From the NCBI GenBank assembly GCA_000004985.1, contig GG738880.1: 64,000 nt of DNA, one strand, 5' to 3'. Source of the DNA: Naegleria gruberi. Taxonomy: Eukaryota. The position numbers were made by a program, and so were the translations under genes. How positions within the stretch are numbered: the first letter of the stretch is position 1; every line of letters begins with the position of its first letter. This document shows, in pieces, positions 1-64,000 of this stretch. The notes below the pieces were generated by a model. That model was given only the letters and a program-made list of their open reading frames with translations. It was not told the origin of the DNA and did not search any database.

Positions 1-3000
1 AACACCATTAACATCAAGTCAAAGTTTTATTAGTAGTAATAGTAATACATTGGCATCTCCAATTGGTGGAAGTTATTCTGCTAGAGATTTAAACTCTGTT
101 ACATCAGCAACATCATCTGCTCGTAGTTCATTAGATAGACATCGTGGATCATTTGATAAGCGTCGTTCTAGAGATTTGACAATTACTACAAGTTTAACTC
201 CAAAGAAAATCAACTCACCAACTTCAAATTTTGATTCAAGTGTTTCTGAAAATTTTGGCACTCCAAACAATCACCAAACTTCAGATGCAACTCCAAATTC
301 TGCACCTCATATTTCATCTTCAGTTCCTACACAATCTCCTCTCACAAATTTCAGAACTACAACTGATATTTCTGATGATATTGTTACAAATGGAATTAAT
401 TCAAGAAAATCAAATCATAAGCGTGTATTAACAAATTTGGGTAGTCAAAAGAATCAATCAACTCCTGTGATGCTCGATGATGAAAGTACAGAAGATGATT
501 CTGACTCAGCAGCAATTTATTCTGCTGTTACCCCTGTAAAATTACAAGCAACTGTTGAAGAAAGGGAAGAAGAAGCCATTTCAAATTTAATTGTCAAGTA
601 TAGACTGGATCAATACAGTGATATTTACAAGGAAATGTTGGATAGAAATGATCCTCTAGTTCATAAAATAACTAGAAAGATTGAAATGAGAGATGATTGG
701 GATAATTCTTTCAAAAAGAGAAAGGAAACTATGCTTGTTCCGCTCACACGTGAAAAATCCTACTTGGAAGAAGTTCAATTGGAGAGAAGAGCCAATCCAT
801 TCAAGCCAAGTATTTATTATGATGAAGAGGTTGATGATGGATATACTGAAGGAACCTTGTTGCTTTCTCAATTCCATGAAGACAGTTCAAAATTGTTACC
901 TTACAATGTTTTGAGTACAATTCAAACCATGTCTTCTGATTTTATCATTGTTTCTTTCAAATCATTGGATACTAAAGTTAGAGATGTAGTTTTTAACGTT
1001 GATGATTTGAAACAAGTTAGTTATGAAATTGATATTCTTGATAGAAAGAAAATTGATGATAAAAGGAAGAAAGCACAAAAGAGTAATGAATCACCAACAG
1101 CTGCTGATGAATTGGACGTTTCTCTAGTTCTTCCAGGTAAGCAAAAATTACTTGCCATAGAAGGATTACAAGAACCAGAGTTCTTGTTGGCTACCTTTGA
1201 AGATGTTTTCCCATGTGAAGATCAACAAAAAGTAACTAATGACGATACCAAGTTATTATACTCTGATTTTGAATGGGAACCTTCACACATTGATCCAACA
1301 AGTCAATATCTTTTCGAATTGAAAGGTTTTGAATTGGATGTAAATAAGAAACTTGATATTCCTCTTGAGGAAGCATACTTTGTAACTGTTTCACTCTATA
1401 CTTATACTGATAAGGCATTTAAAAAGATATCAGAAGATGTAGAATTCAAGATTGAAACACATCCAAAAGAAGAAGATACTATCACCAAATTGAAAGCTAT
1501 GTTTTCTGTACAAAAGAATTTTGAATCCAAAGTTGTTGCCTTGTTTAAATTTTTTAGAAGATTCAAAGGTGAATTGACTGAAACTTTGAACGATTTGTAT
1601 ACTCAAAAAGCAGAAAAGGTAAAACAAGGTGATGTTAAAAAGTACTTTACAAAAAATGAAAAATTATGCACATTCCCTGGAGTTGCCAGTTCAATTTCAA
1701 TCTTTGGTTGGTCTGCAATTCATTTACAAGATTGTTTGAAGAGGTCAGAGGTTGTTTTAAGTGATAGTTTGTACATTCTCCCAAGAAAATGTAGAACAGG
1801 AGATGCTATTTTATTGGATAGTTATCTAGATGTTTATACTAATGCAGTTGAACGTGAATCAAAACCATTGATGAAAAAGACTATCTATGGTAAATTGTCA
1901 TTCATATTCAAAGAATTACCAAATATTCCTCCTATTCCTCGCCATTACCACCCAAATTCTCACGAGTTGGTTATTAAACTCGATTCCAAACATTTGAGAG
2001 TACAACAAATTCCAAACTTGGAAAATAGTTTATTGACTAAGATTTTACCATTATCTAGTGAACTTATTATTTATCCAAAGGAATTGAATTTAACAAAGAA
2101 AGATTTTAAGAATATCACAGTTAAAGTTTCATTCCTAAATGAGCAAAAGAAACCAATGAATGTATTTTATCCAAAGTTTTCCAGAAATCCTGAAAGAAAT
2201 TCTAGAGTTCCTTATAGATTTACATCTGTTTCTGTTGGTAATAGACAACCAGAATTTTGTGATGAGCTGAAGTGTATTTTACCATGCAGAATAACGAATT
2301 ATAGTTTACAATTTGAATTCTTAAACGTTCTCCATAAGGAAAATTTAATTTTGAAAAATCATCGTGAAGATGTCCAAAGAATTGGTTATGCCATTGTTCA
2401 TTTGGCTGAAGCTGCATTGAATGGAACCGAAATGAAGTTAGAAATTTACACAGAGAAAAAGGAAGCCAATGTTGTTAAAACTGAAAAAGTTGATGGTTAC
2501 TTTACATTCCAACTCTATTCAAGATCAATTGCATTCCCTACTGATAATAATTTAATGTCATTCTTTGATACTTTGGATTTATTCCAAAAGAGAAATTATT
2601 TCAAAAAGATGAGTAGAAAACGTGATTCTGATGATGACTTTTTCCTAATTTCTCCTGACCTTTCTCTTGTTTTACCAAATCTCAAATTGCTTGGAGTACA
2701 ACACATGGCCTTTGCTCCAGTTATTTTGAATCAACTTTTCCTATTGTATTTTGATATTGGTACAGATGATGAAGACACTCAACATGAAATATTTGTTGCA
2801 ATTATTGATATGATTGACAAGTATAGAACAGAACATCGTACAATAGTTCCTGGTTGGATTAAATTCCAATTTACAAGTGTTTTCCCTGATTATATGATGG
2901 AGAGATTGCCAACTATTGCCAAGTCTGTCAAGTACATTTTGGAAAGAGATGATTATGACAGTAAGATTATTAAGAATGCCAATTACTTATTCTCTATTTT

Positions 3001-6000
3001 ACTTAAAGCTATGGTTGTTCATATGGACTTTAGAAAGAACAAGATGCAAAACGCTGATCATGATTTTAGTGAAACTTTCTATGAAACTATTAACACAATT
3101 ACAACCAAGTCTTTTAGAAATTTATTGAAGAGAAATATTTCCAAGACTAGACCAGTTACTATTATCAATACTACAGTCATTTTTGCTCAGTTCTTAAAGG
3201 TTTTGCTTACAATTTTGGACAAACCTTATGTAATGAAACTAATTGCATCATTTGTAGAGTTAATTCCATTGATTACTCCAACCGAATCTGAAATGGGAAA
3301 GAATAAGAACACCATATTGGAATGTATTGCTAATTTGCAAGTAATCACTTACAAGGAAGTATTTTCCTACGATAATTATCTTCAATTATTTGTTCCAGAA
3401 TCTATTGAAAAAATTTTACAAAATGATAGTCTTCCACCATTGGATGATACCCACTTCTTATTCTCATCCTTTGTTGATACAGTAATCAAGAATTTGGTAA
3501 ATCCACTCAAGGAAACTAGAAATCATACTGCTCTAGTTTTTAGAGAATTCCTCTACAAGCTCATGTCTACCTCTAGGAATTCTACATTGGAAGAAATACC
3601 AGAAGCATCCGACAGAATCAACTTAATGACCTTTGAGTTTGTTGATAAATTCTTGGGCATTCTTCAAGATTGGAGATCTGAAGTTGAAAAGAGTGTAAAT
3701 TCCAATAAGAAAAAGATGAATGAATGTAAAAAGAGAAAGATTATGATTCAACAACAATTGGCTGCCAAGAAGGAATCTCAAAGAGCTGCTAGTGAAAGCT
3801 CCCTTGCTGGTATTCAATTGGAAATGTTGAACAAGGAAATTATTGTTTTGGAAACTAACTTTAAGCAATTCGAAGGAATGATCAACAAAACTAAAGAAGA
3901 ATTGAAGAAAGATATGAAGGAGTCATTCAAAGAAAAGAGACAATTGATAACTTGTGTTTTCCATATTTTGAAGAATACTGAACAAAGATATATCAAGAAA
4001 TGGTTGAAACAAATTAATATTACAAAGAGATTACAATTCTTGCAAATGATGCAATTAATTCTTCAATCATTTGAATATCAAAGTGAAGCATATTACAAGG
4101 TTTTCTATGAACATTATTACAATACTCAAGTGAAAGTCAAGAATAAGGTTAATGCTGATTTGTCTAGTAACAACTCAACTTCAACTGCCACTGTCTCTGC
4201 TAATGCCTCCTCTGCTTCTTCTCTTCTTAGCAATCCACAAGCACTTCAAGCATCTACCAATATTTCTTCCATCTCTCAAAGTAATGAAGCATTATCAACA
4301 GATACTCTTGCAGATATTGGTACCTATGTTGCAGGTGATATTGAAGAAATTACTTCTCCAAAAACAGCAACATCAGAACTTGTTAAAGCTGGTGCTTCAT
4401 TGATGAAGAAGAAGAATAAGCAAGGATTTTTCTCAAAGCTCATTCCTAACTTTGTTAGTTCAGATCAAAATCTCAAGACTGATATCAAAGAACTTAGAAC
4501 ATTATCAAAGGCAAGATTATTAGATTCTGCTGATAAGACAAAGTCTGTCAAATTGGAAACTAACTCATCTATCTATGTTAAGAAGTGTGTTAATATTGAA
4601 CAAAATTGGTCAAGAGAAGTCTCTAACTATGTTTTTGAATTATTAGTGTTCTGTATTGAGGAAATTATGACAGAAAAGACTGATCATCACTTGGATTCTG
4701 CAAGTATTTTGGAAAATGTTGTCAAGATTTTCCTTACCTTCTTACGTATTAATCAACCAGAAGATGTATTGATCAATGTTTTGATCTATTTGAAATGCTT
4801 CTTTGCTAATCATTACAAACAAGTATTTGACGAGGAAGCAAATGCTCAATATCCAACATTATTCTGTGAATGTTTAATGATGCACTGTAATTCATCTATT
4901 CCAGAGGTCAGAAGCCATGCTACTGCCTGTCTCTATCTTCTTATCAGATACATGTATATTATTAATTATAATACCATTTTGAAACCACAAGTTTTAACAA
5001 CACTTGCCCTTTCAAAGACCTTACAAAAATATGTTTCTCCAGTTGTTAACATTACTTATTTAAAGTCAGCAATTGATGCTATTGGAAGATATGCTTATTT
5101 GGACCCTGATCCACCAATTTCAGTTCAACAAACATTGAATAATCAAACAACTCAATCAACAGCTGCAACTGAAACAAAGACCTTGTCAACTCTTGATTCA
5201 TTCTTTAGAAAAATGGAACAAAGAGTTAAATTATTATCTGCTATCAAGGAAAGAAAGGAAGAATCAACATTTGCAGAAGAAGTCAATACTCAAGTTTGTA
5301 AAAAGTTGCAATCTTTATTACACGACACAACAAGTGTTAAATCAACTCTTGCCCTTGAAGATATTCACAAAACTGAAGATTTATTCTTGAGAATTTCACA
5401 AGTCTATACCAGAATTCCAGAGTTAAGATTTGTTTGGTTGAATCAATTGGCTGCTAATCATTACAAGAATGGTCAATATTTGGAAGCAAGTCAATGTTAT
5501 ATGACAATTTTATCACTTGTTTTTGATCATTTGAAATCTATTAATTCTCCAATTCTTGCTGGTATTTCAGTTCAATCATTCTTTGCCATTTCGCCACTCA
5601 AGAGAAAGACAAGCGCTGATAAGTTAACAAGTGCAAATCCTAACAATAGAAATGCAATGAATGATTGCTTTATTTCAAATCAAGCAGTTGAATTTACTGA
5701 ATATGGTATTATTCAATTATTATCCAAAGCTGTGGAATGCTTAGAATTAGCAGAATACTTTGAAAGTTGTATTGTTTTAGAAAGACTTTCACTTCCATTC
5801 TTAGAAAGATCTAATGATTGGATAAGACTTTCAAATGCCTATCATCATTTACAAGATTTATGTGATCGTTTGAAGAAACCAGATCGTTTAGAACCATACT
5901 ATTACAAGATTGAATTGGTGAACTTCCCACCAGAAAGATCTCAACCTAATCATATTTACAAAATGCCAAAACTTTTCAAATTATTCAAGATGAACAAGTG

Positions 6001-6934
6001 GGTTCAAGAAAAGTTTGGTTCTCCATTCGTAAATGAACAAATGGAAGTTGTAAGTGGTGCAAAGAAGGTTGATATCGATCCAAACAAACGTTACATCTTC
6101 TTGACTCCTGTTAAACCATTAACAAAGAGTGTCAAACCAATAATTATTGGAAATCAAAAGATTTCTAAATATGAAGGAAATATCAGAAAGTTCTATTATG
6201 AATCAGCTTATGGGAAAAAGACTGAAGTTGTAACTGAAGCTTACAAGAAGAAAGTTATTATTACATGTATGGATTATTTCCCTAACATGAAAACACGTCT
6301 CCAGATTGAATCTGAGGAGGAAGTCATCTTGACACCAATTGAAGCTGCCATTGAAAATATTGAATCTCAAATTTCCAAACTTAGAGAAGCTCTTCAAATC
6401 CCAGGAGACGATGAAATTGATATTTCACAAATCAAGACAGGTAATAATATTGACTTGGCAAATCTTCAACTTGTTTTACAAGGTTCTATCAAGGCAACAG
6501 TTCAAGGCGGTCCAGCAAGTATTGTTGAAGGTTTCCTCAAGATGGATCAACGTCCACTCTATGCAGTTGAGCACATTATTAACTTGAACAGAAAGTGTCA
6601 TGTATTTTTAAAGTTATGTGAAGAGGCTGTTAAGGTAGAAAATCAACTCATGGATAAGGCAACTGAAAGAGCTTTCCATCAAGAAATGGAAAAGGGTTTA
6701 ATCGAAACTCAGCAATTATTCGCAGAACATTTAACACCACTCGATGAAATGTTTTATTCACAATCTCAAAATTACAACAATTATTCGCCTGAAGATTCAG
6801 AAATGAATAGAGGAAGCGTTATTGGAGACATTCCAATGATTCGTAATTTTAGATTCTCAATGCCACAGCATGAACTAACACAATTAGGTATGAACTATGA
6901 AGAAGAATCAGATGATAGAGATTTCATTCAATAA
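1..6934 (+). CDS. DOCK-family Rho/Rac guanine-nucleotide exchange factor (DHR-1 C2-like and DHR-2 GEF domains); 5' partial, codon frame starts at nt 2
   Basis: Single 6.9-kb ORF open to the window start (the track's start at nt 50 is a TTG). DHR-2 lobe motifs are present: 'IPELRFVWLNQLAANHYKNGQYLEASQCYMTILSLVFDHL' matches the DOCK consensus 'ELRltWLenMAekH..g.wsEAAqCyvHvaALvaEyL', and 'ILTPIEAAIENIE' matches the DOCK 'SPIEnAIe' nucleotide-sensor helix. A DHR-1-like C2 pattern lies around 'NITVKVSFLNEQKKPMNVFYPKF…RQPEFCDELKCILP'. TAA stop at 6932..6934. Confidence 0.85.
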   Translation, partial: TPLTSSQSFISSNSNTLASPIGGSYSARDLNSVTSATSSARSSLDRHRGSFDKRRSRDLTITTSLTPKKINSPTSNFDSSVSENFGTPNNHQTSDATPNSAPHISSSVPTQSPLTNFRTTTDISDDIVTNGINSRKSNHKRVLTNLGSQKNQSTPVMLDDESTEDDSDSAAIYSAVTPVKLQATVEEREEEAISNLIVKYRLDQYSDIYKEMLDRNDPLVHKITRKIEMRDDWDNSFKKRKETMLVPLTREKSYLEEVQLERRANPFKPSIYYDEEVDDGYTEGTLLLSQFHEDSSKLLPYNVLSTIQTMSSDFIIVSFKSLDTKVRDVVFNVDDLKQVSYEIDILDRKKIDDKRKKAQKSNESPTAADELDVSLVLPGKQKLLAIEGLQEPEFLLATFEDVFPCEDQQKVTNDDTKLLYSDFEWEPSHIDPTSQYLFELKGFELDVNKKLDIPLEEAYFVTVSLYTYTDKAFKKISEDVEFKIETHPKEEDTITKLKAMFSVQKNFESKVVALFKFFRRFKGELTETLNDLYTQKAEKVKQGDVKKYFTKNEKLCTFPGVASSISIFGWSAIHLQDCLKRSEVVLSDSLYILPRKCRTGDAILLDSYLDVYTNAVERESKPLMKKTIYGKLSFIFKELPNIPPIPRHYHPNSHELVIKLDSKHLRVQQIPNLENSLLTKILPLSSELIIYPKELNLTKKDFKNITVKVSFLNEQKKPMNVFYPKFSRNPERNSRVPYRFTSVSVGNRQPEFCDELKCILPCRITNYSLQFEFLNVLHKENLILKNHREDVQRIGYAIVHLAEAALNGTEMKLEIYTEKKEANVVKTEKVDGYFTFQLYSRSIAFPTDNNLMSFFDTLDLFQKRNYFKKMSRKRDSDDDFFLISPDLSLVLPNLKLLGVQHMAFAPVILNQLFLLYFDIGTDDEDTQHEIFVAIIDMIDKYRTEHRTIVPGWIKFQFTSVFPDYMMERLPTIAKSVKYILERDDYDSKIIKNANYLFSILLKAMVVHMDFRKNKMQNADHDFSETFYETINTITTKSFRNLLKRNISKTRPVTIINTTVIFAQFLKVLLTILDKPYVMKLIASFVELIPLITPTESEMGKNKNTILECIANLQVITYKEVFSYDNYLQLFVPESIEKILQNDSLPPLDDTHFLFSSFVDTVIKNLVNPLKETRNHTALVFREFLYKLMSTSRNSTLEEIPEASDRINLMTFEFVDKFLGILQDWRSEVEKSVNSNKKKMNECKKRKIMIQQQLAAKKESQRAASESSLAGIQLEMLNKEIIVLETNFKQFEGMINKTKEELKKDMKESFKEKRQLITCVFHILKNTEQRYIKKWLKQINITKRLQFLQMMQLILQSFEYQSEAYYKVFYEHYYNTQVKVKNKVNADLSSNNSTSTATVSANASSASSLLSNPQALQASTNISSISQSNEALSTDTLADIGTYVAGDIEEITSPKTATSELVKAGASLMKKKNKQGFFSKLIPNFVSSDQNLKTDIKELRTLSKARLLDSADKTKSVKLETNSSIYVKKCVNIEQNWSREVSNYVFELLVFCIEEIMTEKTDHHLDSASILENVVKIFLTFLRINQPEDVLINVLIYLKCFFANHYKQVFDEEANAQYPTLFCECLMMHCNSSIPEVRSHATACLYLLIRYMYIINYNTILKPQVLTTLALSKTLQKYVSPVVNITYLKSAIDAIGRYAYLDPDPPISVQQTLNNQTTQSTAATETKTLSTLDSFFRKMEQRVKLLSAIKERKEESTFAEEVNTQVCKKLQSLLHDTTSVKSTLALEDIHKTEDLFLRISQVYTRIPELRFVWLNQLAANHYKNGQYLEASQCYMTILSLVFDHLKSINSPILAGISVQSFFAISPLKRKTSADKLTSANPNNRNAMNDCFISNQAVEFTEYGIIQLLSKAVECLELAEYFESCIVLERLSLPFLERSNDWIRLSNAYHHLQDLCDRLKKPDRLEPYYYKIELVNFPPERSQPNHIYKMPKLFKLFKMNKWVQEKFGSPFVNEQMEVVSGAKKVDIDPNKRYIFLTPVKPLTKSVKPIIIGNQKISKYEGNIRKFYYESAYGKKTEVVTEAYKKKVIITCMDYFPNMKTRLQIESEEEVILTPIEAAIENIESQISKLREALQIPGDDEIDISQIKTGNNIDLANLQLVLQGSIKATVQGGPASIVEGFLKMDQRPLYAVEHIINLNRKCHVFLKLCEEAVKVENQLMDKATERAFHQEMEKGLIETQQLFAEHLTPLDEMFYSQSQNYNNYSPEDSEMNRGSVIGDIPMIRNFRFSMPQHELTQLGMNYEEESDDRDFIQ

Positions 6935-7135
6935 GTTAAATAAATTCATCATGATCGTTCCAGTAAACAATGTCAAACATCTATTGAGAAATGATATACA
7001 GAGTTGGTATTAGCTGAAAGTGGTTTTAACTGCAGAAATTAAGAAGATCCTCAACTTCAAAACAATTCACAGTCTATGCAATTTGGCATATCCTAATATT
7101 CAAAGATTTTGCAAAATTGGTAAATAATTTATTAA

Positions 7136-7450
7136 TTAAAAGAGACCTTTAACTTCTTCTGTTTCTGGGTCAATATCGATCAAAAGGTAGGCAGGACGAG
7201 TTGGAAGACCTGGAAGTGCAGAAATATCACCACAGAAAGGAACCAACAAACCAGCACCACTGTATAATCTGATACTCTTAATTGGGAGAATGAAACCACT
7301 TGGAGCACCCTTCAATTTTTCGTCATGAGAGAAACTGTATTGAGTTTTAGCAAAACAAATAGAATACTTTTCTGGCAACTTGTCCAATTTTTGAATTTCC
7401 TTTTCAGCAGCTTCAGCATATTCAACACCAGCAGCTCCATAAATTTCCTT
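7136..7450 (-). CDS. formate--tetrahydrofolate ligase (FTHFS), C-terminal fragment (~104 aa) ending at the stop codon; truncated on its 5' side by the N gap at 7451
   Basis: The translation '…KEIYGAAGVEYAEAAEKEIQKLDKLPEKYSICFAKTQYSFSHDEKLKGAPSGFILPIKSIRLYSGAGLLVPFCGDISALPGLPTRPAYLLIDIDPETEEVKGLF*' carries the conserved FTHFS C-terminal motifs (AKTQYSFS, GAP.GF.LPI, MPGLP). The first 19 aa of track ORF 7136..7558 lie beyond the 50-N gap and are not part of this gene. Confidence 0.8.
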   Translation of the reverse strand, partial: KEIYGAAGVEYAEAAEKEIQKLDKLPEKYSICFAKTQYSFSHDEKLKGAPSGFILPIKSIRLYSGAGLLVPFCGDISALPGLPTRPAYLLIDIDPETEEVKGLF

Positions 7451-7500
7451 NNNNNNNNNNNNNNNNNNNNNNNNNNNNNNNNNNNNNNNNNNNNNNNNNN
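7451..7500. other. assembly gap (50 N)
   Basis: Run of exactly 50 n characters. It interrupts the FTHFS reading frame. Confidence 0.97.
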
Positions 7501-7717
7501 TCTCAATATAACGATGATATTGATGATGAAAATTATGAAAAGAAATTAGAAAATGCATTTAATAGTGAAAAATCATTACTTTTATCTAATAGTAATAATA
7601 ATATTTCCTATTATGATAATAATGGTAAATTCTATTAATAATAATTATAATGAAATTCCAATTTTAGTTGAAAAGAAAAGATTTTCAAATTTTACAAAAA
7701 TATTTCAATCAGAATCA

Positions 7718-8722
7718 ATGAAGAGAGTTAGAAGATGGATAGCATTTATTGTTGGTTGTTTTATAATGACTGCAAGTGGTACTCCTTATTCATTTTCATC
7801 TATTAGTCCTTCTCTAAAAAAGTAAGTTTTTAATTTTATTTAAATATAATTTATTTTAATTATTATTATTTTTTTTAATTTAATTTTATAATATTATGAA
7901 AATAGAACATTTTTATTATCACAAAGTGAAGGTATGTTACAATTATATTGTTTTATTAAAATAATAATATTTCTATAAATAGTAAATTTAATAGGAACAT
8001 CAGCCAATTTAGGATCTAATTTTAGTTTTATATTTTCATTTGTAAATGATATATTTGGATCTAGAATTAGTAGTTTATTAGCAGGAGCATGTTTATTTTT
8101 TTCATATTTTTCCATGTCCTTAATTGTAACTGGTAATTTACCATTTATAGATCCATATATAGCATTTTGTTTTTTAATGTTTTTAATGGGAAGTGCATGT
8201 GGAGGTGGTTTTATATCTTCAATTTCTACTTCAATGAAGAATTTTCCAGAAAGAAATAGAGGTCTAGTTAGTATGTATTTAATTTTATTTAATGTTTATT
8301 TAATATTTTTATTTTTTTATTTATTTAATTTTATATTTAAATATATAAGTTGGAGTATTATCATCTTGTTATGGTATTAGTAGTGCAATATATTCAGGTG
8401 CATATTTATATATATTTCAACAAGATTTAGAAATTTATTTAATATTTTGTGCTGTATTAGGAGGTGTTGTAGTAATGATAATGGGTCCTATATTTTTAGA
8501 TAGTAAGGCTAATTCACTTACTATAAATAGTAATAATAATAAGAATAATCAAATTGATAATAATAATCAAATTGAAAATGAAAATGAATCATCCAATGTA
8601 GATAACGTAGATAATTTACAAGATGATAATGTAAATAATAATTTAAAAGAAAATAATTTAAAAGAAAATGAAACTTTAAAAGAAAGAATTACCAAAATAG
8701 AATTAAAATTAAAAGAAAATGA
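7718..8722 (+). CDS. nodulin-like major facilitator superfamily (MFS) transporter, 4 exons, 3' partial (runs into the gap): join(7718..7821,7906..7931,7983..8270,8350..>8722)
   Basis: Splicing removes all stops. Introns are 7822..7905 (gtaagt…aaatag), 7932..7982 (gtatgt…aaatag; an alternative acceptor at 7994 is also in frame) and 8271..8349 (gtatgt…tataag). The spliced product 'MKRVRRWIAFIVGCFIMTASGTPYSFSSISPSLKKTFLLSQSEVNLIGTSANLGSNFSFIFSFVNDIFGSR…MFLMGSACGGGFISSISTSMKNFPERNRGLVIGVLSSCYGISSAIYSGAYLYIF…' parallels the plant nodulin-like MFS N-terminus ('RWLVFVAAMWIQSCAGIGYLFGSISPVIKS…SRGPVVGILKGFAGLGGAILSQVY'). It then enters an N-rich low-complexity loop. The start could instead be the upstream ATG at 7553. 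Confidence 0.7.
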
Positions 8723-11700
8723 NNNNNNNNNNNNNNNNNNNNNNNNNNNNNNNNNNNNNNNNNNNNNNNNNNNNNNNNNNNNNNNNNNNNNNNNNNNNNN
8801 NNNNNNNNNNNNNNNNNNNNNNNNNNNNNNNNNNNNNNNNNNNNNNNNNNNNNNNNNNNNNNNNNNNNNNNNNNNNNNNNNNNNNNNNNNNNNNNNNNNN
8901 NNNNNNNNNNNNNNNNNNNNNNNNNNNNNNNNNNNNNNNNNNNNNNNNNNNNNNNNNNNNNNNNNNNNNNNNNNNNNNNNNNNNNNNNNNNNNNNNNNNN
9001 NNNNNNNNNNNNNNNNNNNNNNNNNNNNNNNNNNNNNNNNNNNNNNNNNNNNNNNNNNNNNNNNNNNNNNNNNNNNNNNNNNNNNNNNNNNNNNNNNNNN
9101 NNNNNNNNNNNNNNNNNNNNNNNNNNNNNNNNNNNNNNNNNNNNNNNNNNNNNNNNNNNNNNNNNNNNNNNNNNNNNNNNNNNNNNNNNNNNNNNNNNNN
9201 NNNNNNNNNNNNNNNNNNNNNNNNNNNNNNNNNNNNNNNNNNNNNNNNNNNNNNNNNNNNNNNNNNNNNNNNNNNNNNNNNNNNNNNNNNNNNNNNNNNN
9301 NNNNNNNNNNNNNNNNNNNNNNNNNNNNNNNNNNNNNNNNNNNNNNNNNNNNNNNNNNNNNNNNNNNNNNNNNNNNNNNNNNNNNNNNNNNNNNNNNNNN
9401 NNNNNNNNNNNNNNNNNNNNNNNNNNNNNNNNNNNNNNNNNNNNNNNNNNNNNNNNNNNNNNNNNNNNNNNNNNNNNNNNNNNNNNNNNNNNNNNNNNNN
9501 NNNNNNNNNNNNNNNNNNNNNNNNNNNNNNNNNNNNNNNNNNNNNNNNNNNNNNNNNNNNNNNNNNNNNNNNNNNNNNNNNNNNNNNNNNNNNNNNNNNN
9601 NNNNNNNNNNNNNNNNNNNNNNNNNNNNNNNNNNNNNNNNNNNNNNNNNNNNNNNNNNNNNNNNNNNNNNNNNNNNNNNNNNNNNNNNNNNNNNNNNNNN
9701 NNNNNNNNNNNNNNNNNNNNNNNNNNNNNNNNNNNNNNNNNNNNNNNNNNNNNNNNNNNNNNNNNNNNNNNNNNNNNNNNNNNNNNNNNNNNNNNNNNNN
9801 NNNNNNNNNNNNNNNNNNNNNNNNNNNNNNNNNNNNNNNNNNNNNNNNNNNNNNNNNNNNNNNNNNNNNNNNNNNNNNNNNNNNNNNNNNNNNNNNNNNN
9901 NNNNNNNNNNNNNNNNNNNNNNNNNNNNNNNNNNNNNNNNNNNNNNNNNNNNNNNNNNNNNNNNNNNNNNNNNNNNNNNNNNNNNNNNNNNNNNNNNNNN
10001 NNNNNNNNNNNNNNNNNNNNNNNNNNNNNNNNNNNNNNNNNNNNNNNNNNNNNNNNNNNNNNNNNNNNNNNNNNNNNNNNNNNNNNNNNNNNNNNNNNNN
10101 NNNNNNNNNNNNNNNNNNNNNNNNNNNNNNNNNNNNNNNNNNNNNNNNNNNNNNNNNNNNNNNNNNNNNNNNNNNNNNNNNNNNNNNNNNNNNNNNNNNN
10201 NNNNNNNNNNNNNNNNNNNNNNNNNNNNNNNNNNNNNNNNNNNNNNNNNNNNNNNNNNNNNNNNNNNNNNNNNNNNNNNNNNNNNNNNNNNNNNNNNNNN
10301 NNNNNNNNNNNNNNNNNNNNNNNNNNNNNNNNNNNNNNNNNNNNNNNNNNNNNNNNNNNNNNNNNNNNNNNNNNNNNNNNNNNNNNNNNNNNNNNNNNNN
10401 NNNNNNNNNNNNNNNNNNNNNNNNNNNNNNNNNNNNNNNNNNNNNNNNNNNNNNNNNNNNNNNNNNNNNNNNNNNNNNNNNNNNNNNNNNNNNNNNNNNN
10501 NNNNNNNNNNNNNNNNNNNNNNNNNNNNNNNNNNNNNNNNNNNNNNNNNNNNNNNNNNNNNNNNNNNNNNNNNNNNNNNNNNNNNNNNNNNNNNNNNNNN
10601 NNNNNNNNNNNNNNNNNNNNNNNNNNNNNNNNNNNNNNNNNNNNNNNNNNNNNNNNNNNNNNNNNNNNNNNNNNNNNNNNNNNNNNNNNNNNNNNNNNNN
10701 NNNNNNNNNNNNNNNNNNNNNNNNNNNNNNNNNNNNNNNNNNNNNNNNNNNNNNNNNNNNNNNNNNNNNNNNNNNNNNNNNNNNNNNNNNNNNNNNNNNN
10801 NNNNNNNNNNNNNNNNNNNNNNNNNNNNNNNNNNNNNNNNNNNNNNNNNNNNNNNNNNNNNNNNNNNNNNNNNNNNNNNNNNNNNNNNNNNNNNNNNNNN
10901 NNNNNNNNNNNNNNNNNNNNNNNNNNNNNNNNNNNNNNNNNNNNNNNNNNNNNNNNNNNNNNNNNNNNNNNNNNNNNNNNNNNNNNNNNNNNNNNNNNNN
11001 NNNNNNNNNNNNNNNNNNNNNNNNNNNNNNNNNNNNNNNNNNNNNNNNNNNNNNNNNNNNNNNNNNNNNNNNNNNNNNNNNNNNNNNNNNNNNNNNNNNN
11101 NNNNNNNNNNNNNNNNNNNNNNNNNNNNNNNNNNNNNNNNNNNNNNNNNNNNNNNNNNNNNNNNNNNNNNNNNNNNNNNNNNNNNNNNNNNNNNNNNNNN
11201 NNNNNNNNNNNNNNNNNNNNNNNNNNNNNNNNNNNNNNNNNNNNNNNNNNNNNNNNNNNNNNNNNNNNNNNNNNNNNNNNNNNNNNNNNNNNNNNNNNNN
11301 NNNNNNNNNNNNNNNNNNNNNNNNNNNNNNNNNNNNNNNNNNNNNNNNNNNNNNNNNNNNNNNNNNNNNNNNNNNNNNNNNNNNNNNNNNNNNNNNNNNN
11401 NNNNNNNNNNNNNNNNNNNNNNNNNNNNNNNNNNNNNNNNNNNNNNNNNNNNNNNNNNNNNNNNNNNNNNNNNNNNNNNNNNNNNNNNNNNNNNNNNNNN
11501 NNNNNNNNNNNNNNNNNNNNNNNNNNNNNNNNNNNNNNNNNNNNNNNNNNNNNNNNNNNNNNNNNNNNNNNNNNNNNNNNNNNNNNNNNNNNNNNNNNNN
11601 NNNNNNNNNNNNNNNNNNNNNNNNNNNNNNNNNNNNNNNNNNNNNNNNNNNNNNNNNNNNNNNNNNNNNNNNNNNNNNNNNNNNNNNNNNNNNNNNNNNN

Positions 11701-14700
11701 NNNNNNNNNNNNNNNNNNNNNNNNNNNNNNNNNNNNNNNNNNNNNNNNNNNNNNNNNNNNNNNNNNNNNNNNNNNNNNNNNNNNNNNNNNNNNNNNNNNN
11801 NNNNNNNNNNNNNNNNNNNNNNNNNNNNNNNNNNNNNNNNNNNNNNNNNNNNNNNNNNNNNNNNNNNNNNNNNNNNNNNNNNNNNNNNNNNNNNNNNNNN
11901 NNNNNNNNNNNNNNNNNNNNNNNNNNNNNNNNNNNNNNNNNNNNNNNNNNNNNNNNNNNNNNNNNNNNNNNNNNNNNNNNNNNNNNNNNNNNNNNNNNNN
12001 NNNNNNNNNNNNNNNNNNNNNNNNNNNNNNNNNNNNNNNNNNNNNNNNNNNNNNNNNNNNNNNNNNNNNNNNNNNNNNNNNNNNNNNNNNNNNNNNNNNN
12101 NNNNNNNNNNNNNNNNNNNNNNNNNNNNNNNNNNNNNNNNNNNNNNNNNNNNNNNNNNNNNNNNNNNNNNNNNNNNNNNNNNNNNNNNNNNNNNNNNNNN
12201 NNNNNNNNNNNNNNNNNNNNNNNNNNNNNNNNNNNNNNNNNNNNNNNNNNNNNNNNNNNNNNNNNNNNNNNNNNNNNNNNNNNNNNNNNNNNNNNNNNNN
12301 NNNNNNNNNNNNNNNNNNNNNNNNNNNNNNNNNNNNNNNNNNNNNNNNNNNNNNNNNNNNNNNNNNNNNNNNNNNNNNNNNNNNNNNNNNNNNNNNNNNN
12401 NNNNNNNNNNNNNNNNNNNNNNNNNNNNNNNNNNNNNNNNNNNNNNNNNNNNNNNNNNNNNNNNNNNNNNNNNNNNNNNNNNNNNNNNNNNNNNNNNNNN
12501 NNNNNNNNNNNNNNNNNNNNNNNNNNNNNNNNNNNNNNNNNNNNNNNNNNNNNNNNNNNNNNNNNNNNNNNNNNNNNNNNNNNNNNNNNNNNNNNNNNNN
12601 NNNNNNNNNNNNNNNNNNNNNNNNNNNNNNNNNNNNNNNNNNNNNNNNNNNNNNNNNNNNNNNNNNNNNNNNNNNNNNNNNNNNNNNNNNNNNNNNNNNN
12701 NNNNNNNNNNNNNNNNNNNNNNNNNNNNNNNNNNNNNNNNNNNNNNNNNNNNNNNNNNNNNNNNNNNNNNNNNNNNNNNNNNNNNNNNNNNNNNNNNNNN
12801 NNNNNNNNNNNNNNNNNNNNNNNNNNNNNNNNNNNNNNNNNNNNNNNNNNNNNNNNNNNNNNNNNNNNNNNNNNNNNNNNNNNNNNNNNNNNNNNNNNNN
12901 NNNNNNNNNNNNNNNNNNNNNNNNNNNNNNNNNNNNNNNNNNNNNNNNNNNNNNNNNNNNNNNNNNNNNNNNNNNNNNNNNNNNNNNNNNNNNNNNNNNN
13001 NNNNNNNNNNNNNNNNNNNNNNNNNNNNNNNNNNNNNNNNNNNNNNNNNNNNNNNNNNNNNNNNNNNNNNNNNNNNNNNNNNNNNNNNNNNNNNNNNNNN
13101 NNNNNNNNNNNNNNNNNNNNNNNNNNNNNNNNNNNNNNNNNNNNNNNNNNNNNNNNNNNNNNNNNNNNNNNNNNNNNNNNNNNNNNNNNNNNNNNNNNNN
13201 NNNNNNNNNNNNNNNNNNNNNNNNNNNNNNNNNNNNNNNNNNNNNNNNNNNNNNNNNNNNNNNNNNNNNNNNNNNNNNNNNNNNNNNNNNNNNNNNNNNN
13301 NNNNNNNNNNNNNNNNNNNNNNNNNNNNNNNNNNNNNNNNNNNNNNNNNNNNNNNNNNNNNNNNNNNNNNNNNNNNNNNNNNNNNNNNNNNNNNNNNNNN
13401 NNNNNNNNNNNNNNNNNNNNNNNNNNNNNNNNNNNNNNNNNNNNNNNNNNNNNNNNNNNNNNNNNNNNNNNNNNNNNNNNNNNNNNNNNNNNNNNNNNNN
13501 NNNNNNNNNNNNNNNNNNNNNNNNNNNNNNNNNNNNNNNNNNNNNNNNNNNNNNNNNNNNNNNNNNNNNNNNNNNNNNNNNNNNNNNNNNNNNNNNNNNN
13601 NNNNNNNNNNNNNNNNNNNNNNNNNNNNNNNNNNNNNNNNNNNNNNNNNNNNNNNNNNNNNNNNNNNNNNNNNNNNNNNNNNNNNNNNNNNNNNNNNNNN
13701 NNNNNNNNNNNNNNNNNNNNNNNNNNNNNNNNNNNNNNNNNNNNNNNNNNNNNNNNNNNNNNNNNNNNNNNNNNNNNNNNNNNNNNNNNNNNNNNNNNNN
13801 NNNNNNNNNNNNNNNNNNNNNNNNNNNNNNNNNNNNNNNNNNNNNNNNNNNNNNNNNNNNNNNNNNNNNNNNNNNNNNNNNNNNNNNNNNNNNNNNNNNN
13901 NNNNNNNNNNNNNNNNNNNNNNNNNNNNNNNNNNNNNNNNNNNNNNNNNNNNNNNNNNNNNNNNNNNNNNNNNNNNNNNNNNNNNNNNNNNNNNNNNNNN
14001 NNNNNNNNNNNNNNNNNNNNNNNNNNNNNNNNNNNNNNNNNNNNNNNNNNNNNNNNNNNNNNNNNNNNNNNNNNNNNNNNNNNNNNNNNNNNNNNNNNNN
14101 NNNNNNNNNNNNNNNNNNNNNNNNNNNNNNNNNNNNNNNNNNNNNNNNNNNNNNNNNNNNNNNNNNNNNNNNNNNNNNNNNNNNNNNNNNNNNNNNNNNN
14201 NNNNNNNNNNNNNNNNNNNNNNNNNNNNNNNNNNNNNNNNNNNNNNNNNNNNNNNNNNNNNNNNNNNNNNNNNNNNNNNNNNNNNNNNNNNNNNNNNNNN
14301 NNNNNNNNNNNNNNNNNNNNNNNNNNNNNNNNNNNNNNNNNNNNNNNNNNNNNNNNNNNNNNNNNNNNNNNNNNNNNNNNNNNNNNNNNNNNNNNNNNNN
14401 NNNNNNNNNNNNNNNNNNNNNNNNNNNNNNNNNNNNNNNNNNNNNNNNNNNNNNNNNNNNNNNNNNNNNNNNNNNNNNNNNNNNNNNNNNNNNNNNNNNN
14501 NNNNNNNNNNNNNNNNNNNNNNNNNNNNNNNNNNNNNNNNNNNNNNNNNNNNNNNNNNNNNNNNNNNNNNNNNNNNNNNNNNNNNNNNNNNNNNNNNNNN
14601 NNNNNNNNNNNNNNNNNNNNNNNNNNNNNNNNNNNNNNNNNNNNNNNNNNNNNNNNNNNNNNNNNNNNNNNNNNNNNNNNNNNNNNNNNNNNNNNNNNNN

Positions 14701-17700
14701 NNNNNNNNNNNNNNNNNNNNNNNNNNNNNNNNNNNNNNNNNNNNNNNNNNNNNNNNNNNNNNNNNNNNNNNNNNNNNNNNNNNNNNNNNNNNNNNNNNNN
14801 NNNNNNNNNNNNNNNNNNNNNNNNNNNNNNNNNNNNNNNNNNNNNNNNNNNNNNNNNNNNNNNNNNNNNNNNNNNNNNNNNNNNNNNNNNNNNNNNNNNN
14901 NNNNNNNNNNNNNNNNNNNNNNNNNNNNNNNNNNNNNNNNNNNNNNNNNNNNNNNNNNNNNNNNNNNNNNNNNNNNNNNNNNNNNNNNNNNNNNNNNNNN
15001 NNNNNNNNNNNNNNNNNNNNNNNNNNNNNNNNNNNNNNNNNNNNNNNNNNNNNNNNNNNNNNNNNNNNNNNNNNNNNNNNNNNNNNNNNNNNNNNNNNNN
15101 NNNNNNNNNNNNNNNNNNNNNNNNNNNNNNNNNNNNNNNNNNNNNNNNNNNNNNNNNNNNNNNNNNNNNNNNNNNNNNNNNNNNNNNNNNNNNNNNNNNN
15201 NNNNNNNNNNNNNNNNNNNNNNNNNNNNNNNNNNNNNNNNNNNNNNNNNNNNNNNNNNNNNNNNNNNNNNNNNNNNNNNNNNNNNNNNNNNNNNNNNNNN
15301 NNNNNNNNNNNNNNNNNNNNNNNNNNNNNNNNNNNNNNNNNNNNNNNNNNNNNNNNNNNNNNNNNNNNNNNNNNNNNNNNNNNNNNNNNNNNNNNNNNNN
15401 NNNNNNNNNNNNNNNNNNNNNNNNNNNNNNNNNNNNNNNNNNNNNNNNNNNNNNNNNNNNNNNNNNNNNNNNNNNNNNNNNNNNNNNNNNNNNNNNNNNN
15501 NNNNNNNNNNNNNNNNNNNNNNNNNNNNNNNNNNNNNNNNNNNNNNNNNNNNNNNNNNNNNNNNNNNNNNNNNNNNNNNNNNNNNNNNNNNNNNNNNNNN
15601 NNNNNNNNNNNNNNNNNNNNNNNNNNNNNNNNNNNNNNNNNNNNNNNNNNNNNNNNNNNNNNNNNNNNNNNNNNNNNNNNNNNNNNNNNNNNNNNNNNNN
15701 NNNNNNNNNNNNNNNNNNNNNNNNNNNNNNNNNNNNNNNNNNNNNNNNNNNNNNNNNNNNNNNNNNNNNNNNNNNNNNNNNNNNNNNNNNNNNNNNNNNN
15801 NNNNNNNNNNNNNNNNNNNNNNNNNNNNNNNNNNNNNNNNNNNNNNNNNNNNNNNNNNNNNNNNNNNNNNNNNNNNNNNNNNNNNNNNNNNNNNNNNNNN
15901 NNNNNNNNNNNNNNNNNNNNNNNNNNNNNNNNNNNNNNNNNNNNNNNNNNNNNNNNNNNNNNNNNNNNNNNNNNNNNNNNNNNNNNNNNNNNNNNNNNNN
16001 NNNNNNNNNNNNNNNNNNNNNNNNNNNNNNNNNNNNNNNNNNNNNNNNNNNNNNNNNNNNNNNNNNNNNNNNNNNNNNNNNNNNNNNNNNNNNNNNNNNN
16101 NNNNNNNNNNNNNNNNNNNNNNNNNNNNNNNNNNNNNNNNNNNNNNNNNNNNNNNNNNNNNNNNNNNNNNNNNNNNNNNNNNNNNNNNNNNNNNNNNNNN
16201 NNNNNNNNNNNNNNNNNNNNNNNNNNNNNNNNNNNNNNNNNNNNNNNNNNNNNNNNNNNNNNNNNNNNNNNNNNNNNNNNNNNNNNNNNNNNNNNNNNNN
16301 NNNNNNNNNNNNNNNNNNNNNNNNNNNNNNNNNNNNNNNNNNNNNNNNNNNNNNNNNNNNNNNNNNNNNNNNNNNNNNNNNNNNNNNNNNNNNNNNNNNN
16401 NNNNNNNNNNNNNNNNNNNNNNNNNNNNNNNNNNNNNNNNNNNNNNNNNNNNNNNNNNNNNNNNNNNNNNNNNNNNNNNNNNNNNNNNNNNNNNNNNNNN
16501 NNNNNNNNNNNNNNNNNNNNNNNNNNNNNNNNNNNNNNNNNNNNNNNNNNNNNNNNNNNNNNNNNNNNNNNNNNNNNNNNNNNNNNNNNNNNNNNNNNNN
16601 NNNNNNNNNNNNNNNNNNNNNNNNNNNNNNNNNNNNNNNNNNNNNNNNNNNNNNNNNNNNNNNNNNNNNNNNNNNNNNNNNNNNNNNNNNNNNNNNNNNN
16701 NNNNNNNNNNNNNNNNNNNNNNNNNNNNNNNNNNNNNNNNNNNNNNNNNNNNNNNNNNNNNNNNNNNNNNNNNNNNNNNNNNNNNNNNNNNNNNNNNNNN
16801 NNNNNNNNNNNNNNNNNNNNNNNNNNNNNNNNNNNNNNNNNNNNNNNNNNNNNNNNNNNNNNNNNNNNNNNNNNNNNNNNNNNNNNNNNNNNNNNNNNNN
16901 NNNNNNNNNNNNNNNNNNNNNNNNNNNNNNNNNNNNNNNNNNNNNNNNNNNNNNNNNNNNNNNNNNNNNNNNNNNNNNNNNNNNNNNNNNNNNNNNNNNN
17001 NNNNNNNNNNNNNNNNNNNNNNNNNNNNNNNNNNNNNNNNNNNNNNNNNNNNNNNNNNNNNNNNNNNNNNNNNNNNNNNNNNNNNNNNNNNNNNNNNNNN
17101 NNNNNNNNNNNNNNNNNNNNNNNNNNNNNNNNNNNNNNNNNNNNNNNNNNNNNNNNNNNNNNNNNNNNNNNNNNNNNNNNNNNNNNNNNNNNNNNNNNNN
17201 NNNNNNNNNNNNNNNNNNNNNNNNNNNNNNNNNNNNNNNNNNNNNNNNNNNNNNNNNNNNNNNNNNNNNNNNNNNNNNNNNNNNNNNNNNNNNNNNNNNN
17301 NNNNNNNNNNNNNNNNNNNNNNNNNNNNNNNNNNNNNNNNNNNNNNNNNNNNNNNNNNNNNNNNNNNNNNNNNNNNNNNNNNNNNNNNNNNNNNNNNNNN
17401 NNNNNNNNNNNNNNNNNNNNNNNNNNNNNNNNNNNNNNNNNNNNNNNNNNNNNNNNNNNNNNNNNNNNNNNNNNNNNNNNNNNNNNNNNNNNNNNNNNNN
17501 NNNNNNNNNNNNNNNNNNNNNNNNNNNNNNNNNNNNNNNNNNNNNNNNNNNNNNNNNNNNNNNNNNNNNNNNNNNNNNNNNNNNNNNNNNNNNNNNNNNN
17601 NNNNNNNNNNNNNNNNNNNNNNNNNNNNNNNNNNNNNNNNNNNNNNNNNNNNNNNNNNNNNNNNNNNNNNNNNNNNNNNNNNNNNNNNNNNNNNNNNNNN

Positions 17701-20700
17701 NNNNNNNNNNNNNNNNNNNNNNNNNNNNNNNNNNNNNNNNNNNNNNNNNNNNNNNNNNNNNNNNNNNNNNNNNNNNNNNNNNNNNNNNNNNNNNNNNNNN
17801 NNNNNNNNNNNNNNNNNNNNNNNNNNNNNNNNNNNNNNNNNNNNNNNNNNNNNNNNNNNNNNNNNNNNNNNNNNNNNNNNNNNNNNNNNNNNNNNNNNNN
17901 NNNNNNNNNNNNNNNNNNNNNNNNNNNNNNNNNNNNNNNNNNNNNNNNNNNNNNNNNNNNNNNNNNNNNNNNNNNNNNNNNNNNNNNNNNNNNNNNNNNN
18001 NNNNNNNNNNNNNNNNNNNNNNNNNNNNNNNNNNNNNNNNNNNNNNNNNNNNNNNNNNNNNNNNNNNNNNNNNNNNNNNNNNNNNNNNNNNNNNNNNNNN
18101 NNNNNNNNNNNNNNNNNNNNNNNNNNNNNNNNNNNNNNNNNNNNNNNNNNNNNNNNNNNNNNNNNNNNNNNNNNNNNNNNNNNNNNNNNNNNNNNNNNNN
18201 NNNNNNNNNNNNNNNNNNNNNNNNNNNNNNNNNNNNNNNNNNNNNNNNNNNNNNNNNNNNNNNNNNNNNNNNNNNNNNNNNNNNNNNNNNNNNNNNNNNN
18301 NNNNNNNNNNNNNNNNNNNNNNNNNNNNNNNNNNNNNNNNNNNNNNNNNNNNNNNNNNNNNNNNNNNNNNNNNNNNNNNNNNNNNNNNNNNNNNNNNNNN
18401 NNNNNNNNNNNNNNNNNNNNNNNNNNNNNNNNNNNNNNNNNNNNNNNNNNNNNNNNNNNNNNNNNNNNNNNNNNNNNNNNNNNNNNNNNNNNNNNNNNNN
18501 NNNNNNNNNNNNNNNNNNNNNNNNNNNNNNNNNNNNNNNNNNNNNNNNNNNNNNNNNNNNNNNNNNNNNNNNNNNNNNNNNNNNNNNNNNNNNNNNNNNN
18601 NNNNNNNNNNNNNNNNNNNNNNNNNNNNNNNNNNNNNNNNNNNNNNNNNNNNNNNNNNNNNNNNNNNNNNNNNNNNNNNNNNNNNNNNNNNNNNNNNNNN
18701 NNNNNNNNNNNNNNNNNNNNNNNNNNNNNNNNNNNNNNNNNNNNNNNNNNNNNNNNNNNNNNNNNNNNNNNNNNNNNNNNNNNNNNNNNNNNNNNNNNNN
18801 NNNNNNNNNNNNNNNNNNNNNNNNNNNNNNNNNNNNNNNNNNNNNNNNNNNNNNNNNNNNNNNNNNNNNNNNNNNNNNNNNNNNNNNNNNNNNNNNNNNN
18901 NNNNNNNNNNNNNNNNNNNNNNNNNNNNNNNNNNNNNNNNNNNNNNNNNNNNNNNNNNNNNNNNNNNNNNNNNNNNNNNNNNNNNNNNNNNNNNNNNNNN
19001 NNNNNNNNNNNNNNNNNNNNNNNNNNNNNNNNNNNNNNNNNNNNNNNNNNNNNNNNNNNNNNNNNNNNNNNNNNNNNNNNNNNNNNNNNNNNNNNNNNNN
19101 NNNNNNNNNNNNNNNNNNNNNNNNNNNNNNNNNNNNNNNNNNNNNNNNNNNNNNNNNNNNNNNNNNNNNNNNNNNNNNNNNNNNNNNNNNNNNNNNNNNN
19201 NNNNNNNNNNNNNNNNNNNNNNNNNNNNNNNNNNNNNNNNNNNNNNNNNNNNNNNNNNNNNNNNNNNNNNNNNNNNNNNNNNNNNNNNNNNNNNNNNNNN
19301 NNNNNNNNNNNNNNNNNNNNNNNNNNNNNNNNNNNNNNNNNNNNNNNNNNNNNNNNNNNNNNNNNNNNNNNNNNNNNNNNNNNNNNNNNNNNNNNNNNNN
19401 NNNNNNNNNNNNNNNNNNNNNNNNNNNNNNNNNNNNNNNNNNNNNNNNNNNNNNNNNNNNNNNNNNNNNNNNNNNNNNNNNNNNNNNNNNNNNNNNNNNN
19501 NNNNNNNNNNNNNNNNNNNNNNNNNNNNNNNNNNNNNNNNNNNNNNNNNNNNNNNNNNNNNNNNNNNNNNNNNNNNNNNNNNNNNNNNNNNNNNNNNNNN
19601 NNNNNNNNNNNNNNNNNNNNNNNNNNNNNNNNNNNNNNNNNNNNNNNNNNNNNNNNNNNNNNNNNNNNNNNNNNNNNNNNNNNNNNNNNNNNNNNNNNNN
19701 NNNNNNNNNNNNNNNNNNNNNNNNNNNNNNNNNNNNNNNNNNNNNNNNNNNNNNNNNNNNNNNNNNNNNNNNNNNNNNNNNNNNNNNNNNNNNNNNNNNN
19801 NNNNNNNNNNNNNNNNNNNNNNNNNNNNNNNNNNNNNNNNNNNNNNNNNNNNNNNNNNNNNNNNNNNNNNNNNNNNNNNNNNNNNNNNNNNNNNNNNNNN
19901 NNNNNNNNNNNNNNNNNNNNNNNNNNNNNNNNNNNNNNNNNNNNNNNNNNNNNNNNNNNNNNNNNNNNNNNNNNNNNNNNNNNNNNNNNNNNNNNNNNNN
20001 NNNNNNNNNNNNNNNNNNNNNNNNNNNNNNNNNNNNNNNNNNNNNNNNNNNNNNNNNNNNNNNNNNNNNNNNNNNNNNNNNNNNNNNNNNNNNNNNNNNN
20101 NNNNNNNNNNNNNNNNNNNNNNNNNNNNNNNNNNNNNNNNNNNNNNNNNNNNNNNNNNNNNNNNNNNNNNNNNNNNNNNNNNNNNNNNNNNNNNNNNNNN
20201 NNNNNNNNNNNNNNNNNNNNNNNNNNNNNNNNNNNNNNNNNNNNNNNNNNNNNNNNNNNNNNNNNNNNNNNNNNNNNNNNNNNNNNNNNNNNNNNNNNNN
20301 NNNNNNNNNNNNNNNNNNNNNNNNNNNNNNNNNNNNNNNNNNNNNNNNNNNNNNNNNNNNNNNNNNNNNNNNNNNNNNNNNNNNNNNNNNNNNNNNNNNN
20401 NNNNNNNNNNNNNNNNNNNNNNNNNNNNNNNNNNNNNNNNNNNNNNNNNNNNNNNNNNNNNNNNNNNNNNNNNNNNNNNNNNNNNNNNNNNNNNNNNNNN
20501 NNNNNNNNNNNNNNNNNNNNNNNNNNNNNNNNNNNNNNNNNNNNNNNNNNNNNNNNNNNNNNNNNNNNNNNNNNNNNNNNNNNNNNNNNNNNNNNNNNNN
20601 NNNNNNNNNNNNNNNNNNNNNNNNNNNNNNNNNNNNNNNNNNNNNNNNNNNNNNNNNNNNNNNNNNNNNNNNNNNNNNNNNNNNNNNNNNNNNNNNNNNN

Positions 20701-23700
20701 NNNNNNNNNNNNNNNNNNNNNNNNNNNNNNNNNNNNNNNNNNNNNNNNNNNNNNNNNNNNNNNNNNNNNNNNNNNNNNNNNNNNNNNNNNNNNNNNNNNN
20801 NNNNNNNNNNNNNNNNNNNNNNNNNNNNNNNNNNNNNNNNNNNNNNNNNNNNNNNNNNNNNNNNNNNNNNNNNNNNNNNNNNNNNNNNNNNNNNNNNNNN
20901 NNNNNNNNNNNNNNNNNNNNNNNNNNNNNNNNNNNNNNNNNNNNNNNNNNNNNNNNNNNNNNNNNNNNNNNNNNNNNNNNNNNNNNNNNNNNNNNNNNNN
21001 NNNNNNNNNNNNNNNNNNNNNNNNNNNNNNNNNNNNNNNNNNNNNNNNNNNNNNNNNNNNNNNNNNNNNNNNNNNNNNNNNNNNNNNNNNNNNNNNNNNN
21101 NNNNNNNNNNNNNNNNNNNNNNNNNNNNNNNNNNNNNNNNNNNNNNNNNNNNNNNNNNNNNNNNNNNNNNNNNNNNNNNNNNNNNNNNNNNNNNNNNNNN
21201 NNNNNNNNNNNNNNNNNNNNNNNNNNNNNNNNNNNNNNNNNNNNNNNNNNNNNNNNNNNNNNNNNNNNNNNNNNNNNNNNNNNNNNNNNNNNNNNNNNNN
21301 NNNNNNNNNNNNNNNNNNNNNNNNNNNNNNNNNNNNNNNNNNNNNNNNNNNNNNNNNNNNNNNNNNNNNNNNNNNNNNNNNNNNNNNNNNNNNNNNNNNN
21401 NNNNNNNNNNNNNNNNNNNNNNNNNNNNNNNNNNNNNNNNNNNNNNNNNNNNNNNNNNNNNNNNNNNNNNNNNNNNNNNNNNNNNNNNNNNNNNNNNNNN
21501 NNNNNNNNNNNNNNNNNNNNNNNNNNNNNNNNNNNNNNNNNNNNNNNNNNNNNNNNNNNNNNNNNNNNNNNNNNNNNNNNNNNNNNNNNNNNNNNNNNNN
21601 NNNNNNNNNNNNNNNNNNNNNNNNNNNNNNNNNNNNNNNNNNNNNNNNNNNNNNNNNNNNNNNNNNNNNNNNNNNNNNNNNNNNNNNNNNNNNNNNNNNN
21701 NNNNNNNNNNNNNNNNNNNNNNNNNNNNNNNNNNNNNNNNNNNNNNNNNNNNNNNNNNNNNNNNNNNNNNNNNNNNNNNNNNNNNNNNNNNNNNNNNNNN
21801 NNNNNNNNNNNNNNNNNNNNNNNNNNNNNNNNNNNNNNNNNNNNNNNNNNNNNNNNNNNNNNNNNNNNNNNNNNNNNNNNNNNNNNNNNNNNNNNNNNNN
21901 NNNNNNNNNNNNNNNNNNNNNNNNNNNNNNNNNNNNNNNNNNNNNNNNNNNNNNNNNNNNNNNNNNNNNNNNNNNNNNNNNNNNNNNNNNNNNNNNNNNN
22001 NNNNNNNNNNNNNNNNNNNNNNNNNNNNNNNNNNNNNNNNNNNNNNNNNNNNNNNNNNNNNNNNNNNNNNNNNNNNNNNNNNNNNNNNNNNNNNNNNNNN
22101 NNNNNNNNNNNNNNNNNNNNNNNNNNNNNNNNNNNNNNNNNNNNNNNNNNNNNNNNNNNNNNNNNNNNNNNNNNNNNNNNNNNNNNNNNNNNNNNNNNNN
22201 NNNNNNNNNNNNNNNNNNNNNNNNNNNNNNNNNNNNNNNNNNNNNNNNNNNNNNNNNNNNNNNNNNNNNNNNNNNNNNNNNNNNNNNNNNNNNNNNNNNN
22301 NNNNNNNNNNNNNNNNNNNNNNNNNNNNNNNNNNNNNNNNNNNNNNNNNNNNNNNNNNNNNNNNNNNNNNNNNNNNNNNNNNNNNNNNNNNNNNNNNNNN
22401 NNNNNNNNNNNNNNNNNNNNNNNNNNNNNNNNNNNNNNNNNNNNNNNNNNNNNNNNNNNNNNNNNNNNNNNNNNNNNNNNNNNNNNNNNNNNNNNNNNNN
22501 NNNNNNNNNNNNNNNNNNNNNNNNNNNNNNNNNNNNNNNNNNNNNNNNNNNNNNNNNNNNNNNNNNNNNNNNNNNNNNNNNNNNNNNNNNNNNNNNNNNN
22601 NNNNNNNNNNNNNNNNNNNNNNNNNNNNNNNNNNNNNNNNNNNNNNNNNNNNNNNNNNNNNNNNNNNNNNNNNNNNNNNNNNNNNNNNNNNNNNNNNNNN
22701 NNNNNNNNNNNNNNNNNNNNNNNNNNNNNNNNNNNNNNNNNNNNNNNNNNNNNNNNNNNNNNNNNNNNNNNNNNNNNNNNNNNNNNNNNNNNNNNNNNNN
22801 NNNNNNNNNNNNNNNNNNNNNNNNNNNNNNNNNNNNNNNNNNNNNNNNNNNNNNNNNNNNNNNNNNNNNNNNNNNNNNNNNNNNNNNNNNNNNNNNNNNN
22901 NNNNNNNNNNNNNNNNNNNNNNNNNNNNNNNNNNNNNNNNNNNNNNNNNNNNNNNNNNNNNNNNNNNNNNNNNNNNNNNNNNNNNNNNNNNNNNNNNNNN
23001 NNNNNNNNNNNNNNNNNNNNNNNNNNNNNNNNNNNNNNNNNNNNNNNNNNNNNNNNNNNNNNNNNNNNNNNNNNNNNNNNNNNNNNNNNNNNNNNNNNNN
23101 NNNNNNNNNNNNNNNNNNNNNNNNNNNNNNNNNNNNNNNNNNNNNNNNNNNNNNNNNNNNNNNNNNNNNNNNNNNNNNNNNNNNNNNNNNNNNNNNNNNN
23201 NNNNNNNNNNNNNNNNNNNNNNNNNNNNNNNNNNNNNNNNNNNNNNNNNNNNNNNNNNNNNNNNNNNNNNNNNNNNNNNNNNNNNNNNNNNNNNNNNNNN
23301 NNNNNNNNNNNNNNNNNNNNNNNNNNNNNNNNNNNNNNNNNNNNNNNNNNNNNNNNNNNNNNNNNNNNNNNNNNNNNNNNNNNNNNNNNNNNNNNNNNNN
23401 NNNNNNNNNNNNNNNNNNNNNNNNNNNNNNNNNNNNNNNNNNNNNNNNNNNNNNNNNNNNNNNNNNNNNNNNNNNNNNNNNNNNNNNNNNNNNNNNNNNN
23501 NNNNNNNNNNNNNNNNNNNNNNNNNNNNNNNNNNNNNNNNNNNNNNNNNNNNNNNNNNNNNNNNNNNNNNNNNNNNNNNNNNNNNNNNNNNNNNNNNNNN
23601 NNNNNNNNNNNNNNNNNNNNNNNNNNNNNNNNNNNNNNNNNNNNNNNNNNNNNNNNNNNNNNNNNNNNNNNNNNNNNNNNNNNNNNNNNNNNNNNNNNNN

Positions 23701-26700
23701 NNNNNNNNNNNNNNNNNNNNNNNNNNNNNNNNNNNNNNNNNNNNNNNNNNNNNNNNNNNNNNNNNNNNNNNNNNNNNNNNNNNNNNNNNNNNNNNNNNNN
23801 NNNNNNNNNNNNNNNNNNNNNNNNNNNNNNNNNNNNNNNNNNNNNNNNNNNNNNNNNNNNNNNNNNNNNNNNNNNNNNNNNNNNNNNNNNNNNNNNNNNN
23901 NNNNNNNNNNNNNNNNNNNNNNNNNNNNNNNNNNNNNNNNNNNNNNNNNNNNNNNNNNNNNNNNNNNNNNNNNNNNNNNNNNNNNNNNNNNNNNNNNNNN
24001 NNNNNNNNNNNNNNNNNNNNNNNNNNNNNNNNNNNNNNNNNNNNNNNNNNNNNNNNNNNNNNNNNNNNNNNNNNNNNNNNNNNNNNNNNNNNNNNNNNNN
24101 NNNNNNNNNNNNNNNNNNNNNNNNNNNNNNNNNNNNNNNNNNNNNNNNNNNNNNNNNNNNNNNNNNNNNNNNNNNNNNNNNNNNNNNNNNNNNNNNNNNN
24201 NNNNNNNNNNNNNNNNNNNNNNNNNNNNNNNNNNNNNNNNNNNNNNNNNNNNNNNNNNNNNNNNNNNNNNNNNNNNNNNNNNNNNNNNNNNNNNNNNNNN
24301 NNNNNNNNNNNNNNNNNNNNNNNNNNNNNNNNNNNNNNNNNNNNNNNNNNNNNNNNNNNNNNNNNNNNNNNNNNNNNNNNNNNNNNNNNNNNNNNNNNNN
24401 NNNNNNNNNNNNNNNNNNNNNNNNNNNNNNNNNNNNNNNNNNNNNNNNNNNNNNNNNNNNNNNNNNNNNNNNNNNNNNNNNNNNNNNNNNNNNNNNNNNN
24501 NNNNNNNNNNNNNNNNNNNNNNNNNNNNNNNNNNNNNNNNNNNNNNNNNNNNNNNNNNNNNNNNNNNNNNNNNNNNNNNNNNNNNNNNNNNNNNNNNNNN
24601 NNNNNNNNNNNNNNNNNNNNNNNNNNNNNNNNNNNNNNNNNNNNNNNNNNNNNNNNNNNNNNNNNNNNNNNNNNNNNNNNNNNNNNNNNNNNNNNNNNNN
24701 NNNNNNNNNNNNNNNNNNNNNNNNNNNNNNNNNNNNNNNNNNNNNNNNNNNNNNNNNNNNNNNNNNNNNNNNNNNNNNNNNNNNNNNNNNNNNNNNNNNN
24801 NNNNNNNNNNNNNNNNNNNNNNNNNNNNNNNNNNNNNNNNNNNNNNNNNNNNNNNNNNNNNNNNNNNNNNNNNNNNNNNNNNNNNNNNNNNNNNNNNNNN
24901 NNNNNNNNNNNNNNNNNNNNNNNNNNNNNNNNNNNNNNNNNNNNNNNNNNNNNNNNNNNNNNNNNNNNNNNNNNNNNNNNNNNNNNNNNNNNNNNNNNNN
25001 NNNNNNNNNNNNNNNNNNNNNNNNNNNNNNNNNNNNNNNNNNNNNNNNNNNNNNNNNNNNNNNNNNNNNNNNNNNNNNNNNNNNNNNNNNNNNNNNNNNN
25101 NNNNNNNNNNNNNNNNNNNNNNNNNNNNNNNNNNNNNNNNNNNNNNNNNNNNNNNNNNNNNNNNNNNNNNNNNNNNNNNNNNNNNNNNNNNNNNNNNNNN
25201 NNNNNNNNNNNNNNNNNNNNNNNNNNNNNNNNNNNNNNNNNNNNNNNNNNNNNNNNNNNNNNNNNNNNNNNNNNNNNNNNNNNNNNNNNNNNNNNNNNNN
25301 NNNNNNNNNNNNNNNNNNNNNNNNNNNNNNNNNNNNNNNNNNNNNNNNNNNNNNNNNNNNNNNNNNNNNNNNNNNNNNNNNNNNNNNNNNNNNNNNNNNN
25401 NNNNNNNNNNNNNNNNNNNNNNNNNNNNNNNNNNNNNNNNNNNNNNNNNNNNNNNNNNNNNNNNNNNNNNNNNNNNNNNNNNNNNNNNNNNNNNNNNNNN
25501 NNNNNNNNNNNNNNNNNNNNNNNNNNNNNNNNNNNNNNNNNNNNNNNNNNNNNNNNNNNNNNNNNNNNNNNNNNNNNNNNNNNNNNNNNNNNNNNNNNNN
25601 NNNNNNNNNNNNNNNNNNNNNNNNNNNNNNNNNNNNNNNNNNNNNNNNNNNNNNNNNNNNNNNNNNNNNNNNNNNNNNNNNNNNNNNNNNNNNNNNNNNN
25701 NNNNNNNNNNNNNNNNNNNNNNNNNNNNNNNNNNNNNNNNNNNNNNNNNNNNNNNNNNNNNNNNNNNNNNNNNNNNNNNNNNNNNNNNNNNNNNNNNNNN
25801 NNNNNNNNNNNNNNNNNNNNNNNNNNNNNNNNNNNNNNNNNNNNNNNNNNNNNNNNNNNNNNNNNNNNNNNNNNNNNNNNNNNNNNNNNNNNNNNNNNNN
25901 NNNNNNNNNNNNNNNNNNNNNNNNNNNNNNNNNNNNNNNNNNNNNNNNNNNNNNNNNNNNNNNNNNNNNNNNNNNNNNNNNNNNNNNNNNNNNNNNNNNN
26001 NNNNNNNNNNNNNNNNNNNNNNNNNNNNNNNNNNNNNNNNNNNNNNNNNNNNNNNNNNNNNNNNNNNNNNNNNNNNNNNNNNNNNNNNNNNNNNNNNNNN
26101 NNNNNNNNNNNNNNNNNNNNNNNNNNNNNNNNNNNNNNNNNNNNNNNNNNNNNNNNNNNNNNNNNNNNNNNNNNNNNNNNNNNNNNNNNNNNNNNNNNNN
26201 NNNNNNNNNNNNNNNNNNNNNNNNNNNNNNNNNNNNNNNNNNNNNNNNNNNNNNNNNNNNNNNNNNNNNNNNNNNNNNNNNNNNNNNNNNNNNNNNNNNN
26301 NNNNNNNNNNNNNNNNNNNNNNNNNNNNNNNNNNNNNNNNNNNNNNNNNNNNNNNNNNNNNNNNNNNNNNNNNNNNNNNNNNNNNNNNNNNNNNNNNNNN
26401 NNNNNNNNNNNNNNNNNNNNNNNNNNNNNNNNNNNNNNNNNNNNNNNNNNNNNNNNNNNNNNNNNNNNNNNNNNNNNNNNNNNNNNNNNNNNNNNNNNNN
26501 NNNNNNNNNNNNNNNNNNNNNNNNNNNNNNNNNNNNNNNNNNNNNNNNNNNNNNNNNNNNNNNNNNNNNNNNNNNNNNNNNNNNNNNNNNNNNNNNNNNN
26601 NNNNNNNNNNNNNNNNNNNNNNNNNNNNNNNNNNNNNNNNNNNNNNNNNNNNNNNNNNNNNNNNNNNNNNNNNNNNNNNNNNNNNNNNNNNNNNNNNNNN

Positions 26701-29700
26701 NNNNNNNNNNNNNNNNNNNNNNNNNNNNNNNNNNNNNNNNNNNNNNNNNNNNNNNNNNNNNNNNNNNNNNNNNNNNNNNNNNNNNNNNNNNNNNNNNNNN
26801 NNNNNNNNNNNNNNNNNNNNNNNNNNNNNNNNNNNNNNNNNNNNNNNNNNNNNNNNNNNNNNNNNNNNNNNNNNNNNNNNNNNNNNNNNNNNNNNNNNNN
26901 NNNNNNNNNNNNNNNNNNNNNNNNNNNNNNNNNNNNNNNNNNNNNNNNNNNNNNNNNNNNNNNNNNNNNNNNNNNNNNNNNNNNNNNNNNNNNNNNNNNN
27001 NNNNNNNNNNNNNNNNNNNNNNNNNNNNNNNNNNNNNNNNNNNNNNNNNNNNNNNNNNNNNNNNNNNNNNNNNNNNNNNNNNNNNNNNNNNNNNNNNNNN
27101 NNNNNNNNNNNNNNNNNNNNNNNNNNNNNNNNNNNNNNNNNNNNNNNNNNNNNNNNNNNNNNNNNNNNNNNNNNNNNNNNNNNNNNNNNNNNNNNNNNNN
27201 NNNNNNNNNNNNNNNNNNNNNNNNNNNNNNNNNNNNNNNNNNNNNNNNNNNNNNNNNNNNNNNNNNNNNNNNNNNNNNNNNNNNNNNNNNNNNNNNNNNN
27301 NNNNNNNNNNNNNNNNNNNNNNNNNNNNNNNNNNNNNNNNNNNNNNNNNNNNNNNNNNNNNNNNNNNNNNNNNNNNNNNNNNNNNNNNNNNNNNNNNNNN
27401 NNNNNNNNNNNNNNNNNNNNNNNNNNNNNNNNNNNNNNNNNNNNNNNNNNNNNNNNNNNNNNNNNNNNNNNNNNNNNNNNNNNNNNNNNNNNNNNNNNNN
27501 NNNNNNNNNNNNNNNNNNNNNNNNNNNNNNNNNNNNNNNNNNNNNNNNNNNNNNNNNNNNNNNNNNNNNNNNNNNNNNNNNNNNNNNNNNNNNNNNNNNN
27601 NNNNNNNNNNNNNNNNNNNNNNNNNNNNNNNNNNNNNNNNNNNNNNNNNNNNNNNNNNNNNNNNNNNNNNNNNNNNNNNNNNNNNNNNNNNNNNNNNNNN
27701 NNNNNNNNNNNNNNNNNNNNNNNNNNNNNNNNNNNNNNNNNNNNNNNNNNNNNNNNNNNNNNNNNNNNNNNNNNNNNNNNNNNNNNNNNNNNNNNNNNNN
27801 NNNNNNNNNNNNNNNNNNNNNNNNNNNNNNNNNNNNNNNNNNNNNNNNNNNNNNNNNNNNNNNNNNNNNNNNNNNNNNNNNNNNNNNNNNNNNNNNNNNN
27901 NNNNNNNNNNNNNNNNNNNNNNNNNNNNNNNNNNNNNNNNNNNNNNNNNNNNNNNNNNNNNNNNNNNNNNNNNNNNNNNNNNNNNNNNNNNNNNNNNNNN
28001 NNNNNNNNNNNNNNNNNNNNNNNNNNNNNNNNNNNNNNNNNNNNNNNNNNNNNNNNNNNNNNNNNNNNNNNNNNNNNNNNNNNNNNNNNNNNNNNNNNNN
28101 NNNNNNNNNNNNNNNNNNNNNNNNNNNNNNNNNNNNNNNNNNNNNNNNNNNNNNNNNNNNNNNNNNNNNNNNNNNNNNNNNNNNNNNNNNNNNNNNNNNN
28201 NNNNNNNNNNNNNNNNNNNNNNNNNNNNNNNNNNNNNNNNNNNNNNNNNNNNNNNNNNNNNNNNNNNNNNNNNNNNNNNNNNNNNNNNNNNNNNNNNNNN
28301 NNNNNNNNNNNNNNNNNNNNNNNNNNNNNNNNNNNNNNNNNNNNNNNNNNNNNNNNNNNNNNNNNNNNNNNNNNNNNNNNNNNNNNNNNNNNNNNNNNNN
28401 NNNNNNNNNNNNNNNNNNNNNNNNNNNNNNNNNNNNNNNNNNNNNNNNNNNNNNNNNNNNNNNNNNNNNNNNNNNNNNNNNNNNNNNNNNNNNNNNNNNN
28501 NNNNNNNNNNNNNNNNNNNNNNNNNNNNNNNNNNNNNNNNNNNNNNNNNNNNNNNNNNNNNNNNNNNNNNNNNNNNNNNNNNNNNNNNNNNNNNNNNNNN
28601 NNNNNNNNNNNNNNNNNNNNNNNNNNNNNNNNNNNNNNNNNNNNNNNNNNNNNNNNNNNNNNNNNNNNNNNNNNNNNNNNNNNNNNNNNNNNNNNNNNNN
28701 NNNNNNNNNNNNNNNNNNNNNNNNNNNNNNNNNNNNNNNNNNNNNNNNNNNNNNNNNNNNNNNNNNNNNNNNNNNNNNNNNNNNNNNNNNNNNNNNNNNN
28801 NNNNNNNNNNNNNNNNNNNNNNNNNNNNNNNNNNNNNNNNNNNNNNNNNNNNNNNNNNNNNNNNNNNNNNNNNNNNNNNNNNNNNNNNNNNNNNNNNNNN
28901 NNNNNNNNNNNNNNNNNNNNNNNNNNNNNNNNNNNNNNNNNNNNNNNNNNNNNNNNNNNNNNNNNNNNNNNNNNNNNNNNNNNNNNNNNNNNNNNNNNNN
29001 NNNNNNNNNNNNNNNNNNNNNNNNNNNNNNNNNNNNNNNNNNNNNNNNNNNNNNNNNNNNNNNNNNNNNNNNNNNNNNNNNNNNNNNNNNNNNNNNNNNN
29101 NNNNNNNNNNNNNNNNNNNNNNNNNNNNNNNNNNNNNNNNNNNNNNNNNNNNNNNNNNNNNNNNNNNNNNNNNNNNNNNNNNNNNNNNNNNNNNNNNNNN
29201 NNNNNNNNNNNNNNNNNNNNNNNNNNNNNNNNNNNNNNNNNNNNNNNNNNNNNNNNNNNNNNNNNNNNNNNNNNNNNNNNNNNNNNNNNNNNNNNNNNNN
29301 NNNNNNNNNNNNNNNNNNNNNNNNNNNNNNNNNNNNNNNNNNNNNNNNNNNNNNNNNNNNNNNNNNNNNNNNNNNNNNNNNNNNNNNNNNNNNNNNNNNN
29401 NNNNNNNNNNNNNNNNNNNNNNNNNNNNNNNNNNNNNNNNNNNNNNNNNNNNNNNNNNNNNNNNNNNNNNNNNNNNNNNNNNNNNNNNNNNNNNNNNNNN
29501 NNNNNNNNNNNNNNNNNNNNNNNNNNNNNNNNNNNNNNNNNNNNNNNNNNNNNNNNNNNNNNNNNNNNNNNNNNNNNNNNNNNNNNNNNNNNNNNNNNNN
29601 NNNNNNNNNNNNNNNNNNNNNNNNNNNNNNNNNNNNNNNNNNNNNNNNNNNNNNNNNNNNNNNNNNNNNNNNNNNNNNNNNNNNNNNNNNNNNNNNNNNN

Positions 29701-32700
29701 NNNNNNNNNNNNNNNNNNNNNNNNNNNNNNNNNNNNNNNNNNNNNNNNNNNNNNNNNNNNNNNNNNNNNNNNNNNNNNNNNNNNNNNNNNNNNNNNNNNN
29801 NNNNNNNNNNNNNNNNNNNNNNNNNNNNNNNNNNNNNNNNNNNNNNNNNNNNNNNNNNNNNNNNNNNNNNNNNNNNNNNNNNNNNNNNNNNNNNNNNNNN
29901 NNNNNNNNNNNNNNNNNNNNNNNNNNNNNNNNNNNNNNNNNNNNNNNNNNNNNNNNNNNNNNNNNNNNNNNNNNNNNNNNNNNNNNNNNNNNNNNNNNNN
30001 NNNNNNNNNNNNNNNNNNNNNNNNNNNNNNNNNNNNNNNNNNNNNNNNNNNNNNNNNNNNNNNNNNNNNNNNNNNNNNNNNNNNNNNNNNNNNNNNNNNN
30101 NNNNNNNNNNNNNNNNNNNNNNNNNNNNNNNNNNNNNNNNNNNNNNNNNNNNNNNNNNNNNNNNNNNNNNNNNNNNNNNNNNNNNNNNNNNNNNNNNNNN
30201 NNNNNNNNNNNNNNNNNNNNNNNNNNNNNNNNNNNNNNNNNNNNNNNNNNNNNNNNNNNNNNNNNNNNNNNNNNNNNNNNNNNNNNNNNNNNNNNNNNNN
30301 NNNNNNNNNNNNNNNNNNNNNNNNNNNNNNNNNNNNNNNNNNNNNNNNNNNNNNNNNNNNNNNNNNNNNNNNNNNNNNNNNNNNNNNNNNNNNNNNNNNN
30401 NNNNNNNNNNNNNNNNNNNNNNNNNNNNNNNNNNNNNNNNNNNNNNNNNNNNNNNNNNNNNNNNNNNNNNNNNNNNNNNNNNNNNNNNNNNNNNNNNNNN
30501 NNNNNNNNNNNNNNNNNNNNNNNNNNNNNNNNNNNNNNNNNNNNNNNNNNNNNNNNNNNNNNNNNNNNNNNNNNNNNNNNNNNNNNNNNNNNNNNNNNNN
30601 NNNNNNNNNNNNNNNNNNNNNNNNNNNNNNNNNNNNNNNNNNNNNNNNNNNNNNNNNNNNNNNNNNNNNNNNNNNNNNNNNNNNNNNNNNNNNNNNNNNN
30701 NNNNNNNNNNNNNNNNNNNNNNNNNNNNNNNNNNNNNNNNNNNNNNNNNNNNNNNNNNNNNNNNNNNNNNNNNNNNNNNNNNNNNNNNNNNNNNNNNNNN
30801 NNNNNNNNNNNNNNNNNNNNNNNNNNNNNNNNNNNNNNNNNNNNNNNNNNNNNNNNNNNNNNNNNNNNNNNNNNNNNNNNNNNNNNNNNNNNNNNNNNNN
30901 NNNNNNNNNNNNNNNNNNNNNNNNNNNNNNNNNNNNNNNNNNNNNNNNNNNNNNNNNNNNNNNNNNNNNNNNNNNNNNNNNNNNNNNNNNNNNNNNNNNN
31001 NNNNNNNNNNNNNNNNNNNNNNNNNNNNNNNNNNNNNNNNNNNNNNNNNNNNNNNNNNNNNNNNNNNNNNNNNNNNNNNNNNNNNNNNNNNNNNNNNNNN
31101 NNNNNNNNNNNNNNNNNNNNNNNNNNNNNNNNNNNNNNNNNNNNNNNNNNNNNNNNNNNNNNNNNNNNNNNNNNNNNNNNNNNNNNNNNNNNNNNNNNNN
31201 NNNNNNNNNNNNNNNNNNNNNNNNNNNNNNNNNNNNNNNNNNNNNNNNNNNNNNNNNNNNNNNNNNNNNNNNNNNNNNNNNNNNNNNNNNNNNNNNNNNN
31301 NNNNNNNNNNNNNNNNNNNNNNNNNNNNNNNNNNNNNNNNNNNNNNNNNNNNNNNNNNNNNNNNNNNNNNNNNNNNNNNNNNNNNNNNNNNNNNNNNNNN
31401 NNNNNNNNNNNNNNNNNNNNNNNNNNNNNNNNNNNNNNNNNNNNNNNNNNNNNNNNNNNNNNNNNNNNNNNNNNNNNNNNNNNNNNNNNNNNNNNNNNNN
31501 NNNNNNNNNNNNNNNNNNNNNNNNNNNNNNNNNNNNNNNNNNNNNNNNNNNNNNNNNNNNNNNNNNNNNNNNNNNNNNNNNNNNNNNNNNNNNNNNNNNN
31601 NNNNNNNNNNNNNNNNNNNNNNNNNNNNNNNNNNNNNNNNNNNNNNNNNNNNNNNNNNNNNNNNNNNNNNNNNNNNNNNNNNNNNNNNNNNNNNNNNNNN
31701 NNNNNNNNNNNNNNNNNNNNNNNNNNNNNNNNNNNNNNNNNNNNNNNNNNNNNNNNNNNNNNNNNNNNNNNNNNNNNNNNNNNNNNNNNNNNNNNNNNNN
31801 NNNNNNNNNNNNNNNNNNNNNNNNNNNNNNNNNNNNNNNNNNNNNNNNNNNNNNNNNNNNNNNNNNNNNNNNNNNNNNNNNNNNNNNNNNNNNNNNNNNN
31901 NNNNNNNNNNNNNNNNNNNNNNNNNNNNNNNNNNNNNNNNNNNNNNNNNNNNNNNNNNNNNNNNNNNNNNNNNNNNNNNNNNNNNNNNNNNNNNNNNNNN
32001 NNNNNNNNNNNNNNNNNNNNNNNNNNNNNNNNNNNNNNNNNNNNNNNNNNNNNNNNNNNNNNNNNNNNNNNNNNNNNNNNNNNNNNNNNNNNNNNNNNNN
32101 NNNNNNNNNNNNNNNNNNNNNNNNNNNNNNNNNNNNNNNNNNNNNNNNNNNNNNNNNNNNNNNNNNNNNNNNNNNNNNNNNNNNNNNNNNNNNNNNNNNN
32201 NNNNNNNNNNNNNNNNNNNNNNNNNNNNNNNNNNNNNNNNNNNNNNNNNNNNNNNNNNNNNNNNNNNNNNNNNNNNNNNNNNNNNNNNNNNNNNNNNNNN
32301 NNNNNNNNNNNNNNNNNNNNNNNNNNNNNNNNNNNNNNNNNNNNNNNNNNNNNNNNNNNNNNNNNNNNNNNNNNNNNNNNNNNNNNNNNNNNNNNNNNNN
32401 NNNNNNNNNNNNNNNNNNNNNNNNNNNNNNNNNNNNNNNNNNNNNNNNNNNNNNNNNNNNNNNNNNNNNNNNNNNNNNNNNNNNNNNNNNNNNNNNNNNN
32501 NNNNNNNNNNNNNNNNNNNNNNNNNNNNNNNNNNNNNNNNNNNNNNNNNNNNNNNNNNNNNNNNNNNNNNNNNNNNNNNNNNNNNNNNNNNNNNNNNNNN
32601 NNNNNNNNNNNNNNNNNNNNNNNNNNNNNNNNNNNNNNNNNNNNNNNNNNNNNNNNNNNNNNNNNNNNNNNNNNNNNNNNNNNNNNNNNNNNNNNNNNNN

Positions 32701-35700
32701 NNNNNNNNNNNNNNNNNNNNNNNNNNNNNNNNNNNNNNNNNNNNNNNNNNNNNNNNNNNNNNNNNNNNNNNNNNNNNNNNNNNNNNNNNNNNNNNNNNNN
32801 NNNNNNNNNNNNNNNNNNNNNNNNNNNNNNNNNNNNNNNNNNNNNNNNNNNNNNNNNNNNNNNNNNNNNNNNNNNNNNNNNNNNNNNNNNNNNNNNNNNN
32901 NNNNNNNNNNNNNNNNNNNNNNNNNNNNNNNNNNNNNNNNNNNNNNNNNNNNNNNNNNNNNNNNNNNNNNNNNNNNNNNNNNNNNNNNNNNNNNNNNNNN
33001 NNNNNNNNNNNNNNNNNNNNNNNNNNNNNNNNNNNNNNNNNNNNNNNNNNNNNNNNNNNNNNNNNNNNNNNNNNNNNNNNNNNNNNNNNNNNNNNNNNNN
33101 NNNNNNNNNNNNNNNNNNNNNNNNNNNNNNNNNNNNNNNNNNNNNNNNNNNNNNNNNNNNNNNNNNNNNNNNNNNNNNNNNNNNNNNNNNNNNNNNNNNN
33201 NNNNNNNNNNNNNNNNNNNNNNNNNNNNNNNNNNNNNNNNNNNNNNNNNNNNNNNNNNNNNNNNNNNNNNNNNNNNNNNNNNNNNNNNNNNNNNNNNNNN
33301 NNNNNNNNNNNNNNNNNNNNNNNNNNNNNNNNNNNNNNNNNNNNNNNNNNNNNNNNNNNNNNNNNNNNNNNNNNNNNNNNNNNNNNNNNNNNNNNNNNNN
33401 NNNNNNNNNNNNNNNNNNNNNNNNNNNNNNNNNNNNNNNNNNNNNNNNNNNNNNNNNNNNNNNNNNNNNNNNNNNNNNNNNNNNNNNNNNNNNNNNNNNN
33501 NNNNNNNNNNNNNNNNNNNNNNNNNNNNNNNNNNNNNNNNNNNNNNNNNNNNNNNNNNNNNNNNNNNNNNNNNNNNNNNNNNNNNNNNNNNNNNNNNNNN
33601 NNNNNNNNNNNNNNNNNNNNNNNNNNNNNNNNNNNNNNNNNNNNNNNNNNNNNNNNNNNNNNNNNNNNNNNNNNNNNNNNNNNNNNNNNNNNNNNNNNNN
33701 NNNNNNNNNNNNNNNNNNNNNNNNNNNNNNNNNNNNNNNNNNNNNNNNNNNNNNNNNNNNNNNNNNNNNNNNNNNNNNNNNNNNNNNNNNNNNNNNNNNN
33801 NNNNNNNNNNNNNNNNNNNNNNNNNNNNNNNNNNNNNNNNNNNNNNNNNNNNNNNNNNNNNNNNNNNNNNNNNNNNNNNNNNNNNNNNNNNNNNNNNNNN
33901 NNNNNNNNNNNNNNNNNNNNNNNNNNNNNNNNNNNNNNNNNNNNNNNNNNNNNNNNNNNNNNNNNNNNNNNNNNNNNNNNNNNNNNNNNNNNNNNNNNNN
34001 NNNNNNNNNNNNNNNNNNNNNNNNNNNNNNNNNNNNNNNNNNNNNNNNNNNNNNNNNNNNNNNNNNNNNNNNNNNNNNNNNNNNNNNNNNNNNNNNNNNN
34101 NNNNNNNNNNNNNNNNNNNNNNNNNNNNNNNNNNNNNNNNNNNNNNNNNNNNNNNNNNNNNNNNNNNNNNNNNNNNNNNNNNNNNNNNNNNNNNNNNNNN
34201 NNNNNNNNNNNNNNNNNNNNNNNNNNNNNNNNNNNNNNNNNNNNNNNNNNNNNNNNNNNNNNNNNNNNNNNNNNNNNNNNNNNNNNNNNNNNNNNNNNNN
34301 NNNNNNNNNNNNNNNNNNNNNNNNNNNNNNNNNNNNNNNNNNNNNNNNNNNNNNNNNNNNNNNNNNNNNNNNNNNNNNNNNNNNNNNNNNNNNNNNNNNN
34401 NNNNNNNNNNNNNNNNNNNNNNNNNNNNNNNNNNNNNNNNNNNNNNNNNNNNNNNNNNNNNNNNNNNNNNNNNNNNNNNNNNNNNNNNNNNNNNNNNNNN
34501 NNNNNNNNNNNNNNNNNNNNNNNNNNNNNNNNNNNNNNNNNNNNNNNNNNNNNNNNNNNNNNNNNNNNNNNNNNNNNNNNNNNNNNNNNNNNNNNNNNNN
34601 NNNNNNNNNNNNNNNNNNNNNNNNNNNNNNNNNNNNNNNNNNNNNNNNNNNNNNNNNNNNNNNNNNNNNNNNNNNNNNNNNNNNNNNNNNNNNNNNNNNN
34701 NNNNNNNNNNNNNNNNNNNNNNNNNNNNNNNNNNNNNNNNNNNNNNNNNNNNNNNNNNNNNNNNNNNNNNNNNNNNNNNNNNNNNNNNNNNNNNNNNNNN
34801 NNNNNNNNNNNNNNNNNNNNNNNNNNNNNNNNNNNNNNNNNNNNNNNNNNNNNNNNNNNNNNNNNNNNNNNNNNNNNNNNNNNNNNNNNNNNNNNNNNNN
34901 NNNNNNNNNNNNNNNNNNNNNNNNNNNNNNNNNNNNNNNNNNNNNNNNNNNNNNNNNNNNNNNNNNNNNNNNNNNNNNNNNNNNNNNNNNNNNNNNNNNN
35001 NNNNNNNNNNNNNNNNNNNNNNNNNNNNNNNNNNNNNNNNNNNNNNNNNNNNNNNNNNNNNNNNNNNNNNNNNNNNNNNNNNNNNNNNNNNNNNNNNNNN
35101 NNNNNNNNNNNNNNNNNNNNNNNNNNNNNNNNNNNNNNNNNNNNNNNNNNNNNNNNNNNNNNNNNNNNNNNNNNNNNNNNNNNNNNNNNNNNNNNNNNNN
35201 NNNNNNNNNNNNNNNNNNNNNNNNNNNNNNNNNNNNNNNNNNNNNNNNNNNNNNNNNNNNNNNNNNNNNNNNNNNNNNNNNNNNNNNNNNNNNNNNNNNN
35301 NNNNNNNNNNNNNNNNNNNNNNNNNNNNNNNNNNNNNNNNNNNNNNNNNNNNNNNNNNNNNNNNNNNNNNNNNNNNNNNNNNNNNNNNNNNNNNNNNNNN
35401 NNNNNNNNNNNNNNNNNNNNNNNNNNNNNNNNNNNNNNNNNNNNNNNNNNNNNNNNNNNNNNNNNNNNNNNNNNNNNNNNNNNNNNNNNNNNNNNNNNNN
35501 NNNNNNNNNNNNNNNNNNNNNNNNNNNNNNNNNNNNNNNNNNNNNNNNNNNNNNNNNNNNNNNNNNNNNNNNNNNNNNNNNNNNNNNNNNNNNNNNNNNN
35601 NNNNNNNNNNNNNNNNNNNNNNNNNNNNNNNNNNNNNNNNNNNNNNNNNNNNNNNNNNNNNNNNNNNNNNNNNNNNNNNNNNNNNNNNNNNNNNNNNNNN

Positions 35701-38700
35701 NNNNNNNNNNNNNNNNNNNNNNNNNNNNNNNNNNNNNNNNNNNNNNNNNNNNNNNNNNNNNNNNNNNNNNNNNNNNNNNNNNNNNNNNNNNNNNNNNNNN
35801 NNNNNNNNNNNNNNNNNNNNNNNNNNNNNNNNNNNNNNNNNNNNNNNNNNNNNNNNNNNNNNNNNNNNNNNNNNNNNNNNNNNNNNNNNNNNNNNNNNNN
35901 NNNNNNNNNNNNNNNNNNNNNNNNNNNNNNNNNNNNNNNNNNNNNNNNNNNNNNNNNNNNNNNNNNNNNNNNNNNNNNNNNNNNNNNNNNNNNNNNNNNN
36001 NNNNNNNNNNNNNNNNNNNNNNNNNNNNNNNNNNNNNNNNNNNNNNNNNNNNNNNNNNNNNNNNNNNNNNNNNNNNNNNNNNNNNNNNNNNNNNNNNNNN
36101 NNNNNNNNNNNNNNNNNNNNNNNNNNNNNNNNNNNNNNNNNNNNNNNNNNNNNNNNNNNNNNNNNNNNNNNNNNNNNNNNNNNNNNNNNNNNNNNNNNNN
36201 NNNNNNNNNNNNNNNNNNNNNNNNNNNNNNNNNNNNNNNNNNNNNNNNNNNNNNNNNNNNNNNNNNNNNNNNNNNNNNNNNNNNNNNNNNNNNNNNNNNN
36301 NNNNNNNNNNNNNNNNNNNNNNNNNNNNNNNNNNNNNNNNNNNNNNNNNNNNNNNNNNNNNNNNNNNNNNNNNNNNNNNNNNNNNNNNNNNNNNNNNNNN
36401 NNNNNNNNNNNNNNNNNNNNNNNNNNNNNNNNNNNNNNNNNNNNNNNNNNNNNNNNNNNNNNNNNNNNNNNNNNNNNNNNNNNNNNNNNNNNNNNNNNNN
36501 NNNNNNNNNNNNNNNNNNNNNNNNNNNNNNNNNNNNNNNNNNNNNNNNNNNNNNNNNNNNNNNNNNNNNNNNNNNNNNNNNNNNNNNNNNNNNNNNNNNN
36601 NNNNNNNNNNNNNNNNNNNNNNNNNNNNNNNNNNNNNNNNNNNNNNNNNNNNNNNNNNNNNNNNNNNNNNNNNNNNNNNNNNNNNNNNNNNNNNNNNNNN
36701 NNNNNNNNNNNNNNNNNNNNNNNNNNNNNNNNNNNNNNNNNNNNNNNNNNNNNNNNNNNNNNNNNNNNNNNNNNNNNNNNNNNNNNNNNNNNNNNNNNNN
36801 NNNNNNNNNNNNNNNNNNNNNNNNNNNNNNNNNNNNNNNNNNNNNNNNNNNNNNNNNNNNNNNNNNNNNNNNNNNNNNNNNNNNNNNNNNNNNNNNNNNN
36901 NNNNNNNNNNNNNNNNNNNNNNNNNNNNNNNNNNNNNNNNNNNNNNNNNNNNNNNNNNNNNNNNNNNNNNNNNNNNNNNNNNNNNNNNNNNNNNNNNNNN
37001 NNNNNNNNNNNNNNNNNNNNNNNNNNNNNNNNNNNNNNNNNNNNNNNNNNNNNNNNNNNNNNNNNNNNNNNNNNNNNNNNNNNNNNNNNNNNNNNNNNNN
37101 NNNNNNNNNNNNNNNNNNNNNNNNNNNNNNNNNNNNNNNNNNNNNNNNNNNNNNNNNNNNNNNNNNNNNNNNNNNNNNNNNNNNNNNNNNNNNNNNNNNN
37201 NNNNNNNNNNNNNNNNNNNNNNNNNNNNNNNNNNNNNNNNNNNNNNNNNNNNNNNNNNNNNNNNNNNNNNNNNNNNNNNNNNNNNNNNNNNNNNNNNNNN
37301 NNNNNNNNNNNNNNNNNNNNNNNNNNNNNNNNNNNNNNNNNNNNNNNNNNNNNNNNNNNNNNNNNNNNNNNNNNNNNNNNNNNNNNNNNNNNNNNNNNNN
37401 NNNNNNNNNNNNNNNNNNNNNNNNNNNNNNNNNNNNNNNNNNNNNNNNNNNNNNNNNNNNNNNNNNNNNNNNNNNNNNNNNNNNNNNNNNNNNNNNNNNN
37501 NNNNNNNNNNNNNNNNNNNNNNNNNNNNNNNNNNNNNNNNNNNNNNNNNNNNNNNNNNNNNNNNNNNNNNNNNNNNNNNNNNNNNNNNNNNNNNNNNNNN
37601 NNNNNNNNNNNNNNNNNNNNNNNNNNNNNNNNNNNNNNNNNNNNNNNNNNNNNNNNNNNNNNNNNNNNNNNNNNNNNNNNNNNNNNNNNNNNNNNNNNNN
37701 NNNNNNNNNNNNNNNNNNNNNNNNNNNNNNNNNNNNNNNNNNNNNNNNNNNNNNNNNNNNNNNNNNNNNNNNNNNNNNNNNNNNNNNNNNNNNNNNNNNN
37801 NNNNNNNNNNNNNNNNNNNNNNNNNNNNNNNNNNNNNNNNNNNNNNNNNNNNNNNNNNNNNNNNNNNNNNNNNNNNNNNNNNNNNNNNNNNNNNNNNNNN
37901 NNNNNNNNNNNNNNNNNNNNNNNNNNNNNNNNNNNNNNNNNNNNNNNNNNNNNNNNNNNNNNNNNNNNNNNNNNNNNNNNNNNNNNNNNNNNNNNNNNNN
38001 NNNNNNNNNNNNNNNNNNNNNNNNNNNNNNNNNNNNNNNNNNNNNNNNNNNNNNNNNNNNNNNNNNNNNNNNNNNNNNNNNNNNNNNNNNNNNNNNNNNN
38101 NNNNNNNNNNNNNNNNNNNNNNNNNNNNNNNNNNNNNNNNNNNNNNNNNNNNNNNNNNNNNNNNNNNNNNNNNNNNNNNNNNNNNNNNNNNNNNNNNNNN
38201 NNNNNNNNNNNNNNNNNNNNNNNNNNNNNNNNNNNNNNNNNNNNNNNNNNNNNNNNNNNNNNNNNNNNNNNNNNNNNNNNNNNNNNNNNNNNNNNNNNNN
38301 NNNNNNNNNNNNNNNNNNNNNNNNNNNNNNNNNNNNNNNNNNNNNNNNNNNNNNNNNNNNNNNNNNNNNNNNNNNNNNNNNNNNNNNNNNNNNNNNNNNN
38401 NNNNNNNNNNNNNNNNNNNNNNNNNNNNNNNNNNNNNNNNNNNNNNNNNNNNNNNNNNNNNNNNNNNNNNNNNNNNNNNNNNNNNNNNNNNNNNNNNNNN
38501 NNNNNNNNNNNNNNNNNNNNNNNNNNNNNNNNNNNNNNNNNNNNNNNNNNNNNNNNNNNNNNNNNNNNNNNNNNNNNNNNNNNNNNNNNNNNNNNNNNNN
38601 NNNNNNNNNNNNNNNNNNNNNNNNNNNNNNNNNNNNNNNNNNNNNNNNNNNNNNNNNNNNNNNNNNNNNNNNNNNNNNNNNNNNNNNNNNNNNNNNNNNN

Positions 38701-41700
38701 NNNNNNNNNNNNNNNNNNNNNNNNNNNNNNNNNNNNNNNNNNNNNNNNNNNNNNNNNNNNNNNNNNNNNNNNNNNNNNNNNNNNNNNNNNNNNNNNNNNN
38801 NNNNNNNNNNNNNNNNNNNNNNNNNNNNNNNNNNNNNNNNNNNNNNNNNNNNNNNNNNNNNNNNNNNNNNNNNNNNNNNNNNNNNNNNNNNNNNNNNNNN
38901 NNNNNNNNNNNNNNNNNNNNNNNNNNNNNNNNNNNNNNNNNNNNNNNNNNNNNNNNNNNNNNNNNNNNNNNNNNNNNNNNNNNNNNNNNNNNNNNNNNNN
39001 NNNNNNNNNNNNNNNNNNNNNNNNNNNNNNNNNNNNNNNNNNNNNNNNNNNNNNNNNNNNNNNNNNNNNNNNNNNNNNNNNNNNNNNNNNNNNNNNNNNN
39101 NNNNNNNNNNNNNNNNNNNNNNNNNNNNNNNNNNNNNNNNNNNNNNNNNNNNNNNNNNNNNNNNNNNNNNNNNNNNNNNNNNNNNNNNNNNNNNNNNNNN
39201 NNNNNNNNNNNNNNNNNNNNNNNNNNNNNNNNNNNNNNNNNNNNNNNNNNNNNNNNNNNNNNNNNNNNNNNNNNNNNNNNNNNNNNNNNNNNNNNNNNNN
39301 NNNNNNNNNNNNNNNNNNNNNNNNNNNNNNNNNNNNNNNNNNNNNNNNNNNNNNNNNNNNNNNNNNNNNNNNNNNNNNNNNNNNNNNNNNNNNNNNNNNN
39401 NNNNNNNNNNNNNNNNNNNNNNNNNNNNNNNNNNNNNNNNNNNNNNNNNNNNNNNNNNNNNNNNNNNNNNNNNNNNNNNNNNNNNNNNNNNNNNNNNNNN
39501 NNNNNNNNNNNNNNNNNNNNNNNNNNNNNNNNNNNNNNNNNNNNNNNNNNNNNNNNNNNNNNNNNNNNNNNNNNNNNNNNNNNNNNNNNNNNNNNNNNNN
39601 NNNNNNNNNNNNNNNNNNNNNNNNNNNNNNNNNNNNNNNNNNNNNNNNNNNNNNNNNNNNNNNNNNNNNNNNNNNNNNNNNNNNNNNNNNNNNNNNNNNN
39701 NNNNNNNNNNNNNNNNNNNNNNNNNNNNNNNNNNNNNNNNNNNNNNNNNNNNNNNNNNNNNNNNNNNNNNNNNNNNNNNNNNNNNNNNNNNNNNNNNNNN
39801 NNNNNNNNNNNNNNNNNNNNNNNNNNNNNNNNNNNNNNNNNNNNNNNNNNNNNNNNNNNNNNNNNNNNNNNNNNNNNNNNNNNNNNNNNNNNNNNNNNNN
39901 NNNNNNNNNNNNNNNNNNNNNNNNNNNNNNNNNNNNNNNNNNNNNNNNNNNNNNNNNNNNNNNNNNNNNNNNNNNNNNNNNNNNNNNNNNNNNNNNNNNN
40001 NNNNNNNNNNNNNNNNNNNNNNNNNNNNNNNNNNNNNNNNNNNNNNNNNNNNNNNNNNNNNNNNNNNNNNNNNNNNNNNNNNNNNNNNNNNNNNNNNNNN
40101 NNNNNNNNNNNNNNNNNNNNNNNNNNNNNNNNNNNNNNNNNNNNNNNNNNNNNNNNNNNNNNNNNNNNNNNNNNNNNNNNNNNNNNNNNNNNNNNNNNNN
40201 NNNNNNNNNNNNNNNNNNNNNNNNNNNNNNNNNNNNNNNNNNNNNNNNNNNNNNNNNNNNNNNNNNNNNNNNNNNNNNNNNNNNNNNNNNNNNNNNNNNN
40301 NNNNNNNNNNNNNNNNNNNNNNNNNNNNNNNNNNNNNNNNNNNNNNNNNNNNNNNNNNNNNNNNNNNNNNNNNNNNNNNNNNNNNNNNNNNNNNNNNNNN
40401 NNNNNNNNNNNNNNNNNNNNNNNNNNNNNNNNNNNNNNNNNNNNNNNNNNNNNNNNNNNNNNNNNNNNNNNNNNNNNNNNNNNNNNNNNNNNNNNNNNNN
40501 NNNNNNNNNNNNNNNNNNNNNNNNNNNNNNNNNNNNNNNNNNNNNNNNNNNNNNNNNNNNNNNNNNNNNNNNNNNNNNNNNNNNNNNNNNNNNNNNNNNN
40601 NNNNNNNNNNNNNNNNNNNNNNNNNNNNNNNNNNNNNNNNNNNNNNNNNNNNNNNNNNNNNNNNNNNNNNNNNNNNNNNNNNNNNNNNNNNNNNNNNNNN
40701 NNNNNNNNNNNNNNNNNNNNNNNNNNNNNNNNNNNNNNNNNNNNNNNNNNNNNNNNNNNNNNNNNNNNNNNNNNNNNNNNNNNNNNNNNNNNNNNNNNNN
40801 NNNNNNNNNNNNNNNNNNNNNNNNNNNNNNNNNNNNNNNNNNNNNNNNNNNNNNNNNNNNNNNNNNNNNNNNNNNNNNNNNNNNNNNNNNNNNNNNNNNN
40901 NNNNNNNNNNNNNNNNNNNNNNNNNNNNNNNNNNNNNNNNNNNNNNNNNNNNNNNNNNNNNNNNNNNNNNNNNNNNNNNNNNNNNNNNNNNNNNNNNNNN
41001 NNNNNNNNNNNNNNNNNNNNNNNNNNNNNNNNNNNNNNNNNNNNNNNNNNNNNNNNNNNNNNNNNNNNNNNNNNNNNNNNNNNNNNNNNNNNNNNNNNNN
41101 NNNNNNNNNNNNNNNNNNNNNNNNNNNNNNNNNNNNNNNNNNNNNNNNNNNNNNNNNNNNNNNNNNNNNNNNNNNNNNNNNNNNNNNNNNNNNNNNNNNN
41201 NNNNNNNNNNNNNNNNNNNNNNNNNNNNNNNNNNNNNNNNNNNNNNNNNNNNNNNNNNNNNNNNNNNNNNNNNNNNNNNNNNNNNNNNNNNNNNNNNNNN
41301 NNNNNNNNNNNNNNNNNNNNNNNNNNNNNNNNNNNNNNNNNNNNNNNNNNNNNNNNNNNNNNNNNNNNNNNNNNNNNNNNNNNNNNNNNNNNNNNNNNNN
41401 NNNNNNNNNNNNNNNNNNNNNNNNNNNNNNNNNNNNNNNNNNNNNNNNNNNNNNNNNNNNNNNNNNNNNNNNNNNNNNNNNNNNNNNNNNNNNNNNNNNN
41501 NNNNNNNNNNNNNNNNNNNNNNNNNNNNNNNNNNNNNNNNNNNNNNNNNNNNNNNNNNNNNNNNNNNNNNNNNNNNNNNNNNNNNNNNNNNNNNNNNNNN
41601 NNNNNNNNNNNNNNNNNNNNNNNNNNNNNNNNNNNNNNNNNNNNNNNNNNNNNNNNNNNNNNNNNNNNNNNNNNNNNNNNNNNNNNNNNNNNNNNNNNNN

Positions 41701-44353
41701 NNNNNNNNNNNNNNNNNNNNNNNNNNNNNNNNNNNNNNNNNNNNNNNNNNNNNNNNNNNNNNNNNNNNNNNNNNNNNNNNNNNNNNNNNNNNNNNNNNNN
41801 NNNNNNNNNNNNNNNNNNNNNNNNNNNNNNNNNNNNNNNNNNNNNNNNNNNNNNNNNNNNNNNNNNNNNNNNNNNNNNNNNNNNNNNNNNNNNNNNNNNN
41901 NNNNNNNNNNNNNNNNNNNNNNNNNNNNNNNNNNNNNNNNNNNNNNNNNNNNNNNNNNNNNNNNNNNNNNNNNNNNNNNNNNNNNNNNNNNNNNNNNNNN
42001 NNNNNNNNNNNNNNNNNNNNNNNNNNNNNNNNNNNNNNNNNNNNNNNNNNNNNNNNNNNNNNNNNNNNNNNNNNNNNNNNNNNNNNNNNNNNNNNNNNNN
42101 NNNNNNNNNNNNNNNNNNNNNNNNNNNNNNNNNNNNNNNNNNNNNNNNNNNNNNNNNNNNNNNNNNNNNNNNNNNNNNNNNNNNNNNNNNNNNNNNNNNN
42201 NNNNNNNNNNNNNNNNNNNNNNNNNNNNNNNNNNNNNNNNNNNNNNNNNNNNNNNNNNNNNNNNNNNNNNNNNNNNNNNNNNNNNNNNNNNNNNNNNNNN
42301 NNNNNNNNNNNNNNNNNNNNNNNNNNNNNNNNNNNNNNNNNNNNNNNNNNNNNNNNNNNNNNNNNNNNNNNNNNNNNNNNNNNNNNNNNNNNNNNNNNNN
42401 NNNNNNNNNNNNNNNNNNNNNNNNNNNNNNNNNNNNNNNNNNNNNNNNNNNNNNNNNNNNNNNNNNNNNNNNNNNNNNNNNNNNNNNNNNNNNNNNNNNN
42501 NNNNNNNNNNNNNNNNNNNNNNNNNNNNNNNNNNNNNNNNNNNNNNNNNNNNNNNNNNNNNNNNNNNNNNNNNNNNNNNNNNNNNNNNNNNNNNNNNNNN
42601 NNNNNNNNNNNNNNNNNNNNNNNNNNNNNNNNNNNNNNNNNNNNNNNNNNNNNNNNNNNNNNNNNNNNNNNNNNNNNNNNNNNNNNNNNNNNNNNNNNNN
42701 NNNNNNNNNNNNNNNNNNNNNNNNNNNNNNNNNNNNNNNNNNNNNNNNNNNNNNNNNNNNNNNNNNNNNNNNNNNNNNNNNNNNNNNNNNNNNNNNNNNN
42801 NNNNNNNNNNNNNNNNNNNNNNNNNNNNNNNNNNNNNNNNNNNNNNNNNNNNNNNNNNNNNNNNNNNNNNNNNNNNNNNNNNNNNNNNNNNNNNNNNNNN
42901 NNNNNNNNNNNNNNNNNNNNNNNNNNNNNNNNNNNNNNNNNNNNNNNNNNNNNNNNNNNNNNNNNNNNNNNNNNNNNNNNNNNNNNNNNNNNNNNNNNNN
43001 NNNNNNNNNNNNNNNNNNNNNNNNNNNNNNNNNNNNNNNNNNNNNNNNNNNNNNNNNNNNNNNNNNNNNNNNNNNNNNNNNNNNNNNNNNNNNNNNNNNN
43101 NNNNNNNNNNNNNNNNNNNNNNNNNNNNNNNNNNNNNNNNNNNNNNNNNNNNNNNNNNNNNNNNNNNNNNNNNNNNNNNNNNNNNNNNNNNNNNNNNNNN
43201 NNNNNNNNNNNNNNNNNNNNNNNNNNNNNNNNNNNNNNNNNNNNNNNNNNNNNNNNNNNNNNNNNNNNNNNNNNNNNNNNNNNNNNNNNNNNNNNNNNNN
43301 NNNNNNNNNNNNNNNNNNNNNNNNNNNNNNNNNNNNNNNNNNNNNNNNNNNNNNNNNNNNNNNNNNNNNNNNNNNNNNNNNNNNNNNNNNNNNNNNNNNN
43401 NNNNNNNNNNNNNNNNNNNNNNNNNNNNNNNNNNNNNNNNNNNNNNNNNNNNNNNNNNNNNNNNNNNNNNNNNNNNNNNNNNNNNNNNNNNNNNNNNNNN
43501 NNNNNNNNNNNNNNNNNNNNNNNNNNNNNNNNNNNNNNNNNNNNNNNNNNNNNNNNNNNNNNNNNNNNNNNNNNNNNNNNNNNNNNNNNNNNNNNNNNNN
43601 NNNNNNNNNNNNNNNNNNNNNNNNNNNNNNNNNNNNNNNNNNNNNNNNNNNNNNNNNNNNNNNNNNNNNNNNNNNNNNNNNNNNNNNNNNNNNNNNNNNN
43701 NNNNNNNNNNNNNNNNNNNNNNNNNNNNNNNNNNNNNNNNNNNNNNNNNNNNNNNNNNNNNNNNNNNNNNNNNNNNNNNNNNNNNNNNNNNNNNNNNNNN
43801 NNNNNNNNNNNNNNNNNNNNNNNNNNNNNNNNNNNNNNNNNNNNNNNNNNNNNNNNNNNNNNNNNNNNNNNNNNNNNNNNNNNNNNNNNNNNNNNNNNNN
43901 NNNNNNNNNNNNNNNNNNNNNNNNNNNNNNNNNNNNNNNNNNNNNNNNNNNNNNNNNNNNNNNNNNNNNNNNNNNNNNNNNNNNNNNNNNNNNNNNNNNN
44001 NNNNNNNNNNNNNNNNNNNNNNNNNNNNNNNNNNNNNNNNNNNNNNNNNNNNNNNNNNNNNNNNNNNNNNNNNNNNNNNNNNNNNNNNNNNNNNNNNNNN
44101 NNNNNNNNNNNNNNNNNNNNNNNNNNNNNNNNNNNNNNNNNNNNNNNNNNNNNNNNNNNNNNNNNNNNNNNNNNNNNNNNNNNNNNNNNNNNNNNNNNNN
44201 NNNNNNNNNNNNNNNNNNNNNNNNNNNNNNNNNNNNNNNNNNNNNNNNNNNNNNNNNNNNNNNNNNNNNNNNNNNNNNNNNNNNNNNNNNNNNNNNNNNN
44301 NNNNNNNNNNNNNNNNNNNNNNNNNNNNNNNNNNNNNNNNNNNNNNNNNNNNN
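8723..44353. other. assembly gap (35,631 N)
   Basis: Uninterrupted run of n. The ORFs reported across it (8475..44981, 8567..44401, 8709..45245, 8719..44607) are translation artefacts. Confidence 0.97.
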
Positions 44354-46107
44354 AGTTAGCAAAACCAGTCTTAACAGCTTCAACGTCTGGTTGGGTAACA
44401 TTCTTCAATGCACATCCACCGTGGAATTTAAGAGCACGAATACTGGCAACAATGACAGCAACAGATGGCTTCAAACCAGAAATTCTGCACTTGATGTCAA
44501 AGAACTTTTCACCACCAATATCACCACCAAAACCAGCTTCAGTCAAAACAAAACCATCTTCACCAACAAGTCTCAAAGCAATATCATCAGCAATAATACC
44601 ATTTTGACCAGCAGCAATATTAGCAAATGGACCAGCATGAACAAAAACTGGAGTAGATTCAATAGTTTGCATCAAAGTTGGCTTAATGGTGTCCTTCATC
44701 AAGACAGCCATAGCACCAGCAACACCAACATCTTCAGCAGTAACTGCATTACCATCACGATCATAGGCAACAGTAATCTTACCAAATCTTTCTCTCATGT
44801 CTGTCAAATTCTTGGACAATGCCAAAACAGCCATACATTCAGAGGCAACAGCAATATCAAATTGAGTTTCTCTGGTTTGACCCTTTTCATTTGGACCTTG
44901 GCCAATAGTGATCTTTCTCAAATGTCTGTCGTTAATATCAACAACTCTGTTAATCTTAATAGTGGCTGGATCAATATTTAATCTGACGAGTTTTTCTCTT
45001 TCTTCTGGTGTTAATTTATCTGGATCTTCTCTTTCAGCAATACCTAATTTGGCCAATCTTTGGATCATGGATGGAACAAATTGTCTCTTTCCGTCCTTAC
45101 CAGCTGGACAAAGGTGATCAAAGAGTTGATCAGTCTTTTGATATGATTCATGGAAAACTCTAGTATCAACAGCAGCAGCCAACAAGTTATTGGCAGCAGC
45201 AATAGCGTGAATATCACCAGTCATGTGCAAATTGAATTCTTCCATAGGAACCTATTGTCAAATGATCATAAAATTTGAAAAAACAGTTCAATTATTGTGC
45301 ACTTACAATTTGTGAATAACCACCTCCAGCAGCACCACCCTTGATACCCTATAATTATTATTTGATTAATTATCATACTCCTCATTCAAAACTTACAAAA
45401 ACAGGTCCTTGTGATGGTTGTCTTAAACAAGAAACAACCTTTTTTCCGAGATGAGCACCCAAAGCTTGTGAGATACCCAAACAAGTTGTTGATTTACCTT
45501 CACCGAGAGGTGTTGGATTAATACCAGTAATCAAAACATAATTTCCCATTGGAGCATCTTGTCCTAAACGTTTAAGAATTTTCTTTCCATCAATCTTAGC
45601 CTTGTACTTTCCGTAAAATTCCAATTCTTCGTCAACATCAATGCCATAACGTGTGGCAATATCACCAATAAATTCAGGTTTACAATGTTGAGACACTTCA
45701 ATATCACTTGGGACAGGGACACGAATTTCACTCAATTTCTTACCAGTAATTGTTTCTTGTTGGGACATTTTTTTGTTGGTGTTGTTGTTGCAACCGGTTG
45801 AAGAACTGTAAGAGCGAAAAGAAGAGCCGGTTGAAGATGTTCTTGCTGATGATTCGCTACAATCAATAATATTAACATATTTGTGATGGGAAATTTGTTT
45901 GGCGCCAAAATTTAGGGAAGTATTCTTCTTCTTGTTGGTTGCAAGGCTTTTTGAGAAGCTTCTTCTTATCGATGATGATGAAGAGGTGGTTGAGCAAGTT
46001 GTTGATGATGCATTGTTCAATTGATGATTAGGAGTGTTACCGATGAGACGATCATGACACCAAAGTGATTGAATATTACACTTGGATTTTGTAATCTTAC
46101 GAAGCAT
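44354..46107 (-). CDS. formate--tetrahydrofolate ligase (monofunctional FTHFS), 5' portion in 3 exons, truncated by the gap on its 3' side: join(<44354..45251,45307..45348,45397..46107)
   Basis: Exon 1 encodes '…[49 protein letters not shown]…[46 protein letters not shown]' (FTHFS N-terminus with the P-loop 'TPLGEGKST'). Intron 45349..45396 is gtaagt…tatag. The 42-nt exon 2 encodes '[14 protein letters not shown]'. Intron 45252..45306 is gtaagt…caatag. Exon 3 encodes '[26 protein letters not shown]…' (the hallmark 'GDIHAI' motif). The ATG at 46107 is preceded by nothing in frame. The first 113 aa are an S/T/N-rich extension; an alternative start is 'MSQQ' at 45768. Confidence 0.85.
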
Positions 46108-46596
46108 ATGACGTGGATTTAGATATTTACAATAATAGGAAGATTAAAAAGATCAATCTACTACTACAATTAATGATGAAGCAAATTACAAGCAGATGAA
46201 ATTGAACTCAGTTCCGAAGTATTATTAACCAACAAGAATTGTTTCAATTTTTTTGATTTTAAAAAGCTCGTGCTAACAAGGGTTATGTGTGTTATTTTAA
46301 TCGTCGGGTTAGAGGTGCAGTTTCTCTAAATGTCATCAAGTAATACGAACAATTGCATTTCCATTGATTGGAATAGAAAGTTTTTGAATGGCTTAATTAT
46401 AAAAAGAATCCGCTACTATTTCAATAATTTGCAAGGGTTGACTTGCACCTTTCTATTACAGTTAAATAGAATAATAAACATGTAGTGTTTCCACTTACAA
46501 CAAATGATTTCTATTTGGGGCATCTTTGTAACCAGTATTCAACTACAGTTTGTTCAAGAAACTGTATTTGTGAAATATTGTAAAGTGGAATATAAT

Positions 46597-47371
46597 TTAT
46601 TGGAATTTCTTCTTGGCATATTCCTCACCAAATAATTTACAAAGTACATTCATACATGGTCCATATTCTGCTTTCTGCATTAAATCCCACTCTACAGTAA
46701 ATAATACGAAATGTTTAAATAAAGTATTGATGTGAGCTGAGATACCTAAATTATTAATATATGATCCATGTCTATGATAAATGTGTGCAAAAACTCTAAA
46801 AAGTCTTGAAAATATTTTAACAACAGTTGGTTTGACTATTTTAGAAACGGATCATGATATTCTAAACAAATTATTCTAAACTAAACTTACATTTCTTTGG
46901 ATATGCTTTATCATCTTGTTGTGGAAATACTTTTGGATCATCCAATTTAGTATCAATCCATTCAGATAATAAATTAATATACAAAGGAGCCGAAACTGTT
47001 GTTGGTTGATGATATTGTACATTAGTTGATTCATCATCGAACCATCTATATTCATAACAATCTCCACCACTCATAGATGGACAATTTAATTCAGTACAAT
47101 CATGATTTAATTTCATACTATCAATTAGTAGGAATAAATTTTCATAAAATTCCAAAACGTGTTGAGCCAACCAATCCTTCTCATCAACTTGTGAAGGTAA
47201 TTTTACCAATTGTTCCAATTCTCTAATACTTGCTGAGAGTCCTGATATGATCACTGATTGTCTGTGATGATGGTGATGATGACCATTTGATGTACTTGTG
47301 GTTGGTGCTGTTGTTTGTTGCACTGTAAAAATTGATTGTTGTCTCTTTCGTTTGAAAAAGTTAGATAACAT
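46597..47371 (-). CDS. MOB kinase activator (Mob1/phocein family), 2 exons: join(46597..46835,46891..47371)
   Basis: Exon 1 encodes '…LPSQVDEKDWLAQHVLEFYENLFLLIDSMKLNHDCTELNCPSMSGGDCYEYRWFDDE…LYINLLSEWIDTKLDDPKVFPQQDDKAYPKK' (Mob1 core, Cys/His Zn-site pattern). It is phase 1 at 46891. Intron 46836..46890 is gtaagt…aaaatag. Exon 2 encodes 'FKPTVVKIFSRLFRVFAHIYHRHGSYINNLGISAHINTLFKHFVLFTVEWDLMQKAEYGPCMNVLCKLFGEEYAKKKFQ*', matching the Mob1 C-terminus 'RLFRVYAHIYH.HF…AHLNT.FKHF'. The N-terminus contains an H6 tract. Confidence 0.85.
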
Positions 47372-48021
47372 CCTTGCTGCTGTTGATATTGATTATAATA
47401 AAGAAGTCTCGTTCAAGAAAACACAAAGGTTTACAGTACTGGTTAGTTGATTAATTGTTGAGACTTTTTTTTCAGTTTGGTGAACAATCAACTATCAACA
47501 ATGAAGGGATTATTGGGTTTGAGGTGGTACAGAGGTTAGTGGAACTTCCAATAAATTAGAACATAGTGGTGTTGCATTCAAAATATTTGTGGTTGCAATT
47601 TTGAAATAAACAATAGAATTCTAATCTACTTTGTATGTTGGAAATGAAATCATTTGATTTTTTAAAAAAAATATTAAGACCTTAAACACGCATTTTCTTA
47701 GCCCTTTTATGTTCAAATAGAATTACCATTCTCAAATTTATGAATGAAAAAATTTCACATGATAGTCCATTTCTTTTTTGTTACATAAATGAATTGGGAT
47801 TTAAATATCCAATAGGACAATGTTGTCGCAATAATAGTGTATATGATATTGTAGACAACTTGTATCACATGAGTTCAGAAAAATAATTGTCTCAAAAATA
47901 CTGCAAAGTTCATTATTCACTAAGTGAAATCCTTTAAGGTAACACTTTATCCTGCAGCAACCTCTTTAATTGCTAATAAATTGAGGCTCGTAGAAAAATT
48001 CCAAATAACAAAGCACAAAAA

Positions 48022-48420
48022 ATGGCATTAGAGAATGATTTCAAAGATAGTTGGACCTGCAAATGTGGAGCCCTCAATGGAAAACAAGATATTCGGACAG
48101 CAACGGATGGTAGAATTTATAGGATTTGTAATTCATGCAGTTGTACAATAGATGTGTGTATTCCTGCACATGATATAATCTCACATAGATATGTCAATAA
48201 ATGTTGTGGTTTACGACGTTCAATTCCCCGAACAGGCTGTAATTGTACTGCTTACCAACCTGTTAGAGGATTTGAATGTCGTTGTGGACATCATGGATCA
48301 ATTCATCGCATTGCTAGCATTCCTTATAAAACTGGTACAGTGAATACTAAAGTGAAGAAGAGTGAATTGAAAGACAGTGGATTATCTTTTGATATTAATT
48401 CTGTTGACGATCTCCAATAA
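48022..48420 (+). CDS. hypothetical Cys-rich protein (132 aa, 15 Cys; two 'CxCG' motifs)
   Basis: ATG-initiated ORF in good aaaaATGG context. It contains 'WTCKCGALNG' and 'FECRCGHHGSIH', a possible Zn-ribbon. No family recognised. Confidence 0.45.
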   Translation: MALENDFKDSWTCKCGALNGKQDIRTATDGRIYRICNSCSCTIDVCIPAHDIISHRYVNKCCGLRRSIPRTGCNCTAYQPVRGFECRCGHHGSIHRIASIPYKTGTVNTKVKKSELKDSGLSFDINSVDDLQ

Positions 48421-48504
48421 ATTATTTATTGAGAGAGGTTTACAGTTTTAGATTTCCTAGCTTAAATCTCAGTCCATTTTCTCTAGAATTTAATGTCACA
48501 TAAA

Positions 48505-49320
48505 TCAATAGGATGGATTATTTGTAAAGACAATACTACTGTTTGTTGCTTGGAGAGTGGATGATGAATTTGGAACTGAATTATGTATTTGTTTTCTAGA
48601 GGAATTTCCTCCTCGAATTGAGGAAGGCATTTCAGAATAGGTGTGACCATCTGAGGGTGTTGCATCCAGAGCTATACTATATGGAGCTGCACTTGTTGTA
48701 GAGTTGGCCGTTAAATTAACACTTTGAATTGGCCTTTTTCTTTGATTATTTACAGAACTTGTTTGTTGTACATTTCGAATATTTGCATTATCTTTAGGTT
48801 CAATGCAAGGAGAAATTGGATTCTGTGAATCACCAATTGATGGATCATCCAAAAGAAGTGATAAAGGAGTTGCCAATACTTGTTGTGAAGAGAGAGTCAT
48901 GGATAGTTGTGGAGGTGGCATTTGCTGTTTTGGTTTTCCTCCAATCTGATGATTCATCTTATTTGATTTCTCAATTTGATGCATTCTATAAACATCTTGT
49001 TTCAATTTCTTTAATTTCTTTGCAAGTCTCATCTTTTGATTCGAAAGTTTTTCCAAAATGTGATGAATTGTTTTTTCCTTTAATTCCCATTGATTTAAAC
49101 TTGAATTATGATGGTGATGTTGTTGAATTAGAATTTGTTCTCTCTGTTGAAGAAGAGCAGAAAGGCCATGTTGTATTTGATGATAATGATGAGAAGTAGA
49201 ATCAAATGGTTGTTCCGATAGAGTTTGATAAGCAATCGGAGAAGAATTTAAATAATTATTATTATTGTGGCGATGATGATGGTGATTATGAAGAGTTTGA
49301 GGTTGATTATTACTATTCAT
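48505..49320 (-). CDS. hypothetical Q/H/N-rich low-complexity protein with a short basic/coiled segment (271 aa)
   Basis: The track ORF starts at a TTG; the first ATG is at 49320 ('MNSNNQPQTL…'). It contains H4 runs and 'KLSNQKMRLAKKLKKLKQDVYRMHQIEK'. No recognisable domain. Confidence 0.4.
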   Translation of the reverse strand: MNSNNQPQTLHNHHHHRHNNNNYLNSSPIAYQTLSEQPFDSTSHHYHQIQHGLSALLQQREQILIQQHHHHNSSLNQWELKEKTIHHILEKLSNQKMRLAKKLKKLKQDVYRMHQIEKSNKMNHQIGGKPKQQMPPPQLSMTLSSQQVLATPLSLLLDDPSIGDSQNPISPCIEPKDNANIRNVQQTSSVNNQRKRPIQSVNLTANSTTSAAPYSIALDATPSDGHTYSEMPSSIRGGNSSRKQIHNSVPNSSSTLQATNSSIVFTNNPSY

Positions 49321-49590
49321 CACAACAAGCAATTAAAAAGTTTTGTCTTTCTTTGTTGGACGTTAGTTCGAATGTTTGGTGGAATTTTTTTTGTATTGAA
49401 AATTAAATAATTTTTCAAAAAAGAAATTTCGAATTAATTTTCCAATAAACTCTACCTTACCATCAACTTAACGACACAAATGACAGATTTAATTCGGTCA
49501 TCAATAACGTCATCAACTATTTTTATAATTTCCAAGTTCAAAAAATTATCACCACACTGATCATCCCTTGTTTCATCATTAATTTCATTC

Positions 49591-50253
49591 ATGCTATTTT
49601 TCTTTGATTTTATCTATCACCAGGTTTATAAATTTCTCTATTCTGCCTTGGATTTGTTTCTTCCCCAGAAGAAATTTCAGCTTTTGTCATTTGAAACTAC
49701 TTCTAAAACTTATTCTGAACTGATGCAATGTATGCAGTTGGCCTTCCAAAAAGATGACTTTCGCACATTAGATAATCAAAGAGATCAGATACTCAATGAT
49801 ACTGGGTATGGTGTTGAGTTTAAGAATTTTTTTCTGAGCTATGTACAGATTTCTTCTTATTACTATTCAACGGATGATTTATACAGATATAGTATGAAGG
49901 GATGTGCTGCATTTATTGTAGTTATGGATTCTAATACAGGTTATGGATTGAGTACTAGTACATATAGTAGTGTTACAGTAAAAGAGTTAATTGAACTTTC
50001 ATCGGTGGATGATTCTCAATATTCAGAAAAGAAACCTAAAGTTTACTTGAAGAAAAATCATAGACCAATGCTATTCATTCTACGAGGTACAGATAAGGCA
50101 ATGATTAAAAAAGCAGAAGAAGAAATAGAAAAAGGAATTTCTGAATGCCAATACGAAAGGGATAAATATTATATTGCCTATCATGATTCAACTTTGGAGA
50201 AGGAAACTATTTATGAAGGAATGGAATGGATATTATCCAAACAATCTTCTTAA
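49591..50253 (+). CDS. hypothetical protein with a degenerate Ras-superfamily small-GTPase fold (pseudo-GTPase)
   Basis: Positional matches to the G-box layout are present, but the motifs are degraded. 'KFQLLSFETTSKTYSEL' sits where G1 'KIVLLGDSGVGKSSL' would be. 'GYGVEFKNF' sits at the switch I/β2 position. 'YYYSTDDLYRYSMKGCAAFIVVMD' sits where 'WDTAGQERF…GA.G.ILVYD' would be. 'RPMLFILRGTDK' sits where 'P.ILVGNKxDL' would be. 'YYIAYHDSTLEKETIYEGMEWILSKQ' sits at the 'ETSAK…F..L' position. Confidence 0.45.
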   Translation: MLFFFDFIYHQVYKFLYSALDLFLPQKKFQLLSFETTSKTYSELMQCMQLAFQKDDFRTLDNQRDQILNDTGYGVEFKNFFLSYVQISSYYYSTDDLYRYSMKGCAAFIVVMDSNTGYGLSTSTYSSVTVKELIELSSVDDSQYSEKKPKVYLKKNHRPMLFILRGTDKAMIKKAEEEIEKGISECQYERDKYYIAYHDSTLEKETIYEGMEWILSKQSS

Positions 50254-50411
50254 TATAAATTATATTATTATTTAATTATTATTTATCATTCATAAAATCA
50301 ATCCCTTTATTGAGATTGCATTCAATAAACTCATAAATTATCAAATTCCATCATACCATCAATACTACCATTATTATACGTTTCATATATTTCAATTTTT
50401 CAATTCCAAAA

Positions 50412-50780
50412 TTAAGTTTTAATACTTCCTTCGTTTGGAATTTCATAGAAATATTTATACAAAACTCCAACACCTGGAATTCCAAGCAATGCAAGCATTA
50501 TCATTTCTCCAACACTCAAATGCTTCTTTATCATAAAAAGATTTTGTTTAGCAAGTCGGAACAAGGCTAAAAAACTGCCATCATCCACAACCTTTTTTCT
50601 TTCTGCTCTTTGTCTGGCATCTTCGGAAGTAGAAACAGGTGCTGGTGTTGTTGTTGTTTCCTTCTTTGATTCTGAGTATTCTCTTCTTACAGAAGTGACA
50701 ATATTCGAACGAATGGAAATATTTGATGATGAGAAAGATTTTAAACCTTGGGAGGCTTTTTTGATTTGGCGTGCAAGCAT
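50412..50780 (-). CDS. hypothetical small protein with a mitochondrial-presequence-like N-terminus and one C-terminal TM helix (122 aa)
   Basis: First ATG at 50780 ('MLARQIKKASQGLKSFSSS…': basic/hydroxylated, no acidic residues). The C-terminal hydrophobic segment 'MIMLALLGIPGVGVLYKYFY' carries a GxGxG-like motif. The track ORF start at 50822 is a TTG. Confidence 0.4.
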   Translation of the reverse strand: MLARQIKKASQGLKSFSSSNISIRSNIVTSVRREYSESKKETTTTPAPVSTSEDARQRAERKKVVDDGSFLALFRLAKQNLFMIKKHLSVGEMIMLALLGIPGVGVLYKYFYEIPNEGSIKT

Positions 50781-50946
50781 TTTTTTCTTATTTGAAAATT
50801 TCCATATTGAGTTTAAACTCAATAATAATTGGCTAAGAAGATAACATGTTTACAATTTTAATATTATCAGTTTACTCAATTACAATAAATATTTTGTAAT
50901 GAATAATGAATGGTAACACTTGTAATAAAATTCAACGACAAAAAAA

Positions 50947-51494
50947 ATGAATCATCAACAAGGATATTCCTTGCTTTCAATTTTATGTGGAGTAACAATC
51001 AGTCTATCTCTGATAATGCTCCTAACTCCGAATGGTGGTGGGTTGCAAGCTCAAAATTTAGGATGTACTTCTTATAACTTTAAGTGTTGTAGAAATATTC
51101 ATTATCCAGTGATGGCCATAGTTGCCAATACTTTTGATCAATCAACTTGTAAAACGATTGATATCATGTTGAGAGGACAGTTGGCAAATGCTACAGTAGC
51201 ATGTAAACAAGCCTATGTTGAGACATATTGTCTTTCTGCTATTCCTCAATGTTGTCCAAATCAACCAGTAAGTTGACATATCTCACTAAATTAATTTTAA
51301 TATTTTGACAGGTTGTTTATCATGTCTGTGCCAGTTCATGTAGAAATTTATTGAACCAATGTGGTCACCACGTAAATTTTACAAGCTGTGACTCTGCTCC
51401 ATTCTATCCTGAACCTTGCAATAGTGGTCGTGGTGTTTCTTGTGCACAATCTTACAAGATTTTAGGAGATAATGATGAAGAACTCGAACCTTAA
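50947..51494 (+). CDS. secreted Cys-rich protein (signal peptide + ~16 Cys), 2 exons: join(50947..51267,51312..51494)
   Basis: ATG at 50947 followed by the hydrophobic 'LLSILCGVTISLSLIMLLT'. Intron 51268..51311 is gtaagt…tttgacag. Exon 2 continues in frame 'VVYHVCASSCRNLLNQCGHHVNFTSCDSAPFYPEPCNSGRGVSCAQSYKILGDNDEELEP*'. The Cys spacing is vaguely Fz-CRD-like; not confidently assigned. Confidence 0.55.
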
Positions 51495-51574
51495 AAAGGT
51501 AAACTATTTATTTACAAGTGAATTTAATTATGCAATCGATCGTCAATAAAGATAATGGTCCAATCATATCCTTA

Positions 51575-51950
51575 TTAATTCTTTTGTCTTTGTTTAATAA
51601 CATCATTGTATTCCTTCTCCTGTGTCAGACGTGGATTTTCTGTTCCGGCAGGGATCTCACGTTTGAATAAAAGAATATGTTGTTCGCTTGATGAAGGAGA
51701 GTATCCATAATGAACCCATCCTCTGGACATTTGAATGCCCAAGCCTCGCCATTCCTTCTCAGCGAGAAGTCTCTCACAATTTTGAATACATTCTGCCAAC
51801 TTTTCTGGTAAAATTACATGTCTATATTCATATTCATCATCATAATACTATTAAATTTCCGTTGATAAATTAGTAATCAATAATTGTTGTTGTATAGTCA
51901 CTGAAACAACTAACCTTGTCAGAGTAGTAAATTTCGTCCTTGTTGCTCAT
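51575..51950 (-). CDS. cks1: cyclin-dependent kinase regulatory subunit CKS1/Suc1, 2 exons: join(51575..51847,51915..51950)
   Basis: Exon 1 '[12 protein letters not shown]' joined across intron 51848..51914 (gttagt…tttaatag) to '[22 protein letters not shown]…[35 protein letters not shown]…' reproduces the CKS signature 'IYYSDKY.DDE.EYRHV.LP……EWR.LGVQQS.GWVHY…EPHILLFRR'. Confidence 0.9.
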
Positions 51951-52271
51951 TTTTTTTTAATTTGATTATTAATTAAAATTGGGCGCCAAAATTTTGACAA
52001 TTTAAATAATCATTTTTGGCGGTTCTAGCGTTGGAAGGAACATTGAATGTTTTAAATTACAAATCATAACGGTAACATGAAAGAAATTCCATCAATTAGA
52101 GAACTTAATGATGTGTAATATTCTTAACTTGTTGAACAATTGATTTTTAATCTTTCTTGTAAATTAAAATCGAAATAAAATTGAATAGAATGAAATGGCA
52201 GCTTTTTTCATTAATTTTAAATAGAATGAATTTATTTGCACCAAATATCAAAAAACCTTTTTTAAATTAAT

Positions 52272-53225
52272 TTACTTCTTTTCAGCAGCTGGAGCTTCAT
52301 CCAATTCTCTGCAGTATGGCTTTGGAAGATCACCATCTTGGAAAAGGAGAGTCTTTTGTCCACCAAGTGGTTCAGCATATCTACGTCCATTTTGAGAACC
52401 AATTTGTTTTGGATATTCACCCTTCTTCAACATTTCAATAATTTCAATAGCACGAACAGCTGTCAAATCTTCGAAATAATCATATTTAAATTCTGGAGGG
52501 TTAGAGTAATCGGAAACAGCAATCATTGGAGCATTAGCACAACAACCCATACATTCCATTTCTCCTAAAGTGAACAAACCATCTTGAGTAGTTTCACCCA
52601 ATTTAATTCCTAAATGTTGTTCAAGAGTAGCCAAAATATTATCACATCCAGTTATCATACATGGAGTAGTAATACAGACTTGAATGTGGTACTTTCCGAC
52701 AGGTTGAGTATTGAACATAGTATAGAAGGAAACACATTCAAAAACATTTCTTGGATTAACTTCACAGATTTCAGCAATCTTGTTAATAGCAGCCAATGGA
52801 ATCCATCCACCATTTTGACGTTGAGCCAAGTGGAGCAAAGGTAAGATACCAGATTGTTTGTGTTTACTTGGATATTTAGCAAGAATTTTCTTGATTTCAG
52901 CATATGATTCTGGTGAGAAATCAAAAGGAGTGTTAACATTATTGTATTCAGTATCAACATGCTGTAATAATAATAACATTCAATTATAATTGTAGTAATC
53001 ATTTAAAATTAATAACAACAAGAATAATTTCAATAATAATAAAATCCGTGATGAAAAAATTCATATGAAGATAACAACAAGAATAAAATCCACACATTTT
53101 CAATAAAACTTGATTCCATCATCACTACATACCTTGTATTGCAAGAATGAAGAGCGGGTTGTAGAGAAACATCTCTTATTGTTGAGGACGACTCTTCTGA
53201 GAAGGTTGTTGGTATTTCTAAGCAT
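52272..53225 (-). CDS. ndufv2: NADH dehydrogenase (ubiquinone) flavoprotein 2, 24-kDa subunit of complex I (NDUFV2), 2 exons: join(52272..52961,53133..53225)
   Basis: Exon 1 encodes a 31-aa presequence 'MLRNTNNLLRRVVLNNKRCFSTTRSSFLQYK'. Intron 52962..53132 is gtatgt…ttacag. Exon 2 'HVDTEYNNVNTPFDFSPESYAEIKKILAKYP…LPLLHLAQRQNGGWIPLAAINKIAEI…VGKYHIQVCITTPCM…LFTLGEMECMGCCANAPMIAVSDY…YFEDLT' carries the 24-kDa subunit 2Fe-2S Cys motifs. Confidence 0.9.
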
Positions 53226-53450
53226 TTTTATCTTGTTGGTAAAATTTTTACAAGCCTTTGTTTGTTCTTGTCGTTGTCTAGTCAAATATACAAATGAAGG
53301 CTTGAACCAATGCTCCAAATACATCCAAATTTAATTGGAGTGCAATGAGCTGTTGCTGGTGATCCAAGATCATTTAATAATTAAATAATTGATTTTATGT
53401 ATTGAAAATGTAAATTACCTGCTGTGTAAACAATTGGCCAAATAACAAAC

Positions 53451-54818
53451 ATGATTTTATTAGATTTAAAAATGTCTTCACCACAATTGGGCCAATCATC
53501 GGGTGTTGCTGTTGCTTCTCCCACAACATTGCAATCTCCCCGATTTCTACAACAGCAATCAATGATTACCTCTCCTAAACCTACTCTATTTGATTGGATC
53601 AAGGAACATTTATTGTTCATGAATAATTCAACTCCGTACAAGATTAATATTTCAAATATGGGTAAAAGTAATAGGAAACAACTTAATTTTGATAGATTTC
53701 AATTGGAAATACCTGTATTTTGTATAGGGGAGTGCAGTTTGTCAATTCATTTGTTTTATGATGGATCAAGACCTCATTCTCCTTTTGATTTTCAAATAAT
53801 TTCGGATTTGTCATCATCTTATCTGCAGAATTTCATGATTGACTCATCAAAATTGCAGAGTATGATTGAATGGAGAGATTTGTATATTAGATATTTGCAA
53901 CATCATGATGTTTCTAAAGAACTTTGTACATTTACATTTAGAACTATTAGTGAAATAATAGAATTTTTAACAGAATACTACAAGCTTGTAATTTCAAAAC
54001 ATAAGAATGATAATATTAGATTCGAATTTGATACTACTCAAAGTATTGGAGGAGCTAATTTTTATATTAAGGAATTATATTCAAATGATGGAACAGAATG
54101 CTCAACTGAGAAGATTTACTTTCTAGTTCCACTTTCAATTTCAGGCTTAGAAAAAATTGAGGAATATCAAAGATTATTCGATGTAAATACTATTCAATTA
54201 CCTGATTCCAAACCAAAACTACTTGTCGTCTACTCCTATGATAAGTCAAGAGATGTAATTGTTAATGTAAATACAGAAATTATCTATCCAACCAGTGTAA
54301 AGAACAGTAAGAGATTACAATGGTTGACACAAATTCCAATTCCATCATGGAATCAAGGTAAATCATGTATAATTGAATATATGTTAGAAGCTGTGGAAAA
54401 TATTGAATCTGAGGTTGAAAAGTACACTCAAAAACTCAAAGCTCGTCTAGAGTTTATCAAACAATTACTTGCTGCCTTTGGCAATCCTACAGACTTTTCT
54501 GAGAATGAATCTCTTACTAAGATTTCATTTCTAATGGAACGAGACAAGTTTCAATTCTTCCTTCACATTACACTTGAAAGAGAGGGTTTCCCAATTGTGC
54601 AACCAGTGATTAGAATGCAATCAACTCAATACTTTAAATCCTCGGATAGAGTTAAAGATAAATTATTGCCTGTTCGTGTTCGAGTACAACAATTGAACTG
54701 GACAGAAGGAGGGAGTGCTGAAGTGATGACAAAGAACGTTGAACAAATCCGTATTCAAGTTCTGGCCTTGTTGGGCGAATTTATCAAAGTTTGCCAATCG
54801 GAAGGAACAAGCCAATAA
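53451..54818 (+). CDS. BRE/BABAM2-like protein (BRISC and BRCA1-A complex member 2 homologue; tandem UEV-like domains)
   Basis: 'NFDRFQLEIPVFCIGECSLSIHLFYDGSRPHSPFDFQI' parallels human BRE '[35 protein letters not shown]'. The C-terminal 'KISFLMERDKFQFFLHITLEREGFPIVQPVIRMQSTQYF' parallels '[38 protein letters not shown]'. Continuous 455-codon ORF. The start is either ATG 53451 or the ATG at 53472 ('MSSPQ'). Confidence 0.6.
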   Translation: MILLDLKMSSPQLGQSSGVAVASPTTLQSPRFLQQQSMITSPKPTLFDWIKEHLLFMNNSTPYKINISNMGKSNRKQLNFDRFQLEIPVFCIGECSLSIHLFYDGSRPHSPFDFQIISDLSSSYLQNFMIDSSKLQSMIEWRDLYIRYLQHHDVSKELCTFTFRTISEIIEFLTEYYKLVISKHKNDNIRFEFDTTQSIGGANFYIKELYSNDGTECSTEKIYFLVPLSISGLEKIEEYQRLFDVNTIQLPDSKPKLLVVYSYDKSRDVIVNVNTEIIYPTSVKNSKRLQWLTQIPIPSWNQGKSCIIEYMLEAVENIESEVEKYTQKLKARLEFIKQLLAAFGNPTDFSENESLTKISFLMERDKFQFFLHITLEREGFPIVQPVIRMQSTQYFKSSDRVKDKLLPVRVRVQQLNWTEGGSAEVMTKNVEQIRIQVLALLGEFIKVCQSEGTSQ

Positions 54819-54923
54819 ATAGTTTACTTTATTACTTTTCCAACAAGACAATAACCAATAATTAAAAATAAATAAGAATTGAATTTTATATTTTGAATTT
54901 TTAAATATATACCGGTAATTAGT

Positions 54924-55367
<444 letters not shown>

Positions 55368-55904
55368 TCAACAAACATTTTACAATAAAATATTTCTCTC
55401 TCATCCACAAGCTAAAAACCTGAACCAAATAAAATAGTAATATTTTGATTAATAATGAATATTTCATGAACGAAATTGAAGTCAATTTAATCTTTGAATG
55501 ATAATTCAGAATGAACGTGTGTTTGTTTCTTGAAAGTCTATACAACGTCCCTTTAAATCATTCTCTAAATTTTAAAGAAGAAACTTGAGGACTCCTTCAT
55601 TTCTGTAATTAAAAGAAAGAATTTCAATTTCCAAATTAAAAGAACACAACAGAATAAATTGATGATTCCATCATACAAATTGGTGTTCTATTAAATAATA
55701 GAATTAATATTCATTGAACATATTAATTTTAGGCTTTCCTTCCCGCCATACAGAATGCAAAATTCAAAAAAATTGCTCCACATTTTTGTTCGTCATCATC
55801 ACGACCCGATTTTTGGAATAATTACTCATCAATTCACTGCACGAGTTTTATAAATCGGATTATTCCTGCTACAACATAGTTAATAGTAGAGTTGATTTAT
55901 CGGA

Positions 55905-57551
55905 ATGTTTGATTTTTTAAAAAGATTTCTTCCAACAAGCCTTGGTGGAAACGTCACGCAAGAACCTATCAACAAGAGAAAGAGAGAGGATATGGCTGCA
56001 GACCAACATGATGAATTTGCTAATAATAATAATAACAATACAAAGAAAACAAAGCCAAACATACCAGAAATGCCAATAACGACAACAACATCAGAAAACA
56101 ACAAATTACCAAATACTACTCAACAAGTTAAGGATAGTAAAAAGGAAGAATCGAGTGAACTAGCAATATTCTTGAAAAAACAACAAGAAACGGAAAACCA
56201 AATAATACCTATACGATCCCATAAGAAGAAGAATGTGAAAAAAGCAAAATCTAAATTAATTTCCGAAAAACCAATACTAACAGATGAAGTAATTGTTTTG
56301 GATGATGACGAAGATGATTTGAAACATGCTTACAAAAAGTTAGATGGAAATCTTGTGAATGAAAAGTATATTCAAAACCACAGTGAGGCTATTCATACTA
56401 AGCTTAACACTCAACAAAAGGTCAATTCCGAAATCAAAGTTCCACATATGCCAGTGGGAGGAATGGTTACAGAAAAGAAGAATGAAAAGAAAGTAGAATC
56501 GGTACCTATTCGTGTACAACCAAAACCACCTATAATTATTTCTAGAAAGCTTTTCAACAATAAGGATAAGGGTCCAACACTCTTTAGAGGAGATCAAGTT
56601 GATAGATTAACATCAAAGTTGGATTCAATTTTATCATTGAAGGAAAAATCAGAGGAAACTAGAATCACTAGATCTTTCATTGAAAAGGAGGCCATAAATA
56701 GAGCATCATCTAAGATTATTTCAATACTTTGTAAAGAGCTTTTGGGAGAGGAAGCAAAAAAACTTCATGCTGATTCACTACCACAAGCAGTGTATAACAA
56801 ATTAGTTTCTGAAATTATTACAGAGACTGTTGCTAAGGAAAAAGAGACTTTCCCACTATCAGAAAGAGACAGGAATTTTGTGGCACAAATTTTCCGAGAT
56901 GCACACAAAAAACCTCAAGAAGTTCTTGTACTTAAATTCAATATTGACATTACTAGAGCTAAAATTCAATGTCTTAATGGACTTGAATGGCTAAATGATG
57001 AAGTAATCAACTTTTATCTCAACATGGTCAAAGAAAGAAGTGAAAAGAATCCAGACAAGTATCCTAAAATCCATGTTTTCAACACATTTTTCTATGCCAA
57101 GTTGACTGGTGAACATAATAACACTTATAATTATAGTGCTGTGAGAAGGTGGACCAAGAAAATTGATCTTTTAGAATATGATAAGATTATTATTCCTATC
57201 CACTTGTCAGTTCACTGGACTCTTGCAATAATTAATTTGAGAGATAGCAAATTTGAATTTTTTGATTCAATGAATGGTCATAGAACAGGTATGAAGGTAT
57301 TACAAAATTTGGAAAAATACTTAGTTGACGAGATTAAAGACAAGAAGGGTGTTACATACGAAACGTCTTCTTGGGAGAAGAGTATGCCACCAGTTCCTCA
57401 ACAAGCAAATGGATCAGATTGTGGAGTTTTCACTTGTAAATTTGCCAATTATGCTGCCCAAGATTTGCCATTTTCCTTTTCACAAAAACACATGCGTTAT
57501 TTTAGAGATAGAATGGTTTTGGAGATTGTTAGAGCTAAAGAATTACTATAA
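55905..57551 (+). CDS. Ulp1/SENP-family SUMO-specific cysteine protease (peptidase C48)
   Basis: The C-terminal catalytic domain has 'LNDEVINFYLNMV', 'IIIPIHLSVHWTLAIIN' (His), 'FFDSMNG' (Asp) and 'QQANGSDCGVFTCKFANYAA' (Cys). The N-terminal ~300 aa are low complexity (N6 tract, K-rich). Confidence 0.9.
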   Translation: MFDFLKRFLPTSLGGNVTQEPINKRKREDMAADQHDEFANNNNNNTKKTKPNIPEMPITTTTSENNKLPNTTQQVKDSKKEESSELAIFLKKQQETENQIIPIRSHKKKNVKKAKSKLISEKPILTDEVIVLDDDEDDLKHAYKKLDGNLVNEKYIQNHSEAIHTKLNTQQKVNSEIKVPHMPVGGMVTEKKNEKKVESVPIRVQPKPPIIISRKLFNNKDKGPTLFRGDQVDRLTSKLDSILSLKEKSEETRITRSFIEKEAINRASSKIISILCKELLGEEAKKLHADSLPQAVYNKLVSEIITETVAKEKETFPLSERDRNFVAQIFRDAHKKPQEVLVLKFNIDITRAKIQCLNGLEWLNDEVINFYLNMVKERSEKNPDKYPKIHVFNTFFYAKLTGEHNNTYNYSAVRRWTKKIDLLEYDKIIIPIHLSVHWTLAIINLRDSKFEFFDSMNGHRTGMKVLQNLEKYLVDEIKDKKGVTYETSSWEKSMPPVPQQANGSDCGVFTCKFANYAAQDLPFSFSQKHMRYFRDRMVLEIVRAKELL

Positions 57552-57556
57552 ATTAT

Positions 57557-60500
57557 TTATTTTGAAAACAATTTGGCCTGTGAGAGTAGTTCTGTACTTA
57601 ATTGAATGATATTGTTGCACTTTAATCCACAAGTTTCAAAATTGATAATGTCAGACGTATCTTGCTTTAAAGAGTTAGCTAAAAGAACCCATCCGCTCAA
57701 TCTCTTATAAAACAAGTCTACAACAGATTCATCCAAGCGTAGTATTGGAGTTGGGGCTTCTTTTGCTTGCTCTCCATCTTTTGGCTTAATATTCGTAAGA
57801 ATGGAGGCTGAGGATACTGTTTCCTCAGATGCTAATCTTCTTTTTGTGAGCTGTCTTTCTAATTTGAAATTTCGTTTCAAAAGCTCAAATAGATATCTGT
57901 CTGCTTTTAAGGTTTCATTGATATTGGAGGGTTTCTCATTTCTCATAGAATTGTCTTCCAAGAAAACTACTTTCTTTTTAGAGCTTGTTGGATAGTTCAA
58001 ATAACAACCTGTTTTGATTATTTTTCTAGATAGGCTCATCACTACTTGAATGTTAAACGGTGTAAGGAGAATATTCAAACATTTCTCAAATTCACTTTCG
58101 AATAATGAGAGCAAATTTAAATTGTGTAATAAATTTTGCAAATCTAAATCCAATCTGAAAGGAGAGCAATAATCTTTACGAGTGGCATGCACAAAAGCAC
58201 ATGCCATATTATCAAACAAAACTCTTCCTTTTTCCATATCAAATATAATAGAATCATCCCTAACATTGCCCAATCCAATAAACCAACTAATAGCAGACCA
58301 TTTAGCAAGGTCTCTAACAACCCTTTCACACATGTCGTACCAGGAATTTTTGTAAATGTGATATTTCGTTATTAAGACAGTGTTTTTCTTCTTGGTTTCC
58401 ACATCATAGGACATGAGTGAATAGTGTTGGGATGCGTGCTGAGAAAAATATTGGAATAATACAGTTTCTGGCTTTTTGAGAGAAAAATTGAGTGATTTCA
58501 AAGACTGTAAATCCACAAATGAAGAGTTTGATTGTTTTCTAATTACTTTGAAATAATTTCCTCCCATCTTCATAATTGGTATCATTTCCAACTGTTCCAT
58601 CCCAATAAAATTCCCAATTGCATTCGAGGTTAACATTTCCAAATTTGAGGCATCCATGGTTGGAATGGGAGAAAGTGTAATGGCGAGACTTTCTTTTGAG
58701 GTTTCCTGATCAAAATCTCTATCAATTTGAATTCGCATCTCCCACAAATTATTGTTATTTTCATATGAAAATTTGGAAATTTCGATCGAGTTAACAAATT
58801 GCATCCATTTAAAACCAGTATCCTTTGCTGTTGATTTTCCAATATATTTAAACAGTTCCAATAATGAATTAAAGAATTCTTCTTTGTTAACTGAGGATTC
58901 CAAATTATTATGTAGCACATTATTGATCACTGATAAGGAAGCTTGAATCATTTTAAATTTGTGGTCATCACAATATTCCATAAATTTTCTGAACATTTCC
59001 AAGTTGCAAAATCTAAGAAAGTCCAAAACAAAGTTAATATTTTCCAGAGATGAATACTTTTGAATCGATTTGTAAGAGTTCTTAAAGAGAAATAATGATA
59101 CTAATCGGTTCAATTCTTCTCCATTGAATGTCTCAATAATGAAGGAGAAAATTTTAGCCCATCCCGTACAGAATGTAACACTTTCAAGCATGTCTTTGTC
59201 AATAAATCTGTATTCTATAAGATATGACAGTATATTGATGCAATGTTTTAGCTCTGTTACTGTCATTGAATTCTTACAATCTATTAATTTTGAAATATTC
59301 TCCAAAAAATCAAATATTAATAAATGTACACAATAGAAAACCGATGGCTTTTGTGTTTCTAAATCTGGTTGATAAGTAAATGATCCAAAATTGGAAGGGC
59401 ATAGGTTAGTGCATGTTTGGGAGAGAATTTCTTCCATTGTGAAATTTCTATTTGAATACTTATTGTTGGAAACTACAGATGAGAATAGGATGATTACAGA
59501 TTCTAGTGTTATAGTTCTTAAACAAAAGGAAATATTTTCAGGTAGTTCTATTTTAGAAGAGAGTAGCGCATAACCTATTCTCCAATCTAGCATTCCATTG
59601 TCTTGTGAAATCTTCCTAAGACCAAAGGTATCCTCATTTTTGATTGGATTATCTGTATTGGTAATGAATTCAACAAACTCTTTCCAATCTACCTTTTTTG
59701 ATTTTCGTATTGTAGTCTTTGATTGAAGTAAGAGCTGCTTTCTGACAAAATCGAATACTTTTGTGGAATCTCTTTCAAGAGAAGCATAGCAATCAGATAA
59801 CATTGAACAAAAAAGATTCAAAAACTCTCCACATGTTTTGAGTTCGATTTTGTTCAATCTGAATTTCAAAGATTCATCCTTAATTGACCATTCATGTAGA
59901 ATGAAATTTAAATTAATGGATATATCTTCAATATTACTAGTTTGTTCACAAATGATTTGAATTCTTTCATGAATAACAGCATCACTCGAAGTATCATTAA
60001 ATATATAGAAAATACATTTCCAAAATAGAGAATTTTTCTTTCCATGTATAAATTTAGAATCAAATTCTTCACTTATTACTATTTGTATAGGTTCCTCTGT
60101 TGTTTGTTTGTTTGTTTCTAGATTCATTTCTTCAACTGTTTCTACAAGTGGCTCTGTATTTCTATCAATAAAATCTTGGGCTAAGTCTAATAAACTATGG
60201 CGATTCAAATACCATTCAGAAGAATCCACAGTATGAATTGAAGAGTCAGATTGTGAAAGTTTCATAATATGAAGAAGGATAAGATGTGACTCAACAACAG
60301 GCTCCTTATATCTACTTGTAATTGATTCTACTGTTTTAACATAATCAATGATGGTATTTGTAGACAAATTCTCAATAGAACTAAAAATGTTTCTACTAGA
60401 ATTATTGGATTCGGGGTTCATTCCCTGCAATATATCAAAGAAGGGAGTCTTTTGATCTCTCCTACTCAGTTCGTATTGAATCCATTGTAAACAGGTGGAA

Positions 60501-63500
60501 GAGATCTTATCTTTGAGTACCAACTCTATTACTTTGATTTTTTCTGTTGTTAAAAGCTTGTTCTCAGTAAGCATCTTCTTGATAATATTCTCATAGGTGG
60601 TGGTGTTAATTTGTCGAGCAAAGTTGGCCAAATCTGATACAGTGTTCATTTCTTTCGAGTTGAGGAATGAAACATCTCCTTTCTTTAGAGTTTCCACTAG
60701 TTGGTAGTTGATTTTTTGTTCAGAATTCATTGAGTCAGAGTACGACTTGAGGAATAACTCGAAATTCTTCTTTTTCTCATCCTCTCTTATAGATCTATCC
60801 AATAGATTCTTTGCAAACAAGTAGGGAATAACATCAGGATACTCATTGGAAATTTTCTGAATGAAACTATCATTGGAATTAGTTAAAGATATGTATGATC
60901 CCAATATTTCACAAATATTTTCCTTATACAACCCTTTCAAATAATTCAAATAGGGCCAAAGATTATTAAAACCCATCTTGAACTCCTCAATCAATGAGGA
61001 ATATTCAATATTTGCATTGGATCTATTAAACTTGTTTAGAGTAACTCTTAATTTGAATAAATCAAACTCTGATAGCAGCTGTCTGGTCTCAATCGATTTG
61101 GCTTGCATTTTGATAATACTCAAATCTAGTTTCGATAAATATGATTCAAGATTATCGTTTAGGCCTATAAGAAAAGCAATTTTACATAGAGGATATAGCG
61201 TGTCAATTCTTGCAAATCTTGTAGAACCCATATTATTAGAAATTATCAGTGCTTGCTTTTTCATATTATTGGTGAGTAAATAAATTATTATCCATTGCCA
61301 ACAAGAAGTTTGAAACTTGGGATCAATTTCTTTAAGTGCTTGTTGTGCCTTTTCATAGAATTGAGTTTGATAGTATTGACTAGAGGGTGATCGTAAACTG
61401 AACTTCAATTCAAATATGATTGTCTTTGGTTTTTTCATGTAATCAGCACTTATACTGTGAATTGGATTCAGTGTTGAGAAGTAGCTCTCATTTGAAATGT
61501 AAGATATGTTTGCCTTAAGAAAGTGAATTGAAGATTTGTAGTTTTCCAAATTGAATATTTGGGCATGTTCAATCATGTTTGTTTTAAGCCAGTCTGGAAT
61601 ATTCTCAACAATTTTCTCAAGCTTTTCAAGCTCAGTTCTTGATTTTTCTATATCAAAATGATTGACATAGTATTTGGTTCCTAGTTTTAGTTTTTTGAGT
61701 TGAAATTCAATTGTGATTGGATTGAAATCTCTGTATACACTCGAAAAATTAGAGTCATCCAAAATATAGAATGTCTTTAACCGTAGATAGACGTATTCGT
61801 AATTCTTTGGGCTAGATCTTTGTAGATTTGATAATATTTGAAGAGCTTGCCTTGAAGATATGGTACTCTTCTTTTTGTAAAGAATTTTGGCTTGCAATAA
61901 CTGAAACTCTGGCGAAAGTTCACTAATATTTGAAACCTTAGGTATGTATTGTGATGCATTATTATAATCTTCAATGTTGTAATGATAAAGTGCTTTTTCA
62001 AAATCCACAGCAGATAAATTTCCACTTCCTTTATATCAAAAATTAATTAATTCGATAGATGAACTACACTTACTTGTTGCTTCGACCAAGCTTGTTTCAA
62101 TATATTTCCTAAGTTTTGAATTTGTTTTCAATGCACATTTCCCCATTCTATTGTAAGCATAAACTTGCATATAGTACGAAGAGTCATCCCTTTTAGTGAC
62201 CTCATCAAAAATCCACTTTGAATAGTCTAATAATTTCCAAGGACTTCCAGCACTTGCCAATGATATATAGTACCAGAAAAAAGTTGAGGAATCTTTACCT
62301 CCTGGCTTTTTGCCAATCATTACATGTCTGTCATAGAATAACTGCATCAAGATGAGTGATGTTTTGGCACATCCAAGTTTTGTTAAGTAGAACCACAATA
62401 GACGTAATGTTTGTGGATATTGAGAGCAAATGCTTTGGATTGTATAGTTATTGTAAATATCTTGAGTAAAGATAATTGGATCAATATTGAAAGAAGTTAA
62501 CAAGTATGAAAGAGCTCCCTCTATATCACCATTATAGTACTTCAATAGAGAAACATTATTACAAGCAGATTTTTCAATTTCAACAGATCTAAAACCAAGT
62601 GGTAATTGATTAAATCCAAACTGAAGTTTGGTACTATTTAGAAATCGTTCAAAAATAGTCGAGTTTGCATTGAATTGATTGGAATCGTCCTGAGATAAAA
62701 GCGAATCCAATAAGTTTTTCTTATATTCCAAACTTGCTAAACAATCACTCCCTGAAAATAATTCCAAAGCTTTTGTAATTACATTTTGTGCCAACTCATA
62801 ATTCCCTGTTTCCCAATAAATATCCACAATATTTTCAATTGATATTATTTGATATGGTGCTAATTCTAATCCCTTCATAAAAAATTCAATAGATTGCTTA
62901 TATAAACATCTATCTTTAAAAATAATTCCAAATAAATGATAAATTGATGGATTATTTGGATCTCTCTGTTTCATTTCATCCAAAATATGTATTGCCTCTG
63001 AATCCCAGCCCATATTATGTTTGATTAGTGCCAATGTTAATAAATAGGCAGTGTTATTTGGTTCACACTTTTTTGCTTTATAGCAACATTGAATGGCCTC
63101 TTCGTATTCCTCATGAATCATGTAAATTTCAGATAATGCTATCCAAGCATCAAAACTCGAATCTGTTTGTTTAATTATATTCAAGAAATATCCCTCAGCC
63201 CTATCTATATCATTTAATATCCTCAAATATCTTATTCCATTGTTTTTTATATTGAATTTCTCAATAAAAATACTTACAAATATCCTAAATTCAATAGTGG
63301 ATTAATTATTAAATGTTCATTTCTAATTTGTTGACTTTTTTGAAGGGAATATGTAAATGATTCGATGGATTTTTCAATTTCACCTCTATGTAATTGTAAG
63401 ACTCCAATATTATTAGTTACAAGAATATCCTCTTTTAGTAGTTCCTTTTTTCTCCCTATTAATTCTTTTGATTTTGCAAAACTGTCAAACGAAGATTGTA

Positions 63501-63671
63501 AATCTCCAATTTTATAATATAAATATCCTAATGTATTATATCCAACAATACTATTTTCGTTTGTTATTGATTTAGACACTTTAATATTTAAACAACAATA
63601 TCCGATAATTATTTACCTCGATCTATTAAATTATTTATTTCGGAAGTGTTATCCGAGAGGTGTGGAATCAT
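57557..63671 (-). CDS. large (~1994 aa) TPR/FAT-like helical-repeat protein with a C-terminal PI3K/PIKK-type kinase fold carrying degenerate catalytic motifs (probable pseudokinase), 4 exons: join(57557..62028,62074..63230,63278..63578,63617..63671)
   Basis: The exons join in frame: 63617..63671 'MIPHLSDNTSEINNLIDR', intron 63579..63616 (gtaaat…aaag, 38 nt); 63278..63578 TPR-like 'YNTLGYLYYKIGDLQSSFDSFAKSKEL…', intron 63231..63277 (gtaagt…aataag); 62074..63230 TPR repeats 'AWIALSEIYMIHEEYEEAIQCCYKAKKCEPNN…', intron 62029..62073 (gtaagt…ataaag); then the 4.47-kb last exon. Exon 2 has no Met, so an upstream exon is required. Near the C-terminus, 'WSAISWFIGLGNVRDDSIIFDMEKGRVLFDNMACAF…SPFRLDLDL' aligns with the PIKK/PI3K catalytic segment 'GYILGLGDRHxxNILxD..G.lvHIDFgxxF…vPFRLT'. 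GDRH is replaced by GNVR (58253..58276) and DFG by DNM (58205..58213). There is no FATC tail. Confidence 0.65.
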
Positions 63672-63708
63672 TTTTTTTGGTCGTATTTACAATTGTTTGT
63701 CTTACTTA

Positions 63709-64000
63709 TTAATATCCTGAAAGCTTTGAAGAGGACATCTTCTTTCCAGTTTTGCGTGGATCACCATTACGTTCAATTTCAGCACATTCATGAGTGATTG
63801 GATTATACTGAACAAATCTCTTATTAGGACTAGGTGTTGAAAGACCATTCTGTGAATAAAAAGATTGAGCAGTTGTTGTGTAAAAGTTTTGAGGATTTGA
63901 AGAGTAGAAGCTCTGAGATGATGGACTTCTGAATGGCTGTGGTTGATTGTTATATGATGAAGGACTCCTGTACATTTGAGGAGGAGGAGAGGTATATTGT
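63709..64000 (-). CDS. hypothetical S/Q/Y/P-rich low-complexity protein, 3' end; frame is open to the window edge, so possibly 5' partial
   Basis: '…MYRSPSSYNNQPQPFRSPSSQSFYSSNPQNFYTTTAQSFYSQNGLSTPSPNKRFVQYNPITHECAEIERNGDPRKTGKKMSSSKLSGY*'. The TAA at 63709..63711 is only 37 bp upstream of the next gene's ATG. No domain recognised. Confidence 0.3.
   Translation of the reverse strand, partial: QYTSPPPQMYRSPSSYNNQPQPFRSPSSQSFYSSNPQNFYTTTAQSFYSQNGLSTPSPNKRFVQYNPITHECAEIERNGDPRKTGKKMSSSKLSGY

What the first reader, a model, noticed from the sequence alone, without database searches (positions are those of the whole stretch)
7136..46107. FTHFS gene is split across both assembly gaps with an opposite-strand MFS-gene contig in between (likely mis-scaffolding)
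The FTHFS C-terminus (7136..7450, minus) and N-terminal three exons (44354..46107, minus) lie on the same strand in the correct order. Together they account for ~522 of the ~555-630 expected residues. The missing ~35-100 aa is about what the 50-N gap alone could hold. The 1.2-kb block at 7501..8722 carries an unrelated plus-strand transporter gene that runs into the 35.6-kb N run. That block plus the big gap therefore sit inside what should be a contiguous FTHFS coding exon. Either the small contig and the gap size are scaffolding artefacts, or there are two FTHFS paralogues each truncated at a contig end.
Basis: seen in the sequence. Interest (0 to 1): 0.6.

Follow-up and report, generated by a model that had tools for sequence, protein, structure and literature searches.

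The report
Assembly gap splits one FTHFS gene
One ordinary formate-tetrahydrofolate ligase gene of the amoeba Naegleria gruberi looks torn in two because the draft assembly has a gap in it, filled with a stray duplicate piece of a nearby transporter gene and about 36 kb of placeholder Ns; this is an assembly artefact, not biology.

Summary
The window is a 416,450-bp scaffold of the Sanger draft genome of Naegleria gruberi NEG-M. One minus-strand FTHFS gene is cut at two contig ends. The N-terminal 437 aa (Pfam positions 2-359) end at 44354. The C-terminal 104 aa (positions 453-556) start at 7450. About 95 aa (~284 nt) are missing; in Willaertia this stretch is uninterrupted exon. The two fragments do not overlap, lie in the right order on one strand, share codon usage and are equally diverged from orthologues. 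The RefSeq model XP_002675089.1 (533 aa) already joins them through a false 36,928-nt intron.

The 1,222-bp island is not an independent gene. It is a 99%-identical partial copy of the Nodulin-like MFS gene NAEGRDRAFT_69687. By accession order, that complete gene lies ten gene models to the left, on the same scaffold and strand. No gene model lies inside the N run.

Best reading: the island is a redundant contig (an uncollapsed allele or low-quality reads) wedged into a roughly 0.3-kb sequence gap, and the gap length was mis-estimated. Biological interest is low, but the public FTHFS protein entry is internally truncated.

The parts
7136..7450 (-). FTHFS C-terminal fragment: 104 codons (7450..7139) plus the TAA stop (7138-7136). 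It ends at the edge of contig A.
   Evidence: Translation. Pfam PF01268 positions 453-556, E 6e-33. 85% identical to N. fowleri residues 637-740 and 81% to Willaertia residues 527-630.
7451..7500 (.). 50-N placeholder gap between contig A and the island.
   Evidence: The RefSeq model's false acceptor reads NNNAAG at this edge.
7501..8722 (+). 1,222-bp island: a partial Nodulin-like MFS transporter gene covering codons 3 to ~335. Exons are 7501-7624, 7668-7821, 7906-7931, 7983 (or 7995)-8270 and 8350-8722. It is a redundant, slightly divergent copy of NAEGRDRAFT_69687 and is not annotated in the public record.
   Evidence: Pfam PF06813, E 1.6e-26. Exon structure. Exon junctions are shared with the Willaertia and N. 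lovaniensis genes. 99% identical to P0139 over shared residues, differing by a 1-nt indel, two SNPs and a 6-nt indel. GC 0.198 and GC3 0.07, against GC3 0.19-0.30 in 10 of the 11 long flanking ORFs.
8723..44353 (.). 35,631-N run: a sized scaffold gap holding no gene models. It is probably a wrong estimate of a true A-to-C gap of about 0.3 kb.
   Evidence: Accession order leaves no CDS between FTHFS and the ORF at 46871.
44354..45251 (-). FTHFS exon 3, cut at the edge of contig C: 299 codons plus 1 nt, ending ...VKTGFAN+T.
   Evidence: The lone T fits the Leu codon that follows in N. fowleri and Willaertia.
45307..45348 (-). FTHFS exon 2 (14 codons, [14 protein letters not shown]).
45397..45768 (-). 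FTHFS exon 1 as annotated (124 codons from MSQQ). It includes the ATP-binding loop PLGEGKSTT.
   Evidence: The published model P0001 is rebuilt exactly from these exons.
45769..46107 (-). In-frame 113-codon upstream extension from the ATG at 46107 (MLRKITKSK..., Ser/Thr-rich). It may be the true N-terminus or a targeting peptide, and it is not in the RefSeq model.
   Evidence: ORF 45382..46107. Translation. The N. fowleri model carries a comparable extension of about 116 aa starting MLKRCKN.

Best explanation
There is one FTHFS gene (monofunctional formate-tetrahydrofolate ligase, about 636 aa from MSQQ or about 749 aa from the upstream ATG). Contigs A (to 7450) and C (from 44354) are true neighbours in the correct order and orientation. 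They are separated by an unsequenced stretch of about 284 nt inside FTHFS exon 3.

The 1,222-bp island does not belong there. It is a redundant partial contig of the MFS gene NAEGRDRAFT_69687, whose complete copy lies ten gene models to the left on the same scaffold and strand. The differences from that copy (a 1-nt indel, two SNPs and a 6-nt indel in a low-complexity run) kept it from merging with the main contig. It is therefore either an uncollapsed second allele or a low-coverage, error-bearing contig.

The scaffolder dropped it into the nearest open gap with a minimal 50-N spacer. It then sized the next gap from the island's own long-insert links to contig C. So 35.6 kb reflects the distance from the MFS locus to FTHFS, not the distance from A to C.

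Shown here: the identities, coordinates, complementarity of the fragments, duplicate status of the island, gene order and the gap-spanning public model. Inferred: the exact scaffolding mechanism, and whether the island is an allele or an error-bearing contig.
For: 1. Source: N. gruberi NEG-M, scaffold of 416,450 bp.
2. Pfam places the fragments at positions 2-359 and 453-556 with no overlap. The missing part is 95 or 94 aa against the orthologues, and it is continuous exon in Willaertia.
3. The fragments match each other: GC3 0.255 and 0.250, the same preferred codons, and equal divergence from the orthologues.
4. The search returned only one N. gruberi FTHFS, and only one entry each for N. 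fowleri (a 5-member cluster) and Willaertia.
5. XP_002675089.1 is rebuilt 533/533 from exons 45768-45397, 45348-45307, 45251-44376 and 7447-7139. Its 36,928-nt 'intron' uses a cryptic in-exon GT and an AG that abuts the Ns.
6. The island is 99% identical to P0139 (EFC42267 / D2VL82), which starts two codons earlier and runs 245 aa further. The C-terminal half of P0139 is absent from the visible window.
7. Accession order was validated on five window genes. UniProt D2VL92, 94, 96 and 97 follow position. Minus-strand EFC42345-42348 and plus-strand EFC42272-42273 are consecutive. This puts P0139 ten models to the left on the plus strand, and puts no model on the island or in the N run.
8. The model predicts the P0139 start about 29 kb left of the window start, leaving room for 8 further genes. 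At the genome average of about 2.5 kb per gene (40.9 Mb, 16,620 genes; PMC9928731) the expected distance is about 22 kb, which is the same order.
9. The assembly is Sanger-based, and Naegleria is described as mainly a heterozygous diploid (PMC9928731).
Against: - No reads, mate pairs, second assembly or transcript of N. gruberi could be reached. Look-ups of the N. gruberi proteins P0001, P0138 and P0139 returned 'not on record', so contiguity is not shown directly.
- If ordinary plasmid mate pairs spanned a 0.3-kb gap, a scaffolder should have sized A to C correctly. The 36.9-kb spacing therefore needs missing or overridden direct A-C links.
- The distance to the true MFS locus is estimated only from gene counts (about 22-30 kb against 36.6 kb predicted).
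- Why 284 nt of a single-copy exon failed to assemble is unexplained.
Confidence: 0.8

Rival explanations
1. Two FTHFS paralogues lie about 37 kb apart, each truncated at a contig end, and the island and the gap are placed correctly.
For: The scaffolder's sized gap of 35,631 N implies long-insert evidence for a real distance. Both contigs end inside FTHFS coding sequence.
Against: - The fragments are exactly complementary (profile 2-359 and 453-556), on the same strand and in gene order.
- Codon usage is identical and divergence from orthologues is equal.
- No second N. gruberi FTHFS protein exists in the database, and the search returned only one entry each for N. fowleri and Willaertia.
- Near-identical tandem copies would collapse with double coverage. 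They would not leave the middle of the gene unsequenced.
Confidence: 0.06
2. A real structural variant, possibly in one haplotype: about 37 kb including a partial duplicate of the MFS gene is inserted into FTHFS, or a rearrangement has broken FTHFS. The fragments would then be a disrupted allele or a young pseudogene.
For: - The island differs from the annotated MFS copy by real sequence changes, including a 6-nt indel, so it could be a true second copy.
- Naegleria is reported to be heterozygous (PMC9928731).
- The scaffolder linked the island both to A (50 N) and to C (35.6 kb).
Against: - A simple insertion would not remove 284 nt of exon.
- An intact allele, if present, should have assembled straight through.
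- Both fragments are clean ORFs up to the last base of each contig and are conserved at 85-87% with N. fowleri.
- The island is cut at arbitrary points: codon 3 at one end and mid-exon at the other.
Confidence: 0.07
3. The island is foreign contaminant DNA from an AT-rich organism such as a dictyostelid or an anaerobic fungus, or the long N run is a mask laid over real sequence.
For: - Island GC is 0.198, 7.3 SD below all 1,222-bp windows in the flanks. GC3 is 0.07 and the introns are 5-14% GC.
- The first protein search with the island found no N. gruberi protein.
Against: - The island is 99% identical to an annotated N. gruberi protein on the same scaffold.
- Its next-closest relatives are Willaertia and N. 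lovaniensis, with shared exon junctions.
- Against masking: the public model bridges the Ns with an acceptor that abuts them, and accession order leaves no gene in 35.6 kb where about 14 would be expected.
Confidence: 0.02

Closest known systems
RefSeq/UniProt model XP_002675089.1 / EFC42345.1 / D2VL92, 'formate--tetrahydrofolate ligase [Naegleria gruberi]', 533 aa
   Same: It is this locus. The model is rebuilt exactly from window exons 45768-45397, 45348-45307, 45251-44376 and 7447-7139.
   Different: - The model treats both gaps and the island as one 36,928-nt intron.
- It discards 8 genuine codons at the contig edges (VKTGFAN and K).
- It lacks about 95 further residues, so about 103 aa are missing internally.
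- It starts at an internal Met, 113 codons downstream of an in-frame ATG.
Intact monofunctional FTHFS of Naegleria fowleri (P0002, 740 aa) and Willaertia magna (P0003, 630 aa)
   Same: 87% and 79% identity over the N fragment, 85% and 81% over the C fragment, and the same domain (PF01268).
   Different: Their genes are complete. The 94-95 aa absent here (LRRHIGNMKKYGVPVVVCINEF...KEKIETIA) is present, and in Willaertia it lies within one uninterrupted exon.
NAEGRDRAFT_69687 (P0139, XP_002675011.1 / D2VL82), Nodulin-like MFS protein, 580 aa
   Same: The island encodes the same protein from residue 3 to 335 at 99% identity, on the same scaffold and strand.
   Different: The island is only the 5' half. 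It carries an extra G (needing a 43-nt intron or causing a frameshift), changes I278N and Q300H, and lacks 2 residues (DV). The complete gene lies ten gene models to the left.
Uncollapsed allelic contigs (haplotigs) or redundant low-coverage contigs placed in scaffold gaps of heterozygous draft assemblies (general knowledge of assembly artefacts)
   Same: A small contig, nearly identical to a nearby locus, in the same orientation, truncated at arbitrary points, sitting in a gap and inflating the scaffold length.
   Different: Allelic origin is not demonstrated here. A low-quality read contig or a true partial duplication would look the same from sequence alone.

Membership tests
Formate--tetrahydrofolate ligase (FTHFS, Pfam PF01268) | A significant full-domain match to the family profile | tested here: met
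   The N fragment scores 543.7 bits (E 5e-163, profile 2-359). The C fragment scores 114.3 bits (E 6e-33, profile 453-556). The cut-off is 27 bits. Profile positions 360-452 are unsequenced.
Formate--tetrahydrofolate ligase (FTHFS, Pfam PF01268) | The nucleotide-binding glycine-rich loop (PLGEGKST) near the N-terminus; which motif defines the family is my own knowledge | tested here: met
   The sequence [13 protein letters not shown] is present in exon 1.
Formate--tetrahydrofolate ligase (FTHFS, Pfam PF01268) | A single contiguous gene encoding one polypeptide | tested here: inconclusive
   The fragments are complementary, collinear and match in codon usage. The orthologues are contiguous. No read, transcript or second assembly of N. 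gruberi was reachable.
Nodulin-like / NFD4 subfamily of MFS transporters (Pfam PF06813 with PF07690) | A match to the Nodulin-like N-terminal domain and the MFS_1 profile | tested here: met
   Island protein: PF06813 93.8 bits (E 1.6e-26) and PF07690 58 bits. The full-length copy P0139 also carries PF23262 (NFD4_C).
Redundant or allelic contig misplaced in a scaffold gap (assembly artefact) | Near-identity to another locus of the same assembly, with small indels or SNPs | tested here: met
   99% identity to P0139 over shared residues, with a 1-nt indel, two SNPs and a 6-nt indel.
Redundant or allelic contig misplaced in a scaffold gap (assembly artefact) | The parent locus is nearby, on the same scaffold and in the same orientation | tested here: met
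   Same 416,450-bp scaffold. P0139 lies ten gene models to the left and falls in the plus-strand accession block. The exact distance could not be measured.
Redundant or allelic contig misplaced in a scaffold gap (assembly artefact) | Read-pair or read-depth evidence that the contig's reads belong to the parent locus | not testable with these tools

The most novel reading that the evidence does not exclude
The scaffold is right, at least for one haplotype. In NEG-M, a segment of about 37 kb that begins with a partial duplicate of the AT-rich MFS gene has been inserted into, or rearranged within, the FTHFS coding exon. That would leave a heterozygous disrupted allele of a core one-carbon-metabolism gene.
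Probability: 0.06. Interest if true: 0.3.

Novelty: not a real feature. Interest (0 to 1): 0.08.

Why it matters
There is no new biology here. The practical consequences are these:
- The public N. gruberi FTHFS entry (XP_002675089.1 / D2VL92) lacks about 103 internal residues and possibly a 113-aa N-terminal extension. It should not be used uncorrected for alignments, structure modelling or localisation prediction.
- The scaffold is probably about 36.6 kb too long at this point.
- It contains an unannotated redundant fragment of NAEGRDRAFT_69687 that could be miscounted as a gene duplication.
- The case shows how gene models that bridge gaps hide assembly errors.

Tried and rejected
1. Foreign contamination of the island. 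This was suggested by GC 0.198, GC3 0.07 and an empty first protein search. It was rejected once the exhaustive search, the cluster names and P0139 showed a Naegleria origin.

2. Synteny. The Willaertia FTHFS locus (L002), the Willaertia MFS locus (L003) and the N. lovaniensis MFS locus (L004) share only the query gene with the window. No flanking genes are shared, so synteny is uninformative.

3. Direct look-up of the N. gruberi scaffold through P0001, P0139 and P0138, and of N. fowleri through P0002. All were 'not on record'.

4. Overlap between the island ends and the contig ends, or between the end of A and the start of C. Only chance matches of 15 nt or less were found.

5. The N run as a mask over real sequence. 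Rejected by the accession order and by the gap-abutting acceptor of the public model.

6. Literature search for a newer long-read N. gruberi assembly or for assembler details. The titles and abstracts listed, and the two papers opened, gave nothing usable.

7. tRNA and Rfam scans of the window found nothing.
Full report
**What is in the sequence.** The window holds three blocks of real sequence: 1-7450, 7501-8722 and 44354-64000. They are separated by runs of 50 N and 35,631 N.

On the minus strand, 7450..7139 encodes 104 residues (KEIYGAAGVEY...EEVKGLF) followed by a TAA stop at 7138-7136. On the same strand, 45768..44354 encodes 437 residues in three exons: 45768-45397, 45348-45307 and 45251-44354. 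The two introns are 48 and 55 nt with GTAAGT donors and AG acceptors.

Pfam places the larger piece at positions 2-359 of the 556-position FTHFS profile (E 5e-163). It places the smaller piece at positions 453-556 (E 6e-33).

Its arithmetic needs adjusting:
- 541 residues are present, counted from MSQQ.
- The missing part is 95 aa against N. fowleri (residues 542-636) and 94 aa against Willaertia magna (residues 433-526), about 284 nt.
- Fifty literal bases cannot hold that, so the 50 N can only be a placeholder.

**Whose genome, and what the public record says.** The N-terminal piece matches 'formate--tetrahydrofolate ligase [Naegleria gruberi]' (P0001: XP_002675089.1, EFC42345.1, UniProt D2VL92; 533 aa) on a 416,450-bp scaffold of strain NEG-M.

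Splicing window exons 45768-45397, 45348-45307, 45251-44376 and 7447-7139 reproduces that protein exactly, 533 of 533 residues. The published model therefore already joins the two fragments. It does so through a 36,928-nt 'intron' that runs from a cryptic in-exon GT (GTTAAG) to an AG lying directly against the Ns (NNNAAG).

To make this join, the model discards eight genuine codons (VKTGFAN and K). In total it lacks about 103 internal residues.

**One gene or two?** All the indirect tests point to one gene.
- The fragments do not overlap. They lie on the same strand in gene order.
- They have the same composition and codon preferences. GC3 is 0.255 and 0.250, and both prefer TTG, GGT, GCT and ATT.
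- They are equally diverged from orthologues: 87% and 85% against N. fowleri, 79% and 81% against Willaertia.
- A search of 5.8 billion proteins found only one N. gruberi FTHFS, and only one entry each for N. fowleri and Willaertia.
- In Willaertia, the region corresponding to the missing piece is 282 nt of uninterrupted exon, in frame with both sides.
- Local introns are about 50 nt, so a real 37-kb intron is not credible.

FTHFS itself shows that contigs A and C are true neighbours in the right orientation.

**What the island is.** The island encodes a plus-strand, five-exon fragment of a Nodulin-like MFS transporter (PF06813, E 1.6e-26). Its exon junctions are shared with the Willaertia and N. 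lovaniensis genes.

Its composition is far from that of the flanks. GC is 0.198, which is 7.3 SD below every 1,222-bp window in the flanks. GC3 is 0.07, against 0.19-0.30 in 10 of the 11 long flanking ORFs; the eleventh, at 0.52, is antisense to FTHFS exon 3 and is probably spurious. The introns are 5-14% GC.

A first protein search found only a 53% hit from a metagenome, so I first suspected contamination. That was wrong.
- An exhaustive search and the cluster names showed that the nearest named relatives are heterolobosean.
- A search seeded with the Willaertia protein then found P0139, a 580-aa 'predicted protein [Naegleria gruberi]' (NAEGRDRAFT_69687, XP_002675011.1, D2VL82), on a scaffold of the same length, 416,450 bp.
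- With the same splice choices, the island's translation is 99% identical to P0139 residues 3-335.
- P0139 starts two codons earlier (MA) and continues for 245 residues past the point where the island meets the Ns (...KIELKLKEN|EAPNVNPF...).
- That C-terminal half has no match anywhere in the visible window.

The two copies differ at the DNA level, so P0139 is not encoded by the island:
- The island has an extra G (aatGGtaaa). It must either splice out 43 nt or suffer a frameshift where P0139 reads VNSINNNYNEIPIL.
- There are two substitutions (I278N, Q300H).
- There is a 6-nt indel (DV).

**Where the complete MFS gene lies.** The scaffold could not be fetched, so I used accession order and validated it on window genes.

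| Gene (window position, strand) | UniProt | GenBank |
|---|---|---|
| MFS P0139 (outside window, +) | D2VL82 | EFC42267 |
| FTHFS (leftmost coordinate 7136, −) | D2VL92 | EFC42345 |
| ORF 48022-48417 (+) | D2VL94 | EFC42272 |
| ORF 49591-50250 (+) | D2VL96 | EFC42273 |
| ORF 50415-50780 (−) | D2VL97 | EFC42348 |

The two unassigned UniProt numbers (D2VL93, D2VL95) and the two unassigned minus-strand numbers (EFC42346, EFC42347) fit the Mob1-like ORF at 46871-47371 and the ORF at 48505-49332. UniProt numbers are therefore positional, and EFC numbers are positional within each strand.

Two conclusions follow.
1. No gene model lies on the island or inside the 35.6-kb run. At 40.9 Mb and 16,620 genes (PMC9928731), about 14 genes would be expected there if it were real sequence. 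The N run is therefore a true gap in the annotated record.
2. P0139 (D2VL82, EFC42267) lies ten models to the left of FTHFS, on the plus strand like the island, and outside the window.

**Most likely mechanism (inferred).** The island is a redundant contig from the NAEGRDRAFT_69687 locus. It is either the second allele or a low-coverage, error-bearing contig. The genus is described as mainly a heterozygous diploid and the assembly is Sanger-based (PMC9928731). Its differences kept it from merging with the main contig.

It could not occupy its true position, which the main contig already fills. So it was placed in the next open gap, after contig A, with a minimal spacer. The following gap was then sized from the island's own long-insert links to contig C.

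On this model the MFS gene's start lies about 36.6 kb left of 7450, which is about 29 kb left of the window start. P0139 and eight further genes must fit in that interval. The genome average of about 2.5 kb per gene predicts about 22 kb, the same order as 29 kb. The total of 36.9 kb is also about the size of a fosmid insert (my own knowledge of Sanger-era libraries, not verified for this project).

I give 0.8 to the core claim: one gene, a misplaced island and a wrong gap size. I give about 0.5 to this specific scaffolding mechanism.

**Rivals.**
- *Two truncated paralogues (0.06).* This is hard to reconcile with the exact complementarity of the fragments, the single FTHFS in the proteome, and the fact that collapsed repeats do not lose their middle.
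- *A real insertion or rearrangement in one haplotype (0.07).* This cannot be excluded without reads. It does not explain the missing 284 nt, or why an intact allele failed to assemble.
- *Contamination or masking (0.02).* Both are contradicted.

**Verdict.** This is an artefact of a draft assembly that the public annotation has already papered over. Its value is corrective rather than a discovery.

Noticed in passing
window 45769-46107 (-): An in-frame ATG at 46107 adds 113 Ser/Thr- and Lys/Arg-rich codons (MLRKITKSK...) upstream of the annotated FTHFS start (MSQQ at 45768). The N. fowleri model has a comparable extension of about 116 aa starting MLKRCKN. The true protein may be longer and carry a targeting peptide, possibly mitochondrial.
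   Followed up: partly
window 7501-8722 (+), and NAEGRDRAFT_69687 elsewhere on the scaffold: This MFS gene is unusually AT-rich for N. gruberi. GC3 is 0.07 and the introns are 5-14% GC. TTA outnumbers TTG 26 to 0 and TTT outnumbers TTC 25 to 0. Flanking ORFs have GC3 0.19-0.30. It is also the most divergent of the N. gruberi paralogues: 53% identical to Willaertia P0122, against 60% for P0138. The cause is unknown.
   Followed up: partly
window 7618-7670 (+): The island has GG where the annotated copy must have a single G. The island therefore needs a 43-nt GT..AG intron to stay in frame, while P0139 reads straight through (VNSINNNYNEIPIL). This could be a sequencing error, a frameshifted allele or an allele-specific intron.
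   Followed up: partly
tool behaviour: A protein search with the island's core sequence did not return P0139, although the two are 99% identical. P0139 surfaced only when the Willaertia homologue was used as the query. This is a pitfall for contamination calls.
   Followed up: no
window 50-6934 (+): A 2,294-codon open reading frame with DOCK-family DHR-2 lobes A and C (a RhoGEF) lies immediately left of FTHFS. The first-ATG version is not identical to any database protein, so the public model probably differs in its start or its introns.
   Followed up: no
window 54927-55310 (-): A 128-aa protein with a ubiquitin-like N-terminus ([11 protein letters not shown]...) is encoded here. The exact sequence is in the database only from an ENA contig and carries no N. 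gruberi accession. Its 90% cluster includes an N. lovaniensis protein named 'Ubiquitin-like domain-containing protein'. It may be unannotated or annotated differently in N. gruberi.
   Followed up: no
window 57557-62008 (-): A 1,483-codon ORF with no Pfam domain at E <= 0.001. Other neighbours are a Ulp1/C48 peptidase (55905-57551), a BRE-like protein (53451-54818), a TPR protein (62036-63226) and a Mob1/phocein protein (46871-47371).
   Followed up: no
L001 (ENA ERZ27315067 contig k141_1710963, 4,904 bp, GC 0.38): A metagenome contig encodes a Nodulin-like MFS protein 52-63% identical to the island gene, with no intron across the aligned 191 aa. It probably comes from an unsampled heterolobosean or other protist.
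   Followed up: no

What the first reader, a model, noticed from the sequence alone, without database searches (positions are those of the whole stretch)
49591..50253. Ras-like fold with all nucleotide-binding motifs degraded (pseudo-GTPase)
The 220-aa ORF keeps the order and spacing of β1/P-loop, switch I, switch II, the NKxD-strand and the SAK-helix positions. However G1 is 'SFETTSKT', G3 DxxGQ is 'STDDLY', G4 is 'RGTD' and G5 is 'AYH'. This suggests a GTPase-derived scaffold that no longer binds or hydrolyses GTP.
Basis: inference. Interest (0 to 1): 0.55.

Follow-up and report, generated by a model that had tools for sequence, protein, structure and literature searches.

The report
Arf-derived pseudo-GTPase gene in Naegleria
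This Naegleria gruberi gene encodes a small protein descended from the Arf family of GTP-switch proteins that has lost every GTP-binding motif; it belongs to a six-member, Naegleria-only family that a published Arf census did not list, and it is one more example of a known kind of "dead enzyme".

Summary

No member keeps GxxxxGK[S/T], DxxG or NKxD. The former nucleotide loops are the least conserved segments, and the interswitch hairpin, switch II helix, strand b5 and C-terminal helix are the best conserved. Orthologue pairs give dN/dS of about 0.22-0.24.

Two motif placements were off (G3 by 7 residues, G5 by 3). Loss of nucleotide binding is inferred, not measured.

Closest precedent: microsporidian ArlEM. 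The family is absent from the N. gruberi list of the 2021 ARF census. Verdict: new member of a known kind, moderate interest.

The parts
49591..50253 (+). Complete single-exon ORF (220 aa plus stop), identical to N. gruberi NAEGRDRAFT_80422; an Arf-derived pseudo-GTPase
49594..49659 (+). N-terminal amphipathic, aromatic-rich helix (res 2-23, LFFFDFIYHQVYKFLYSALDLF). No Gly2, so no N-myristoylation site. Physico-chemically like the Sar1 helix.
   Evidence: AF2 helix 2-23; hydrophobic moment 0.43 and mean hydrophobicity 0.86, against Sar1 0.39-0.47 and 0.88-0.94
49660..49668 (+). LPQ linker between aN and b1; P25 and Q26 are invariant in the family
   Evidence: 77% identity across clades
49687..49710 (+). 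G1/P-loop equivalent, SFETTSKT (res 33-40). Both glycines of GxxxxGKT are replaced by Ser. Lys39 and Thr40 are kept in this member only.
   Evidence: b1 27-33 and a1 39-51 in AF2; 17% identity in the family
49744..49809 (+). Region at the switch I position (res 52-73): indel-rich, predicted disordered, no equivalent of the G2 threonine can be aligned
   Evidence: pLDDT <50 for 54-72; gaps in A2
49810..49845 (+). Interswitch b2-b3 hairpin, GVEFKNFFLSYV (res 74-85), aligned with Arf1 TVEYKNISFTVW; E76, N79 and F80 are invariant
49846..49863 (+). G3 equivalent, QISSYY (res 86-91), in place of Arf1 DVGGQ; no DxxG
49870..49902 (+). Switch II helix equivalent, TDDLYRYSMKG (res 94-104), aligned with Arf1 I74-N84. 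Y98 (Arf1 W78) and G104 are invariant.
49999..50061 (+). Insertion between a3 and b5 (res 137-157, SSVDDSQYSEKKPKVYLKKNH), shared only in part with the N. gruberi paralogue
50062..50082 (+). Strand b5, RPMLFIL (res 158-164); P159, L161 and F162 are invariant
50083..50094 (+). G4 equivalent, RGTD (res 165-168), in place of NKQD; only the Asp is kept
50185..50202 (+). G5 loop equivalent, DSTLEK (res 199-204), in place of Arf1 TCATSG
50203..50238 (+). C-terminal helix a5, ETIYEGMEWILS (res 205-216), carrying the Arf signature LYEGLDWL. This is the most conserved long segment of the family.
   Evidence: 63% identity

Best explanation
The ORF is a functional, single-exon N. gruberi gene. It belongs to a small, fast-evolving family seen only in Naegleria, and that family descends from an Arf-type small GTPase.

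The family keeps three things: the Arf fold, an N-terminal amphipathic helix, and the Arf-typical interswitch hairpin, switch II helix and C-terminal helix. It has lost all five guanine-nucleotide motifs. These points are shown by the analyses here.

The mechanism is inferred. The protein most likely does not bind or hydrolyse GTP (a class-i pseudoGTPase) and works as a nucleotide-independent protein-interaction module. In Arf.GDP structures the helix aN, the b2-b3 hairpin (lambda-3) and a5 are neighbours (recalled from the Arf literature, not tested here). Together with the Tyr-rich switch II helix, that conserved patch is the likely functional surface.

The Sar1-like, non-lipidated hydrophobic N-terminal helix suggests one of two states: constitutive membrane association, or permanent docking of the helix onto the core. 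In either case the Arf 'membrane switch' would be frozen in one state and regulated by abundance, modification or partners rather than by GTP.
For: Real gene:
- The ORF is identical to NAEGRDRAFT_80422.
- An open frame this long has a chance probability of about 3e-8.
- Codon usage is gene-like in the ORF frame only.
- Five homologues exist in N. gruberi, N. fowleri, N. lovaniensis and one ENA assembly.
- The N. fowleri and N. lovaniensis copies sit at two conserved syntenic loci.
- The orthologue pairs give dN/dS of 0.24 and 0.22.

Arf descent:
- The six-sequence profile against the PDB gives 59 hits, all Arf-family (Arf, Arl and Arf-like GTPases); the best is E=3.4e-6 over profile positions 72-198, matching Arf1 55-173.
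- hhalign against human ARF1 gives 95.6% probability and E=1.2e-8. Against an Arf-core alignment it gives 95.1%.
- SAR1A and KRAS are not significant.
- Bit-score ranking puts Arf1 and Arf6 on top and Sar1 and Ras at about zero.

Fold:
- AF2 with only the six family sequences gives pLDDT 69 and pTM 0.71, with canonical GTPase topology.

Motif loss and relaxed constraint on the nucleotide site:
- No member has GxxxxGK[ST], DxxG or NKxD.
- Cross-clade identity is 17% for G1, 27% for G3, 23% for G4 and 15% for G5. It is 63% for a5, 59% for b5, 46% for the interswitch, 48% for the switch II helix and 77% for the PQ linker.
- There is no hidden Walker A motif in six frames across 46.5-53.5 kb.

N-terminal helix: it is amphipathic and strongly hydrophobic, and no member has Gly2.

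Precedent: class-i pseudoGTPases act as protein-interaction modules, for example AAGAB (PMC12490416). An Arf-family putative class-i pseudoGTPase, ArlEM, has been described (PMC13393502).
Against: - Nucleotide binding was not measured.
- This member alone keeps Lys39-Thr40 at the N-terminus of a1 and Asp168 of NKxD, so weak or atypical binding is not excluded.
- The model is of moderate confidence: the first 80 residues have pLDDT of 31-68, and TM-scores to Arf structures are only 0.5-0.66.
- Residues 1-52 have no sequence signal to any Arf.
- P0001 alone gets no Pfam hit, and only one of the six members touches PF00025, at E=0.017.
- No close orthologue of this particular paralogue was found, so selection on it is not measured directly; dS against the other members is saturated.
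- There is no expression evidence.
- The membrane-association and interaction-surface parts are inference from conservation and from recalled Arf structures. No partner is known.
Confidence: 0.75

Rival explanations
1. It is an atypical but still nucleotide- or phosphate-binding Arf-like protein (class ii/iii pseudoGTPase, or a non-canonical binder), at least for this N. gruberi paralogue.
For: P0001 keeps the P-loop length. It also keeps Lys39-Thr40 at the start of a1 and Asp168 at the NKxD position. Some ARLs have very low or unusual nucleotide affinity and are still debated (PMC12722892).
Against: Both P-loop glycines are Ser. There is no DxxG, no Asn or Lys of NKxD, and no alignable switch I threonine. 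None of these positions is conserved in the other five members, and the G loops are the least conserved segments. Selection is therefore not acting on a nucleotide site.
Confidence: 0.1
2. It derives from another branch of the superfamily (Sar1/SarB, SR-beta, Ras, Rab or Roc), and the Arf resemblance is misleading.
For: The N-terminus lacks Gly2 and is aromatic and hydrophobic like the Sar1 helix. BLASTP aligns residues 1-40 with SAR1A 1-39 at 28% identity. By fold alone, Rag, EF-Tu, Sar1 and Rab score about as well as Arf.
Against: The profile hits in the PDB are all Arf-family, led by Arf1. hhalign gives 95.6% for ARF1 against about 1% for SAR1A and KRAS. Sar1 and KRAS score about 0-3 bits against 25 for ARF1. 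The Arf-specific strings VE[FY]KN and LYEGL[DE]WL are present. The N-terminal similarity to Sar1 is not significant (E=0.079 for a single pair; no signal with the N-terminal profile).
Confidence: 0.07
3. It is a decaying or non-functional remnant (pseudogene or spurious gene model) rather than a working protein.
For: All catalytic motifs are lost. Only one annotation exists, as a hypothetical protein. There is no expression evidence, no close orthologue for this paralogue, and no synteny with the N. fowleri or N. lovaniensis loci.
Against: The 220-codon frame is intact in a 31% GC genome (chance about 3e-8). Codon usage is gene-like in frame. Motifs outside the nucleotide site are conserved across three species. 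The family's orthologue pairs give dN/dS of about 0.22-0.24.
Confidence: 0.05
4. It is an unrelated flavodoxin-like alpha/beta protein that merely resembles a GTPase.
Against: Sequence-profile homology to Arf is significant and collinear over about 125 residues, including the family-specific strings. All Foldseek hits at E<1e-3 are GTPases.
Confidence: 0.03

Closest known systems
Arf1/Arf6-type ADP-ribosylation factors (ARF family, Pfam PF00025)
   Same: It shows collinear homology from b2 to a5. The interswitch hairpin VE[FY]KN, the L-[WY] pair of the switch II helix, strand b5 and the a5 signature LYEGL[DE]WL are kept. It has an N-terminal amphipathic helix, a single domain and a similar size.
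   Different: G1-G5 are all lost. The switch I region cannot be aligned and is predicted to be disordered. There is no Gly2 myristoylation site. A 21-residue insertion lies before b5. P0001 does not reach any Pfam threshold. It therefore cannot be a nucleotide switch of the Arf type.
ArlEM, the Arf-family putative class-i pseudoGTPase of Eumicrosporea (PMC13393502)
   Same: It is a lineage-restricted, extremely divergent Arf-family member. Its canonical G motifs are mutated, its parent paralogue is unresolved, and it is conserved across its clade, which implies a retained role.
   Different: The host lineage differs: Heterolobosea against Microsporidia, so an independent origin is likely. ArlEM has N-terminal Cys and/or Gly2 lipidation sites, whereas this family has neither and instead has a Sar1-like hydrophobic helix. 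No direct sequence comparison was possible because no ArlEM sequences were at hand.
Class-i pseudoGTPases in general (named in the cited papers: RhoBTB1/2, the AAGAB/Irc6p N-terminal domain, the p190RhoGAP pseudoGTPase domains; CENP-M and dynein light intermediate chain recalled from memory)
   Same: It has a GTPase fold with degraded G motifs. Its presumed role is as a nucleotide-independent protein-interaction module (PMC12722892; PMC12490416).
   Different: Those proteins derive from other GTPase branches, and several of them are domains of larger proteins. For this family, absence of nucleotide binding has not been shown biochemically and no partner is known.
Sar1 (COPII GTPase)
   Same: Both have a non-myristoylated, aromatic-rich amphipathic N-terminal helix of similar hydrophobicity and moment.
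   Different: There is no significant profile similarity. Sar1 has intact G motifs.

Membership tests
ARF family of small GTPases | Significant sequence or profile homology to Arf-family proteins | tested here: met
   Family profile against the PDB: 59 hits, all Arf-family, best E=3.4e-6. hhalign against ARF1: 95.6%, E=1.2e-8.
ARF family of small GTPases | Single sequence reaches the Pfam PF00025 (Arf) gathering threshold | tested here: not met
   P0001 gets no Pfam hit at E<=10. Only one of the six members touches PF00025, at E=0.017.
ARF family of small GTPases | Small-GTPase fold with an extra N-terminal amphipathic helix | tested here: met
ARF family of small GTPases | Intact G1 (GxxxxGK[ST]), G3 (DxxGQ) and G4 (NKxD) motifs | tested here: not met
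   SFETTSKT, QISSYY and RGTD in this protein; none of the motifs is present in any of the six members.
ARF family of small GTPases | Nucleotide-driven interswitch toggle that releases the N-terminal helix | not testable with these tools
   Needs structures or biophysics. Only the conservation of the interswitch, aN and a5 was seen.
Class-i pseudoGTPase (no nucleotide binding, no hydrolysis; definition as quoted in PMC12722892) | Descent from a GTPase, or a GTPase fold | tested here: met
Class-i pseudoGTPase (no nucleotide binding, no hydrolysis; definition as quoted in PMC12722892) | G motifs required for binding and hydrolysis are degraded | tested here: met
   the G loops are the least conserved segments
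Class-i pseudoGTPase (no nucleotide binding, no hydrolysis; definition as quoted in PMC12722892) | Experimentally shown absence of nucleotide binding and of GTPase activity | not testable with these tools
   This is a biochemical assay. The residual K39, T40 and D168 in this member leave some doubt.
   hhalign against KRAS gives probability 1.2%. KRAS scores 3.4 bits against 25.4 for ARF1. Rab and Roc sequences were not tested directly, but no Rab or Roc chain appears among the 59 PDB profile hits.
Sar1 | Profile similarity to Sar1 | tested here: not met
   hhalign against SAR1A gives probability 1.5%. Sar1 sequences score -1.7 to 2.9 bits. The N-terminal profile gives no signal.
Arl17 (Vargova et al. 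2021) | Novel C-terminal domain of about 100 residues after the GTPase domain | tested here: not met
   The protein ends 4 residues after a5. Arl17 is reported absent from Discoba.
ArlEM (Eumicrosporea) | N-terminal Cys (palmitoylation) and/or Gly2 (myristoylation); restriction to Eumicrosporea | tested here: not met
   No member has Gly2 or a Cys in the N-terminal helix. The host is a heterolobosean. Direct sequence comparison was not done.

The most novel reading that the evidence does not exclude
An independently evolved, genus-wide family in which the Arf 'membrane switch' hardware is kept under selection while the nucleotide site has been discarded. That hardware is the N-terminal helix, the interswitch hairpin, the switch II helix and a5. 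On this reading, helix release and membrane binding, or partner binding, are toggled by something other than GTP: for example modification of the Tyr-rich switch II, or a partner protein. It would be a natural nucleotide-free Arf switch or decoy acting on the Arf machinery of Naegleria, including the pathogen N. fowleri.
Probability: 0.15. Interest if true: 0.65.

Novelty: new member of a known kind. Interest (0 to 1): 0.4.

Why it matters
- It gives a family assignment to a 'hypothetical protein' that standard annotation cannot place (no Pfam or NCBIfam hit).
- It adds a six-member family. Neither N. gruberi member is in the manually curated 36-gene N. gruberi ARF repertoire of the 2021 census.
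- It is a second, apparently independent case (after microsporidian ArlEM) of an Arf-family protein that has shed its nucleotide site yet stays under purifying selection.
- The conservation pattern is a natural experiment. It shows which Arf surfaces can be useful without GTP: the interswitch, the switch II helix and a5.
- The family exists in the pathogen N. fowleri and, so far as these searches show, nowhere outside Naegleria.
- Pseudoenzymes of this sort are common and no function is known, so the general significance is modest.

Tried and rejected
- Single-sequence searches gave nothing useful. Pfam, NCBIfam and PDB phmmer returned no relevant hit, and the two OhrR matches at E of about 0.2 are noise.
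- The word-indexed homologue search with the single protein returned only the protein itself.
- The single-sequence AF2 model was too poor to use (pLDDT 47).
- P0003, a 613-aa repeat protein from the representative search, was rejected as a spurious low-complexity hit.
- A metagenome scan found no further relatives.
- The exact-sequence lookups for the two N. gruberi proteins found no record in that contig collection, so the P0002 locus could not be read.
- Synteny between the window and the N. fowleri and N. lovaniensis loci is absent.
- A Sar1 origin was considered because of the N-terminus and rejected on profile scores.
- Arl17 was rejected because there is no C-terminal domain.
- AAGAB was noted only as a mechanistic analogue; no Pfam family, including any AAGAB-type one, matched at E<=10.
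- A hidden upstream P-loop exon was rejected.
- Literature searches for the locus tags found nothing.
- One Naegleria differentiation paper held no supplementary tables.
- The afdb50 fold library was unavailable, and the Stiegler & Boggon review is not held.

Full report
**Source and reality of the ORF.** The window is eukaryotic (about 31% GC) with a 35.6-kb run of N at 8723-44353. The ORF at 49591..50253 (+) encodes 220 aa. It is 100% identical to the Naegleria gruberi hypothetical protein NAEGRDRAFT_80422. An open frame of 220 codons has a chance probability of about 3e-8 at the local composition. Codon usage, trained on six other genes of the window, is gene-like in the ORF frame only: +0.21 bits/codon against -0.42 and -0.62 in the other frames, compared with +0.20 to +0.46 for the neighbouring genes. 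No [AG]xxxxGK[ST] motif exists in any of the six frames between 46.5 and 53.5 kb, so there is no hidden P-loop exon. The ORF is collinear with a whole Arf from helix aN to helix a5, so no further exon is needed.

**Homologues.** Alone, the protein hits nothing in Pfam, NCBIfam or the PDB at E<=10. An exhaustive phmmer search over 1.84 billion representatives found two real relatives (E=3.9e-9 and 1.5e-5) and one spurious repeat protein. Profile searches brought the family to six members:
- this protein, P0001, and a second N. gruberi paralogue, P0002;
- N. fowleri FDP41_001921 (P0004);
- N. lovaniensis C9374_009312 (P0005) and C9374_013981 (P0006);
- P0007, from an unnamed ENA assembly.

A JGI metagenome scan found no more. 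P0004/P0005 and P0006/P0007 are orthologue pairs (75% and 72% identity) at two conserved loci: EF-G-like | gene | RCC1-repeat protein, and thioredoxin | gene | BTB_2 protein. Their Nei-Gojobori dN/dS values are 0.24 and 0.22, which indicates purifying selection on a fast-evolving protein. The N. gruberi copy studied here is only 28-32% identical to all the others. Its neighbours differ: Mob1, two unknown ORFs, NDUFV2, BRE and Ulp1. Selection on this copy itself could therefore not be measured; dS is saturated.

**What it descends from.** A profile of the six sequences searched against all PDB sequences gave 59 hits at E<=10. All are Arf-family chains (Arf1, 3, 4, 5 and 6, Arl1, 3 and 6, Asgard Arfs). 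The best is E=3.4e-6, over profile positions 72-198 and Arf1 residues 55-173. hhalign against human ARF1 gives 95.6% probability and E=1.2e-8. Against an alignment of eleven Arf-core proteins it gives 95.1%. Against SAR1A and KRAS it gives 1.5% and 1.2%. In a panel of 27 sequences, mostly taken from the supplement of Vargova et al. 2021, ARF1 scores 25 bits, while Sar1 and KRAS score between -2 and +3 bits. All of this signal lies in residues 74-220; residues 1-52 have none.

**Motifs.** The alignment to Arf1 maps the motifs as follows:

| Arf1 motif | This protein | Note |
|---|---|---|

No member of the family has GxxxxGK[ST], DxxG or the Asn-Lys of NKxD. The other five have insertions in the P-loop and no Lys there. 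The switch I threonine region is deleted or cannot be aligned.

Cross-clade identity by segment reverses the pattern expected of a working GTPase:
- G1 17%, G3 27%, G4 23%, G5 15%, a4 10%;
- a5 63%, b5 59%, PQ linker 77%, switch II helix 48%, interswitch 46%.

The invariant residues are Y17, D21, P25, Q26, E43, Y73, E76, N79, F80, Y91, Y98, G104, P159, L161, F162, E189, Y208, E209, G210, E212 and W213.

**N-terminus.** All six start with a predicted amphipathic, aromatic-rich helix. The hydrophobic moment is 0.43-0.55 in all six, and mean hydrophobicity is 0.82-0.88 in five of them (0.55 in P0002). These values are close to Sar1 (0.39-0.47 and 0.88-0.94) and more hydrophobic than Arf1. None has Gly2, so none can be N-myristoylated.

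**Mechanism.** Three points are shown here: an Arf-derived fold, loss of the motifs, and selection on surfaces outside the nucleotide site. The rest is inferred. The protein is probably nucleotide-free, which makes it a class-i pseudoGTPase by the definition quoted in PMC12722892. It probably acts as a constitutive interaction module, as shown for AAGAB (PMC12490416). From my recollection of Arf1.GDP structures, the conserved elements aN, the lambda-3 hairpin and a5 surround the pocket that holds the N-terminal helix. The family may therefore be a frozen form of the Arf membrane switch, either with the helix permanently docked or with it permanently exposed and membrane-bound. I cannot tell which.

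**Comparison with what is known.** The most comprehensive ARF census (Vargova et al. 2021, PMC8358228) lists 36 N. gruberi ARF-family proteins. I read all the entries in supplementary dataset 1, and neither P0001 nor P0002 is among them. The locus tags appear in no paper in the searchable library. The family is not Arl17, because it has no C-terminal domain and Arl17 is absent from Discoba. It is also not any of the ancestral paralogues already identified in N. gruberi. The closest precedent is ArlEM, an extremely divergent Arf-family putative class-i pseudoGTPase restricted to Eumicrosporea (PMC13393502). ArlEM has N-terminal lipidation sites that this family lacks.

**Verdict.** This is an Arf-derived pseudo-GTPase, one of a small Naegleria-restricted family, unannotated and missed by the ARF census. 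It is a new member of a known kind (pseudoGTPases, for which an Arf-family precedent exists). The function is unknown, and absence of nucleotide binding is untested. Interest is moderate (0.4).

Noticed in passing
window 8723-44353 and 7451-7500: A 35.6-kb run of N (scaffold gap) takes up more than half of the window, and there is a second 50-base N run. ORF lists that span the gap are artefacts.
   Followed up: yes
window 50..6934 (+): A 2294-aa ORF with DHR-2 lobe A and lobe C domains: a DOCK-family Rho/Rac guanine-nucleotide exchange factor.
   Followed up: partly
window 48022..48420 (+): A 132-aa Cys/His-rich ORF just upstream. It has no Pfam or PDB match and only a neutral codon-usage signal (-0.007 bits/codon). 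It may be a small zinc-binding protein or may not be a gene.
   Followed up: partly
window 57557..62008 (-): A 1483-aa ORF with gene-like codon usage but no Pfam family at E<=1e-3.
   Followed up: no
window 45382..46107 (-) and 46871..47371 (-): These are partial matches. The first covers only positions 2-102 of the 556-position formate-tetrahydrofolate ligase profile and lies next to the N gap. The second covers Mob1/phocein positions 8-111 of 170. Both genes are probably interrupted by the gap or by introns.
   Followed up: no
L003 8001-10939 and L002 5131-7468: In N. lovaniensis and in the ENA contig, one pseudo-Arf paralogue lies about 100-150 bp upstream of a BTB_2-domain gene on the same strand. 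The Vargova N. gruberi list contains several multidomain Arf proteins with long N-terminal extensions (NgrArf1c/j/k/l, ArlX2), and that paper reports BTB-Arf combinations within the ARF family. Whether this adjacency is chance or a functional link was not examined.
   Followed up: no
Vargova et al. 2021 supplementary dataset 1 (N. gruberi entries): Two census members also look damaged in their G motifs. NgrArlX1 has FDCNIMSH in place of DxxGQ and SSKVD in place of NKxD. NgrArfrp1 has no obvious NKxD. N. gruberi may therefore hold more Arf-family pseudoGTPase candidates. Neither is specifically related to the present family (0.7 and 2.6 bits).
   Followed up: partly
window 48505..49332 (-) and 50412..50822 (-): The flanking ORFs have no Pfam match. 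The first is a 275-aa His/Gln/Asn-rich low-complexity protein. The second is a 136-aa protein with a hydrophobic C-terminal segment. Both have gene-like codon usage.
   Followed up: no

Follow-up and report, generated by a model that had tools for sequence, protein, structure and literature searches.

PIKKs are usually described as six families, namely ATM, ATR, DNA-PKcs, mTOR, SMG1 (the PIKK of nonsense-mediated decay) and TRRAP/Tra1 (a pseudokinase, part of SAGA and NuA4/TIP60). SMG1 retains the DRHxxN motif and an active site together with HEAT repeats, a FAT domain, a C-insertion of ~1000 aa and FATC, and TRRAP, at ~3700–3900 aa, has HEAT repeats in its N-terminal part, an identifiable FAT domain and a conserved FATC. 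Published accounts repeatedly single out TRRAP/Tra1 as the sole PIKK pseudokinase (see, e.g., the abstracts of PMC8926402 and PMC8625110), and N. gruberi has been reported to possess SMG1 (including the C-insertion), ATM and ATR (PMC5709506). Here we have characterized a gene from a window of 64,000 nucleotides of N. gruberi DNA (the whole stretch that was analysed) whose product resembles TRRAP/Tra1 in being a giant alpha-solenoid that ends in a PIKK-type kinase domain without catalytic residues and in being a presumed non-catalytic scaffold, but differs in its length of 1994 aa, its N-terminal TPRs and its lack of a detectable FAT or FATC. We consider it probable that this protein belongs to a small, undescribed family of PIKK-derived, catalytically dead pseudokinases, built as alpha-solenoids of ~2000 aa, whose representatives occur in Naegleria (N. 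gruberi, N. lovaniensis and N. fowleri) as well as in three environmental lineages of eukaryotes and for which analogy with TRRAP suggests a scaffold role. Table 1 gives the positions of the features discussed below.

Table 1. Features of the four-exon gene and of its predicted product, with positions in the window
Feature	Position	Strand	Basis
Whole gene, 4 exons, 1994-aa product	57557..63671	(-)	ORFs, GT..AG introns, compatible phases, unbroken orthologue alignment
Exon 1: aa 1-18 + 1 nt, ATG at 63671	63617..63671	(-)	ORF and splice-site inspection
Intron 1: 38 nt, GT..AG	63579..63616	(-)	Splice-site inspection
Exon 2	63278..63578	(-)	ORF and splice-site inspection
Intron 2: 47 nt, GTAAGT..AG	63231..63277	(-)	Splice-site inspection
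Exon 3	62074..63230	(-)	ORF and splice-site inspection
Intron 3: 45 nt, GTAAGT..AG	62029..62073	(-)	Splice-site inspection
Exon 4: aa 505-1994 + stop codon	57557..62028	(-)	Single open frame, 4.47 kb
Array of about 7 canonical TPRs, aa ~30-290, interrupted by intron 2	62717..63546	(-)	Pfam TPR families and consensus-TPR structures
Best-conserved part, aa 291-920, spans intron 3	60782..62716	(-)	46%/54% identity to N. lovaniensis; no known-family similarity
All-helical region in PIKK FAT position, aa 921-1575	58817..60781	(-)	DSSP on low-confidence AlphaFold model
PI3K/PIKK-like (pseudo)kinase domain, aa ~1576-1850	57992..58816	(-)	
Catalytic-loop to activation-loop segment, aa 1729-1806	58124..58357	(-)	Family HMM, hhalign, mTOR alignment
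Degenerate catalytic loop IGLGNVRDD, aa 1755-1763 (PIKKs: LGLGDRHxxN)	58253..58279	(-)	Alignment to mTOR and family
DFG-position relic LFDNMAC, aa 1775-1781	58199..58219	(-)	Alignment; assignment ambiguous
SPFRLD, aa 1793-1798, counterpart of PIKK activation-loop 'PFRLT'	58148..58165	(-)	Alignment
Family signature ADRYLFELLKRNFKLERQL (consensus GDxYLYKLLKRxxKLE), predicted helix past kinase core	57848..57904	(-)	Family alignment; helix in low-confidence model
Conserved C-terminal tail, aa 1936-1994 (…VVDLFYKRLSGW…FETCGLKCNNIIQLSTELLSQAKLFSK), in FATC position, not FATC	57560..57736	(-)	Conservation; no FATC signal

The gene is real and conserved in Naegleria. Its spliced product of 5985 nt comprises 1994 codons and a stop, which reproduces the length of the single four-exon gene proposed in an earlier note on this DNA; phases are compatible at all introns, and the N. 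lovaniensis orthologue (2126 aa; 37% identity over 100% of the query) aligns uninterrupted across all three exon junctions. Both this orthologue and that of N. fowleri (2119 aa) are annotated as 'hypothetical protein', and gene order is conserved, with Peptidase_C48, ubiquitin-L40, BRE and a 2Fe-2S thioredoxin-like gene as the neighbours common to both genomes. An exhaustive profile search of 1.84 billion representative proteins matched six, consisting of one Naegleria orthologue, two Naegleria-like fragments and members of three environmental lineages. These environmental relatives are unannotated or mis-annotated metagenome fragments, and the collinear layout is repeated in two of the homologues (L002 and L004). 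A second, word-index search with the kinase-domain alignment as query recovered only two already-known fragments, and two scans of metagenome contigs yielded no confirmed relatives. No account of this TPR/PIKK-like family turned up in literature searches, and the contention that the architecture fits no described family stands.

Analysis of the N-terminal exons demonstrated TPRs rather than HEAT repeats, as had been claimed. Seven families of the Pfam TPR clan (TPR_CcmH_CycH, TPR_8, TPR_12, TPR_2, TPR_1, TPR_14 and TPR_17) scored above their cut-offs, consensus-TPR structures were matched at E-values down to 1.9e-28, and the repeats are tandem 34-residue motifs; no HEAT or ARM family passed the Pfam threshold in the N-terminus, where PIKKs have a HEAT solenoid. 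The accompanying label 'FAT-like' is not supported for these ordinary TPRs, because ~1300 residues separate them from the kinase-like domain. Residues 291–920 had no Pfam match and, as a profile of aa 285–925, no informative match in the PDB. The region that follows, up to residue 1575, contains only helices in the low-confidence AlphaFold model and showed no FAT, PIKK or other detectable match by Pfam, PDB profile or fold comparison. Identity to N. lovaniensis is 51% in the TPR region, 46% for aa 291–505, 54% for aa 506–920 and 34% for aa 921–1575, and the conservation of the kinase-like domain (34–38%) falls below that of both the TPR region and aa 506–920.

The C-terminal domain is, as judged from sequence profiles, homologous to the kinase domains of the PIKKs mTOR, SMG1 and ATM. 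An HMM built from seven family sequences and searched against 177,635 PDB sequences matched SMG1 (E=2.5e-6), ATM (2e-4), ATR (6e-3) and mTOR (0.05); the top 27 matches, and every match down to E=0.11, were PIKKs. Comparison by hhalign with TOR/SMG1 fragments (exon-sized, ≤140 aa, fetched by a search seeded with the catalytic segments of mTOR and SMG1) gave a probability of 95.2% and E=2.5e-8 over 78 columns. The match is collinear through a hydrophobic helix, GLG, the catalytic loop, the DFG position and the PFR motif. The kinase relationship proposed in the earlier note is thus upheld by significant homology for the family profile, but this support is limited to 78 residues of the C-lobe (aa 1729–1806), and a profile of the N-lobe region gave no informative match in the PDB.

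The three motifs on which the pseudokinase proposal was based lie where they had been placed, and the substitution in the catalytic loop extends further than claimed, as alignments with mTOR and the family indicate replacement not only of the Asp and His of DRHxxN but also of the Asn (mTOR D2338 to N, H2340 to R and N2343 to S, within GNVRDDS). The catalytic Asp is absent from all six members examined, which have N, M, M, K, N and Y at this position, and phosphotransfer by the canonical mechanism is therefore not expected. The asserted loss of the DFG Asp is less clear. HMMER and MAFFT both place Asn at this position of the N. gruberi protein, but the call is ambiguous because an Asp sits one residue upstream (FDNM), in register with the Asp of 'HDE' in the other Naegleria proteins. 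Two environmental members hold differing relics of GLGDRHPSN/DFG ('NRHP' in P0006; 'YRIPSN' and 'HDLGF' in P0007), which points to an active ancestor. Taken together, kinase homology and loss of the catalytic Asp across the family favour the candidate-pseudokinase reading.

Alternatively, the protein could be an active unconventional kinase, or a nucleotide-binding protein, relying on non-canonical residues. All three Naegleria proteins keep an Asp next to the DFG position, which might permit nucleotide or metal binding, P0007 has 'DLG', and the kinase-like segment is constrained, with 84% identity between N. lovaniensis and N. fowleri. However, the residues of the catalytic loop vary among members (N/M/K/N/Y at the Asp site and R/S/S/H/I at the His site), a pattern that looks like relaxed catalytic constraint and not a new conserved active site, and neither P0005 nor P0006 has an Asp in or close to the DFG position. 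We regard this alternative as unlikely.

Equally unlikely is orthology to one of the known PIKKs, obscured by strong divergence and shortening, for which TRRAP/Tra1 is the obvious candidate. Against this, TPRs and not HEAT repeats occupy the N-terminus, the protein is half as large as TRRAP, and TRRAP/Tra1 chains were absent from the PDB sequence matches at E≤10 for both the N. gruberi protein and the family HMM, although SMG1, ATM, ATR and mTOR were matched. Neither FAT nor FATC was detected by Pfam, the latter at E≤10 across the 1994-aa protein. The tail in the FATC position is conserved (46% identity; the linker before it, 25%), but family tails did not outscore shuffled sequences with a FATC HMM made from six sequences, and the terminus (…AKLFSK) is without a terminal aromatic GWxPW-type motif, so that the predicted absence of FATC holds. 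Catalysis was probably lost independently of its loss in TRRAP.

Resemblance to mTOR/TOR is seen in the best PDB match of the N. gruberi protein (mTOR residues 2312–2388) and in the relics 'NRHP' and 'YRIPSN…HDLGF', which recall TOR 'GDRHPSN…HIDFGD', but no FRB, FAT or FATC is detectable, the catalytic Asp, His and Asn of mTOR/TOR are replaced, and TPRs stand where its N-terminal HEAT repeats would be. A PI4KA-like lipid kinase was ruled out, as the sequence matches were to PIKKs only: PI4K and PI3K chains, although numerous in the PDB, were matched neither by the family profile nor by the N. gruberi protein, and there is no Pfam match to the PIK accessory domain and no set of catalytic residues as in PI4KA/Stt4. 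The ~196 residues after PFRL form helices, a linker and a terminal helix in the low-confidence model, a layout more like that of PIKKs than that of PI4Ks; they include the family signature, in which D321, K329, R330, K333 and L334 are invariant in all seven family sequences. SMG1 differs in its C-insertion, and its active DRHxxN and FATC are lacking here. N. gruberi already has reported orthologues of SMG1, ATM and ATR (PMC5709506); a divergent SMG1 orthologue is ruled out by the canonical SMG1 reported there, and the protein is therefore at most a distant SMG1 paralogue.

Slightly less probable again is a spurious kinase likeness, in which a lineage-specific TPR/helical-repeat protein would carry an unrelated C-terminal alpha/beta domain. 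The N. gruberi protein alone scores marginally, matching Pfam PI3_PI4_kinase (PF00454) at E=0.0028 and 18 bits, below the 27.1-bit cut-off, and mTOR in the PDB (phmmer) at E=0.05, although all 23 phmmer matches at E≤10 were PIKKs; no other family member gave even this below-threshold Pfam match, and a two-sequence profile (A2) matched nothing in the PDB. AlphaFold models of parts of the protein are of low confidence (pLDDT 39 and 42), and while the top Foldseek match of the kinase-like region was ATR (probability 0.99, 100 columns, 2.8 A), the E-values for this model (pLDDT 42) were non-significant and the same motif segment may have steered AlphaFold to a kinase fold. Chance likeness is difficult to reconcile with the E-value of the seven-sequence profile and its exclusive matches to PIKKs down to E=0.11, with the hhalign probability, with collinearity from the hydrophobic helix through the PFR motif, or with independent members holding different relics of the catalytic motifs. 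Finally, a wrongly fused gene model, joining a TPR gene to a kinase-like gene, might be suspected from the short first exon (55 nt), whose ATG lies 37 nt downstream of the stop codon of the neighbouring ORF, but was rejected as very improbable given three tiny introns with canonical ends and compatible phases, a fourth exon open from the end of the post-TPR region into the kinase-like domain, the same full-length layout in the proteins of N. lovaniensis and N. fowleri, which were annotated independently, and the collinearity of contig L002 from the TPRs through the pseudokinase.

A catalytically dead scaffold, by analogy with TRRAP/Tra1, is the most likely reading. Under this model, about seven N-terminal TPRs would be followed by ~1300 residues of putative family-specific helical repeats and by a C-terminal PI3K/PIKK-type kinase domain that would have descended from a genuine 'GLGDRHxxN…DFG…PFRLT' ancestor of TOR/SMG1/ATM type. 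Partner proteins may be recruited through the TPRs and the strongly conserved central part, with the dead kinase domain as a structural core or docking surface; the higher conservation of the TPR region and of aa 506–920 relative to the kinase-like domain is consistent with such a role.

Whether the family represents a seventh PIKK lineage is, in our estimation, an evenly balanced question. Such a lineage would have arisen as an ancient TOR/SMG1-type duplicate, acquired a TPR array where the HEAT arm had been, shed FATC, become catalytically inactive independently of TRRAP, and survived as a scaffold or allosteric partner both in Heterolobosea and in several lineages of uncultured protists. 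If true, TRRAP could no longer be called, as it repeatedly has been, the only PIKK pseudokinase, and there would be a second, independent example of the conversion of a PIKK into a scaffold, on a different chassis with TPRs for HEAT repeats, no FATC and half the usual size. FATC and HEAT repeats, which are treated as defining PIKKs, would prove dispensable, and the family would be a natural experiment showing the contribution of the kinase fold once catalysis is gone. The rarity of the family among the representative proteins searched limits its practical impact for now; one of its members, under the label 'hypothetical protein', is nevertheless carried by a pathogen, N. fowleri.

The window is AT-rich eukaryotic DNA (~31% G+C), and three long open frames lie on its minus strand, at 63274-63579, 62036-63226 and 57557-62008, with short gaps between them. 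Splicing yields a gene of four exons (table) whose introns of 38, 47 and 45 nt are all GT..AG and compatible in phase. The spliced product of 5985 nt encodes 1994 aa, in exact agreement with the length stated in the earlier note.

Exons of the pseudokinase-like gene and other features of the window
Feature	Window coordinates	Strand	Basis
Exon 1	63671-63617	-	sequence reading and splicing
Exon 2	63578-63278	-	sequence reading and splicing
Exon 3	63230-62074	-	sequence reading and splicing
Exon 4	62028-57557	-	sequence reading and splicing
GDxYLYKLLKR motif (aa 1880-1898)	57848-57904	-	
Upstream ORF	63709-63975	-	
Mob1	46871-47371		
FTHFS fragment	45382-46107		
N run, assembly gap	~8700-44400		
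DOCK-family frame	50-6934	+	Pfam

One full-length relative was found, the 2126-aa hypothetical protein C9374_006677 of N. lovaniensis, which matched query aa 506-1994 with 37% identity, 100% coverage and E=4.8e-284. Pairwise alignment of the two proteins gave 42% identity overall and was unbroken over all three exon junctions. The neighbouring genes (a convergent Ulp1-type Peptidase_C48 gene, a ubiquitin-L40 fusion, BRE and a thioredoxin-like 2Fe-2S protein) are identical in order and orientation at the two loci; the window is therefore from a Naegleria-type genome and the gene a syntenic orthologue. The block of five genes, including the one studied here (window 52272-57551; N. lovaniensis locus L001 17018-22132), is kept; identity of this protein is only ~42%. 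Beyond it in the window lie Mob1 and an FTHFS fragment.

An exhaustive profile search of the C-terminal 1073 aa against 1.84 billion representative proteins returned only six: the N. fowleri orthologue FDP41_006799 (2119 aa, annotated 'hypothetical protein'), two short ENA fragments close to the window species and three JGI metagenome fragments (P0005, P0006 and P0007). On the 23.7-kb contig of P0005 (L002), collinearity with the window protein extends from the TPR exons through to the C-terminus, and an upstream ORF on the contig of P0007 (L004) matches the region preceding the kinase-like domain, which indicates that the architecture is conserved in other eukaryotic lineages at 19-25% identity. 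On L002 (36% G+C) a prokaryotic gene caller cut the homologue into six ORFs (7000-12613), and the spacing of 17-60 nt between the five ORFs directly preceding P0005 suggests that it carries very short introns, as Naegleria does. The JGI label of P0007 (L004 1673-2425), 'mannose/fructose/N-acetylgalactosamine-specific PTS component IIB', was wrongly given to a eukaryotic exon on the strength of a weak PTSIIB_sorb match (E=0.026). No published description of this family was found in the literature searched.

Kinase homology was marginal for the window protein alone, with Pfam PI3_PI4_kinase matching over profile positions 96-223 of 241 (E=0.0028; 18 bits against a cut-off of 27.1). Among PDB sequences the C-terminal 447 aa matched mTOR at E=0.05, and all 23 matches with E<=10 were PIKKs (mTOR, SMG1, ATR). 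A profile built from seven family sequences raised the homology to significance, matching SMG1 (E=2.5e-6), ATM (2e-4), ATR (6e-3) and mTOR (0.05), its best 27 PDB matches all being PIKKs, and profile-profile comparison with 24 TOR/SMG1 fragments gave 95.2% probability and E=2.5e-8 over 78 columns (aa 1729-1806). The collinear elements are the helix preceding the catalytic loop (SWY…AKWSAISWFIGLG against W…RSLAVMSMVGYILGLG), the catalytic loop, the DFG position and the PFR motif; the N-lobe region gave no match to PIKKs. Thus, of the PI3K/PIKK fold proposed earlier for the C-terminal ~250 aa, homology was recovered, but at the sequence level it is demonstrable only over ~78 residues. Structural alignments of the predicted C-terminal domain (159-205 residues long), and ATR as best Foldseek match (probability 0.99, 100 columns, 2.8 A), support a PI3K/PIKK kinase fold for the low-confidence model. 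None of the Foldseek E-values was significant, and the model may be steered by the same motif segment that gives the sequence match.

In alignment to mTOR, the window protein has N at D2338, R at H2340, S at N2343 and N at D2357 of DFG, this last assignment being uncertain: in its FDNM an Asp lies one residue upstream of the DFG-position Asn, and the family alignment pairs it with the Asp of the 'HDE' that N. lovaniensis and N. fowleri have there. The predicted loss of catalytic residues therefore holds for the catalytic Asp, which is absent from all six members (N, M, M, K, N and Y at this position), but is ambiguous by one residue for the DFG Asp. The motifs retained in P0006 ('GLWNRHPQ') and P0007 ('GLGYRIPSN…HDLGF') are relics of a 'GLGDRHPSN…HIDFGD' ancestor. 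This pattern is consistent with catalysis having been lost long ago and the loop having since drifted under relaxed constraint; it does not match a newly conserved active site.

Seven Pfam TPR-clan models scored above cut-off at aa ~30-290, and consensus-TPR structures matched the N-terminus with E down to 1.9e-28. These are ordinary 34-residue repeats ~1300 residues away from the kinase-like domain and so are not a FAT domain, contrary to the FAT-like reading in the earlier note. The best-conserved part, aa 291-920, matched nothing (46-54% identity to N. lovaniensis vs 34% in the C-terminal half), nor did the helical region in the FAT position have any sequence match. The reported absence of FATC was borne out: Pfam found none, and the family tails scored no better than shuffles against an HMM built from six FATC sequences. 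Conservation is nevertheless seen in the last ~60 residues (46% vs 25% in the preceding linker), and all members share, with almost no variation, the family-specific motif GDxYLYKLLKRxxKLE. A non-significant echo, 'LDAALFELIKR', occurs inside the human SMG1 C-insertion in HMMER output, and weak coiled-coil-type matches to geminin were seen (E~0.3).

Loss of the active site throughout the family, and conservation that is higher in the TPR and middle regions than in the kinase-like domain, make it most likely that the protein is a pseudokinase derived from a PIKK, built on a TPR/alpha-solenoid chassis and serving as a non-catalytic scaffold; the scaffold role is suggested by likeness to TRRAP, termed the sole PIKK pseudokinase in reviews and papers (e.g. 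PMC8926402, PMC8625110). The earlier observation is confirmed and its interpretation supported, with three corrections, on the TPRs, the DFG Asp and the extent of the sequence homology. A minor alternative is a very divergent TRRAP orthologue; however, no TRRAP/Tra1 chain occurred among the PDB sequence matches of the C-terminus or the family profile, and TRRAP differs in size, N-terminal repeats and FATC. Orthology to SMG1, ATM or ATR is excluded, since canonical forms, SMG1 with its C-insertion, are reported in N. gruberi (PMC5709506).

Only 5 nt (57552-57556) separate the stop codon of the pseudokinase-like gene (57557-57559) from the end of the convergent Ulp1/Peptidase_C48 ORF (57551), so the 3' UTRs overlap or are extremely short; the N. 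lovaniensis pair is 36 nt apart (L001 16981/17018). The ATG of the window gene sits only 37 nt (63672-63708) past the stop of the same-strand upstream ORF, a C-terminal tail rich in Ser/Pro/Gln, leaving almost no space for a promoter and 5' UTR. The gene upstream of the N. lovaniensis orthologue is Acetyltransf_16 (tubulin acetyltransferase-like). Elsewhere, over half of the window is taken up by the N run (~36 kb), and the ~12,000-aa 'ORFs' listed inside it are artefacts. The 2294-aa open frame, which continues beyond the window's 5' edge, is a DOCK-family Rho-GEF in which Pfam recognises DHR-2 lobes A and C of the DOCK type (E=1.8e-29 and 3.7e-16).
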